Of a stretch of 64,000 nucleotides of DNA, positions 1 through 64,000 are shown piece after piece; positions within the stretch are counted from its first letter, which is position 1, and each line of letters opens with the position of its first letter. A model generated the notes under the pieces. That model was given only the letters and a program-made list of their open reading frames with translations, did no database searches and had not been told where the DNA came from. Source of the stretch: Eledone cirrhosa (Eukaryota); assembly GCA_964016885.1 (NCBI GenBank), contig OZ024744.1:42036001-42100000 (forward strand). The letters run 5' to 3'. Made by a program: the position numbers and the translations under genes.

Positions 1-596
1 CACATCATGGTACGACAACCAGAGATATCAGAGTGTCATGTTTGTGGACGGACGCCACCCCTGGAGGGAAATTAGCTAACCAGTGTAGAAAGGCCCTGAG
101 AAAGACCCACTTAAAAATAAAGGTGGTAGAAAAGCCAGGAACCACCATAAAATCCCTGATCAGCAAAACCTACCCTTTTAAGAAAACCCACTGTACCAAT
201 AGGAAATGTATCATATGTAAGGTGAACCCCCGGATAAACTGTAAAACTAGAAACGTAGTCTATAGCATAAGATGTACAGAGGGTACTTGCAGAAACACGA
301 CAACAACATACATAGGTGAGACAGCTCGTAGCATAGGTGAAAGGATAGACCAACACTGGGGGGAACTAAAAGGACGAAAAAACGGGTCAGTACTATACGA
401 ACATGCTAGACAACAACATGACGGTAACATAGACAACATAGAAATTAGAATAATATCTAAACATAGGAATGACCCAGCAGATAGGCAAATCAGAGAGGCC
501 AGTGAAATAGAAATTAGAAGACCAAAGCTAAACAGAAAGAATGAGTGGAACAACAACAACACCCAAACAAACAACACTGACCTAAGAGAAGTATAA
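1..596 (+). pseudogene. 3' part of PLE ORF (GIY-YIG endonuclease), copy 0, frameshifted
   Basis: GTGGACGGACGCC (4-bp duplication) near 45-57. Downstream frame encodes VVYSIRC...C...YIGETARS...H...H...E...LN. Confidence 0.9.
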
Positions 597-742
597 ATAA
601 ATAAGTAAATTAAATTAAATAAATAAAATAAGATAAATAAATACATACACAAGCACATAAACACACACTAGTCACCCAGCAGACACAACACTATACACAC
701 TAGTCACACTAGTCACACATAACACTATACACACACGCAAAC

Positions 743-834
743 GCATGCGCAAAGAAGACAAAATAAAATAAGATAAACAAACAAGCAAATAAATAAATAA
801 ATATATAGACAGACTGAACAAAAAAAAAATGGCG
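743..834 (+). promoter_or_regulatory. Candidate internal promoter motifs: NRF1-like GCATGCGCA and YY1-like AAAATGGCG, in every unit
   Basis: Motifs at 743-751 and 826-834. Both are retained in the diverged family copy (44008-44016, 44044-44052). Confidence 0.4.
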
Positions 835-865
835 TAGACATACAACACAACAGGAGGAACAATGA

Positions 866-922
866 ATATAACACCACTGACGATGTTGCAGATGTGCAAC
901 GAAAGATTTATGTAAATTATGT
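866..922 (+). ncRNA. Minimal type I hammerhead ribozyme motif in the inter-ORF region; also at ~5025, 9175, 13321, 17469, 21617, 25765 and 29911
   Basis: CTGACGA (877-883), T, stem II GTTGCA/TGCAAC, GAAA (901-904), loopless near-palindromic stem III AGATTT, UUA site. Proximal stem I is weak (2 bp, internal loop, then 6 bp). Confidence 0.7.
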
Positions 923-1108
923 AAACTATATATATGTGTGTTTGTCTATATTGTATCTGTATTATTTTTGACCGCCGGTCAGTCAATGGCAACATTGAGG
1001 ACCGAGTAAGTTAGATCGCAGATATATATATATAAAAGACAGCGAGAAGCGAAAACCAACCAAACAGTGAGTGTGTTCTGTTATTAATTCTGGCAATATT
1101 ACGCAAAT

Positions 1109-4100
1109 ATGACCCTCCCCAAATATAACAATATCTGTTTCGACACACGATTTCATATAAAAAACCTCGCAAAACTAATTCATCGCCGCTATGGCATTAG
1201 CTTGTGCCAAGCTGAAAGGTTATTGAAAGACACTGTTTTCTGTTATATAAAAACTACAATAACAACAGAACAAATCCGCTTCTTAAAACACTGTGTTTCC
1301 TCCAAAACATACACAACAAACATATCAAAACAAGTAAATAATTTATTATTGAACAAAACACAAGCTGAACGGCTAAAACACACAATAACAGTTAATATGA
1401 AAAGAACAACATACACAAAAGTCAACGCACTCTACAGACAAAAACGCATCAACGGTAAGGAAATCCGAAATCTCATCACAGCAAACGAGAGAGATGACTT
1501 CATGAGCGTCATCCGACGCGAAACGAAATATGCTCAAAACGAATGCTGTAGGCATTTCAAGAAGAAATTAGAATGGATGAATAAGAAAAAACTACAAGAA
1601 AGGAAAATCGAATATTCTCAAAAATACCCAGATAACATCGACAACATCCGTATGAGTGATGTAAAACTACCGGAAGAATTTACCAATGACCACACAGTAA
1701 ATATCTATGGGAACACTTTAATCAGTGAACAAGAACAACAAATCCTAAAGTTACCACCAAAATTTGCCATCTACAAAAAGATTAACCCTATGGAATGCAA
1801 AACGGAGCTGGAAAAGTGTTTCACAAAAATACGTTGGAATGCAAAGGTAAACAACAACAACAATAATAACGGTAGTAGTAATATAAACAATAACTCTGGG
1901 TATAGAAATAACAGCCATAACCATAACAATGGCAGGAAAGTGAGAAATAGTGATAATAGTAATAATACTAGCGATAGACAGAACAACAACAACCACAATA
2001 ATAATAATAATAGAAACGTTAACCACAGACACAGCAACAGTGACCACAGTAGTAATAACGGTAACAATACGAACAACAACAACAACAATAACCACAGTGG
2101 TAATAATGGAAATAGTACATGTAGCAACATCAACAAAAACAAGAAACATAATAATAGTAACAACCACAATGGTAGAAATAGCAGTAACAACAACAACAAT
2201 AACGGTGAAGTAAACAACAATACATCTAGCAATCATAACAATAATAATATTAATGCTAATGATAGAAACAACAACAACCACCATGATAACAATAATAGCA
2301 ACACACACAACTATGACGATAGAAATAACGACAACCCCTTAGAGAAACTATTTTTCAACCCAGCTGACAAAACATATAAGATGGGTAATATCTATCCTAC
2401 GAGGTTACCCTTTAATAAAAGAGTTTGCATACCACAGCAAATAGATGACGAGACGGAGGCACAGTTCACCATAGCTAGAAATAAGATTAGACAAGTAGTA
2501 GACAGGTACACTATGAGACAGAGCAGACCAGAGGCCCAACAACTTGGGATAAAACCTGTAGAAGGCTTGGTTAGCCTCAAGCAGCGCACAAGGGATGGTG
2601 AGGTAGTGTGTCTACCCACAGATAAGTCTGGTAGGATGTCAATAGATAGCATGCCGAACTACATCGAGGCAATGCAACCCCACATCACCAACACGAGCGA
2701 AGTTGCACAACTAACACACGATGGGAGAGAAAAAATCCTCAACGCTCACATGATGATGTGGACTGACATCCTAAAGCCAAGCAGACGCACTGCCAACAAC
2801 TTCCAGGCGTCTAACAATGGCATACCACCCTTGTATGGGCTCCGCAAAGACCACAAGACAGTCGACGACCCGACAACAGGACCACCAACAAGACCCGTAT
2901 GCGGAGCTAATATAGCTAGCAACTACAGGATCTCCTACTTCCTCTCAATGGTTATACGCCCCATAATCAAGATGTCCCCAGATGTATGTGAAAGTACAGA
3001 GGACCTCCTCAGCAGAATCAGTGAGTGCAACAAAAACAGGAGCCTATCCAACTGCATAATAGGCAGCATGGATGTGGTGTCACTGTACCCATCCATTAAC
3101 ATTGATTTTGCTGTGAAAAGATGTGTGGAGATGATCATTGAGAGTGAGGTGGAGTTCTGCGACGTCGACACAGACGAACTGGGCCTCCTACTTAGACTTA
3201 CCTACGACACTGACTACCTAGACAGCCATGACCTTAGATGTTTCTGCCCTAGTAGACCTATAAGAGGTAGACCCCCCACCATAACCTCAATGGCTAAAAA
3301 GACTCCCATAGGAAGGTGGATTGGGTGGACCAAAGCTATACGGACCCCCCAAAACACTGATCAGGTAAGAAAAATGGTCGCACATGCAATAGGGGCTAGT
3401 ATCAAAACTACCCTAAAGGGCCACATATTTAAGTTCAATGAGAAAATCTACACCCAAAATGAGGGAGCAGCCATCGGCGTCAGCATAGCTGGTGATGTTG
3501 CCAACCTTTTCATGGTATGGTGGGAAAGGAGACTTAAAGATCTCCTCCTTAATGAAAGCTCCATAGACCTCATCATGTACTCTCGTTATGTAGACGATAT
3601 CAATATAGTTATAAGAACACCCCCACTAGAGAGCACTAACAAGTTTGATTTAGAACGTAGCACGATGGAAAGCATCCAGCAGATAGCTAATTCCATACAC
3701 CAGAGTATAACTGTAACTATAGACTTCCCTTCCAAACACCCTAACAATAGACTACCTGTATTAGACACAGAACTCTGGATTAACACTATAGACGAGAGAG
3801 CCCAAATTCTCCACTCACACTATGCTAAACCCATGGCCTCCAAATACCTGATACTCAAAAACTCAGCAATGTCCAGTAGTGCTAAGTTTAATATTCTGAT
3901 CGCAGATTTGGTACGAGTGATGAAGAATGTGTCCAGCATGTGCGACCCAACAGAAATGGAAGGACACATCCAACACTTCATCAACCGCATGCAGTTCTCT
4001 GGCTACAACCAAAGAGACAGAGTCAGAGTATACGAAGGAGCCATGGAAAAGTATAAGACCCTCATAGAACTGGACATGAAAGGAATTTGCCCACTATACA

Positions 4101-4748
4101 GGAGCAAATCATGGAATAGCTTAGATAGGGCTAGACATAAGATAGGGAAGGCCACATCATGGTACGACAACCAGAGATATCAGAGTGTCATGTTTGTGGA
4201 CGGACGCCACCCCTGGAGGGAAATTAGCTAACCAGTGTAGAAAGGCCCTGAGAAAGACCCACTTAAAAATAAAGGTGGTAGAAAAGCCAGGAACCACCAT
4301 AAAATCCCTGATCAGCAAAACCTACCCTTTTAAGAAAACCCACTGTACCAATAGGAAATGTATCATATGTAAGGTGAACCCCCGGATAAACTGTAAAACT
4401 AGAAACGTAGTCTATAGCATAAGATGTACAGAGGGTACTTGCAGAAACACGACAACAACATACATAGGTGAGACAGCTCGTAGCATAGGTGAAAGGATAG
4501 ACCAACACTGGGGGGAACTAAAAGGACGAAAAAACGGGTCAGTACTATACGAACATGCTAGACAACAACATGACGGTAACATAGACAACATAGAAATTAG
4601 AATAATATCTAAACATAGGAATGACCCAGCAGATAGGCAAATCAGAGAGGCCAGTGAAATAGAAATTAGAAGACCAAAGCTAAACAGAAAGAATGAGTGG
4701 AACAACAACAACACCCAAACAAACAACACTGACCTAAGAGAAGTATAA
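1109..4748 (+). pseudogene. PLE RT-GIY-YIG ORF copy 1, split by a 4-bp duplication (1040-aa RT-only frame plus out-of-frame endonuclease)
   Basis: ORFs 1109..4231 and 4185..4748. GACG is duplicated at ~4200 relative to intact copies. Confidence 0.92.
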
Positions 4749-5260
4749 ATAAATAAGTAAATTAAATTAAATAAATAAAATAAGATAAATAAATACATAC
4801 ACAAGCACATAAACACACACTAGTCACCCAGCAGACACAACACTATACACACTAGTCACACTAGTCACACATAACACTATACACACACGCAAACGCATGC
4901 GCAAAGAAGACAAAATAAAATAAGATAAACAAACAAGCAAATAAATAAATAAATATATAGACAGACTGAACAAAAAAAAAATGGCGTAGACATACAACAC
5001 AACAGGAGGAACAATGAATATAACACCACTGACGATGTTGCAGATGTGCAACGAAAGATTTATGTAAATTATGTAAACTATATATATGTGTGTTTGTCTA
5101 TATTGTATCTGTATTATTTTTGACCGCCGGTCAGTCAATGGCAACATTGAGGACCGAGTAAGTTAGATCGCAGATATATATATATAAAAGACAGCGAGAA
5201 GCGAAAACCAACCAAACAGTGAGTGTGTTCTGTTATTAATTCTGGCAATATTACGCAAAT

Positions 5261-8200
5261 ATGACCCTCCCCAAATATAACAATATCTGTTTCGACACAC
5301 GATTTCATATAAAAAACCTCGCAAAACTAATTCATCGCCGCTATGGCATTAGCTTGTGCCAAGCTGAAAGGTTATTGAAAGACACTGTTTTCTGTTATAT
5401 AAAAACTACAATAACAACAGAACAAATCCGCTTCTTAAAACACTGTGTTTCCTCCAAAACATACACAACAAACATATCAAAACAAGTAAATAATTTATTA
5501 TTGAACAAAACACAAGCTGAACGGCTAAAACACACAATAACAGTTAATATGAAAAGAACAACATACACAAAAGTCAACGCACTCTACAGACAAAAACGCA
5601 TCAACGGTAAGGAAATCCGAAATCTCATCACAGCAAACGAGAGAGATGACTTCATGAGCGTCATCCGACGCGAAACGAAATATGCTCAAAACGAATGCTG
5701 TAGGCATTTCAAGAAGAAATTAGAATGGATGAATAAGAAAAAACTACAAGAAAGGAAAATCGAATATTCTCAAAAATACCCAGATAACATCGACAACATC
5801 CGTATGAGTGATGTAAAACTACCGGAAGAATTTACCAATGACCACACAGTAAATATCTATGGGAACACTTTAATCAGTGAACAAGAACAACAAATCCTAA
5901 AGTTACCACCAAAATTTGCCATCTACAAAAAGATTAACCCTATGGAATGCAAAACGGAGCTGGAAAAGTGTTTCACAAAAATACGTTGGAATGCAAAGGT
6001 AAACAACAACAACAATAATAACGGTAGTAGTAATATAAACAATAACTCTGGGTATAGAAATAACAGCCATAACCATAACAATGGCAGGAAAGTGAGAAAT
6101 AGTGATAATAGTAATAATACTAGCGATAGACAGAACAACAACAACCACAATAATAATAATAATAGAAACGTTAACCACAGACACAGCAACAGTGACCACA
6201 GTAGTAATAACGGTAACAATACGAACAACAACAACAACAATAACCACAGTGGTAATAATGGAAATAGTACATGTAGCAACATCAACAAAAACAAGAAACA
6301 TAATAATAGTAACAACCACAATGGTAGAAATAGCAGTAACAACAACAACAATAACGGTGAAGTAAACAACAATACATCTAGCAATCATAACAATAATAAT
6401 ATTAATGCTAATGATAGAAACAACAACAACCACCATGATAACAATAATAGCAACACACACAACTATGACGATAGAAATAACGACAACCCCTTAGAGAAAC
6501 TATTTTTCAACCCAGCTGACAAAACATATAAGATGGGTAATATCTATCCTACGAGGTTACCCTTTAATAAAAGAGTTTGCATACCACAGCAAATAGATGA
6601 CGAGACGGAGGCACAGTTCACCATAGCTAGAAATAAGATTAGACAAGTAGTAGACAGGTACACTATGAGACAGAGCAGACCAGAGGCCCAACAACTTGGG
6701 ATAAAACCTGTAGAAGGCTTGGTTAGCCTCAAGCAGCGCACAAGGGATGGTGAGGTAGTGTGTCTACCCACAGATAAGTCTGGTAGGATGTCAATAGATA
6801 GCATGCCGAACTACATCGAGGCAATGCAACCCCACATCACCAACACGAGCGAAGTTGCACAACTAACACACGATGGGAGAGAAAAAATCCTCAACGCTCA
6901 CATGATGATGTGGACTGACATCCTAAAGCCAAGCAGACGCACTGCCAACAACTTCCAGGCGTCTAACAATGGCATACCACCCTTGTATGGGCTCCGCAAA
7001 GACCACAAGACAGTCGACGACCCGACAACAGGACCACCAACAAGACCCGTATGCGGAGCTAATATAGCTAGCAACTACAGGATCTCCTACTTCCTCTCAA
7101 TGGTTATACGCCCCATAATCAAGATGTCCCCAGATGTATGTGAAAGTACAGAGGACCTCCTCAGCAGAATCAGTGAGTGCAACAAAAACAGGAGCCTATC
7201 CAACTGCATAATAGGCAGCATGGATGTGGTGTCACTGTACCCATCCATTAACATTGATTTTGCTGTGAAAAGATGTGTGGAGATGATCATTGAGAGTGAG
7301 GTGGAGTTCTGCGACGTCGACACAGACGAACTGGGCCTCCTACTTAGACTTACCTACGACACTGACTACCTAGACAGCCATGACCTTAGATGTTTCTGCC
7401 CTAGTAGACCTATAAGAGGTAGACCCCCCACCATAACCTCAATGGCTAAAAAGACTCCCATAGGAAGGTGGATTGGGTGGACCAAAGCTATACGGACCCC
7501 CCAAAACACTGATCAGGTAAGAAAAATGGTCGCACATGCAATAGGGGCTAGTATCAAAACTACCCTAAAGGGCCACATATTTAAGTTCAATGAGAAAATC
7601 TACACCCAAAATGAGGGAGCAGCCATCGGCGTCAGCATAGCTGGTGATGTTGCCAACCTTTTCATGGTATGGTGGGAAAGGAGACTTAAAGATCTCCTCC
7701 TTAATGAAAGCTCCATAGACCTCATCATGTACTCTCGTTATGTAGACGATATCAATATAGTTATAAGAACACCCCCACTAGAGAGCACTAACAAGTTTGA
7801 TTTAGAACGTAGCACGATGGAAAGCATCCAGCAGATAGCTAATTCCATACACCAGAGTATAACTGTAACTATAGACTTCCCTTCCAAACACCCTAACAAT
7901 AGACTACCTGTATTAGACACAGAACTCTGGATTAACACTATAGACGAGAGAGCCCAAATTCTCCACTCACACTATGCTAAACCCATGGCCTCCAAATACC
8001 TGATACTCAAAAACTCAGCAATGTCCAGTAGTGCTAAGTTTAATATTCTGATCGCAGATTTGGTACGAGTGATGAAGAATGTGTCCAGCATGTGCGACCC
8101 AACAGAAATGGAAGGACACATCCAACACTTCATCAACCGCATGCAGTTCTCTGGCTACAACCAAAGAGACAGAGTCAGAGTATACGAAGGAGCCATGGAA

Positions 8201-8900
8201 AAGTATAAGACCCTCATAGAACTGGACATGAAAGGAATTTGCCCACTATACAGGAGCAAATCATGGAATAGCTTAGATAGGGCTAGACATAAGATAGGGA
8301 AGGCCACATCATGGTACGACAACCAGAGATATCAGAGTGTCATGTTTGTGGACGGACGCCACCCCTGGAGGGAAATTAGCTAACCAGTGTAGAAAGGCCC
8401 TGAGAAAGACCCACTTAAAAATAAAGGTGGTAGAAAAGCCAGGAACCACCATAAAATCCCTGATCAGCAAAACCTACCCTTTTAAGAAAACCCACTGTAC
8501 CAATAGGAAATGTATCATATGTAAGGTGAACCCCCGGATAAACTGTAAAACTAGAAACGTAGTCTATAGCATAAGATGTACAGAGGGTACTTGCAGAAAC
8601 ACGACAACAACATACATAGGTGAGACAGCTCGTAGCATAGGTGAAAGGATAGACCAACACTGGGGGGAACTAAAAGGACGAAAAAACGGGTCAGTACTAT
8701 ACGAACATGCTAGACAACAACATGACGGTAACATAGACAACATAGAAATTAGAATAATATCTAAACATAGGAATGACCCAGCAGATAGGCAAATCAGAGA
8801 GGCCAGTGAAATAGAAATTAGAAGACCAAAGCTAAACAGAAAGAATGAGTGGAACAACAACAACACCCAAACAAACAACACTGACCTAAGAGAAGTATAA
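5261..8900 (+). pseudogene. PLE RT-GIY-YIG ORF copy 2, same 4-bp frameshift
   Basis: ORFs 5261..8383 and 8337..8900. GACG duplication at ~8352. Confidence 0.92.
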
Positions 8901-9410
8901 ATAAATAAGTAAATTAAATTAAATAAATAAAATAAGATAAATAAATACATACACAAGCACATAAACACACACTAGTCACCCAGCAGACACAACACTATAC
9001 ACACTAGTCACACATCACACATAACACTATACACACACGCAAACGCATGCGCAAAGAAGACAAAATAAAATAAGATAAACAAACAAGCAAATAAATAAAT
9101 AAATATATAGACAGACTGAACAAAAAAAAAATGGCGTAGACATACAACACAACAGGAGGAACAATGAATATAACACCACTGACGATGTTGCAGATGTGCA
9201 ACGAAAGATTTATGTAAATTATGTAAACTATATATATGTGTGTTTGTCTATATTGTATCTGTATTATTTTTGACCGCCGGTCAGTCAATGGCAACATTGA
9301 GGACCGAGTAAGTTAGATCGCAGATATATATATATAAAAGACAGCGAGAAGCGAAAACCAACCAAACAGTGAGTGTGTTCTGTTATTAATTCTGGCAATA
9401 TTACGCAAAT

Positions 9411-12400
9411 ATGACCCTCCCCAAATATAACAATATCTGTTTCGACACACGATTTCATATAAAAAACCTCGCAAAACTAATTCATCGCCGCTATGGCATT
9501 AGCTTGTGCCAAGCTGAAAGGTTATTGAAAGTCACTGTTTTCTGTTATATAAAAACTACAATAACAACAGAACAAATCCGCTTCTTAAAACACTGTGTTT
9601 CCTCCAAAACATACACAACAAACATATCAAAACAAGTAAATAATTTATTATTGAACAAAACACAAGCTGAACGGCTAAAACACACAATAACAGTTAATAT
9701 GAAAAGAACAACATACACAAAAGTCAACGCACTCTACAGACAAAAACGCATCAACGGTAAGGAAATCCGAAATCTCATCACAGCAAACGAGAGAGATGAC
9801 TTCATGAGCGTCATCCGACGCGAAACGAAATATGCTCAAAACGAATGCTGTAGGCATTTCAAGAAGAAATTAGAATGGATGAATAAGAAAAAACTACAAG
9901 AAAGGAAAATCGAATATTCTCAAAAATACCCAGATAACATCGACAACATCCGTATGAGTGATGTAAAACTACCGGAAGAATTTACCAATGACCACACAGT
10001 AAATATCTATGGGAACACTTTAATCAGTGAACAAGAACAACAAATCCTAAAGTTACCACCAAAATTTGCCATCTACAAAAAGATTAACCCTATGGAATGC
10101 AAAACGGAGCTGGAAAAGTGTTTCACAAAAATACGTTGGAATGCAAAGGTAAACAACAACAACAATAATAACGGTAGTAGTAATATAAACAATAACTCTG
10201 GGTATAGAAATAACAGCCATAACCATAACAATGGCAGGAAAGTGAGAAATAGTGATAATAGTAATAATACTAGCGATAGACAGAACAACAACAACCACAA
10301 TAATAATAATAATAGAAACGTTAACCACAGACACAGCAACAGTGACCACAGTAGTAATAACGGTAACAATACGAACAACAACAACAACAATAACCACAGT
10401 GGTAATAATGGAAATAGTACATGTAGCAACATCAACAAAAACAAGAAACATAATAATAGTAACAACCACAATGGTAGAAATAGCAGTAACAACAACAACA
10501 ATAACGGTGAAGTAAACAACAATACATCTAGCAATCATAACAATAATAATATTAATGCTAATGATAGAAACAACAACAACCACCATGATAACAATAATAG
10601 CAACACACACAACTATGACGATAGAAATAACGACAACCCCTTAGAGAAACTATTTTTCAACCCAGCTGACAAAACATATAAGATGGGTAATATCTATCCT
10701 ACGAGGTTACCCTTTAATAAAAGAGTTTGCATACCACAGCAAATAGATGACGAGACGGAGGCACAGTTCACCATAGCTAGAAATAAGATTAGACAAGTAG
10801 TAGACAGGTACACTATGAGACAGAGCAGACCAGAGGCCCAACAACTTGGGATAAAACCTGTAGAAGGCTTGGTTAGCCTCAAGCAGCGCACAAGGGATGG
10901 TGAGGTAGTGTGTCTACCCACAGATAAGTCTGGTAGGATGTCAATAGATAGCATGCCGAACTACATCGAGGCAATGCAACCCCACATCACCAACACGAGC
11001 GAAGTTGCACAACTAACACACGATGGGAGAGAAAAAATCCTCAACGCTCACATGATGATGTGGACTGACATCCTAAAGCCAAGCAGACGCACTGCCAACA
11101 ACTTCCAGGCGTCTAACAATGGCATACCACCCTTGTATGGGCTCCGCAAAGACCACAAGACAGTCGACGACCCGACAACAGGACCACCAACAAGACCCGT
11201 ATGCGGAGCTAATATAGCTAGCAACTACAGGATCTCCTACTTCCTCTCAATGGTTATACGCCCCATAATCAAGATGTCCCCAGATGTATGTGAAAGTACA
11301 GAGGACCTCCTCAGCAGAATCAGTGAGTGCAACAAAAACAGGAGCCTATCCAACTGCATAATAGGCAGCATGGATGTGGTGTCACTGTACCCATCCATTA
11401 ACATTGATTTTGCTGTGAAAAGATGTGTGGAGATGATCATTGAGAGTGAGGTGGAGTTCTGCGACGTCGACACAGACGAACTGGGCCTCCTACTTAGACT
11501 TACCTACGACACTGACTACCTAGACAGCCATGACCTTAGATGTTTCTGCCCTAGTAGACCTATAAGAGGTAGACCCCCCACCATAACCTCAATGGCTAAA
11601 AAGACTCCCATAGGAAGGTGGATTGGGTGGACCAAAGCTATACGGACCCCCCAAAACACTGATCAGGTAAGAAAAATGGTCGCACATGCAATAGGGGCTA
11701 GTATCAAAACTACCCTAAAGGGCCACATATTTAAGTTCAATGAGAAAATCTACACCCAAAATGAGGGAGCAGCCATCGGCGTCAGCATAGCTGGTGATGT
11801 TGCCAACCTTTTCATGGTATGGTGGGAAAGGAGACTTAAAGATCTCCTCCTTAATGAAAGCTCCATAGACCTCATCATGTACTCTCGTTATGTAGACGAT
11901 ATCAATATAGTTATAAGAACACCCCCACTAGAGAGCACTAACAAGTTTGATTTAGAACGTAGCACGATGGAAAGCATCCAGCAGATAGCTAATTCCATAC
12001 ACCAGAGTATAACTGTAACTATAGACTTCCCTTCCAAACACCCTAACAATAGACTACCTGTATTAGACACAGAACTCTGGATTAACACTATAGACGAGAG
12101 AGCCCAAATTCTCCACTCACACTATGCTAAACCCATGGCCTCCAAATACCTGATACTCAAAAACTCAGCAATGTCCAGTAGTGCTAAGTTTAATATTCTG
12201 ATCGCAGATTTGGTACGAGTGATGAAGAATGTGTCCAGCATGTGCGACCCAACAGAAATGGAAGGACACATCCAACACTTCATCAACCGCATGCAGTTCT
12301 CTGGCTACAACCAAAGAGACAGAGTCAGAGTATACGAAGGAGCCATGGAAAAGTATAAGACCCTCATAGAACTGGACATGAAAGGAATTTGCCCACTATA

Positions 12401-13046
12401 CAGGAGCAAATCATGGAATAGCTTAGATAGGGCTAGACATAAGATAGGGAAGGCCACATCATGGTACGACAACCAGAGATATCAGAGTGTCATGTTTGTG
12501 GACGCCACCCCTGGAGGGAAATTAGCTAACCAGTGTAGAAAGGCCCTGAGAAAGACCCACTTAAAAATAAAGGTGGTAGAAAAGCCAGGAACCACCATAA
12601 AATCCCTGATCAGCAAAACCTACCCTTTTAAGAAAACCCACTGTACCAATAGGAAATGTATCATATGTAAGGTGAACCCCCGGATAAACTGTAAAACTAG
12701 AAACGTAGTCTATAGCATAAGATGTACAGAGGGTACTTGCAGAAACACGACAACAACATACATAGGTGAGACAGCTCGTAGCATAGGTGAAAGGATAGAC
12801 CAACACTGGGGGGAACTAAAAGGACGAAAAAACGGGTCAGTACTATACGAACATGCTAGACAACAACATGACGGTAACATAGACAACATAGAAATTAGAA
12901 TAATATCTAAACATAGGAATGACCCAGCAGATAGGCAAATCAGAGAGGCCAGTGAAATAGGAATTAGAAGACCAAAGCTAAACAGAAAGAATGAGTGGAA
13001 CAACAACAACACCCAAACAAACAACACTGACCTAAGAGAAGTATAA
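9411..13046 (+). CDS. Intact PLE polyprotein (1211 aa): N-terminal domain, Asn-rich insert, reverse transcriptase, Cys-rich linker, GIY-YIG endonuclease; copy 3
   Basis: RT motifs TDKSG, LYGLRKDHK, TRPV, SMDVVSLYPSI, QNEGAAIG, RYVDDI, LPVLD. Linker CTNRKCIIC. Endonuclease VVY-C-C-YIGET-R-H-H-E-LN with CCHH pattern. DK without G, a long insert between RT motifs 3 and 4, and FVDATPGGKLA fit the Naiad clade. Confidence 0.93.
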   Translation: MTLPKYNNICFDTRFHIKNLAKLIHRRYGISLCQAERLLKVTVFCYIKTTITTEQIRFLKHCVSSKTYTTNISKQVNNLLLNKTQAERLKHTITVNMKRTTYTKVNALYRQKRINGKEIRNLITANERDDFMSVIRRETKYAQNECCRHFKKKLEWMNKKKLQERKIEYSQKYPDNIDNIRMSDVKLPEEFTNDHTVNIYGNTLISEQEQQILKLPPKFAIYKKINPMECKTELEKCFTKIRWNAKVNNNNNNNGSSNINNNSGYRNNSHNHNNGRKVRNSDNSNNTSDRQNNNNHNNNNNRNVNHRHSNSDHSSNNGNNTNNNNNNNHSGNNGNSTCSNINKNKKHNNSNNHNGRNSSNNNNNNGEVNNNTSSNHNNNNINANDRNNNNHHDNNNSNTHNYDDRNNDNPLEKLFFNPADKTYKMGNIYPTRLPFNKRVCIPQQIDDETEAQFTIARNKIRQVVDRYTMRQSRPEAQQLGIKPVEGLVSLKQRTRDGEVVCLPTDKSGRMSIDSMPNYIEAMQPHITNTSEVAQLTHDGREKILNAHMMMWTDILKPSRRTANNFQASNNGIPPLYGLRKDHKTVDDPTTGPPTRPVCGANIASNYRISYFLSMVIRPIIKMSPDVCESTEDLLSRISECNKNRSLSNCIIGSMDVVSLYPSINIDFAVKRCVEMIIESEVEFCDVDTDELGLLLRLTYDTDYLDSHDLRCFCPSRPIRGRPPTITSMAKKTPIGRWIGWTKAIRTPQNTDQVRKMVAHAIGASIKTTLKGHIFKFNEKIYTQNEGAAIGVSIAGDVANLFMVWWERRLKDLLLNESSIDLIMYSRYVDDINIVIRTPPLESTNKFDLERSTMESIQQIANSIHQSITVTIDFPSKHPNNRLPVLDTELWINTIDERAQILHSHYAKPMASKYLILKNSAMSSSAKFNILIADLVRVMKNVSSMCDPTEMEGHIQHFINRMQFSGYNQRDRVRVYEGAMEKYKTLIELDMKGICPLYRSKSWNSLDRARHKIGKATSWYDNQRYQSVMFVDATPGGKLANQCRKALRKTHLKIKVVEKPGTTIKSLISKTYPFKKTHCTNRKCIICKVNPRINCKTRNVVYSIRCTEGTCRNTTTTYIGETARSIGERIDQHWGELKGRKNGSVLYEHARQQHDGNIDNIEIRIISKHRNDPADRQIREASEIGIRRPKLNRKNEWNNNNTQTNNTDLREV

Positions 13047-13556
13047 ATAAATAAGTAAATTAAATTAAATAAATAAAATAAGATAAATAAATACATACAC
13101 AAGCACATAAACACACACTAGTCACCCAGCAGACACAACACTATACACACTAGTCACACATCACACATAACACTATACACACACGCAAACGCATGCGCAA
13201 AGAAGACAAAATAAAATAAGATAAACAAACAAGCAAATAAATAAATAAATATATAGACAGACTGAACAAAAAAAAAATGGCGTAGACATACAACACAACA
13301 GGAGGAACAATGAATATAACACCACTGACGATGTTGCAGATGTGCAACGAAAGATTTATGTAAATTATGTAAACTATATATATATGTGTTTGTCTATATT
13401 GTATCTGTATTATTTTTGACCGCCGGTCAGTCAATGGCAACATTGAGGACCGAGTAAGTTAGATCGCAGATATATATATATAAAAGACAGCGAGAAGCGA
13501 AAACCAACCAAACAGTGAGTGTGTTCTGTTATTAATTCTGGCAATATTACGCAAAT

Positions 13557-16500
13557 ATGACCCTCCCCAAATATAACAATATCTGTTTCGACACACGATT
13601 TCATATAAAAAACCTCGCAAAACTAATTCATCGCCGCTATGGCATTAGCTTGTGCCAAGCTGAAAGGTTATTGAAAGACACTGTTTTCTGTTATATAAAA
13701 ACTACAATAACAACAGAACAAATCCGCTTCTTAAAACACTGTGTTTCCTCCAAAACATACACAACAAACATATCAAAACAAGTAAATAATTTATTATTGA
13801 ACAAAACACAAGCTGAACGGCTAAAACACACAATAACAGTTAATATGAAAAGAACAACATACACAAAAGTCAACGCACTCTACAGACAAAAACGCATCAA
13901 CGGTAAGGAAATCCGAAATCTCATCACAGCAAACGAGAGAGATGACTTCATGAGCGTCATCCGACGCGAAACGAAATATGCTCAAAACGAATGCTGTAGG
14001 CATTTCAAGAAGAAATTAGAATGGATGAATAAGAAAAAACTACAAGAAAGGAAAATCGAATATTCTCAAAAATACCCAGATAACATCGACAACATCCGTA
14101 TGAGTGATGTAAAACTACCGGAAGAATTTACCAATGACCACACAGTAAATATCTATGGGAACACTTTAATCAGTGAACAAGAACAACAAATCCTAAAGTT
14201 ACCACCAAAATTTGCCATCTACAAAAAGATTAACCCTATGGAATGCAAAACGGAGCTGGAAAAGTGTTTCACAAAAATACGTTGGAATGCAAAGGTAAAC
14301 AACAACAACAATAATAACGGTAGTAGTAATATAAACAATAACTCTGGGTATAGAAATAACAGCCATAACCATAACAATGGCAGGAAAGTGAGAAATAGTG
14401 ATAATAGTAATAATACTAGCGATAGACAGAACAACAACAACCACAATAATAATAATAATAGAAACGTTAACCACAGACACAGCAACAGTGACCACAGTAG
14501 TAATAACGGTAACAATACGAACAACAACAACAACAATAACCACAGTGGTAATAATGGAAATAGTACATGTAGCAACATCAACAAAAACAAGAAACATAAT
14601 AATAGTAACAACCACAATGGTAGAAATAGCAGTAACAACAACAACAATAACGGTGAAGTAAACAACAATACATCTAGCAATCATAACAATAATAATATTA
14701 ATGCTAATGATAGAAACAACAACAACCACCATGATAACAATAATAGCAACACACACAACTATGACGATAGAAATAACGACAACCCCTTAGAGAAACTATT
14801 TTTCAACCCAGCTGACAAAACATATAAGATGGGTAATATCTATCCTACGAGGTTACCCTTTAATAAAAGAGTTTGCATACCACAGCAAATAGATGACGAG
14901 ACGGAGGCACAGTTCACCATAGCTAGAAATAAGATTAGACAAGTAGTAGACAGGTACACTATGAGACAGAGCAGACCAGAGGCCCAACAACTTGGGATAA
15001 AACCTGTAGAAGGCTTGGTTAGCCTCAAGCAGCGCACAAGGGATGGTGAGGTAGTGTGTCTACCCACAGATAAGTCTGGTAGGATGTCAATAGATAGCAT
15101 GCCGAACTACATCGAGGCAATGCAACCCCACATCACCAACACGAGCGAAGTTGCACAACTAACACACGATGGGAGAGAAAAAATCCTCAACGCTCACATG
15201 ATGATGTGGACTGACATCCTAAAGCCAAGCAGACGCACTGCCAACAACTTCCAGGCGTCTAACAATGGCATACCACCCTTGTATGGGCTCCGCAAAGACC
15301 ACAAGACAGTCGACGACCCGACAACAGGACCACCAACAAGACCCGTATGCGGAGCTAATATAGCTAGCAACTACAGGATCTCCTACTTCCTCTCAATGGT
15401 TATACGCCCCATAATCAAGATGTCCCCAGATGTATGTGAAAGTACAGAGGACCTCCTCAGCAGAATCAGTGAGTGCAACAAAAACAGGAGCCTATCCAAC
15501 TGCATAATAGGCAGCATGGATGTGGTGTCACTGTACCCATCCATTAACATTGATTTTGCTGTGAAAAGATGTGTGGAGATGATCATTGAGAGTGAGGTGG
15601 AGTTCTGCGACGTCGACACAGACGAACTGGGCCTCCTACTTAGACTTACCTACGACACTGACTACCTAGACAGCCATGACCTTAGATGTTTCTGCCCTAG
15701 TAGACCTATAAGAGGTAGACCCCCCACCATAACCTCAATGGCTAAAAAGACTCCCATAGGAAGGTGGATTGGGTGGACCAAAGCTATACGGACCCCCCAA
15801 AACACTGATCAGGTAAGAAAAATGGTCGCACATGCAATAGGGGCTAGTATCAAAACTACCCTAAAGGGCCACATATTTAAGTTCAATGAGAAAATCTACA
15901 CCCAAAATGAGGGAGCAGCCATCGGCGTCAGCATAGCTGGTGATGTTGCCAACCTTTTCATGGTATGGTGGGAAAGGAGACTTAAAGATCTCCTCCTTAA
16001 TGAAAGCTCCATAGACCTCATCATGTACTCTCGTTATGTAGACGATATCAATATAGTTATAAGAACACCCCCACTAGAGAGCACTAACAAGTTTGATTTA
16101 GAACGTAGCACGATGGAAAGCATCCAGCAGATAGCTAATTCCATACACCAGAGTATAACTGTAACTATAGACTTCCCTTCCAAACACCCTAACAATAGAC
16201 TACCTGTATTAGACACAGAACTCTGGATTAACACTATAGACGAGAGAGCCCAAATTCTCCACTCACACTATGCTAAACCCATGGCCTCCAAATACCTGAT
16301 ACTCAAAAACTCAGCAATGTCCAGTAGTGCTAAGTTTAATATTCTGATCGCAGATTTGGTACGAGTGATGAAGAATGTGTCCAGCATGTGCGACCCAACA
16401 GAAATGGAAGGACACATCCAACACTTCATCAACCGCATGCAGTTCTCTGGCTACAACCAAAGAGACAGAGTCAGAGTATACGAAGGAGCCATGGAAAAGT

Positions 16501-17192
16501 ATAAGACCCTCATAGAACTGGACATGAAAGGAATTTGCCCACTATACAGGAGCAAATCATGGAATAGCTTAGATAGGGCTAGACATAAGATAGGGAAGGC
16601 CACATCATGGTACGACAACCAGAGATATCAGAGTGTCATGTTTGTGGACGCCACCCCTGGAGGGAAATTAGCTAACCAGTGTAGAAAGGCCCTGAGAAAG
16701 ACCCACTTAAAAATAAAGGTGGTAGAAAAGCCAGGAACCACCATAAAATCCCTGATCAGCAAAACCTACCCTTTTAAGAAAACCCACTGTACCAATAGGA
16801 AATGTATCATATGTAAGGTGAACCCCCGGATAAACTGTAAAACTAGAAACGTAGTCTATAGCATAAGATGTACAGAGGGTACTTGCAGAAACACGACAAC
16901 AACATACATAGGTGAGACAGCTCGTAGCATAGGTGAAAGGATAGACCAACACTGGGGGGAACTAAAAGGACGAAAAAACGGGTCAGTACTATACGAACAT
17001 GCTAGACAACAACATGACGGTAACATAGACAACATAGAAATTAGAATAATATCTAAACATAGGAATGACCCAGCAGATAGGCAAATCAGAGAGGCCAGTG
17101 AAATAGAAATTAGAAGACCAAAGCTAAACAGAAAGAATGAGTGGAACAACAACAACACCCAAACAAACAACACTGACCTAAGAGAAGTATAA
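13557..17192 (+). CDS. Intact PLE RT-GIY-YIG polyprotein, copy 4
   Basis: 1211-aa ORF with the same motifs. Confidence 0.93.
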   Translation: MTLPKYNNICFDTRFHIKNLAKLIHRRYGISLCQAERLLKDTVFCYIKTTITTEQIRFLKHCVSSKTYTTNISKQVNNLLLNKTQAERLKHTITVNMKRTTYTKVNALYRQKRINGKEIRNLITANERDDFMSVIRRETKYAQNECCRHFKKKLEWMNKKKLQERKIEYSQKYPDNIDNIRMSDVKLPEEFTNDHTVNIYGNTLISEQEQQILKLPPKFAIYKKINPMECKTELEKCFTKIRWNAKVNNNNNNNGSSNINNNSGYRNNSHNHNNGRKVRNSDNSNNTSDRQNNNNHNNNNNRNVNHRHSNSDHSSNNGNNTNNNNNNNHSGNNGNSTCSNINKNKKHNNSNNHNGRNSSNNNNNNGEVNNNTSSNHNNNNINANDRNNNNHHDNNNSNTHNYDDRNNDNPLEKLFFNPADKTYKMGNIYPTRLPFNKRVCIPQQIDDETEAQFTIARNKIRQVVDRYTMRQSRPEAQQLGIKPVEGLVSLKQRTRDGEVVCLPTDKSGRMSIDSMPNYIEAMQPHITNTSEVAQLTHDGREKILNAHMMMWTDILKPSRRTANNFQASNNGIPPLYGLRKDHKTVDDPTTGPPTRPVCGANIASNYRISYFLSMVIRPIIKMSPDVCESTEDLLSRISECNKNRSLSNCIIGSMDVVSLYPSINIDFAVKRCVEMIIESEVEFCDVDTDELGLLLRLTYDTDYLDSHDLRCFCPSRPIRGRPPTITSMAKKTPIGRWIGWTKAIRTPQNTDQVRKMVAHAIGASIKTTLKGHIFKFNEKIYTQNEGAAIGVSIAGDVANLFMVWWERRLKDLLLNESSIDLIMYSRYVDDINIVIRTPPLESTNKFDLERSTMESIQQIANSIHQSITVTIDFPSKHPNNRLPVLDTELWINTIDERAQILHSHYAKPMASKYLILKNSAMSSSAKFNILIADLVRVMKNVSSMCDPTEMEGHIQHFINRMQFSGYNQRDRVRVYEGAMEKYKTLIELDMKGICPLYRSKSWNSLDRARHKIGKATSWYDNQRYQSVMFVDATPGGKLANQCRKALRKTHLKIKVVEKPGTTIKSLISKTYPFKKTHCTNRKCIICKVNPRINCKTRNVVYSIRCTEGTCRNTTTTYIGETARSIGERIDQHWGELKGRKNGSVLYEHARQQHDGNIDNIEIRIISKHRNDPADRQIREASEIEIRRPKLNRKNEWNNNNTQTNNTDLREV

Positions 17193-17704
17193 ATAAATAA
17201 GTAAATTAAATTAAATAAATAAAATAAGATAAATAAATACATACACAAGCACATAAACACACACTAGTCACCCAGCAGACACAACACTATACACACTAGT
17301 CACACTAGTCACACATAACACTATACACACACGCAAACGCATGCGCAAAGAAGACAAAATAAAATAAGATAAACAAACAAGCAAATAAATAAATAAATAT
17401 ATAGACAGACTGAACAAAAAAAAAATGGCGTAGACATACAACACAACAGGAGGAACAATGAATATAACACCACTGACGATGTTGCAGATGTGCAACGAAA
17501 GATTTATGTAAATTATGTAAACTATATATATATGTGTTTGTCTATATTGTATCTGTATTATTTTTGACCGCCGGTCAGTCAATGGCAACATTGAGGACCG
17601 AGTAAGTTAGATCGCAGATATATATATATAAAAGACAGCGAGAAGCGAAAACCAACCAAACAGTGAGTGTGTTCTGTTATTAATTCTGGCAATATTACGC
17701 AAAT

Positions 17705-20700
17705 ATGACCCTCCCCAAATATAACAATATCTGTTTCGACACACGATTTCATATAAAAAACCTCGCAAAACTAATTCATCGCCGCTATGGCATTAGCTTG
17801 TGCCAAGCTGAAAGGTTATTGAAAGACACTGTTTTCTGTTATATAAAAACTACAATAACAACAGAACAAATCCGCTTCTTAAAACACTGTGTTTCCTCCA
17901 AAACATACACAACAAACATATCAAAACAAGTAAATAATTTATTATTGAACAAAACACAAGCTGAACGGCTAAAACACACAATAACAGTTAATATGAAAAG
18001 AACAACATACACAAAAGTCAACGCACTCTACAGACAAAAACGCATCAACGGTAAGGAAATCCGAAATCTCATCACAGCAAACGAGAGAGATGACTTCATG
18101 AGCGTCATCCGACGCGAAACGAAATATGCTCAAAACGAATGCTGTAGGCATTTCAAGAAGAAATTAGAATGGATGAATAAGAAAAAACTACAAGAAAGGA
18201 AAATCGAATATTCTCAAAAATACCCAGATAACATCGACAACATCCGTATGAGTGATGTAAAACTACCGGAAGAATTTACCAATGACCACACAGTAAATAT
18301 CTATGGGAACACTTTAATCAGTGAACAAGAACAACAAATCCTAAAGTTCCCACCAAAATTTGCCATCTACAAAAAGATTAACCCTATGGAATGCAAAACG
18401 GAGCTGGAAAAGTGTTTCACAAAAATACGTTGGAATGCAAAGGTAAACAACAACAACAATAATAACGGTAGTAGTAATATAAACAATAACTCTGGGTATA
18501 GAAATAACAGCCATAACCATAACAATGGCAGGAAAGTGAGAAATAGTGATAATAGTAATAATACTAGCGATAGACAGAACAACAACAACCACAATAATAA
18601 TAATAATAGAAACGTTAACCACAGACACAGCAACAGTGACCACAGTAGTAATAACGGTAACAATACGAACAACAACAACAACAATAACCACAGTGGTAAT
18701 AATGGAAATAGTACATGTAGCAACATCAACAAAAACAAGAAACATAATAATAGTAACAACCACAATGGTAGAAATAGCAGTAACAACAACAACAATAACG
18801 GTGAAGTAAACAACAATACATCTAGCAATCATAACAATAATAATATTAATGCTAATGATAGAAACAACAACAACCACCATGATAACAATAATAGCAACAC
18901 ACACAACTATGACGATAGAAATAACGACAACCCCTTAGAGAAACTATTTTTCAACCCAGCTGACAAAACATATAAGATGGGTAATATCTATCCTACGAGG
19001 TTACCCTTTAATAAAAGAGTTTGCATACCACAGCAAATAGATGACGAGACGGAGGCACAGTTCACCATAGCTAGAAATAAGATTAGACAAGTAGTAGACA
19101 GGTACACTATGAGACAGAGCAGACCAGAGGCCCAACAACTTGGGATAAAACCTGTAGAAGGCTTGGTTAGCCTCAAGCAGCGCACAAGGGATGGTGAGGT
19201 AGTGTGTCTACCCACAGATAAGTCTGGTAGGATGTCAATAGATAGCATGCCGAACTACATCGAGGCAATGCAACCCCACATCACCAACACGAGCGAAGTT
19301 GCACAACTAACACACGATGGGAGAGAAAAAATCCTCAACGCTCACATGATGATGTGGACTGACATCCTAAAGCCAAGCAGACGCACTGCCAACAACTTCC
19401 AGGCGTCTAACAATGGCATACCACCCTTGTATGGGCTCCGCAAAGACCACAAGACAGTCGACGACCCGACAACAGGACCACCAACAAGACCCGTATGCGG
19501 AGCTAATATAGCTAGCAACTACAGGATCTCCTACTTCCTCTCAATGGTTATACGCCCCATAATCAAGATGTCCCCAGATGTATGTGAAAGTACAGAGGAC
19601 CTCCTCAGCAGAATCAGTGAGTGCAACAAAAACAGGAGCCTATCCAACTGCATAATAGGCAGCATGGATGTGGTGTCACTGTACCCATCCATTAACATTG
19701 ATTTTGCTGTGAAAAGATGTGTGGAGATGATCATTGAGAGTGAGGTGGAGTTCTGCGACGTCGACACAGACGAACTGGGCCTCCTACTTAGACTTACCTA
19801 CGACACTGACTACCTAGACAGCCATGACCTTAGATGTTTCTGCCCTAGTAGACCTATAAGAGGTAGACCCCCCACCATAACCTCAATGGCTAAAAAGACT
19901 CCCATAGGAAGGTGGATTGGGTGGACCAAAGCTATACGGACCCCCCAAAACACTGATCAGGTAAGAAAAATGGTCGCACATGCAATAGGGGCTAGTATCA
20001 AAACTACCCTAAAGGGCCACATATTTAAGTTCAATGAGAAAATCTACACCCAAAATGAGGGAGCAGCCATCGGCGTCAGCATAGCTGGTGATGTTGCCAA
20101 CCTTTTCATGGTATGGTGGGAAAGGAGACTTAAAGATCTCCTCCTTAATGAAAGCTCCATAGACCTCATCATGTACTCTCGTTATGTAGACGATATCAAT
20201 ATAGTTATAAGAACACCCCCACTAGAGAGCACTAACAAGTTTGATTTAGAACGTAGCACGATGGAAAGCATCCAGCAGATAGCTAATTCCATACACCAGA
20301 GTATAACTGTAACTATAGACTTCCCTTCCAAACACCCTAACAATAGACTACCTGTATTAGACACAGAACTCTGGATTAACACTATAGACGAGAGAGCCCA
20401 AATTCTCCACTCACACTATGCTAAACCCATGGCCTCCAAATACCTGATACTCAAAAACTCAGCAATGTCCAGTAGTGCTAAGTTTAATATTCTGATCGCA
20501 GATTTGGTACGAGTGATGAAGAATGTGTCCAGCATGTGCGACCCAACAGAAATGGAAGGACACATCCAACACTTCATCAACCGCATGCAGTTCTCTGGCT
20601 ACAACCAAAGAGACAGAGTCAGAGTATACGAAGGAGCCATGGAAAAGTATAAGACCCTCATAGAACTGGACATGAAAGGAATTTGCCCACTATACAGGAG

Positions 20701-21292
20701 CAAATCATGGAATAGCTTAGATAGGGCTAGACATAAGATAGGGAAGGCCACATCATGGTACGACAACCAGAGATATCAGAGTGTCATGTTTGTGGACGCC
20801 ACCCCTGGAGGGAAATTAGCTAACCAGTGTAGAAAGGCCCTGAGAAAGACCCACTTAAAAATAAAGGTGGTAGAAAAGCCAGGAACCACCATAAAATCCC
20901 TGATCAGCAAAACCTACCCTTTTAAGAAAACCCACTGTACCAATAGGAAATGTATCATATGTAAGGTGAACCCCCGGATAAACTGTAAAACTAGAAACGT
21001 AGTCTATAGCATAAGATGTACAGAGGGTACTTGCAGAAACACGACAACAACATACATAGGTGAGACAGCTCGTAGCATAGGTGAAAGGATAGACCAACAC
21101 TGGGGGGAACTAAAAGGACGAAAAAACGGGTCAGTACTATACGAACATGCTAGACAACAACATGACGGTAACATAGACAACATAGAAATTAGAATAATAT
21201 CTAAACATAGGAATGACCCAGCAGATAGGCAAATCAGAGAGGCCAGTGAAATAGAAATTAGAAGACCAAAGCTAAACAGAAAGAATGAGTGA
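17705..21292 (+). CDS. PLE RT-GIY-YIG polyprotein, copy 5, lacking the last 16 aa
   Basis: 1195 aa. TGG>TGA at 21290-21292, downstream of the endonuclease LN motif. Confidence 0.9.
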   Translation: MTLPKYNNICFDTRFHIKNLAKLIHRRYGISLCQAERLLKDTVFCYIKTTITTEQIRFLKHCVSSKTYTTNISKQVNNLLLNKTQAERLKHTITVNMKRTTYTKVNALYRQKRINGKEIRNLITANERDDFMSVIRRETKYAQNECCRHFKKKLEWMNKKKLQERKIEYSQKYPDNIDNIRMSDVKLPEEFTNDHTVNIYGNTLISEQEQQILKFPPKFAIYKKINPMECKTELEKCFTKIRWNAKVNNNNNNNGSSNINNNSGYRNNSHNHNNGRKVRNSDNSNNTSDRQNNNNHNNNNNRNVNHRHSNSDHSSNNGNNTNNNNNNNHSGNNGNSTCSNINKNKKHNNSNNHNGRNSSNNNNNNGEVNNNTSSNHNNNNINANDRNNNNHHDNNNSNTHNYDDRNNDNPLEKLFFNPADKTYKMGNIYPTRLPFNKRVCIPQQIDDETEAQFTIARNKIRQVVDRYTMRQSRPEAQQLGIKPVEGLVSLKQRTRDGEVVCLPTDKSGRMSIDSMPNYIEAMQPHITNTSEVAQLTHDGREKILNAHMMMWTDILKPSRRTANNFQASNNGIPPLYGLRKDHKTVDDPTTGPPTRPVCGANIASNYRISYFLSMVIRPIIKMSPDVCESTEDLLSRISECNKNRSLSNCIIGSMDVVSLYPSINIDFAVKRCVEMIIESEVEFCDVDTDELGLLLRLTYDTDYLDSHDLRCFCPSRPIRGRPPTITSMAKKTPIGRWIGWTKAIRTPQNTDQVRKMVAHAIGASIKTTLKGHIFKFNEKIYTQNEGAAIGVSIAGDVANLFMVWWERRLKDLLLNESSIDLIMYSRYVDDINIVIRTPPLESTNKFDLERSTMESIQQIANSIHQSITVTIDFPSKHPNNRLPVLDTELWINTIDERAQILHSHYAKPMASKYLILKNSAMSSSAKFNILIADLVRVMKNVSSMCDPTEMEGHIQHFINRMQFSGYNQRDRVRVYEGAMEKYKTLIELDMKGICPLYRSKSWNSLDRARHKIGKATSWYDNQRYQSVMFVDATPGGKLANQCRKALRKTHLKIKVVEKPGTTIKSLISKTYPFKKTHCTNRKCIICKVNPRINCKTRNVVYSIRCTEGTCRNTTTTYIGETARSIGERIDQHWGELKGRKNGSVLYEHARQQHDGNIDNIEIRIISKHRNDPADRQIREASEIEIRRPKLNRKNE

Positions 21293-21852
21293 AACAACAA
21301 CAACACCCAAACAAACAACACTGACCTAAGAGAAGTATAAATAAATAAGTAAATTAAATTAAATAAATAAAATAAGATAAATAAATACATACACAAGCAC
21401 ATAAACACACACTAGTCACCCAGCAGACACAACACTATACACACTAGTCACACTAGTCACACATAACACTATACACACACGCAAACGCATGCGCAAAGAA
21501 GACAAAATAAAATAAGATAAACAAACAAGCAAATAAATAAATAAATATATAGACAGACTGAACAAAAAAAAAATGGCGTAGACATACAACACAACAGGAG
21601 GAACAATGAATATAACACCACTGACGATGTTGCAGATGTGCAACGAAAGATTTATGTAAATTATGTAAACTATATATATATGTGTTTGTCTATATTGTAT
21701 CTGTATTATTTTTGACCGCCGGTCAGTCAATGGCAACATTGAGGACCGAGTAAGTTAGATCGCAGATATATATATATAAAAGACAGCGAGAAGCGAAAAC
21801 CAACCAAACAGTGAGTGTGTTCTGTTATTAATTCTGGCAATATTACGCAAAT

Positions 21853-24800
21853 ATGACCCTCCCCAAATATAACAATATCTGTTTCGACACACGATTTCAT
21901 ATAAAAAACCTCGCAAAACTAATTCATCGCCGCTATGGCATTAGCTTGTGCCAAGCTGAAAGGTTATTGAAAGACACTGTTTTCTGTTATATAAAAACTA
22001 CAATAACAACAGAACAAATCCGCTTCTTAAAACACTGTGTTTCCTCCAAAACATACACAACAAACATATCAAAACAAGTAAATAATTTATTATTGAACAA
22101 AACACAAGCTGAACGGCTAAAACACACAATAACAGTTAATATGAAAAGAACAACATACACAAAAGTCAACGCAGTCTACAGACAAAAACGCATCAACGGT
22201 AAGGAAATCCGAAATCTCATCACAGCAAACGAGAGAGATGACTTCATGAGCGTCATCCGACGCGAAACGAAATATGCTCAAAACGAATGCTGTAGGCATT
22301 TCAAGAAGAAATTAGAATGGATGAATAAGAAAAAACTACAAGAAAGGAAAATCGAATATTCTCAAAAATACCCAGATAACATCGACAACATCCGTATGAG
22401 TGATGTAAAACTACCGGAAGAATTTACCAATGACCACACAGTAAATATCTATGGGAACACTTTAATCAGTGAACAAGAACAACAAATCCTAAAGTTCCCA
22501 CCAAAATTTGCCATCTACAAAAAGATTAACCCTATGGAATGCAAAACGGAGCTGGAAAAGTGTTTCACAAAAATACGTTGGAATGCAAAGGTAAACAACA
22601 ACAACAATAATAACGGTAGTAGTAATATAAACAATAACTCTGGGTATAGAAATAACAGCCATAACCATAACAATGGCAGGAAAGTGAGAAATAGTGATAA
22701 TAGTAATAATACTAGCGATAGACAGAACAACAACAACCACAATAATAATAATAATAGAAACGTTAACCACAGACACAGCAACAGTGACCACAGTAGTAAT
22801 AACGGTAACAATACGAACAACAACAACAACAATAACCACAGTGGTAATAATGGAAATAGTACATGTAGCAACATCAACAAAAACAAGAAACATAATAATA
22901 GTAACAACCACAATGGTAGAAATAGCAGTAACAACAACAACAATAACGGTGAAGTAAACAACAATACATCTAGCAATCATAACAATAATAATATTAATGC
23001 TAATGATAGAAACAACAACAACCACCATGATAACAATAATAGCAACACACACAACTATGACGATAGAAATAACGACAACCCCTTAGAGAAACTATTTTTC
23101 AACCCAGCTGACAAAACATATAAGATGGGTAATATCTATCCTACGAGGTTACCCTTTAATAAAAGAGTTTGCATACCACAGCAAATAGATGACGAGACGG
23201 AGGCACAGTTCACCATAGCTAGAAATAAGATTAGACAAGTAGTAGACAGGTACACTATGAGACAGAGCAGACCAGAGGCCCAACAACTTGGGATAAAACC
23301 TGTAGAAGGCTTGGTTAGCCTCAAGCAGCGCACAAGGGATGGTGAGGTAGTGTGTCTACCCACAGATAAGTCTGGTAGGATGTCAATAGATAGCATGCCG
23401 AACTACATCGAGGCAATGCAACCCCACATCACCAACACGAGCGAAGTTGCACAACTAACACACGATGGGAGAGAAAAAATCCTCAACGCTCACATGATGA
23501 TGTGGACTGACATCCTAAAGCCAAGCAGACGCACTGCCAACAACTTCCAGGCGTCTAACAATGGCATACCACCCTTGTATGGGCTCCGCAAAGACCACAA
23601 GACAGTCGACGACCCGACAACAGGACCACCAACAAGACCCGTATGCGGAGCTAATATAGCTAGCAACTACAGGATCTCCTACTTCCTCTCAATGGTTATA
23701 CGCCCCATAATCAAGATGTCCCCAGATGTATGTGAAAGTACAGAGGACCTCCTCAGCAGAATCAGTGAGTGCAACAAAAACAGGAGCCTATCCAACTGCA
23801 TAATAGGCAGCATGGATGTGGTGTCACTGTACCCATCCATTAACATTGATTTTGCTGTGAAAAGATGTGTGGAGATGATCATTGAGAGTGAGGTGGAGTT
23901 CTGCGACGTCGACACAGACGAACTGGGCCTCCTACTTAGACTTACCTACGACACTGACTACCTAGACAGCCATGACCTTAGATGTTTCTGCCCTAGTAGA
24001 CCTATAAGAGGTAGACCCCCCACCATAACCTCAATGGCTAAAAAGACTCCCATAGGAAGGTGGATTGGGTGGACCAAAGCTATACGGACCCCCCAAAACA
24101 CTGATCAGGTAAGAAAAATGGTCGCACATGCAATAGGGGCTAGTATCAAAACTACCCTAAAGGGCCACATATTTAAGTTCAATGAGAAAATCTACACCCA
24201 AAATGAGGGAGCAGCCATCGGCGTCAGCATAGCTGGTGATGTTGCCAACCTTTTCATGGTATGGTGGGAAAGGAGACTTAAAGATCTCCTCCTTAATGAA
24301 AGCTCCATAGACCTCATCATGTACTCTCGTTATGTAGACGATATCAATATAGTTATAAGAACACCCCCACTAGAGAGCACTAACAAGTTTGATTTAGAAC
24401 GTAGCACGATGGAAAGCATCCAGCAGATAGCTAATTCCATACACCAGAGTATAACTGTAACTATAGACTTCCCTTCCAAACACCCTAACAATAGACTACC
24501 TGTATTAGACACAGAACTCTGGATTAACACTATAGACGAGAGAGCCCAAATTCTCCACTCACACTATGCTAAACCCATGGCCTCCAAATACCTGATACTC
24601 AAAAACTCAGCAATGTCCAGTAGTGCTAAGTTTAATATTCTGATCGCAGATTTGGTACGAGTGATGAAGAATGTGTCCAGCATGTGCGACCCAACAGAAA
24701 TGGAAGGACACATCCAACACTTCATCAACCGCATGCAGTTCTCTGGCTACAACCAAAGAGACAGAGTCAGAGTATACGAAGGAGCCATGGAAAAGTATAA

Positions 24801-25488
24801 GACCCTCATAGAACTGGACATGAAAGGAATTTGCCCACTATACAGGAGCAAATCATGGAATAGCTTAGATAGGGCTAGACATAAGATAGGGAAGGCCACA
24901 TCATGGTACGACAACCAGAGATATCAGAGTGTCATGTTTGTGGACGCCACCCCTGGAGGGAAATTAGCTAACCAGTGTAGAAAGGCCCTGAGAAAGACCC
25001 ACTTAAAAATAAAGGTGGTAGAAAAGCCAGGAACCACCATAAAATCCCTGATCAGCAAAACCTACCCTTTTAAGAAAACCCACTGTACCAATAGGAAATG
25101 TATCATATGTAAGGTGAACCCCCGGATAAACTGTAAAACTAGAAACGTAGTCTATAGCATAAGATGTACAGAGGGTACTTGCAGAAACACGACAACAACA
25201 TACATAGGTGAGACAGCTCGTAGCATAGGTGAAAGGATAGACCAACACTGGGGGGAACTAAAAGGACGAAAAAACGGGTCAGTACTATACGAACATGCTA
25301 GACAACAACATGACGGTAACATAGACAACATAGAAATTAGAATAATATCTAAACATAGGAATGACCCAGCAGATAGGCAAATCAGAGAGGCCAGTGAAAT
25401 AGAAATTAGAAGACCAAAGCTAAACAGAAAGAATGAGTGGAACAACAACAACACCCAAACAAACAACACTGACCTAAGAGAAGTATAA
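21853..25488 (+). CDS. Intact PLE RT-GIY-YIG polyprotein, copy 6
   Basis: 1211-aa ORF with the same motifs. Confidence 0.93.
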   Translation: MTLPKYNNICFDTRFHIKNLAKLIHRRYGISLCQAERLLKDTVFCYIKTTITTEQIRFLKHCVSSKTYTTNISKQVNNLLLNKTQAERLKHTITVNMKRTTYTKVNAVYRQKRINGKEIRNLITANERDDFMSVIRRETKYAQNECCRHFKKKLEWMNKKKLQERKIEYSQKYPDNIDNIRMSDVKLPEEFTNDHTVNIYGNTLISEQEQQILKFPPKFAIYKKINPMECKTELEKCFTKIRWNAKVNNNNNNNGSSNINNNSGYRNNSHNHNNGRKVRNSDNSNNTSDRQNNNNHNNNNNRNVNHRHSNSDHSSNNGNNTNNNNNNNHSGNNGNSTCSNINKNKKHNNSNNHNGRNSSNNNNNNGEVNNNTSSNHNNNNINANDRNNNNHHDNNNSNTHNYDDRNNDNPLEKLFFNPADKTYKMGNIYPTRLPFNKRVCIPQQIDDETEAQFTIARNKIRQVVDRYTMRQSRPEAQQLGIKPVEGLVSLKQRTRDGEVVCLPTDKSGRMSIDSMPNYIEAMQPHITNTSEVAQLTHDGREKILNAHMMMWTDILKPSRRTANNFQASNNGIPPLYGLRKDHKTVDDPTTGPPTRPVCGANIASNYRISYFLSMVIRPIIKMSPDVCESTEDLLSRISECNKNRSLSNCIIGSMDVVSLYPSINIDFAVKRCVEMIIESEVEFCDVDTDELGLLLRLTYDTDYLDSHDLRCFCPSRPIRGRPPTITSMAKKTPIGRWIGWTKAIRTPQNTDQVRKMVAHAIGASIKTTLKGHIFKFNEKIYTQNEGAAIGVSIAGDVANLFMVWWERRLKDLLLNESSIDLIMYSRYVDDINIVIRTPPLESTNKFDLERSTMESIQQIANSIHQSITVTIDFPSKHPNNRLPVLDTELWINTIDERAQILHSHYAKPMASKYLILKNSAMSSSAKFNILIADLVRVMKNVSSMCDPTEMEGHIQHFINRMQFSGYNQRDRVRVYEGAMEKYKTLIELDMKGICPLYRSKSWNSLDRARHKIGKATSWYDNQRYQSVMFVDATPGGKLANQCRKALRKTHLKIKVVEKPGTTIKSLISKTYPFKKTHCTNRKCIICKVNPRINCKTRNVVYSIRCTEGTCRNTTTTYIGETARSIGERIDQHWGELKGRKNGSVLYEHARQQHDGNIDNIEIRIISKHRNDPADRQIREASEIEIRRPKLNRKNEWNNNNTQTNNTDLREV

Positions 25489-26000
25489 ATAAATAAGTAA
25501 ATTAAATTAAATAAATAAAATAAGATAAATAAATACATACACAAGCACATAAACACACACTAGTCACCCAGCAGACACAACACTATACACACTAGTCACA
25601 CTAGTCACACATAACACTATACACACACGCAAACGCATGCGCAAAGAAGACAAAATAAAATAAGATAAACAAACAAGCAAATAAATAAATAAATATATAG
25701 ACAGACTGAACAAAAAAAAAATGGCGTAGACATACAACACAACAGGAGGAACAATGAATATAACACCACTGACGATGTTGCAGATGTGCAACGAAAGATT
25801 TATGTAAATTATGTAAACTATATATATATGTGTTTGTCTATATTGTATCTGTATTATTTTTGACCGCCGGTCAGTCAATGGCAACATTGAGGACCGAGTA
25901 AGTTAGATCGCAGATATATATATATAAAAGACAGCGAGAAGCGAAAACCAACCAAACAGTGAGTGTGTTCTGTTATTAATTCTGGCAATATTACGCAAAT

Positions 26001-29000
26001 ATGACCCTCCCCAAATATAACAATATCTGTTTCGACACACGATTTCATATAAAAAACCTCGCAAAACTAATTCATCGCCGCTATGGCATTAGCTTGTGCC
26101 AAGCTGAAAGGTTATTGAAAGACACTGTTTTCTGTTATATAAAAACTACAATAACAACAGAACAAATCCGCTTCTTAAAACACTGTGTTTCCTCCAAAAC
26201 ATACACAACAAACATATCAAAACAAGTAAATAATTTATTATTGAACAAAACACAAGCTGAACGGCTAAAACACACAATAACAGTTAATATGAAAAGAACA
26301 ACATACACAAAAGTCAACGCACTCTACAGACAAAAACGCATCAACGGTAAGGAAATCCGAAATCTCATCACAGCAAACGAGAGAGATGACTTCATGAGCG
26401 TCATCCGACGCGAAACGAAATATGCTCAAAACGAATGCTGTAGGCATTTCAAGAAGAAATTAGAATGGATGAATAAGAAAAAACTACAAGAAAGGAAAAT
26501 CGAATATTCTCAAAAATACCCAGATAACATCGACAACATCCGTATGAGTGATGTAAAACTACCGGAAGAATTTACCAATGACCACACAGTAAATATCTAT
26601 GGGAACACTTTAATCAGTGAACAAGAACAACAAATCCTAAAGTTCCCACCAAAATTTGCCATCTACAAAAAGATTAACCCTATGGAATGCAAAACGGAGC
26701 TGGAAAAGTGTTTCACAAAAATACGTTGGAATGCAAAGGTAAACAACAACAACAATAATAACGGTAGTAGTAATATAAACAATAACTCTGGGTATAGAAA
26801 TAACAGCCATAACCATAACAATGGCAGGAAAGTGAGAAATAGTGATAATAGTAATAATACTAGCGATAGACAGAACAACAACAACCACAATAATAATAAT
26901 AATAGAAACGTTAACCACAGACACAGCAACAGTGACCACAGTAGTAATAACGGTAACAATACGAACAACAACAACAACAATAACCACAGTGGTAATAATG
27001 GAAATAGTACATGTAGCAACATCAACAAAAACAAGAAACATAATAATAGTAACAACCACAATGGTAGAAATAGCAGTAACAACAACAACAATAACGGTGA
27101 AGTAAACAACAATACATCTAGCAATCATAACAATAATAATATTAATGCTAATGATAGAAACAACAACAACCACCATGATAACAATAATAGCAACACACAC
27201 AACTATGACGATAGAAATAACGACAACCCCTTAGAGAAACTATTTTTCAACCCAGCTGACAAAACATATAAGATGGGTAATATCTATCCTACGAGGTTAC
27301 CCTTTAATAAAAGAGTTTGCATACCACAGCAAATAGATGACGAGACGGAGGCACAGTTCACCATAGCTAGAAATAAGATTAGACAAGTAGTAGACAGGTA
27401 CACTATGAGACAGAGCAGACCAGAGGCCCAACAACTTGGGATAAAACCTGTAGAAGGCTTGGTTAGCCTCAAGCAGCGCACAAGGGATGGTGAGGTAGTG
27501 TGTCTACCCACAGATAAGTCTGGTAGGATGTCAATAGATAGCATGCCGAACTACATCGAGGCAATGCAACCCCACATCACCAACACGAGCGAAGTTGCAC
27601 AACTAACACACGATGGGAGAGAAAAAATCCTCAACGCTCACATGATGATGTGGACTGACATCCTAAAGCCAAGCAGACGCACTGCCAACAACTTCCAGGC
27701 GTCTAACAATGGCATACCACCCTTGTATGGGCTCCGCAAAGACCACAAGACAGTCGACGACCCGACAACAGGACCACCAACAAGACCCGTATGCGGAGCT
27801 AATATAGCTAGCAACTACAGGATCTCCTACTTCCTCTCAATGGTTATACGCCCCATAATCAAGATGTCCCCAGATGTATGTGAAAGTACAGAGGACCTCC
27901 TCAGCAGAATCAGTGAGTGCAACAAAAACAGGAGCCTATCCAACTGCATAATAGGCAGCATGGATGTGGTGTCACTGTACCCATCCATTAACATTGATTT
28001 TGCTGTGAAAAGATGTGTGGAGATGATCATTGAGAGTGAGGTGGAGTTCTGCGACGTCGACACAGACGAACTGGGCCTCCTACTTAGACTTACCTACGAC
28101 ACTGACTACCTAGACAGCCATGACCTTAGATGTTTCTGCCCTAGTAGACCTATAAGAGGTAGACCCCCCACCATAACCTCAATGGCTAAAAAGACTCCCA
28201 TAGGAAGGTGGATTGGGTGGACCAAAGCTATACGGACCCCCCAAAACACTGATCAGGTAAGAAAAATGGTCGCACATGCAATAGGGGCTAGTATCAAAAC
28301 TACCCTAAAGGGCCACATATTTAAGTTCAATGAGAAAATCTACACCCAAAATGAGGGAGCAGCCATCGGCGTCAGCATAGCTGGTGATGTTGCCAACCTT
28401 TTCATGGTATGGTGGGAAAGGAGACTTAAAGATCTCCTCCTTAATGAAAGCTCCATAGACCTCATCATGTACTCTCGTTATGTAGACGATATCAATATAG
28501 TTATAAGAACACCCCCACTAGAGAGCACTAACAAGTTTGATTTAGAACGTAGCACGATGGAAAGCATCCAGCAGATAGCTAATTCCATACACCAGAGTAT
28601 AACTGTAACTATAGACTTCCCTTCCAAACACCCTAACAATAGACTACCTGTATTAGACACAGAACTCTGGATTAACACTATAGACGAGAGAGCCCAAATT
28701 CTCCACTCACACTATGCTAAACCCATGGCCTCCAAATACCTGATACTCAAAAACTCAGCAATGTCCAGTAGTGCTAAGTTTAATATTCTGATCGCAGATT
28801 TGGTACGAGTGATGAAGAATGTGTCCAGCATGTGCGACCCAACAGAAATGGAAGGACACATCCAACACTTCATCAACCGCATGCAGTTCTCTGGCTACAA
28901 CCAAAGAGACAGAGTCAGAGTATACGAAGGAGCCATGGAAAAGTATAAGACCCTCATAGAACTGGACATGAAAGGAATTTGCCCACTATACAGGAGCAAA

Positions 29001-29636
29001 TCATGGAATAGCTTAGATAGGGCTAGACATAAGATAGGGAAGGCCACATCATGGTACGACAACCAGAGATATCAGAGTGTCATGTTTGTGGACGCCACCC
29101 CTGGAGGGAAATTAGCTAACCAGTGTAGAAAGGCCCTGAGAAAGACCCACTTAAAAATAAAGGTGGTAGAAAAGCCAGGAACCACCATAAAATCCCTGAT
29201 CAGCAAAACCTACCCTTTTAAGAAAACCCACTGTACCAATAGGAAATGTATCATATGTAAGGTGAACCCCCGGATAAACTGTAAAACTAGAAACGTAGTC
29301 TATAGCATAAGATGTACAGAGGGTACTTGCAGAAACACGACAACAACATACATAGGTGAGACAGCTCGTAGCATAGGTGAAAGGATAGACCAACACTGGG
29401 GGGAACTAAAAGGACGAAAAGACGGGTCAGTACTATACGAACATGCTAGACAACAACATGACGGTAACATAGACAACATAGAAATTAGAATATTATCTAA
29501 ACATAGGAATGACCCAGCAGATAGGCAAATCAGAGAGGCCAGTGAAATAGAAATTAGAAGACCAAAGCTAAACAGAAAGAATGAGTGGAACAACAACAAC
29601 ACCCAAACAAACAACACTGACCTAAGAGAAGTATAA
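26001..29636 (+). CDS. Intact PLE RT-GIY-YIG polyprotein, copy 7
   Basis: 1211-aa ORF with the same motifs. Confidence 0.93.
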   Translation: MTLPKYNNICFDTRFHIKNLAKLIHRRYGISLCQAERLLKDTVFCYIKTTITTEQIRFLKHCVSSKTYTTNISKQVNNLLLNKTQAERLKHTITVNMKRTTYTKVNALYRQKRINGKEIRNLITANERDDFMSVIRRETKYAQNECCRHFKKKLEWMNKKKLQERKIEYSQKYPDNIDNIRMSDVKLPEEFTNDHTVNIYGNTLISEQEQQILKFPPKFAIYKKINPMECKTELEKCFTKIRWNAKVNNNNNNNGSSNINNNSGYRNNSHNHNNGRKVRNSDNSNNTSDRQNNNNHNNNNNRNVNHRHSNSDHSSNNGNNTNNNNNNNHSGNNGNSTCSNINKNKKHNNSNNHNGRNSSNNNNNNGEVNNNTSSNHNNNNINANDRNNNNHHDNNNSNTHNYDDRNNDNPLEKLFFNPADKTYKMGNIYPTRLPFNKRVCIPQQIDDETEAQFTIARNKIRQVVDRYTMRQSRPEAQQLGIKPVEGLVSLKQRTRDGEVVCLPTDKSGRMSIDSMPNYIEAMQPHITNTSEVAQLTHDGREKILNAHMMMWTDILKPSRRTANNFQASNNGIPPLYGLRKDHKTVDDPTTGPPTRPVCGANIASNYRISYFLSMVIRPIIKMSPDVCESTEDLLSRISECNKNRSLSNCIIGSMDVVSLYPSINIDFAVKRCVEMIIESEVEFCDVDTDELGLLLRLTYDTDYLDSHDLRCFCPSRPIRGRPPTITSMAKKTPIGRWIGWTKAIRTPQNTDQVRKMVAHAIGASIKTTLKGHIFKFNEKIYTQNEGAAIGVSIAGDVANLFMVWWERRLKDLLLNESSIDLIMYSRYVDDINIVIRTPPLESTNKFDLERSTMESIQQIANSIHQSITVTIDFPSKHPNNRLPVLDTELWINTIDERAQILHSHYAKPMASKYLILKNSAMSSSAKFNILIADLVRVMKNVSSMCDPTEMEGHIQHFINRMQFSGYNQRDRVRVYEGAMEKYKTLIELDMKGICPLYRSKSWNSLDRARHKIGKATSWYDNQRYQSVMFVDATPGGKLANQCRKALRKTHLKIKVVEKPGTTIKSLISKTYPFKKTHCTNRKCIICKVNPRINCKTRNVVYSIRCTEGTCRNTTTTYIGETARSIGERIDQHWGELKGRKDGSVLYEHARQQHDGNIDNIEIRILSKHRNDPADRQIREASEIEIRRPKLNRKNEWNNNNTQTNNTDLREV

Positions 29637-30226
29637 ATAAATAAGTAAATTAAATTAAATAAATAAAATAAGATAAATAAATACATACACAAGCACATAA
29701 ACACACACTAGTCACCCAGCAGACACAACACTATACACACTAGTCACACATCACACATAACACTATACACACACGCAAACGCATGCGCAAAGAAGACAAA
29801 ATAAAATAAGATAAACAAACAAGCAAATAAATAAATAAATATATAGACAGACTGAACAAAAAAAAAATGGCGTAGACATACAACACAACAGGAGGAACAA
29901 TGAATATAACACCACTGACGATGTTGCAGATGTGCAACGAAAGATTTATGTAAATTATGTAAACTATATATATATGTGTTTGTCTATATTGTATCTGTAT
30001 TATTTTTGACCGCCGGTCAGTCAATGGCAACATTGAGGACCGAGTAAGTTAGATCGCAGATATATATATATAAAAGACAGCGAGAAGCGAAAACCAACCA
30101 AACAGTGAGTGTGTTCTGTTATTAATTCTGGCAATATTACGCAAATATGACCCTCCCCAAATATAACAATATCTGTTTCGACACACGATTTCATATAAAA
30201 AACCTCGCAAAACTAATTCATCGCCG

Positions 30227-30230
<4 letters not shown>

Positions 30231-30317
<87 letters not shown>

Positions 30318-30350
30318 TATACATATATACATATATACACGTATGCACAT

Positions 30351-30410
<60 letters not shown>

Positions 30411-30596
30411 CTCCTAATAACTTATTTTAGTTATTATCGCTCCAACGTGAGGTATATGATTCTTAATGCGATGAAATACCCATGATCGTTTGGTAAATCA
30501 CTGATGAGGGACTCATTTTATAACATGTTATCCATGTGCAACCACCAGTTTTCTTCTCACCCATATTTTCATATATATATATACATATATATATAT

Positions 30597-30691
<95 letters not shown>

Positions 30692-30915
30692 TCATTTAAA
30701 TTATTGATTTATTGATATTTTATTTGAGTGACCCGAATCCTCCTGGTCGTTCTTTTTCGGCTGCGCGGGTGATTTTAGGCATAATCTTTATGTGTTGGTA
30801 ATTTAACGATAGTTATAGCTCTGATTTACCCAAATTATTGAGCCCTCTGCCACTCATATCGGATTTGTTTATCGTTAATTCGTGAGCTGATTTTCCGATA
30901 CTCGATTATTCTATT

Positions 30916-30996
<81 letters not shown>

Positions 30997-31300
30997 AATA
31001 TATACACATACACAGACATACACACATACATACATACATATACACATACATATATATATATAAATATATATATACATACATACACACATACACACATACA
31101 TATATATACACATATACACACAAATATACACATACACATACATATAAATACATACATATACACACATACACACACACATACTTATATATATATATATATA
31201 TATTACACACACACATATACACACACATACACACATATATACATATATATACACACATATATATACACAAACATACACATACATACATATATGCATAAAA

Positions 31301-31331
<31 letters not shown>

Positions 31332-31546
31332 CATATACATAACGAAGGAAATGTGGTAAGGAACCAGGTGGACCATAACGCACCAAAGTACTCAATACTT
31401 AGGGTAGTAGAGTGGGTAATAGGAACGAGTAGGACCCCGACGGCTGAGCTCAAGCCGTATCGACGGCTAATTCTGGACTGAATTAGCCGTCCAGAATTAG
31501 CCGTCGAAACGGCTTGAGCTCAGCCGTCGGGGTCCTACTCGTTCCT

Positions 31547-31584
<38 letters not shown>

Positions 31585-31772
31585 ATACATACACAGATAT
31601 GTACATATATACATACATACACATACATTCATATACACATACACATATACATATATACACATATACATATATATACATATATATACGTATGTATATATGT
31701 GTATGTGTGTGTATGTATGTATATATATATATATGTGTGTGTATATGTGTATATATATATGTATATATATAT

Positions 31773-31837
<65 letters not shown>

Positions 31838-32018
31838 TATATATATATATATACATACATACACACACATACACACATATATATATATACACACATACAC
31901 CCATATATACACATACATACATATATATATATATATATACACACACATATATATATACATATATATATATATATACATATATATATACACATATACATAC
32001 ATATATATATACATATAT

Positions 32019-32067
<49 letters not shown>

Positions 32068-32115
32068 TATACATATACACACATACATACATATACACAC
32101 ACATAAACGCATATA
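30231..32115. repeat. Compound (TA)n/(CA)n microsatellite with short PLE-derived inserts
   Basis: Direct reading of the dinucleotide runs. Confidence 0.95.
31340..31548. mobile_element. Short inverted PLE end containing two partial hammerheads
   Basis: 60-bp inverted arms at 31419-31478 and 31489-31548. Stem II, GAAA, CGGCT/AGCCG and the GUC site are present; CUGANGA is absent. Flanked by TA/CA repeats. Confidence 0.6.
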
Positions 32116-33449
32116 TATATATACAAATAAGTACTCATAAATATACGCATATACACAGGCACATAAAAACAGCTCTACAGGCAGAAAATGCAGATAGGTA
32201 AGAGGTACTCACATAACCATAGTGGTCGTATTTCAGGTTGAGGAAGGGTATGTGGGGTGGGAAGGAGGTAGAGGGGCTAAAAGGGGGAAGTCGTTTTTAA
32301 CCATCGGGCATTAACACTGGCTTAAAATATTTGAAAGTTGCAAAGTTCTTGTGCATGCAGATCGGGCAGTGTTCAGAGATTTTTTTCAGTAGCGCGTCCT
32401 TGGCGAATAAAATTTCATAGCTCTCTGAGATACAAAGTTCGCAGCCCTTGTGTCCTCCGTCGTAAGAGCGCGTTTTCTGGAGTATTTTCCATTTAAGCGT
32501 GCAGTGGGTGAAGTTTGTTTTGAGGTTCAAAACATAGGAGGCGAGTGTTGTCTGGTTTGATTTGTCCGGTCTTCTGAAGGAGTGGGTATGGGCATACCAA
32601 CGGGTCTTAAAGTTATTGGAAGTCATGCCGATGTAAGTCTTTTTGTTATTGCAATCATCGGTGCCTGAGATGACTTCTCATTTGTATACGATATCATTTG
32701 TCAGGCATTTGTTTTCAATTGGGCAGGCTTCCTTATTTAGGCAATTACACAAGGCCCCAGTCCGAGGATTGGGTTCGGAGGTGGTTGGCTTAAGTTTCTC
32801 CGAAACCCATCGGTGGTTCTGGGGTTAATTGCCTAAATAAAGAAGCCTGCCCACTTGAAAACAAATGCCTGACAAATGATATCGTATACAAATGCGATGT
32901 TATCTCGGGCACCGATGATTGCAATAACAAAATGACTTACATCGGCATGACTTCCAATAATTTTAAGACCCGTTGGTATGCCTATACCCACTCCTTCAGA
33001 AGACCGGACAAATCAAACCAGACAACACTCGCCTCCTATGTTTTGAACCTCAAAACAAACTTCACCCACTGCACGCTTAAATGGAAAATACTCCAGAAAA
33101 CGCGCTCTTACGACGGAGGACACAAGGGCTGCGAACTTTGTATCTCAGAGAGCTATGAAATTTTATTCGCCAAGGACGCGCTACTGAAAAAAATCTCTGA
33201 ACACTGCCCGATCTGCATGCACAAGAACTTTGCAACTTTCAAATATTTTAAGCCAGTGTTAATGCCCGATGGTTAAAAACGACTTCCCCCTTTTAGCCCC
33301 TCTACCTCCTTCCCACCCCACATACCCTTCCTCAACCTGAAATACGACCACTATGGTTATGTGAGTACCTCTTACCTATCTGCATTTTCTGCCTGTAGAG
33401 CTGTTTTTATGTGCCTGTGTATATGCGTGTATTTATGAGTACTTATTTG

Positions 33450-33455
<6 letters not shown>
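32115..33455. mobile_element. 5'-truncated Hydra-type PLE with inverted duplication (two head-to-head GIY-YIG 3' ends)
   Basis: ORFs 32297..32626(-) and 32932..33276(+) are near-identical: CNC-x5-CP, YIG, LKW, CELC-E, CMHK. About 630-bp inverted arms. Confidence 0.88.
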
Positions 33456-33512
<57 letters not shown>

Positions 33513-33515
<3 letters not shown>

Positions 33516-35984
33516 AAAGTTTTATTTAAAATTGTTGGGTTACAACAAGTAAATATTTTATAACTGTTGCTAAACTATTCTTTAATGCTCTTGACAAACG
33601 CTTCCCTAGAACACATAAATATCACTCAATTTTTAATAGACATACTATAAAATTAACTTACTCGTCCACCAAAAATTTAGCACAAAATATTAACAGAATT
33701 AATAATAGGAATTTAAAACCTAACCAAAATACCAATAATAACCCAAACAATATTCAATTAAATAACTGTAACTGTAAAAGTAAATCTAAATGTCCGTTAA
33801 ATAACAATTGCTTAGTTAAAAATGTAGTATACAATTGTAATGTTAAAACTAACTTAAATTCTTTCAACTATGTTGGTTCAACCTCGACAGAATTTAAACT
33901 TCGCTTCAATAATCATAAGAATTCTTTCACAGATCCAAACAAAAAATCCTCAACTTCGCTATCAAGCTTACTCTGGCAACTTAAACGAGATAATGTTGAG
34001 TATTCGATGTTTTGGAATATTGTCTCAAAAGGGATTCCTTTTAATTCCTCATCAGAGACATGTGATCTCTGTGTGGAGGAGGTATTCTTTATATTAAAGT
34101 CCAAACATTCCCTTAATTTAAGGAGCAATTTATTCAGTTGCTGCAGACATAGATTGAACTCAACGTTTAAATATAAATATAAATTTAAAATGTATAATTA
34201 ATTAAGAAATTTAGTTAATATATGAAACCTGACGATAAATCATTTGATTCCTTCACCTTTTTCTTTTTAAACCTTCTTCCTAAATATAAACAAAGATGTA
34301 ATTAAACTACTCTAAAATGTATATGCTCCCAATGTATTAAATAAATTTTACGCAAGATAAATTTCTATACTAAATATAAGGCCATCCGTAGAATCACTGG
34401 GTCTTCTAAATCTTTTAAATAATTTTTGTTAAATAATTTTTGTTTTTTATTTGTTTTTTTACTCTGATAGCTTCTAACTAACTTTGCAATATATTGTTTG
34501 AAATATAGGAAGGATAGATTTCTGTAGTAATATTGAAGCACATTGTTTTTGGCCTGAAATACTCTATAGTGTGTTGAAAGTATTTTAATGTTTTGATGTT
34601 TCTGTGCTGATATATAGATATTTGATTATCTCTATACAAAGGCCATATGTGTATTAACATGCATATAGAAGGTTTATAGAGTTTATTTTATGTGTTCATG
34701 TCTCTATATATGTGCGTAAAGATGCTGGAAAACTCACGCAGATATTTTACATATACATATATATATATATAGGTATGGTTCTGTATATGTTACAGATATG
34801 CATAATATTAAATACATGAACGGTAATCATATATGTGTGGACATGAATATTAATCGTATATTTATGTATATATATTAGTGAAAATGTTATAACACAAGAA
34901 ATTTTTTTATGACACAAGAAATTATAGAGTTGATCAGGTGAAGTCATGTGTATGTCTATATTATTGACTAGAGTTAGACATAATTTTCTCTTTTTTTCTT
35001 TTTTCAGAAAATACATATACATGTATATATATATACATATATATTTCCGTATTTTTATAAATAGGGTAATTTTTTGAAGGTTTTATCTCAGATTTTGGTA
35101 TATTGACCTCAGAGTTTTAAACTAAACATATGGTCATTATTGAACAATGTTATTTTCTCATATTATATATCTATGTCTCATTCATGAATATTGATATTTG
35201 CATTCTTATTATCCATTTCATATGAATTGATAATTCAAATTGATATGACTTGACGTAAAGATGTAACTCTATCCTTCTCTCACTATATAGCACTTTCTCC
35301 TCTCTCTTGAGTTTATCTTTATGTATGATGAATTATTATGTATTTGTCGCTTTCGTTTGCCTCTCTTATTTCTCTCTTGTTTCTTTTTCACTTCCTCCTA
35401 TCTATTTATACTTTCTCTCTCTTTCTTTTCCTCCCCCTCTCTCTCTCCGTTTTTTCTTTATCTACGTTTTTTATTTCTCTGCATCTTTTTTCTAACTGTG
35501 CTTAACACTATAAATACATAATTATTATCCTTCTCTCTATATATAGTACTCCCTCTCTCTTGAGTTTCTCTATATGTATGGTGAAATATTATTTATCTGT
35601 TACTTTCGTTTGCCTCTCTTATTTCTTTCTTGTTTCTTTTTCACCTCCTCCTATCTATTTATATATTTTTTCTCTCTCTCCTTTTCTTTCTCTCCCCTCT
35701 CTCTCTCTCTCTGTTTTTTCTTTACCTCCGTTTCTTCTTTCTCTCCGTCTTTTTTCTAACTGTGCTTAACACTATAACTAAATAATTATAAACACATCAA
35801 TATCCAGACAGCTTCCTAATATAACGGTCGCTTATAATATGGTACGTCAAAATTATTTATAAAACTGTTTATATATTGTATTTTATCTGACGAAGGCATG
35901 CCATATTTTTAATATGGTATCCCTGAAATATGTATAATGAAATAAATATGGTCTTATAAATATAGTTTCCATTTGTTTAATATC

Positions 35985-35986
<2 letters not shown>
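33513..35986 (+). mobile_element. 5'-truncated Hydra-type PLE with long 3' UTR, internal ~255-bp tandem duplication and terminal HHR
   Basis: Translates to CNCKSKSKCPLNNNCL..VVYNC..YVGST..CDLCVEE..CCRH (33765-34200). Duplication at ~35270-35790. Ends in (TA)n. Confidence 0.8.
35879..35944 (+). ncRNA. Hammerhead ribozyme (type I, minimal stem III)
   Basis: Stem I TATTTTAT/ATGAAATA, CTGACGA, stem II AGG-ATGCCATATT/AATATGGTAT-CCT, GAAA, TATGTA, UA site. Confidence 0.85.
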
Positions 35987-36046
<60 letters not shown>

Positions 36047-36095
36047 TTGTGTGTGTGTATGTGTGTGTATATGTATGTATGTGTGTATATGTATA

Positions 36096-36136
<41 letters not shown>

Positions 36137-36293
36137 CTATATGTATATATGTATATATATGTATGTATATGTGCATATATATGTATATATATATGTATAT
36201 ATATATGTGTGTGTATATATATATTTATATGTATATGTATATATGGATATATTTGTGTATAAATGTATATATGTGTATATGTGTGTATGTATG

Positions 36294-36324
<31 letters not shown>

Positions 36325-36442
36325 ATATGTATATATATGTGTATATGTGTATATATGTATGTGTATATATATGTATATGTGTATATATATATATATGTAT
36401 ATATATGTGTATATGTGTATATATGTATGTGTATATATATGT

Positions 36443-36484
<42 letters not shown>

Positions 36485-36604
36485 TTATATATGTATATAT
36501 ATGTAAATGTGTATGTGTATATGTATGTATGTGAATGTATGTATATATGTATATATCTGTGTATGTATTTAATATTTTTATATATATATATTTATATGTA
36601 TATA

Positions 36605-36635
<31 letters not shown>

Positions 36636-36722
36636 GTGTATATATATTTTTATGTATATATGTATGTATATGTATATTTGTGTATATATATGTATGTATA
36701 TATATGTATATATATGTGTGTA

Positions 36723-36811
<89 letters not shown>

Positions 36812-36822
36812 ATGTATGTGTT

Positions 36823-36855
<33 letters not shown>

Positions 36856-37228
36856 GTGTGTATATGTATGTATTTATATGTATATGTATGTGTATATATG
36901 TATATATATGTATGTGTGTATGTATGTATACATATATATATGCGTGTGTGTACGTGTATATATGTATATATGTATATATATTTCGTTTCTGAATTTGATT
37001 AGCAAGATTCTTTATCTGAAAACGTGTGTTGAAACCGATATTGTTATACTTAGCGTCTGGTGCGTTTGTTTCTTATTGGCAACATGACCCTCCCAAAGGA
37101 TAACAATATATATATATATATTTATATAAATATATATGTATATATATGTATGTGTATACGTATGTATGTGTGTATGTCTGTGTATGTGTATATATTTGAA
37201 TTTATATATATATATGTTTATATATATG
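35987..37228. repeat. (TA)n/(TG)n microsatellite with a ~130-bp inverted Naiad-type end at 36981-37109
   Basis: Minus arm encodes [23 protein letters not shown]. Plus arm contains CTTATTGGCAACATGACCCTCCC. Confidence 0.85.
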
Positions 37229-37973
37229 TAGGAGGTGAGTTTTATTGTAGTACAATAAAGCAATGCAGATATCGAATAAGAAGCACTCTACAGTTTGTAG
37301 GACTGGAGTATACATAATATATAAGATCAAAAGATGGTTAAAAGAGTTCCATGTATTTTATTTTGCGCATTTCAAAAACAAATATCATCATGCAATAATA
37401 TTTGTGTTTTCATCAGATAAAATAGGAAGAGATGATATGAAGGTTAAAAAACACTTGTGAATAATGCAGTTTTAAATCAACATATGAAAAGTAGTTTTAG
37501 ATTGATGTGTGATATTGGGAAAAAAAATTTTTTGAGGCGGGGGTGGAAAGGATTAAAAAGAGGAGGAGATGAGAGTAAAAAGTGGAGGGGGAGGAGTAAA
37601 CAAATATACAATATACAAACCTTAACTTTACATTATTTTTCTCTTCGTTAATTTTCAAATTCTTTTAATTTATACATTATCTTCCAACGGTTTTTCAACC
37701 TCTCTATGTAAAACAATATATTTTTTCTCAGTTATAAAAGCTATCTCTCTCTTTCTATCACCCATCTCTCCTCCTATCTCATCCTTCCTCATTATACTCC
37801 TCCCCCTCCACTTTTTACTCTCATCTCCTCCTCTTTTTCATCCTTTCCACCCCCACCCACCCTCAAAAATTTTTTTGGGCCAATATCACACATCAATCTA
37901 AAACTACTTCTCATATGTTGATTTAAAACTGAACTATTCGCAAGTGTTTTTTAACCTTCATATCATGTCTTCC

Positions 37974-38044
37974 TATTTTATCTGATGAAAACAAATATTA
38001 TATTGCATGATGATATTTGTTTTTGAAATGCGCATAATAAAATA
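37974..38044 (+). ncRNA. Hammerhead ribozyme in the 5' pLTR (inverted copy at 37354-37424 has a mutated cleavage triplet)
   Basis: TATTTTAT, CTGATGA, AAACAAATAT/ATATTTGTTT stem, GAAA, palindromic TGCGCA, TA, ATAAAATA. Confidence 0.88.
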
Positions 38045-38244
38045 CATGGAACTCTTTTAACCATCTTTTGATCTTATATATTATGTATACTCCAGTCCTA
38101 CAAACTGTAGAGTGCTTCTTATCCGATATCTGCATTGCTTTATTGCACTACAATAAAACTCACCTCCTACATTAACTTGCTCCTTAACGGTTGAGCGTTA
38201 ACTCTCATATTGGATACCTTTTGATGGTCCTTTACCTTTTTTCT

Positions 38245-40636
38245 TCTACAACATAACCAACTCAACTAAAGACATTCCTATACCTGGTAAATCTGAATTC
38301 ACCAAACTTCTAATCGAAAAAACTGACTCCTTTGTAAGAAGACTTAGATGGATAGCTTATTTCTATGACCAGCGCCTAAAAGGGAACTTCTATACCAAAG
38401 AACATAACTTCCTCGATCATTTATTTAATTCTAGAAGAAATCCTCCTTCCAACAAAATTCTAGTGCAATTCGAGAAAGAGTTAACAAAAATTATAAAAAA
38501 TCTTAAATTCAAGAGATACCCTTACAAAGGACAAGAGCACCTTGTAAATCTCAAGAACACAATTTCAAACCTAAATTCCTCAAAAATGTTTTAGTCCACT
38601 CTGACAAAACCAATAATTTATATGGTATTTCCAAGGATAACTATAACAACCTTATCCTAAAGGAACTTATGAAAAAATATCGTAAAACCAACCATGATAA
38701 TTTAGAATCCATAAACTTTGAAACCTCTGAGATTATGTCAAAACTTGGCATCGGAAAAACGACCGAACCATTCGTCCCAAGAACTCCGAAGATAAATCTC
38801 AAGGATCACAAAAACAATTTTCGTACTGAACTACCTGTTAGATTAATCGCCCCCTCTAAATCAGATCTGGTGGTTGTTAGTAAAGCCATCTTGGATAGAA
38901 TTATCCCACAGGTTCGTTCTAATTGCTCTTCTTTGAACTTAAATTGATGGTTTGGCACTTCTGAAGTGATTGGCTGGTTCAACAAATTGAATAATAAAAA
39001 CAAACTAAAGTTTGTTCAATTTGATATTGCCAGCTACTATTCTTCTATTTCGCCTTCACTTCTCAATAATGCTCTATCTTTCGCACTTAAATATTCTGAC
39101 ATCACCACAGATGAACTTCACATCATTCTCACCGCACGTAAAACCATCCTAGAATTCAACAATGAATATTGGACCAGAGCTGATACCTCTAACAACTTCG
39201 ACATCACAATGGGAGCATCCGATTCATCCCAATTGACAGATTTAATTGGTATCTTTATTTTGAACTCTTTGAGTCGGAAAATTCCTCAACTTCGCGGTGG
39301 AATTTATCGTGACGATGGACTCTTTACTATCTTAAATTGCAACATAGTTAACCTTAATATTATTAAGAACAATATACGTAATCTCTTTAACCAACATAAC
39401 TTAAAAATTGAATTTGATAGCAGCATCAAACTAGCTAATTTCTTGGATGTATCTCTTAATCTTGACACTGGCCTATATTACCCTTACCATAAAAACAATG
39501 AGAACCTAAATTATGTTAATTTTAGATCTAACCACCCCACTATTATTAAGAATGCTATAGTTAGTAATATTGGAAAAATAATATCTAACCTATGTTCTAA
39601 TAAAAATATCTTTGATGCTAACGCCAATTACTATAATAACGCGCTTTCTAAAGCCGGCTATCCTGATAAAATCAAATATAGTAAAGAAACAAATTCTAGA
39701 AGATCTTACAGTAGAATAATTAATCATGATCATTCCAATAACTTTAATAAAAGACCTAGATACAAAAGCATAATCTGGTATAATGCTCCTTTCTCCATCT
39801 CTATTAATAATAATATTCCTAAATTATTCTTTAGTGCCTTAAATAAATGCTTCCCTCCCTCACATATCTATAGTAAAATATTTAACAAACACACTATAAA
39901 ATTTTCCTATTCGACATCCTCCAACATTTCCAACATTATCTCTAAACACAACAATAAAATACTAAATACTAAATCTCTTCCTTCCAACACTGAATATCAT
40001 AATAATAGTAATAGTACTCCCGACGTCATTGTAAACTCTAGGCTAATTTCTGCAAACCCAAATACAACGTCAAACACAACTTCGCTAAATGTTCTTAATC
40101 CCATTCTAAATCAAGAAACTATTATTCCTATCGCAAATAACTTCTCCAATCCAATTCCTTCTATAGATAACACTATGTCACTCGTTAATAATCTCTCTAA
40201 TCGCAATTGCAATTGCCCTGTTAAAAATAAATGTCCTCTCAACAACCATTGTCTTGATAAAAACTTAATCTACGAATGTAAAGTTATAACTGACACCAAT
40301 TCCTTCACCTATTTTGGCTCCACTTCCACCTCCTTTAAAGCTCGTCTTTATAATCATCATTCGTCTTTTAAATACCAACTTAAAAGAACCAACACGGCTC
40401 TCTCAGAACTCATATGGTCCTTAAAAGACAAAAATATTAAATATAACATCTCTTGGAAAAAGGTTTCTTCTGCTTCGTCACACTTGAACAGTTCTCTATC
40501 CAAGACTTGCAATCTCTGTCTAAATGAAAAATTTACCATTATCTCTAATTTAGATTCTATAATAAATAGACGCACTGACTTGTTTTCTCTCTGCTTGCAT
40601 AAATTCCACAGAACATTCCACAAAGTATACAGCTAA
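38245..40636 (+). pseudogene. Hydra-type PLE RT-GIY-YIG ORF with a frameshift (~38585) and in-frame TGA (38945)
   Basis: STKDIPIP..LRW, SDKT, FDIASYYSSI, TMGASDSS, YRDDGL, FLDV, CNCPVKNKCPL, IYECK..YFGST, CNLCLNEK, CLHK. Confidence 0.88.
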
Positions 40637-40676
40637 TATCCAAAACTTTATCAATTTAGAATCCTTTTCTCAAAGG

Positions 40677-40737
<61 letters not shown>

Positions 40738-41642
40738 TTCTTTAAAAATATACCCATCTTTCTACCTTATTTCAAAGTTATTTATTATACATTATATAAT
40801 ACTTGTTACACATTCTATATCACTCCTATTTATCACTTCCATTTCTTCCTTTTCCTTTTCTTTTCTTTTTCTTTTAATTTCTAACCCCTAATCTGTACCT
40901 TTTCTCACTGTGCCTAGCATTGAAACAATTATTACACAATACAATATATTCTTACTTTATATCACCTTGAAAAAATCCTTCGTAAACATAAACATTTTTT
41001 TTTTACGTTAGATTATTCATCCTCAATTCATTATTTTTTTCTCCCTTTCATCTAACTTATTCATGCTCATCTCACAATATATCCTTACTTAGATTACTTG
41101 TGTTTTTTTTAATAATACATATCAACATTTTCTTTCTATCGCACATATTATTAAACCCTTAAATATTATTCTTAATACATATTAACATTTTCTTTCCATC
41201 GCACATATTATTATACCCTTAAATATTATTCTCAATACATATTAACATTTTCTTTTCATCGCACATATTATTAAACCCTTGAATATACAAACCTTAACTT
41301 TACATTATTTTTCTCTTCGTTAATTTTCAAATTCTTTTAATTTATACATTATCTTCCAACGGTTTTTCAACCTCTCTATGTAAAACAAAATATTTTTTCT
41401 CAGTTATAAAAGTTATCTCTCTCTCTCTCTATCACCCATCTCTCCTCCTATCTCATCCTTCCTCATTATACTCCTCCCCCTCCACTTTTTACTCTCATCT
41501 CCTCCTCTTTCTCATCCTTTCCACCCACCCCCTCAAAAAATTGTTTGGCCAATATCACACATCAATCTAAAACTACTTTTCATATGTTGATTTAAAACTG
41601 CACTATTCACAAGTGTTTTTTAACCTTCATATCATGTCTTCC

Positions 41643-41715
41643 TATTTTATCTGATGAAAACACAAATATATTATTGCATGATGATATTTGTTTTTGAAAT
41701 GCGCATAATAAAATA
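41643..41715 (+). ncRNA. Hammerhead ribozyme in the 3' pLTR
   Basis: Same architecture as 37974-38044. 8-bp stem I, palindromic stem III TGCGCA, AUA site. Confidence 0.88.
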
Positions 41716-41815
41716 CTTGGAACTCTTTTAACCATCTTTTGATCTTATATATTATGTATACTCCAGTCCTACAAACTGTAGAGTGCTTCTTATCCGATAT
41801 CTGCATTGCTTTATT

Positions 41816-41887
<72 letters not shown>

Positions 41888-41889
<2 letters not shown>

Positions 41890-42890
41890 GATAAATCTAC
41901 CAAGAGTTTACGGTAGTGTCCAATCCGTATGAAGAACTCAATGTAATCCGGATATCATGGAAAGAAGAGATGCATTCAAAAATCACTTCCGGTGAAAGAT
42001 AAACGGAATACAGATTCAAGATAAAATATTTAAAAAATAATGAATAAAACAATGAAACAGTTCCTTATATTAAACAAAAAAAGTTCATTATTTAACGATC
42101 GTTTCTAGGACATATATGTGTTAGAATTGGCATGCATATTTAACAGATCTATGTACAAAATTATACAAAATTATACAAACTATCAAATTTAATATACATA
42201 CCAACACATATATATGCCGTCTTCAGAAATAATGAAATATATTTATTGATAATAACAACAATTCAAAATTACAGGTCTGTTTGGGAACAGAGTTCAAATT
42301 GACCAATGAAATACACAGAAATATGTCCAGAAAATACAGTTAGGTGTGTGTATATATGTAAGTAACTTCGTTCACAGATATGCATAAAAATATATGTTCA
42401 CATGCATACGCATGTCGAAAAAATGTATGTAAATACAAAAATTCAGGGCTAATGTCTCTGTATGTTTATAATCTACAGATAAAATACATATACGTATATA
42501 AACATATATACATTCATATATACACACATAAACATACATTCACACACACACGCGCATATACGCATAAACATACACATAACCACGAACATACACACACACA
42601 CACACACACACACCCACCCACACACACACACATATATGTGTATATATTATTATCATAAGCATATAGACATTAAGGCTCGCACATAAGCACTGCCACATAT
42701 ATTTAGGTCCAGATACAGAAAGTAGGTGGGGGGGGTCAGTATTTACGGGTGTCAGACAAACTGCCTATTTAAAAATGTATCTATAAATTTAGAAATAAAA
42801 AGAAGAATATTAAAAAAAATTTATTAAAATTCCTTTACAGATGAAATATAACAAAATAGCGTGTAATCAATGAGAGAGAAATATTTTTTA
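41888..42890 (-). mobile_element. Minus-strand PLE 3' end/pLTR of another family, with HHR at 42084-42236
   Basis: Minus strand reads TTCATTATTT, CTGAAGA, long stem II, GAAA, CGATCG, TT, AAATAATGAA. Terminates in (TA)n at ~41887. Confidence 0.7.
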
Positions 42891-42892
42891 AT

Positions 42893-44347
42893 ATTATAGA
42901 GTTACTATAGACTACCCAAGCAAACACCCCAACCATCGATTACCTGTACTAGACACAGAGCTCAGGTTAGATACCATTAATAACAAAAACAAATCCTCCA
43001 TTCCCATTATGCCAAACCCATGACTTCCAAATATCTGATCCACCGAATCTCAGCTGTTTCGGACCATACCAAAATCAACATACTGATTGCGGATTTGGTA
43101 CGGGTGATGAGAAACGTGTCCCGCATGTGCAACCCCAAAGAACTAGAGAGACACATACAACACTTCATCCACCGTATGGAGTTCTCTGGTTACAATCAGA
43201 GAGATAAAATCATAGTATATAGAGGAGCCAGAACCAAATGGTAAATAATGACACAAATGGGACCTGCCCCTTGTATAGGAGCAAATTTTGGAATATAATA
43301 GAAAGAACTAGGAATAAGGTTAATAGAATAAACTCACGGTATGATAGCAATAAATAGCATAGTGTAATGTTCATCGATACAACCCCTAGAGGTGAATTAG
43401 CTTACAAATTTAGAAAGGCCCTAGATAAACATTAACTCAATATTAAGATAGTAGAAAGACCAGGTACCTCCATCAAAACACTTATTAGCAAGACATACCC
43501 TTTTCAAAGACCTCCCTGTATAGATAAGAAATGTATAATCTGTAAATTAAGCCCGCATATTAACTGTAAAACTAAAAATGTAGTATATAGCATAAGATGT
43601 ACTGAAGGACAATGTAGAGATAAAAATATAGTGTACATAGGTGAGACAGCTCGTAGTGTAGGGGAACGGATAAATGAACACTGGCGAGACCTTCAAGATA
43701 GTAAAGAATCATCTGTACTCAACCAACATGATAAAATAGAACATAAGGGTAAATTAGAGAACATAGAAATAAAAATAGAATCTACACACAGAAAAGACGC
43801 AATGATTAGACAAATCACAGAGGCAACAAACATAAATGAACTCCAACCAAAATTAAATAGAAAACATGAATGGAACAGCAACATCACAACTTACAATTAA
43901 GGACAAAATGAAAACACACACGCACATAGAACAAACAACCAACCAGTAACATGTAAATAAAGAAATAAATAAACAAATATAAACACACACAGACACCCGG
44001 ATGTAACACATGCGCAAACTAAGCATACAACACACACAAAAACAAGATGGCGTAGGACAGAACAAAGAGAGGCACAAAAACAAAGAAAAGAATCCCCAGT
44101 CACTGAAGAGGTCACAGAATGTGTGACGAAAGAACTTTGACAATATATAAACAATCATCTGGTTGTGGAACCAACCAACCAACCGGAAATTTATAAATTC
44201 CTAAATTTATAAATTTATCATAATAAATTGAAATGAAAGTAACTGGTGCGTGTGTTTCTTATTGGCAACATGACCCTCCCATATTATAACAATATCGGTT
44301 TCAACACACGTTTTCAGATAAAGAATCTTGCTAAACAAGTTCAGACA

Positions 44348-44353
<6 letters not shown>
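42893..44353 (+). mobile_element. Degenerate 5'-truncated Naiad-type PLE related to the array element
   Basis: VTIDYPSKHPNHRLPVLDTEL, ILIADLVRVMRNVS, YIGETARSVGER, LNRKHEW, with stops and frameshifts. 3' UTR, then MTLPYYNNIGFNTRFQIKNLAKQVQTRY fused to (TA)n. Confidence 0.92.
44099..44141 (+). ncRNA. Minimal hammerhead ribozyme at the position homologous to the array HHR
   Basis: GTCA, CTGAAGA, G, GTCACA/TGTGAC, GAAA, GAAC, TT, TGAC. Confidence 0.75.
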
Positions 44354-44427
<74 letters not shown>

Positions 44428-44469
44428 ATGTGTGTGTGTGGGTGCGCGCGTGTGTGTGTGTTTGTGAAT

Positions 44470-45790
44470 GTGTCTGTTGACATTTGGAATATAGCTTAAG
44501 AGAAACTTGAAGATAATGGTATGATAGGCACTCAATATTTTGAATTGGTCTATAGAATTCTCTAGGCCTTTTTCACTCTTAGTAGAACCTTAAAGAATTA
44601 ACTTTTAAAGAATTTCCCTTTTCTTTAAATCCATCAACCATGACTGACCCCAACGATCTTATAGTCACTTGAAATATAGGCATTGTTAGCTTAAGAGAAA
44701 CTTCAAAATAAGGAGTGGCACCACATTCTGAACTTGTTTGTAGAATTCTTTCTGCCTTTGTTACTCTAAATATAAATTATAGCTTTAAAGAATTAGCTTT
44801 TAATGAATTCCCTTTTCTATCAACCAATGACCTCTAACAATCCCACTCCCTACCCTCTCCTACCACCTGAAGAGGCCTATAAATAGCATATTTATTTTTT
44901 GATACCCAGATTTCTGATGATTTCTAAAGAATGAAACAGTTCTAGTCCTGTAGGATCTCATCTATATTATCACTAATTGACAATGGAATCCAACGTGCCC
45001 TAAAACTCAGTACCCAGGACCTTAGACACCCTAAAGTAAATCAACCAAAACTAAAAGCTCTTCCATACATCTCCACACACAACCCCCTCAACAATGAGGC
45101 CTTTGACACCATCCTCCAGAACATCCCTGTATTGAAAAAGGACCATAGAATGAACCAAATTCTACGAACACACGATATCATAAAGAGCAAAAGACAATCC
45201 AAGTCAATGAAAAACATCTTAACACATGCCAAAGTACTGCCAACCACAACAACGAAACCCACAGTAAAAAATGCGATAGACCCAACTGTGGCATTTGCAT
45301 CAACCTAATAGAGGGTTCGGAATTCTATTTCAAAGATGGACAACGTTTTATAGTAAAACACAATTTCACATGTGCATCGGAAAATCTAATATATGTATTA
45401 ACTTGTTCAGGTTGTCGAGAACAATACATAGGCCAGACCAAAAACAGCCTCCGCCAACGCATGACTGTCCATAGATCCCAAATCAAAATACGGGAATACA
45501 GGAAAATACCAGTGAGTGAACACATTGATACCTGTGCCGCCCAAAATCATCCCAACTTCAGAATCTTTCCCCTCTACAAATTTAAAGATAAGGCCACCCA
45601 CACCCAGCGCATCAGCAAGGAATCTTACTTCATTAACAAATACGGACCCCGTCTAAACACTTCTCCCTAAGACGAACCCACAACATACACACGTCAACAT
45701 ACATACCTACATCAGCACACATCTCTACCCACATATAAACACAATGACATACGTAAACACACATGCTCATGGTGCAACACAAAAAGATAT
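44470..45790 (+). mobile_element. 5'-truncated Neptune-like PLE (linker plus GIY-YIG) preceded by a pLTR-like segment with HHR
   Basis: LPYISTHNP, CDRPNCGIC, FTCASENLIYVLTCSGCREQYIGQT..LRQR..H..VSEH..KESYFI..LN, stop at 45670. Confidence 0.8.
44908..44958 (+). ncRNA. Hammerhead ribozyme
   Basis: AGATTT, CTGATGA, T-TTCT/AGAA-T, GAAA, CAG..CTG, TA, GGATCT. Confidence 0.75.
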
Positions 45791-45805
45791 ATGTGCATGT
45801 ATATA

Positions 45806-46926
<1,121 letters not shown>

Positions 46927-47071
46927 ATATATGTGTGTGTGTATATATATATAGTGAATATCATTTCACACCTTTTATTGTTAAGATTTTTGATGTTCTA
47001 TTAAGAGAACCGTATTTACTGAAAAAATTGAATAATGTACACCATTTTACCAGGGGGAAAAAAATACTGGT

Positions 47072-47114
<43 letters not shown>

Positions 47115-47294
47115 CACACACACATACACACGCGTACATCAACATACAAAGAGACTTATATATACACACCACACACACACCCACTTCTCCGTATAAGACA
47201 AAAGCTGAAAAATATCTTTTGACATGCTAAAATACCCCCCATTGCTTTCAGACACATTCTTACTGACCATCCCTGCCACCACGAATTACTCTGC

Positions 47295-47325
<31 letters not shown>

Positions 47326-47402
47326 TTATCTTAATAGCCCTTTGACTCACATCGCTGCTAACCATTATCACAACATCGAACACCTTACTACTACTACTAC
47401 TA

Positions 47403-47451
<49 letters not shown>

Positions 47452-47452
<1 letters not shown>

Positions 47453-47945
47453 TTGTTGTGAAAGAGTCATTTCTCAATCTTGGCGCAAAACCAATTTTTT
47501 ATTCACATGACCTCTATCGACCAATCAAAATTGTTTTGACCACAAGAATTTTTGCTGGAGCCACTTTTTTAACATAAAAACAGTCTTGGCGCAAAATCAA
47601 TTTTTTACATTCACATGACCTCTACCGACCAATCAAAATCGTTTTGATCACAAGAATTTTTGCAAATTGGAGCCACTTTTTTAACATAAAAACAGGTAGA
47701 ATTTCCCAAACTAATCAGATCAGAGCAAACAGCACGGACACTCTATCTCAAAATTATTTTTGAAAAGCATTTAGAAATGCGCAACCGGTAAAAGCTTAAA
47801 AACTTAAAACCACAACTGAATACTAACCCATACAATCACTAATACTCTTTTATTCCTAATTAAAACATTTTTCAACTGTGAACAATTTGTCAGCATTTTC
47901 TATTCCGTTTACCAATATATAATAACTTGTGTGTTACACCTCTAT
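47452..47945 (+). repeat. Unclassified repeat: ~105-bp tandem duplication plus a ~205-bp segment (47717-47920) repeated at 54395-54598
   Basis: Direct sequence identity between the two loci. Confidence 0.8.
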
Positions 47946-47950
47946 TCTTT

Positions 47951-48020
<70 letters not shown>

Positions 48021-48034
48021 TATATACATACATA

Positions 48035-48091
<57 letters not shown>

Positions 48092-48095
<4 letters not shown>

Positions 48096-50780
48096 ATAAT
48101 AATAAATTTGAAGACTAAAATCCAAAGAGAGCTCGATAAGGGTAAATATATATCAAATATATAAGAACCGTAGAGCAAATATTTATTAAAATAACAGATT
48201 AAAGTTTAAGCAAAGAATCGCTGATTTCACCCTTAACGGGATCTTCTGAAACTAAAAATGTCAATCTGTGAACGCAGAAGTAAATATTTCAAAATACGTT
48301 GAAGCCGGAGGAAGACAGGAAGACGATACTTTCGTTCGTGGAAACGTTCCCTGGCAAAGAACGGGAAAAAACGAAAATAATACGTCATTATTTGGAGCGG
48401 TGAAAAACAATTACACGCAAAGACAAAACCACGTTTATGGTATAAAAGAAGTCGTAGACTAATATTCAATTAGGTGGTTCATGGAGACGTTCTCTGGCAA
48501 TGATCGGAAAAACGAAGATAATACGTTATTATGTTTTTGCGGGTAGAACAATTGCACGCAAAGACAAAACTACGGAAATGGTATAACTGAAGTCGTAGAC
48601 TAAAATTCTAACTAGGAAACCGAATGATTCTCGGCTTCAGAGTTAAGAATAAATTAAATAAAATACAGAGGTAATTGAAATTAAATAAATACATATACGC
48701 ATCCATATACGAACATACACAAGCATACGCGAAAACACTCGCCATAGGTATACAAATACAAGCACGTACACAAAAAAACCCAAATTTGTCGAATGGCTTG
48801 CATTACCCGTATAGAAAGCCGAATGATACGCTTAATTACATAAGTAAGCATTCTAACCATCTTGCCAGAATAACCAAGAACCTGGTAAGAAACGTTTCTT
48901 TGAGGCTTTCTTGTCTATCTACAAACGAGCATATTTTCAACAACCATTCCACATATTACAATGAAGCTCTTGCTCGGAGTGGATTTGTAGATAAGTTAGT
49001 ATATACAGAGTACGAGAATAGACCTAGAAAAAATATGTCCCGACGCATTATATGATGTTACCCACCATATAATATGGAGGTGGCCACACCATTAACTAAG
49101 ATCTTTCTCTCCCTTATTATGAAGCATTCCCCCCCTCCCCAGCACATAAATATAGTAAATATTTTTATAGAAATACCAATAAAATGTCTTACTCTACGAC
49201 TCCTAAACTTGCACATAACATCACAGCTTCAAATTTAGCTAAACTACCTAGCCGTTGGAACACGTGCAACCCTGTAGCTGTAATTGTAGCAATCGGGTTG
49301 ACTGCCCCCTATCCGGGAAATGTCTCTCTAGTAACATTGTCTACAAATGTAAGGTTGAAACACCCACGTCCCGTAGGGCCTAAATAGGGTTAACCGCCAA
49401 TAGATTCAAGCATCGTCTTTACATGCATACCCATTCTTTTCTTAACCCTTTAAGAAGGAATATGACTTCACTTTCAGCTTATATCTGGAGTCTAAAAGAC
49501 AACCACGCCCAATATAAGTTACACTGGGAGATCCTAGCTAGGGCTAGATCGTATAACGGAAATAAAAGACCATGTGACCTCTGCGCCGCTGAGGCCCTGG
49601 AAATACTCTACGCCAAAGACCACATCCTAAACAAAGAATCTGAGGCAATTTCGGCTTGTAAACATAAATTGCACAAAACTTTCCTGTATTACAGCCCCAC
49701 ATTATACCCTAACGGATAGTACGAACTATACGTGGATATTTTACGTCTTGATGTGGTAGCTAAGTATATGTTATGTTTATACAATTATTTATTTGTATAG
49801 GTAAGTGTATATTACCTGTATGTTTTGTGAAGGTACGTATATTTTCTCGCACGTATATTTGATTGTATATGTTATGGCACATATATTATATATATATGCT
49901 TTTGGTTATGTGTATACGCGAGTTTTGCGTCTGTGTGAGTATGCGGGTTCGTACGTTTGTAGAGTGTGTGTATATGTGTACTTTGTGTTTTGGTTGACGT
50001 ACGTCTCCGCACGTTATATACATATTTATTTATTTATATACGTTTATTTAATTATATGTATACACGCACAAACACACACACACACATATATATATCTTTT
50101 TTTAATATATATTTTTATGTGTATTTGGTGTATACATTTGTATGTGTGCAGGTACAGACGTCGCGTGGGTTTTGTATGTGCCTGCGGTTTTTTTTTGTGT
50201 ACGTGCTTGTATTTGTATACCTAAGGCGAGTGTTTTCGCGTATGCTTGTGTATGTACGTATATGGATGCGTGTATGTATTTATTTAATTTCAATTACCTC
50301 TGTATTTTATTTACTTTATTCTTAACTCAGAAGCCGAGAATCATTTGGTTTCCTAGTTAGAATTTTAGTCTACGACTTCAGTTATACCATTTCCGTGGTT
50401 TTGTCTTTGCGTGCAATTGTTCTATCCGATCCACATAATAACGTATTTTCTTCGTTTTTTCCTGTTCATTGCCAGAGAACGTCTCCATGAACCACCTACT
50501 GGAATATTAGTCTACGACTTCTTTTATACCATAAGCGTGGTTTTGTCTTTGCGTGTAATTGTTTTCACCGCTCCAAATAATGTTATTTTCGTTTTTTCCC
50601 GTTCTTTGCCAGGGAACGTTTCCACGAACCAAAGTATCGTCTTCCTGTCTTCCTCCGGTTGCAACGTTTTTTGAAATATCCACTTCTGCGTTCACAGATT
50701 GACCTTGTTAGTTTCAGAAGATCCCGTTAGGGGTGAAAGCAGCGATTCTTTGCTTAAACTTTAATCTGTTATTTTAATAA
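48092..50780 (+). mobile_element. 5'-truncated degenerate Hydra-type PLE with inverted 5' pLTR
   Basis: 48175-48780 is the reverse complement of ~50190-50780. Coding remnant PYRKPND..YISKHSNH, CNC..CPL..CL..VYKC, LHWEIL, CDLCAAE, CKHK (48780-49719). Confidence 0.85.
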
Positions 50781-50805
50781 ATATATATATATATATATAT
50801 AAATA

Positions 50806-50847
<42 letters not shown>

Positions 50848-50849
50848 TA

Positions 50850-50904
<55 letters not shown>

Positions 50905-50906
<2 letters not shown>

Positions 50907-53900
50907 TAAACGGACGGTAGTCCGTTTAGTAATATTGTTGTGGTCGTGTTTTCGTTGGCAATCGTCTGTTTACGACAGTACAGCGCGGCTCTACTTTATT
51001 TAACTGAGATAAAACTTATATGAGCATGAACAGTAGATCATTACGCATCTTTTGGCTTAAAAATCTAGAAATTTGGTCCAGCGGGAAAAAGTTTATATCA
51101 AAGTTTGCTGATAAATCTTGTGTTCAAGTGAGTGAGTAGTAAGCGTGACGCTAGGGGAAGTAATCCAGAAATGACGAATTTTTTTCGGCGGAACTCTTGT
51201 GATTGTGATTACGTTAGTCAAATGTAGTCAAATCGCCGAATCCCCTCCTCCTAATTGACTACGTCATTTCTGAACGGCCCTACTTGCGTCAGTGTGAAAC
51301 ATTACTTCACTTTTCACTGCTAAAATGCTTTTTAAATACTTGGTTAAAAAATTATGTTTATTATCAAAGCTATTTTTTGTACCAATCTATCAATAGTTTG
51401 CGAAAATATAGGTAAACATGTGAGTTAAATTTTTTTTTAATCGCATCGATCGCTTTGTCGCACCGACTGTGAGACTGTCTGACTGTCTGTCTGACTGACA
51501 CCTTTGTCGGACCGACACCTTTGTTCAAGCGGACAACTTTGTGTCACTGACACCTTTGTTCGTGCCGGCATCTCTGCGAAACACCGATGACAACAACCAG
51601 ACCAAAATTTCACTTCATTCTTCATTCTTCTTCAAGACCGATTGCCGACCGATCGTATCGGTTGCTCTTCATATACCAGGTATTCAACAGATAGTTTGCA
51701 CTTCTAGTATTATTAACAGTCGTGCGATTTTTTGTACCGATAGGTGCGAATAGTGCGCTATATCTTTGTACCGATAGGTGCGAATAGTGCGATAGGTGCG
51801 AATAGTGTACAATATTTTCTGAGATTTGCATCCACTAATTTCGCTTAATTGAAAATGATGTTTCGCGGCTTTTTGATCGGCTTATTCATTTTTTCCATGG
51901 CACGGAAATGGAGTATTTCCATTTCGAATCAAAACTTTTCACTAAAATCGAGCAATTGGACTGATCAAATTCACATTCATGCCAGTTTTTACCAATCCAT
52001 AATTAAAAATGTGGCGAAATCGAATGACCAGAAGGTATAAAAATATTAATTCAAATGTATTTACTTATCATACCAACAAAAATACTTAGATATTTTGTAT
52101 ACCTGGGGCCCGTCAGTGCCAGGTAATGTTAATCGCCAACATTGTTATCTGTTGTCCTTTTGTGAAAGTATTGGTGGTTCATGTCGGCTCTAATGATCTG
52201 AATCCTCGTCGCACCGTTGGCACTATAAAGCTGTGCAAAGTAATACAATAATTTTTGCCCAAGTATTATTAATAATCATTTATTTGTAAATTAAGGACAA
52301 AGTGCCCATTCGAGGCACAAAACCGGAAAAACAGTGGAAGTGTCTCTTTGCAAGGCTACAGAAAATAGCGGAAAAGCACCACTGTACACCCATTTTCTAC
52401 AGTGGTGTCATTCCACGTCCACAAAGTGTAATTGAAAATAAAAATGACTTGGGCAAGAGAAATTCTCGTTTGGAAAAGTTTAATTACTGCAGGAAAGAAA
52501 TGATTCAAAAATTGAACTTCCCCAATCTTCACAACATTGAAAATTGGTCAAAATTTGACAAATCTGAATTAAAACCAGATATGATTCATTTGAACAATGT
52601 TGGAAATCTTAAATTAACACAAATTTTTGCCAATGTTTTTGCCACCTGATCCTTGTTCTATGGCTGACTGACTAATTTTGTGATTTAATAAAATGTCATC
52701 ATACTAGTAATGCACAATGGTCTTTTTTAAATTTAAATTTTATTAAATAGTTGTTGCTTGCATTGCCTTAAAATAGTAACAAGAATGTACACATACTTTT
52801 TAAAAATACATCATTATCAATCAAATCAGTCAAATGTCACTAAAAGCCAGGTGGTCGATAACAACTTCTATAAGATTAGTTACATGCTCACACATTGGAT
52901 CACCTCTCATCAATGGCATTGGGTGTCTGAGATAATCGTGGAGATAACTGATGAAGTCACAAATGAAGTGATGGTCTTCCAGTGTGAACAACTCCCTATA
53001 TCCATTGATATATGTGATAGCTTCCGATTCATAGGTGCATTTTATGAGGAATTCCATGTATCCGATTTTCAGTGATTCAATGGGCATTTTATCAGAAATG
53101 ATAAGGTATTTGACCACGTTTTGCTTTGTATTTGTAAGTAAATTGGAGAGAATCACTGCAGTCAAAGTCATTTCTTTGCATGGGTTTTTGTCCATTCTAA
53201 AAAGTTAAAATGATAAAGTATTACTATTGTATAACTTACAACTATTGTTGTAACACCATTGAAATGCACAAGTTTCACCAATTCACTATTATGCACTAAT
53301 CATCTCAAATGCATTCATGATTTACTAGCTTTGTCATTAAGCCAGTTGCCTCAACTAGATTGCAATTATACTCAAAAGAACTTTAAAATGTCAATCACTT
53401 GTCAGTAATTCACTATGATCATTTAATTATTAGATAGTTGTTGCTTGCATTGCCTTAAAAAATAGTAGACCAGATAGAAAAATGCGTACAGCAAAAAAAA
53501 GTAATATTGTTGGAATATAAACCTTTAAAAATACAGGACAAGAAACTAAAATAAAACTTTAAAAGAATAGGACAAGAAACTAAGATAAAACTTTAAAAGA
53601 ATAGGACAAGAAACTAAGATAAAACTTTAAAGAATTGGACAAGAAATAAAATATTTTACAATAATATTAGTGGCAAAATTTTTTTATTCGTTTCCTGTGC
53701 TATGCCCCAGTATCTTCTTGATTAGCGCAAAATAATTGTCATGCACTGATTGTGCGTTGCCCCTGAGCGGTTGGTTCTGGTTGGGTTTGGTTGGCTGAGC
53801 AGTTCTGCTCCGTCAGAATGACCATTGCAAGAAGAATTGGCCGATGCAGCTGCAGGTCTCCTCCAAGAATGCACTTCTGGTCCCGCAACACCAGACGAAG

Positions 53901-54598
53901 ATGGAGAAGACGACCGGGACAAGATGTCGACTCTGACCACCGACTACGGCACCTCCCTCAACCACCGGTCCTCCCTCCCTCTGTCCCGTCATCCCTCCAG
54001 TCCTCCTGCTCCCCCTTCCTGTACCAGAAAGCTGTAGCACGCATTCATCTGGACTGCCGGACTTGAACTCAAGGACAAGATGCAAGGAGAAGATGGACGG
54101 GTTGGTCAAGATCAAGGATGAGCGGGACGACAAGACCGTCCGCTCCTGCTCAAGATCTGTGCTCGTGGGCCCATGGGTCCATTCACATTATGCATGACAC
54201 ATGAGGCGTGTCGCCAAATGATGAAATAGGGGTATGGTTATGGCCCAATTGGTGTTCAAACCAGGATCAAATGATCCCCCCGGTCTGACGACGACCTCTG
54301 AATGTGGAACCCAGAGCCTATGAATGTGGAACTCGATTTTCTACCAATAAAAATTTTGCCACTAATATTATTGTAAATTTTTTTATTTCTTGTCAGATCA
54401 GAGCAAACAGCTCGGACACTCTATCTCAAAATTATTTTTGAAAAGCATTTAGAAATGCGCAACCGGTAAAAACTTAAAAACTTAAAACCACAACTGAATA
54501 CTAACCCATAAAATCACTAATACTCTTTTATTCCTAATTAAACCATTTTTCAACTGTGAACAATTTGTCAGCATTTTCTATTCCGTTTACCAATATAT
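50905..54598. mobile_element. Unclassified multi-ORF element embedded in (TA)n
   Basis: Terminal hairpin at 50906-50929, spliced SGNH gene, minus-strand ORF 52830..53195, internal direct and inverted repeats. Right end is shared with 47717-47920. Confidence 0.5.
51960..52649 (+). CDS. SGNH/GDSL-type hydrolase (esterase), at least 3 exons; 5' end uncertain, possibly degenerate
   Basis: Introns 52035-52089 and 52240-52295 (GT-AG, phase 0) join SIIKN..K|IFCIPGAR..VVHVGSND..K|DKV..YSGVIPR..DMIHLN, matching SGNH blocks I, II, III and V. Confidence 0.7.
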
Positions 54599-55164
54599 AT
54601 ATGTATATATATATATATATATAGTTCTAAATAACAGAAAACAAAAAACAAACAAATGCAGGAATAAATGTCACATGGTATTATTAGCTTCATGCTTTGT
54701 GAGAGTGTGGGAGTAACTCCGAGTAGCTGTGAGGGGGGAGTTAGTGGGAAGATCATAAAAAAGGACTGGAAAAATAAAAATAAAATTGAAGATGAACTGG
54801 AAAAAAATGGAATATATAAGGAAAACAGAAGTTATAAAAAATAACAGAATATTGAAAAGTGAGATGAATGTATGGATCCGCGAAGGCAAGGGTGTGGTGG
54901 TGCGTAAGGCATTAGTGGAGGGAGAGGTGTGTAGAAATAAGAATTTGTGTGCATGTATGGATGTAAGTGTGAGAGTCTGGAGGAATATATATACACATAA
55001 ACATAGACATATATATTATATATATCAATTTGAAAGAAAGGACCTCCAGAGGTGGACTGAGGAGCAGGGACTCTCCTATGTTTCATTTGCTTTTTCATTG
55101 TCCCTCACCAACCCTTTTTTTAAATCAATTATGCATATATATATATATATGTAGTGAAAAAGAG

Positions 55165-56390
55165 AGAAGAAATACCAAACATGGAATCAGGGCCTAGAAA
55201 GATGGGGCCTCAAAGTCAACCTGACAAAAACTAAAGTCCTTGTAAGTAGAAGAGAAAACAGAACCCTTATCCCCTCAGAGAAATGGCCTTGTCCAGTATG
55301 TAGGAAAGGTGCTGGTAGAAATTCCATCCTCTGCCCCATATGCAACATATGGGTACACAAGAGATGTGAGATCTCAGGAAGTTTAGCTAAGAATGTAGGC
55401 TCCACATGTAGCAGTTGCACCAAGGCAATAAGCAGGAAACAACCACAGGAAACAAACGCTACCAAATTCTGGAAGGGTTCTGTAGAAACAGTAGATAGCT
55501 TCTGCTACCTAGGGAACTGAATTAGTAGCAGAAGTGGGTATTCTGAAAGTACAGTAGCCAGAGTAAGAACGGGATGGAAGAAGTTCAGTGCGCTACTGCC
55601 ACTGCTAGCTACAAAACGATTTTCCCTCAAAATGAAAGGCAGAATGTATGATCCATGCATACGAACAACAATGTTGCTTAGTAGTGAGGCCAGGGCACTG
55701 TGTACAGAAAACTTACATAGGTTGGAAAAAATGAAGCTTGCATGCTCCAATGGATGTGTAAAAGTAATATACATGAACAGCAAAGCATAAATGAACTGAG
55801 AGAGAAGCTAAGCATAAGAGGAATCAAATGTTGTGTGCAGGAGAGGAGATTACATTGGTATGGACATGTATGTGCATGAAGGATGATGGTTGCATAAAAA
55901 GGTGCAGAGCGTTCAAAGTTGATGGAGGCCTTGGAGAAGGGCGACTCAGGAAGACTTGGGATGAGGTGATAAAATCTGACCTTGACCAATTGCACCTCTC
56001 AAAGTCGATGACACAGCACTGAGATCTCTGGCATTACACAGTAATACAGAAGACCTGACTTCCCACAGGCCCAGGCTGAATCTGAAGCACCTATATACAA
56101 TATGCCCCCACCCCACCACACGCTCCTGCTTTAGTTGTAGGTGTCACAACAAAAAGCACCCAGTCCACACTATAAAGTGGTTATGTAGGTGCCACGATAA
56201 AAAAAACACTCAGTACTCACTGTAAATGAGGTTGGTGTTAGGAAGGGCATCCAGATATAGAAACCAAGCCAGAATCAGTTCTGTATGAGCAAGACTTGGT
56301 TATCTGACCTAGCTTTGCCCACAACAGGACAGCTCGTCTAACCCATGCTGGCAAGAAAAAATGGATGTAAAACGGTGATGATGATGATGA
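55165..56390 (+). mobile_element. 5'-truncated degenerate RTE-clade LINE (RT C-terminus with Cys-rich insertion), (GAT)n tail
   Basis: GLKVNLTKTKVLV, WPCPVCRKGAGRNSILC..WVHKRC, VDSFCYLG, RVRTGWKKF. Ends in GATGATGATGA. Confidence 0.82.
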
Positions 56391-56427
56391 TATATATATA
56401 TATATATATTACATTAACTTATAAATT

Positions 56428-56525
56428 TATTACAGTTAACTACTGAGGAGGTTAAATGTTGTCTTCTTTTCAATATATATTGAAAAGAAGACAACATTTA
56501 ACCTTCTGAGTAGTTAACTGTAATA
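56428..56525. repeat. ~98-bp near-perfect palindrome centred on TATATA
   Basis: TATTACAGTTAACTACT...AGTAGTTAACTGTAATA. Confidence 0.85.
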
Positions 56526-56882
56526 CATTTCACGTTTTCAGCTGTAATCATTTCTTTACCTACCCTTATATATTTTCTTATTCGAAAACATTTTATTCTA
56601 AACTAATAAATATATAATATATATGTCTATGTTTACATATATATAATTATGTATCAGATATAGTGGAGGTGAAATTCTACATTGTTTGAAACTGACAATA
56701 CTATAAGAAGGAGTCCTTCATACCTAATATCTTCAGGCTTTATTGAAAGGGATATTTTCTGTTTTCAATAGACAATCCGTACACTGACTATACAAACTGG
56801 AAACAACAACAGCAGATGTTTCAACACCTTGACAACGACAACAACTACCACCACCACCAACAACAACAACAATAATAATAAT

Positions 56883-57070
56883 TGTTTCTACTTTTGGCAC
56901 AAGGCCAACAATTATCCCAGTGTATTACTGGTACTTTATTTTATCGACACCGTAAGGATGAAAGGCAAAGTTAACCTCGGCGGGTTTTGAACTCAGACCA
57001 TAAAGGGCCGTAACTCTTTGCTGAAAAGCATGGCGTCCGACTCTCTACCGATACTGCCAATCCACCGCCC
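56883..57070 (-). mobile_element. tRNA-derived SINE (cephalopod-type); further copies at ~62185-62340 and ~62432-62620
   Basis: Minus strand has B-box-like GAGTTCAA..CC followed by GAGGTTAACTTTGCCTTTCATCCTTACGG..TCGATAAA. Simple-repeat tails. Confidence 0.8.
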
Positions 57071-57089
57071 TAACAAGAATAATAATAAT

Positions 57090-57510
57090 AAACACAAATT
57101 TAAATTTTGAAGACCAACACAATGCGTTAGGAAGCATATTAAATTGCCAAGATAACAAAAGAATCTTACCTTAGCAAATTTAATGATCCCAAATATTTTC
57201 AGGTTTAAAAACCCATTATCAAGGGAGTAACCCTATAAGAGACTTAAAAATGGATCGGATAGACTTGTTTGTATAGAAGCAGATTTTGATTTTGTTTGTT
57301 TGTTTGTTTCACTTAAATCTGCTCCCATAAAAACAAGTCTATCCAATCGAGTTTAAATCTCTCATAGGGTTACTCCCTTAATAATGGGTTTTTAAACCTG
57401 ATAATATTTGGGATCATTAAATTTGATAAGGTAAAATTCTTTTGTTTTCTTGGCAATTTTATATTCTTCATAATGCAATGTTTGGTTTTCAAAATTTAAA
57501 TTTGTGTTTC
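57090..57510. mobile_element. Foldback/MITE-like element with ~200-bp imperfect inverted arms
   Basis: AAACACAAATTTAAATTTTGAA... and ...TTCAAAATTTAAATTTGTGTTT. Arms at ~57090-57290 and ~57313-57510. Confidence 0.7.
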
Positions 57511-57814
57511 CTATTAAATAATGCTTCAAGCAAGCTACAACACTCCAATAATAATAATGGTTGTAATTACTACAAGTGCACAAAATGATGATGCATTCTA
57601 CAGACAAAACACACAAAACAAACAGAAAAAAATAGAGAGAGAGTTGGTTTCTAATATAGACACAAGACTCTCTCATTGGAATTTACACAACATCAACTAG
57701 GTAGATAAGTATGTATGTCTGCATGTGTAGATATGAATGTTATTGTGTGTGTGGATGTGGATGTTTTGAGTTGTATGTGTGCATGTGTATATGCAGTTAT
57801 TAGATGTAGGATTT

Positions 57815-59790
57815 GGGGAATGTTTTACATATTTTTACTGTTCCATTAATGGATTGTACTTGTAATTTCCTAACTAGTCGTGTTTTTTCTGTTTCTGAGA
57901 AGCCCAGCTTCTCGAGATTTGTATTGAGGCAGTTATTTACCTCCACCACAAAGCATGCCTTCTTTTCCCTGTCGCATAATCATTATATCTGGACTGTTAT
58001 GCCTGCATTTTATTGGGGTTTTTACTGGAACATTCCACCAGTACTCTTTCATATTATGTATATGTATGTCTTCCACATTGCTGTAGCTTTTAATGTGTTT
58101 AATATCGGGGCTATCTTTTCTACGGATTGCGAAAGCGTATCCTTCAAAGTGGGAGCCAATATAGCGGTTGTTGGTCCAAGATAGACTACTTTCCTTATCT
58201 ATATTACTCTCACTCTGGAGCTTCCTGGCAACATATCCATGCATGATTTTTTGCTGATAGGCATGCAGTTTTTCATCCATGGATTCACTGCGATACTGCT
58301 GAGCGACATCCCTGGGTGTGAGTTTCACACAGGGAATATCTCTCGAGGAGTTCCTTCCCAACTCTCATGATCTTATCTGTTTCATGCAGATAGACTTGAT
58401 CGAGAAACGGGCTCCGACGCTTCGAGGTTCGCAGATGTCGAAGAGATATGATGCGACATTCAAATGTTGTCTGGACTGATGTTAGGCCTCTGCTTCCCTG
58501 CTTACGTTTTAAGTAAAGGCAGTCTATGTCAATGTTGATGTGGAAGTTTCCGGTGTTGTTCAGTATTTTTCGAGTTCCAACATCAACTGCTCGGATTTCG
58601 TCTATCGTCCAATTGAGTATTCCAAGCGTTTGGTGTCAGGACAGGCACAGCAAACACATTGTGAGCCACTGTTTTGTTGTGCGCAGAGAGTTCCGATGAC
58701 CAAATCTTTCTTAATGGGGTGTAGTATTATTTGGTTACGCGTTCTTTATTACAGATACAATTATAGGATATATTCTCATCTATCCACAAGTATCTGATGA
58801 CAATGTTGCTAGATTGGGTTGTTGTTTTTCCCCGCTTTACAGTCATATATGAGCATTTATCTTGGCCAAACTCCATTCCTATATCCTTTGAGAACATTGT
58901 AACCAGTCAAGATTTTTCGTCAACCCATCCATGTTCTTGGCATAGAGTTTCAGATCGTCCACAAAGAAATTATGGGTTAGGTTGTTCGTATTTCTGTCCT
59001 CCTGTGAGCCAATGATGTATCCCTCACATTTCTTGAGCAGAAAGGACAAGGGGTTTAATGACATGATGAATAATATCACAGAGAGACTGTCCCCCTGAAA
59101 TATACCCCTGCAATATTTTATTTTATCAGTGAAAATAGAGTCCTCCCTCTCTGTCTTTAATCTTAGGATAGTAGCCCAAGAAGAAGACAGCCTCTCTATG
59201 GCTCTGACGATAATGTCTGGGACTTTAGCAAGTTGGAGGGCCTCTATCATCCAAGAGTGGGGTACAGAATCAAAAGCTTTCCTGTAGTCCAGCCAGACTG
59301 TAGTCATATTCCTCCTGAGTTGTCGCACCCCCGACATCGCAGTTTTGTTGATTAGGAGTTGTTCAGCACATCCCCAAACCCCTTTCTATCCAGCTGCTTG
59401 TTCATCTGTGATGATGTTATTATTTTTACAGTGATCTTGGAGGAATAGGTTCAGGCAGGCTGTATACATCTTATACATCAGGTTCTGGCATGCAATGGGT
59501 CGGCAGTATTTTGCCAAGTGGGTGTCTTTGTTCTTGGGGACCAGTAATGTTTGTGCTAATGTCAACCATTCTGGTATAAGTGTACCTCCCTTAAGAATTT
59601 GTTGGTAGAGGTCAGTAAGATACCTCCGATAGAATATCAGTTTTTTGTACCAGTAGCCGACAATCATGTCTCTTCCTGGTGTTTTCTTATCTTGGAGTTT
59701 TCCTATCACAGTCTCAAGGGTACCCTCACTTATTTCGTATGTTTTTGTTGTAGTGTAGGAGCAATAGTTCTTTCGGATTTCTCTTAGCCA
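57815..59790 (-). mobile_element. Degenerate RLE-type (R4/Dong-like) non-LTR retrotransposon
   Basis: RPIACQNLMYK, WLDYRKAFDSVPHSW, RGIFQGDSLS, FFVDDLKLY. RLE remnant YWWNVPVKT..HNSPDI. Confidence 0.82.
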
Positions 59791-59890
59791 CACTGCATAT
59801 GTATGTATGTTATCTCTTTCTCTTAATTTCGAGTATATTTTTTTGACCGGCCACCTTGCTGGTGGCACGGTTGTAAAAGAAAAGAAATTG

Positions 59891-61250
59891 TCATCCCTTG
59901 AATCGCAAGAATGTTTTGCAAATTTTGAAGGTGGCAGCTATCGCAGCTATTTGTAGACTATGAATTAGGGAGCTGCGCTCTTTGTCCGCAAATCCAAGTT
60001 CAGTCATACTTTGGTCCAAACGGGTTGGTATATAACCCGTAGCGCCAATACTGATGGGTATGAAGCTAAAAGTGTATCTTGGATACTGGATTTGTAAACT
60101 CCTCATCAATGGTCCGTAGATGTCCTCCTTCTCCTGTATTTTTCTGACAAGGTTTACATCAAGTGGGCAGCTGATCTGCACAACAGAACACGTTTTCAAT
60201 ATGTGGTCCCAAACAACAATATCAGGCCGGTTGTGCTTTAATTTGGTGGCAGTTTTTATTTTCAGGTTCCACCAGTATTCCTTAGTGCCATCTGTCTCAA
60301 TATATACTTCCTCGTTTGTTTTTAGATGGTTCTAACTATCCCATCGTGTCTCATGGGGAGGTAGTAGCGAGATGACATTCTTTCGCAGCTGGCAACAGTG
60401 TGGCTTACATCCTCGATCTTTGTTTTACATAGCCTACATTTATTGTCAGCTGATGGCCCTCGCCTTTTGTGCAGCAGATATTTGGTAGGGAGTTCTTGTT
60501 CCTGTATTGCATAGAGATATCCCTCAAGGTGTGATGTCATAAACTTGTCGGAACTCCATGCCAGTCTTTTTGAGTGGTTTATCCACTCTATGGTCTGTGT
60601 TTTACGTCTCAAGTATCCATGCACAACTTTTTCTGTAAATTGGTCAATTTTTTCATCTTGTTTGAACATTGAATAGGATCTTCCGATTTATCTGGGTGAG
60701 AGATTTATATCAGGCTTTATTCCATATCTCTCCTCCAGATCAGTGGCTATCCTAATGATTTTTTTTTTCATGCTCATAAACCTGGGCAAGATGGTTGCCA
60801 ACCTTTTTCCTTGTTGAAGATGTTGTTTCAGTGTTACTATCCGGGTCTCATATGATGTTAATATGGATTTTAGACCCCAGCCACCTTCCTTGCGTGAGAA
60901 GTATAGCCTATCCACATCACCATTGATGTTAAAGTTCCCAGTAAGACTGAGAAGCTTGCGAGTTCTAACATCCATCTCACTTAGTTCTTGCAATGACCAG
61001 TTCAGCAGGCCAAATTTTGGCGTTAGAATTGGCACAGCATAAGTATTGTGGGCAATGTATTTGTTGTACGCTGACAGTTCTGATGACCATATTTTCTTTA
61101 CTCTTCTGAGGTATTCAGTTCTGGTTCTCTCCTTATTTATGGGTCCATCATATCTGACATTCTCATCCTGTCCAAGATATCTGTAGTTGTCACCTGACTG
61201 TAGAGGTTGTATTGTCAGTCCGTTCATCTCTAGATTTCTAGAGGAGGGCA
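59891..61250 (-). mobile_element. 3' half of a second R4/Dong-like LINE (CCHC plus restriction-like endonuclease)
   Basis: YRYLG, DVDRLY..RKEGG.GL, CRLC..EDVSHTVASC, HNRPDIVVWD, ISCP..KIQEK..Y, ISIGATG. Confidence 0.82.
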
Positions 61251-62819
61251 CATGTATGTATGTATGTATGCATGTATGTATGTATGTATGTATGTACAGG
61301 CATTGCTTTATATCTGGAGATCTCTCTACACTTGTCCTCACATGGTACCAAGGGCCCAGCACTATGTGTCAATAATTGTCACAGGTGTAGTGTTTGTACC
61401 AGAGTTTTCAAGTCGCTGGCTAGACTAAAAAGTCACACTTGTTTAGCGCATCGGTAGGGGTTCTCCTACATGGATATAAAGTAGTGGCCGTACTCGAAAA
61501 CGAGTTGGCAGCCACATCAAAATACAACAATTCAGAAACATCAAAATACAACAATTTATTGGTCACTGGACTCGGGAATGTCACGACAGAAGTTTGTGGA
61601 AGTTACACAAATATTTTAGTATATTTTAGCAGAGCAATCCTTATTTATATTTTACATTTTACATTTACTTACATCTCGATATAACATGGCTAAAATTCAA
61701 ATTTTGCAAAGAGAAGAAAACGGTTAAATGAACTAGATACATCGCACTGTCCCCCGCCACCACAATAACTTCTACACTCTCTCCCCACCATCACATGTCA
61801 TTACCCTATCTAGACTAAAGTCATCGACCTGTTGTCAAACTCTCTACTCTCTGTTGAATATGTATATATATATATATATATGTATGTATATGTGTGTATA
61901 TACATCACTCAGTCAAACGACCAGATTTCAACCCCAACATCTACAACAACAACGCCGGCACTAATGTTTACAGCAACAACAGCTTCAGAATGAACTGAAA
62001 TGAACATTTACTACAACAACAGCGGCATCAAAAGATTTTTAAAAAAAAGAAAAAAAAAACTCAAAATAACAAAACACACACACGCACACAACACAACAAC
62101 ATCAACTGCCACCACCACCACCACCACCACCACCGTCGCCGCCATCACCATCACCAGCGACCGGGCCTTAAGAAACAACTTTAATAATCATTTTTCTGCT
62201 TTTGGCACAGATCCAGCGACTGGCCCAGCGCATCACTGGTACTCTCTTTTGTTGACTCCGTGGGGATGAAAGGCAAGGTTGACCTCGGCGGGATTTGAGC
62301 TCAAAGCGTGGAGAGCCATAACTCTATGCTGTAAAGCAATTATAATAATACTGGACTGTAGTACGATCGGCTTCAACTATACAAACTCTTGAAAGTCAAC
62401 AGTTGACATAATCTTGTAATCTTGTATCAGTAATTGCTTCTACTTTTGGCACAAGGCCAGCAATTACCCAGTGCATTACTGGTACTTTATTTTATCGACC
62501 CCGTAAGGATGAAAGGCAAAGTTAACCTCGGCAGGGTTTGAACTCAGATCATAAAGGGACGTAACTCTATGCTTCAAAGCATGGTGTCCGACTCTCTACC
62601 GATACTGCCAATCCCCCGCCCTTGTAATCTTGTATCAGTAATGACGGTAATATATATATATATATATGTGTGTGTGTGTAAGTGAGTAGAGTAGCGTGTG
62701 TGTGTTTGTTTGTATGTATGAGTGTTGCTGTGTGCGCGCATATGTATGCGCGTGTGTGTATGTCGTACGTATAAGTGTCAATAAGTGATTTTTATTTTTA
62801 TTTATTTTTTTTTTTTGCG

Positions 62820-63121
62820 CGGGGACATAGAAATAATCGGGCTGGATGCCCGATCACGCAGTTAAACCACTGGGAGTGAAAAACCCCTAGCCCTTGTCAG
62901 GGCATTCTTCTAGGAGAAGGCATCTCAGGAAACTGGGTTAACTCCGACATAAAACCTGCGGCTCAGTAGTTACCGATGATGTTGATCTTTTCTTCTTTTC
63001 GGGTTATAGCTACTGTCGCTCAGAGAGTGGGATTGGCTCAGTGCACAGTCTTTCCTCACTTTAAAAATATTCGTCACGCACAGGCATTGCACGAGTGCAT
63101 TAATAATTATTAATAGTGTAC

Positions 63122-63178
<57 letters not shown>

Positions 63179-64000
63179 TATTATTACTTTTTTTTTTTCA
63201 AATTCAATGATGTTCCAGAACAATATAAAAGAGATAATTGGCAATTTAGGTTCTGGAACAAAAAAGATCATTGGCAATAAGGGCATGGGGCCCCAGGTTA
63301 TCATAGCCTGGGCCCGATCGTCATCGTGCCATTGTAATAGAGCCAAACAGGGCATTTAGACTGGCTGCTGGAACGTACGGACGCTGCTTGACAGGGATTC
63401 CTTGGAGCGTCCTGAACGAAGGACCGCTCTTGTTGCAAAGGAGCTTCGACGTTACGATCTTGACATCGTGGCTTTATCTGAGACGAGGCTAGCTGGAGAT
63501 GGTCATCTTACGGAATTTTGTGTAGAATATACATTCTTCTGGAAAGGAAGAGATGAAGGAACCAGAAGAGAGGCTGGGGTAGAATTTGCTGTTAAGACTG
63601 TGCTTGTGAACAAATTAGAAGAATTCCCAGTAGGGATTAGTGAGCGTCTTATGTCCATGAGAATTCCGCTGGACAAGGGAAGATATGCTACCCTGGTGAG
63701 TGTGTATGCTCCAACTATGAGTTCTGTCGATGAAGAAAAGGTGTCCTTTTACCATGCCTTGAAAGGTGTTTTAAGAAATATCCCTCAGGCAGACAAAGTC
63801 ATCGTGCTTGGTGACTTTAATGCTAGAGTGGGTAGGGATTTTAACACATGGAATGTAATCGGAAAGCATGGGGTGGGAAAGTGTAACAGCAATGGTATGC
63901 TCCTGCTGCAGATGTGTGAGGAGCTGGATCTGTGTGTTACCAACACCATGTTCCAACAAAAGAACAAATTCAAGACCACATGGATGCATCCTGCATCTAA
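62820..64000 (+). mobile_element. 5' end of an RTE-clade LINE: 5' UTR (interrupted near 63105-63340) and APE endonuclease, running off the right edge
   Basis: WNVRTL, DIVALSETRL, VSVYAPT, VLGDFNARVG, GKCNSNGMLLL, TNTMFQQK..TTWMHP (63355-64000). Confidence 0.88.

Follow-up and report, generated by a model that had tools for sequence, protein, structure and literature searches.

Organization of the locus

The left part of the window, i.e. of the whole 64-kb stretch of DNA that was analyzed, was occupied by a direct tandem (positions 1-30230), for which self-BLAST gave a period of 4146-4152 nt and an identity of 99.2-99.9%. Seven full units of ~4.15 kb were found there, as the first-pass annotation had claimed. 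The junctions between the units were seamless, and each unit contained one pLTR and one hammerhead. This region represents the right half of a plus-strand arm (1..30229), consisting of the end of unit P06, the full units P07-P13 and a tail.

The 3' part of P06 (1..1108) comprised the end of the ORF and the 3' UTR/pLTR with its hammerhead, and had a 4-nt duplication within 37-61. It was followed, on the plus strand throughout, by P07 (1109..5260, ORF 1109-4231), P08 (5261..9410, ORF 5261-8383), P09 (9411..13556, ORF 9411-13046), P10 (13557..17704, ORF 13557-17192), P11 (17705..21852, ORF 17705-21292), P12 (21853..26000, ORF 21853-25488) and P13 (ORF 26001..29636). Four of these seven full ORFs (P09, P10, P12 and P13) were 1211 aa long, the same number that had earlier been considered intact. 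The P11 ORF (1195 aa) ended at a stop 16 aa early, and those of P07 and P08 (1040 aa each) were frameshifted by a 4-nt duplication, the endonuclease of P07 being out of frame. The 3' UTR/pseudo-LTR region of P13 (29637..30146, plus strand), which occurred once per unit, contained short AT and CA repeats in addition to the hammerhead. The last unit continued into a long (+84) tail (30147..30229, plus strand) that was formed by the first codons of a further ORF, stopped ~84 nt into it and entered, at 30228 and through a terminal TA, the (TA)n-rich target microsatellite (30228..30408), where a target-site duplication was not readable. The true 3' end on (TA)n that had been predicted for the last unit was thereby confirmed.

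An extension to the left, suggested earlier as a search for a chromosome end or centromere, was carried out. The locus ran for 32 kb more and included six further plus units and one partial unit, followed by an inversion and a minus-strand arm with a second true 3' end, also on (TA)n. The whole locus (G000, C28:42,003,927-42,066,230) was 62.3 kb long and extended beyond the window. Its plus arm consisted of 13 full units arranged head to tail and its inverted arm of 1.8 units, as counted in the assembly, and the two arms stood head to head. The two outer 3' ends, one short (+26) and one long (+84), both faced outward on (TA)n, while the inner ends of the arms were independent and joined via a repeated short sequence. 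No Ns were present within the window or in the 70 kb to its left. Near-identical sequence was present in four public DNA runs of other samples. At unit position 645 these runs showed the common allele alone, and no record in them bridged the inversion junction, which for samples of different origin says nothing about the copy number.

The array was located at 42.0 Mb on a 136.5-Mb contig, i.e. it was interstitial. Runs of three telomeric motifs were sought and none was found, and the base composition was that of a dispersed copy. The resemblance to a telomeric array that had been proposed earlier did not hold, given the interstitial position, this composition and the left boundary formed by an inverted arm on (TA)n.

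ORFs of at least 1150 aa were found in 11 of 14 cases in the locus; among 65 complete single copies the number was 29 (Fisher p=0.04, with array units that are not independent and 6 of the 65 single copies misread through indels near the start). In sub-lineage B, 23 of 32 had such ORFs.

The encoded protein and the class of the element

The 1211-aa protein of P13 was composed of an N-terminal region, an Asn-rich low-complexity insert, the RT, a CX4CxxC linker and a GIY-YIG endonuclease. The RT motifs DKSG, D655 and YVDD (827-830) were present. The RT was modeled with a pLDDT of 92, and the top two Foldseek matches of the model were TERTs (E 1e-8), the next being a group II intron RT. A Pfam search with the whole protein gave no match; the matches to RVT_1 (E 1.6e-5) and to GIY-YIG PF01541 (E 0.0013; C-terminal, in the same ORF as the RT) were below the cut-offs, which for RVT_1 was the curated one. 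Two Cys were located between VVY and YIG, and the residues Y1101, C1105, C1110, Y1117, G1119, R1128 and H1132 were conserved in 102-105 of 105 aligned proteins; the second His of the CCHH motif was read from the sequence only. The linker Zn-finger C1078-X4-C1083-xx-C1086, conserved in 103-105 of the 105 proteins, agreed with the CX2-5CxxC pattern of Neptune/Nematis. A sequence search of the PDB returned no solved relative. The homologues carried no clade names, and the best named one was a hypothetical RT protein of Octopus vulgaris (68%).

Judged by its sequence and the structural model, the element is an endonuclease-bearing (EN+) Penelope-like element (PLE) with a predicted TERT-like RT fold, a C-terminal GIY-YIG domain with the CCHH motif and a putative minimal hammerhead in the pLTR; its linker motif would fit the Neptune/Nematis type. 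Other hallmarks of EN+ elements, namely partial tandems, an inverted 5'-truncated arm and a one-sided tail, were present as well. The Hydra clade, in which CCHH is lost and the linker is CxCX5C, was ruled out by the Cys pair and the CX4CxxC linker, and the Naiad and Chlamys clades, with an N-terminal endonuclease, by the C-terminal position of this domain. The original description of the locus as a real concatemer of permuted PLE monomers with one hammerhead each was retained.

The hammerhead motif

A minimal type I hammerhead was read at 866..922 (plus strand) with predicted cleavage at 910|911, in accordance with the site at ~910 proposed previously. Offsets computed from the ORF starts placed the window's seven other copies likewise 199 nt before each ATG, at 5062, 9212, 13358, 17506, 21654, 25802 and 29948. 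The motif had an extra base after A9, a G10.1-C11.1 pair and a palindromic helix III, and its core and stem II were intact. It was undetected by Rfam at both gathering and E-value thresholds, and the RNAfold structure of the monomer was unremarkable (z -1.0). In stem II, 2 of 6 pairs differed on both sides when the family was set against a relative with 72% identity; this amounts to little more than a single comparison. The hammerhead occurs in two natural forms, one with and one without a 9-nt repeat behind the cut. The hammerhead assignment is based on manual reading and limited covariation, and the cleavage is a prediction.

Dispersed copies of the family

The family was represented by thousands of young dispersed copies, with at least about 5,500 fresh ends in the genome. 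Dispersed two-armed insertions had one short (+26) and one long (+69/+84) tail in 35 of 37 cases, and in a second set at all 37 loci. Such pairing points to priming that is coordinated between two start sites. One-sided tails as such have already been published.

The ribozyme site was passed by 57 of 80 full-length arms, and 3 of the 80 stopped near it, which supported, for the family, the earlier idea of a template running beyond this site. That such RNA may self-cleave, form circles and exceed unit length was proposed by Cervera and de la Pena (2014, PMC4209133). The hammerhead type was concordant between tandem partners in 49 of 52 arms, which also supported such a template and ruled out random template jumping among family RNAs, and across arms in 26 of 28 cases (0.43 expected by chance). 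Fold-back as a general source of inverted arms was ruled out by inspection, as inner ends were mostly independent and, at loci such as C13:17.95 Mb, neither arm was contained in the other. For the array, repeated insertion into a previous copy was ruled out by junctions with neither tail nor TA scar.

Of 252 ORF-start matches, the first 100 contained 91 arms, 8 of them with at least two units; the first 100 matches to a sub-lineage marker, of 144, contained 82 arms, of which 16 were of this kind when counted by eye. Apart from the array, the maximum among the listed arms was three units in both sets, and further long arrays may exist among the 138 of 252 ORF-start matches beyond the listing. 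If arms continue at each unit with a rate of 0.1-0.2, the expected number of 13-mers is 3e-10 to 1e-6. A search with a 12-kb DNA query (19 of 2523 candidates scored) missed the array itself and was hence uninformative on other arrays. Variants that a subset of units had in common also occurred in 4 of 8 short loci of 2-3 units, and at one short locus an identical 118-nt pLTR deletion was present three times, in one arm only.

Variation among the array units

Across all units of the locus, 16 positions were variable. Four variants were each common to 3-7 of the 13 plus units and were arranged in staggered neighboring runs, with 11 state changes along the array compared with 23.4 in shuffled order (p=2.5e-4). 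All four allele combinations were observed in 4 of 6 marker pairs, so that either recombination or recurrent change is required. The shared markers alone defined seven distinct unit haplotypes, and some recombinant neighbors were identical (P04=P05, P06=P07, and P11/P12 at the shared markers). About 10 private changes were counted in 54 kb of the array, a load of about 2e-4 per base, and the longest exact direct repeat was 8.3 kb.

For three locus-private alleles, 3/3, 8/8 and 7/7 genome matches fell inside the locus. The private pLTR allele occupied 7 of the 16 pLTR regions of the locus and none elsewhere, against 1553 matches for the common allele. A fourth allele had 3 outside matches, of which two belonged to different haplotypes and the third was not long enough for typing. 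Since the private alleles occurred nowhere else in the assembly, the locus was not a detectable source of the scattered copies, and its suggested role as the source locus of the family was abandoned. Private alleles at unit positions 10, 645 and 3750 were common to the plus and the inverted arm.

In a toy simulation of copying from one template, shared sites averaged 0.02, and four or more, the number observed in the plus arm being four, appeared in 0 of 20,000 runs. When the array grew by unequal exchange, 51-78% of runs had at least four, with a similar number of private sites. The simulation omits allele sharing across the inversion.

Origin of the array

We consider it probable that the array started as a two-armed insertion into (TA)n, that unequal exchange and gene conversion among its units enlarged it later, and that the locus is a proto-satellite. 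Satellite-like amplification, named earlier as an alternative, fits best. An ordinary insertion is favored as the start by the two ends and the junction, which resemble those of dispersed insertions, and later growth by the other listed arms, which do not exceed three units, and by the minute expected number of 13-mers. The protein, probably dimeric, would cut (TA)n and prime one cDNA on each strand of the target, using two start sites located shortly after the ORF start. Both cDNAs would extend backward beyond the ribozyme site along an uninterrupted template, either uncleaved read-through RNA or a circle, yielding arms of one to three units as at other sites in the genome, and their 3' ends would be joined by microhomology. 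The direct repeats of the plus arm could then mispair, expand over many generations and pass new mutations to neighbors, with some conversion also across the inversion. McGurk and Barbash (2018, PMC5932611) describe transposon dimers that expanded to some 16 copies, as well as tandems whose units share terminal repeats. Against this reading, the alleles common to both arms call for either a mixed template or more than one conversion event across the inversion, the few private changes leave a short time for many exchanges, and the subset-shared variants of the short loci indicate that mixing may come partly from the insertion process itself.

RT error rates are of the order of 2e-4 per base. 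The private load is of this order, as expected if one retrotransposition event, or a few of them, produced the long arm from a heterogeneous template. This template would be either a long read-through RNA from a multimeric source absent from the assembly, or a few closely related RNAs (circles), with the RT switching from one to another. Such an origin, which we regard as unlikely, is also consistent with the arms that pass the ribozyme site and keep their haplotype, with the private alleles in both arms and with the tripled pLTR deletion. However, a 55-kb cDNA would be needed, the like neighbors P04=P05, P06=P07 and P11/P12 demand the same switch twice within a 224-nt interval, and the assembly contains no source carrying the private alleles.

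It is clearly improbable that the assembler inflated or scrambled the unit number, for instance by stitching two shorter allelic arrays. The units are >99.8% alike with exact repeats of 8.3 kb, and tandem repeats are named as a source of false calls in long-read assemblies (PMC9977147). However, with seven unit haplotypes even two stitched alleles need at least four units on one chromosome, the region is free of Ns, and the shared substitutions are unlike random read errors.

Equally doubtful, or slightly more so, is a stronger form of coordinated double priming, in which an RT dimer would start two cDNAs, one for each target strand, at two fixed sites on one endless (circular) RNA and, switching among a few sister circles, would make >50-kb concatemers per event and thus coding satellite arrays directly.

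Rolling-circle reverse transcription of one circular monomer RNA, copied at least 13 times with nothing after, agrees with the seamless permuted units with one hammerhead each and is a mechanism proposed for PLE tandems in PMC4209133. However, it predicts private errors only, which the simulation, the staggered shared variants and the four-gamete violations contradict, and in vitro ribozyme cleavage is dispensable, with unprocessed RNA as the main substrate (PMC11167929); as the sole origin it is very improbable. A telomere-like nature of the array, or a role as the family's master source, is hardly credible, since the higher share of long ORFs is opposed by the position, the composition, the lack of runs of the three telomeric motifs, the presence of an endonuclease and the confinement of the private pLTR allele to the locus. 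A centromeric structure is given a similarly low probability.

The origin of the tandem and inverted structures of PLEs has been named an open question (PMC8557442). The near-strict rule of short and long tails, together with arms that pass the ribozyme site without a pile-up, leads to a testable model of coordinated priming, which combines two published observations, the one-sided tail and two RT start sites in vitro. The 13-unit arm probably marks an early stage in the conversion of an active retroelement into a satellite, and its private markers suffice to trace exchange unit by unit. The locus itself is an oddity within a known class of elements and not a new telomere system.

Comparison with known systems

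In the main texts of the open literature, direct precedents were found neither for arrays of this length made up of full-length EN+ PLEs nor for twin priming in this class of elements, nor for rolling circles. Compared with canonical PLEs with a C-terminal endonuclease and a linker Zn-finger (Neptune/Nematis type; Craig et al. 2021, PMC8557442), 13 full units were present in one arm, the tail ends at +26, +69 and +84 gave a tail of 43 or 58 nt instead of 30-40 nt, and the DKG motif read DKS. In the Adineta vaga Penelope elements (Arkhipova et al. 2013, PMC3846280) the differences concern the Asn-rich tract, which here precedes the RT, and the array, which here is assembled and countable with inner junctions that are mostly not palindromes. 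Athena and Coprina likewise form head-to-tail units with one type I hammerhead each, but lack the endonuclease and are attached to telomeric repeats, whereas this locus is EN+ and interstitial; it differs from them and from HeT-A/TART-like telomeric arrays also in its inverted left arm and in the lack of telomeric-repeat runs.

The available part of the report on PAc, a Poseidon element of Anolis (Frangieh et al. 2024, PMC11167929), describes several likenesses: a tail bracketed by RT start sites inside the ORF start, AT-rich targets, a tandem genomic organization, and cutting and extension of both target strands in vitro with a predicted dimer. In contrast to PAc, the hammerhead cut is predicted 199 nt before the ATG rather than 26 nt after it, the linker Zn-finger is present, and the genome shows the two ends of an insertion nearly always on different start sites, which was not found in that part of the report.

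The non-LTR retrozymes (bioRxiv 10.64898/2026.07.22.740005) are likewise head-to-tail units with one type I hammerhead each, but they are short and non-coding, whereas this locus is coding. Satellites derived from transposon tandems (PMC5932611; Cassandra arrays, PMC7215508) share with the array the growth of a short tandem to more than ten copies, most likely by unequal exchange, and terminal repeats shared between units. They differ in their seed, a double insertion with the target duplication at the junction, which here is a PLE insertion, and most units of the present array still encode the full RT-endonuclease.

The array and its element

Within the window, a direct tandem of 4146-4152-nt units with >99% identity was already running at the window start and ended at 30229 on (TA)n. 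This upheld the first-pass annotation of a seamless tandem of ~4.15-kb Penelope-like element (PLE) units, including the predicted hammerhead cut at 910|911. Seven ORFs were complete, of which four had 1211 aa, two had 1040 aa and the remaining one 1195 aa.

The RT region and the protein C-terminus matched Pfam RVT_1 (E 1.6e-5) and GIY-YIG (E 0.0013), both under the curated cut-off. A search found 155 relatives, the best named one being an Octopus vulgaris protein (68%), and the structures that best matched a model built on 105 sequences (pLDDT 92) were telomerase RTs. The criteria in the accessible text of Craig et al. 2021 (PMC8557442) place the element among the canonical EN+ PLEs with a C-terminal endonuclease, as a Neptune/Nematis type, and did not separate these two clades. 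A minimal type I hammerhead was predicted in the pLTR with the features that the accessible part of Cervera and de la Pena 2014 (PMC4209133) lists; in a diverged relative, both partners differed in two of the stem II pairs.

Other elements were also observed. A 475-aa ORF at window 39209-40636 (+), followed by (AT)n, encoded the end of the RT and the endonuclease of a different PLE; read by eye, it had the CxCX5C, RWK-like, CxxC and CxH motifs that have been reported from the Hydra clade, and Pfam gave no match to it. Hammerhead-like cores of unrelated sequence recurred in the flanks (L002:7789-7863, L021:1307-1381, L003:1080-1147 and L053:823-890), which suggested further PLE or retrozyme families in the genome. 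Two dimers of 141-142 nt, about 1.7 kb apart with (TA)n on their flanks (window 48334-48616 and 50360-50631), had consensus units that looked mutually reverse-complementary and were possibly another two-armed or MITE-like insertion. Contigs from runs X1, X2, X3 and X24, labelled as different organisms, contained matches to the element of up to 821 nt that showed 0 differences; the family would therefore be common to close relatives or recently moved.

Chromosomal setting

The window starts at C28:42,036,001 of a 136.5 Mb contig. With 70 kb of left neighbour sequence added to it, the locus totalled 62.3 kb (C28:42,003,927-42,066,230). In its left part, a minus-strand arm with a full unit and a partial one ended on (TA)n at tail position +26, counted in nt into a further ORF start, and in its right part a plus-strand arm with 13 full units besides a partial one ended at +84, also on (TA)n. 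The inversion junction between them held three copies of a 27-nt piece. The proposed likeness to telomeric arrays was refuted by the criterion that the first-pass annotation had set for it, since the left side was an inverted arm on (TA)n and no telomeric repeat runs were found at the locus for the three motifs tested; the A-rich sense strand, also cited for it, had the same composition as a dispersed copy. It was concluded that the locus is a real coding array of unusual length, formed by an element whose class is known.

Origin of the long arm

Arms listed elsewhere had at most three units, with two or more in 8/91 and 16/82 (two overlapping partial listings); the 13-mer lay far beyond the length tail of these arms, 138 of 252 ORF-start matches being outside the listing. 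Among the units, 16 positions varied: ten were private to a single unit, and four formed staggered runs in which 3-7 plus units had the variant in common. Of the other two, one linked the full minus unit with the plus-arm unit P01 and one distinguished the two arms. Adjacent units were alike beyond shuffled order (11 state changes vs 23.4, p=2.5e-4), and all four allele combinations were present in 4/6 pairs of shared-variant markers. In simulations, the shared-variant pattern was absent with a single template and was produced by a toy unequal-exchange model. Rolling-circle copying of one template, suggested earlier, was thus discarded as the sole origin.

We proposed that the array is best, and probably, read as an ordinary two-armed insertion, the plus arm of which would then have expanded at the DNA level by unequal exchange. 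Such expansion of short TE tandems is documented in the accessible parts of PMC5932611 and PMC7215508. Two observations speak against this reading: three private alleles were present on both sides of the inversion, and subset-shared variants were also found in 4/8 short loci. One-event copying of a heterogeneous template therefore stayed a candidate, if an unlikely one, for the long arm. A misassembly of 1-2 copies is very unlikely, as seven haplotypes were distinguished among the units and exact repeats reached 8.3 kb at most. The count of 13 units is that of the assembly, a miscount being improbable.

Other multi-unit loci were noted. At C1:181.30 Mb (L025-L026), a 118-nt pLTR deletion occurred three times in the plus arm and was absent from the minus arm. 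At C1:14.38 Mb (L021-L022), three full units had one frameshift in common, and a 30-nt piece was duplicated at the inversion junction. Another three-unit arm with an inverted partner, at C6:30.047-30.059 Mb, was known from the match listing alone.

The array had also been regarded as a possible source locus. Three alleles were confined to it (3/3, 8/8 and 7/7 genome matches inside), the third being a pLTR allele whose common counterpart had 1553 matches; a fourth had three outside matches, not progeny-like where typing was possible. The array is without detectable progeny in this assembly.

Template for reverse transcription

Among 80 full-length arms, 57 extended >200 nt upstream, beyond the ribozyme site, and three ended within about 15 nt of it. 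Hammerhead types agreed in 49/52 tandem partners and 26/28 opposite arms (0.43 by chance). Reverse transcription therefore had a template continuous in cis, either uncleaved read-through RNA or a circle; the data were compatible with both, and for 2-3-mers with later duplication as well.

All eight other multi-unit loci on C1-C3 (L021-L037) belonged to a sub-lineage, also the most intact one, in which the hammerhead cut is not directly followed by a 9-nt repeat. The repeat was missing in 35/71 typed single loci (L041-L120) vs 8/8 multi-unit ones (Fisher p=0.007); adding the C28 array, which carries it, weakened p to 0.03. The difference may offer a natural test of ribozyme form affecting concatemer length.

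Paired short and long tails

Exact patterns gave 2379, 1473 and 1706 family ends followed by TA in the genome at +26 (short), +69 and +84 (both long), respectively, and 252 read-through ORF starts. The C1 pairing set held 267 listed ends up to 153.3 Mb, 33 listed rows beyond being dropped. Among these ends, 37 outward-facing pairs lay ≤15 kb apart; 35 were short with long and two long-long, and no short-short pair occurred (p about 5e-9). The second set covered the stretches around each of the 80 single ORF-start matches that were left among the first 100 listed; a short and a longer end were paired in all 38 stretches with both ends readable (37 loci, two also in the C1 set). The multi-unit loci followed the same rule in 7/8 cases, one being long-long. 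A 5'-truncated relative at window 42901-44350 (+), of 72% identity and with its own hammerhead at 44089-44161, had a tail that reached about 80 nt into the beginning of the ORF and stopped on (TA)n, so the tail position is conserved.

This rule is a more useful result than the array itself. The one-sided tail of PLE insertions is already described in the accessible parts of PMC8557442 and PMC3846280, and our literature search found no paper on coordinated priming in PLEs as a precedent. We infer that a single dimer primes in a coordinated way, which would pair the short and long ends. In the accessible text of Frangieh et al. 2024 (PMC11167929), RT was shown to start at two sites that bracket the tail and to extend both target strands, and a dimer was predicted.
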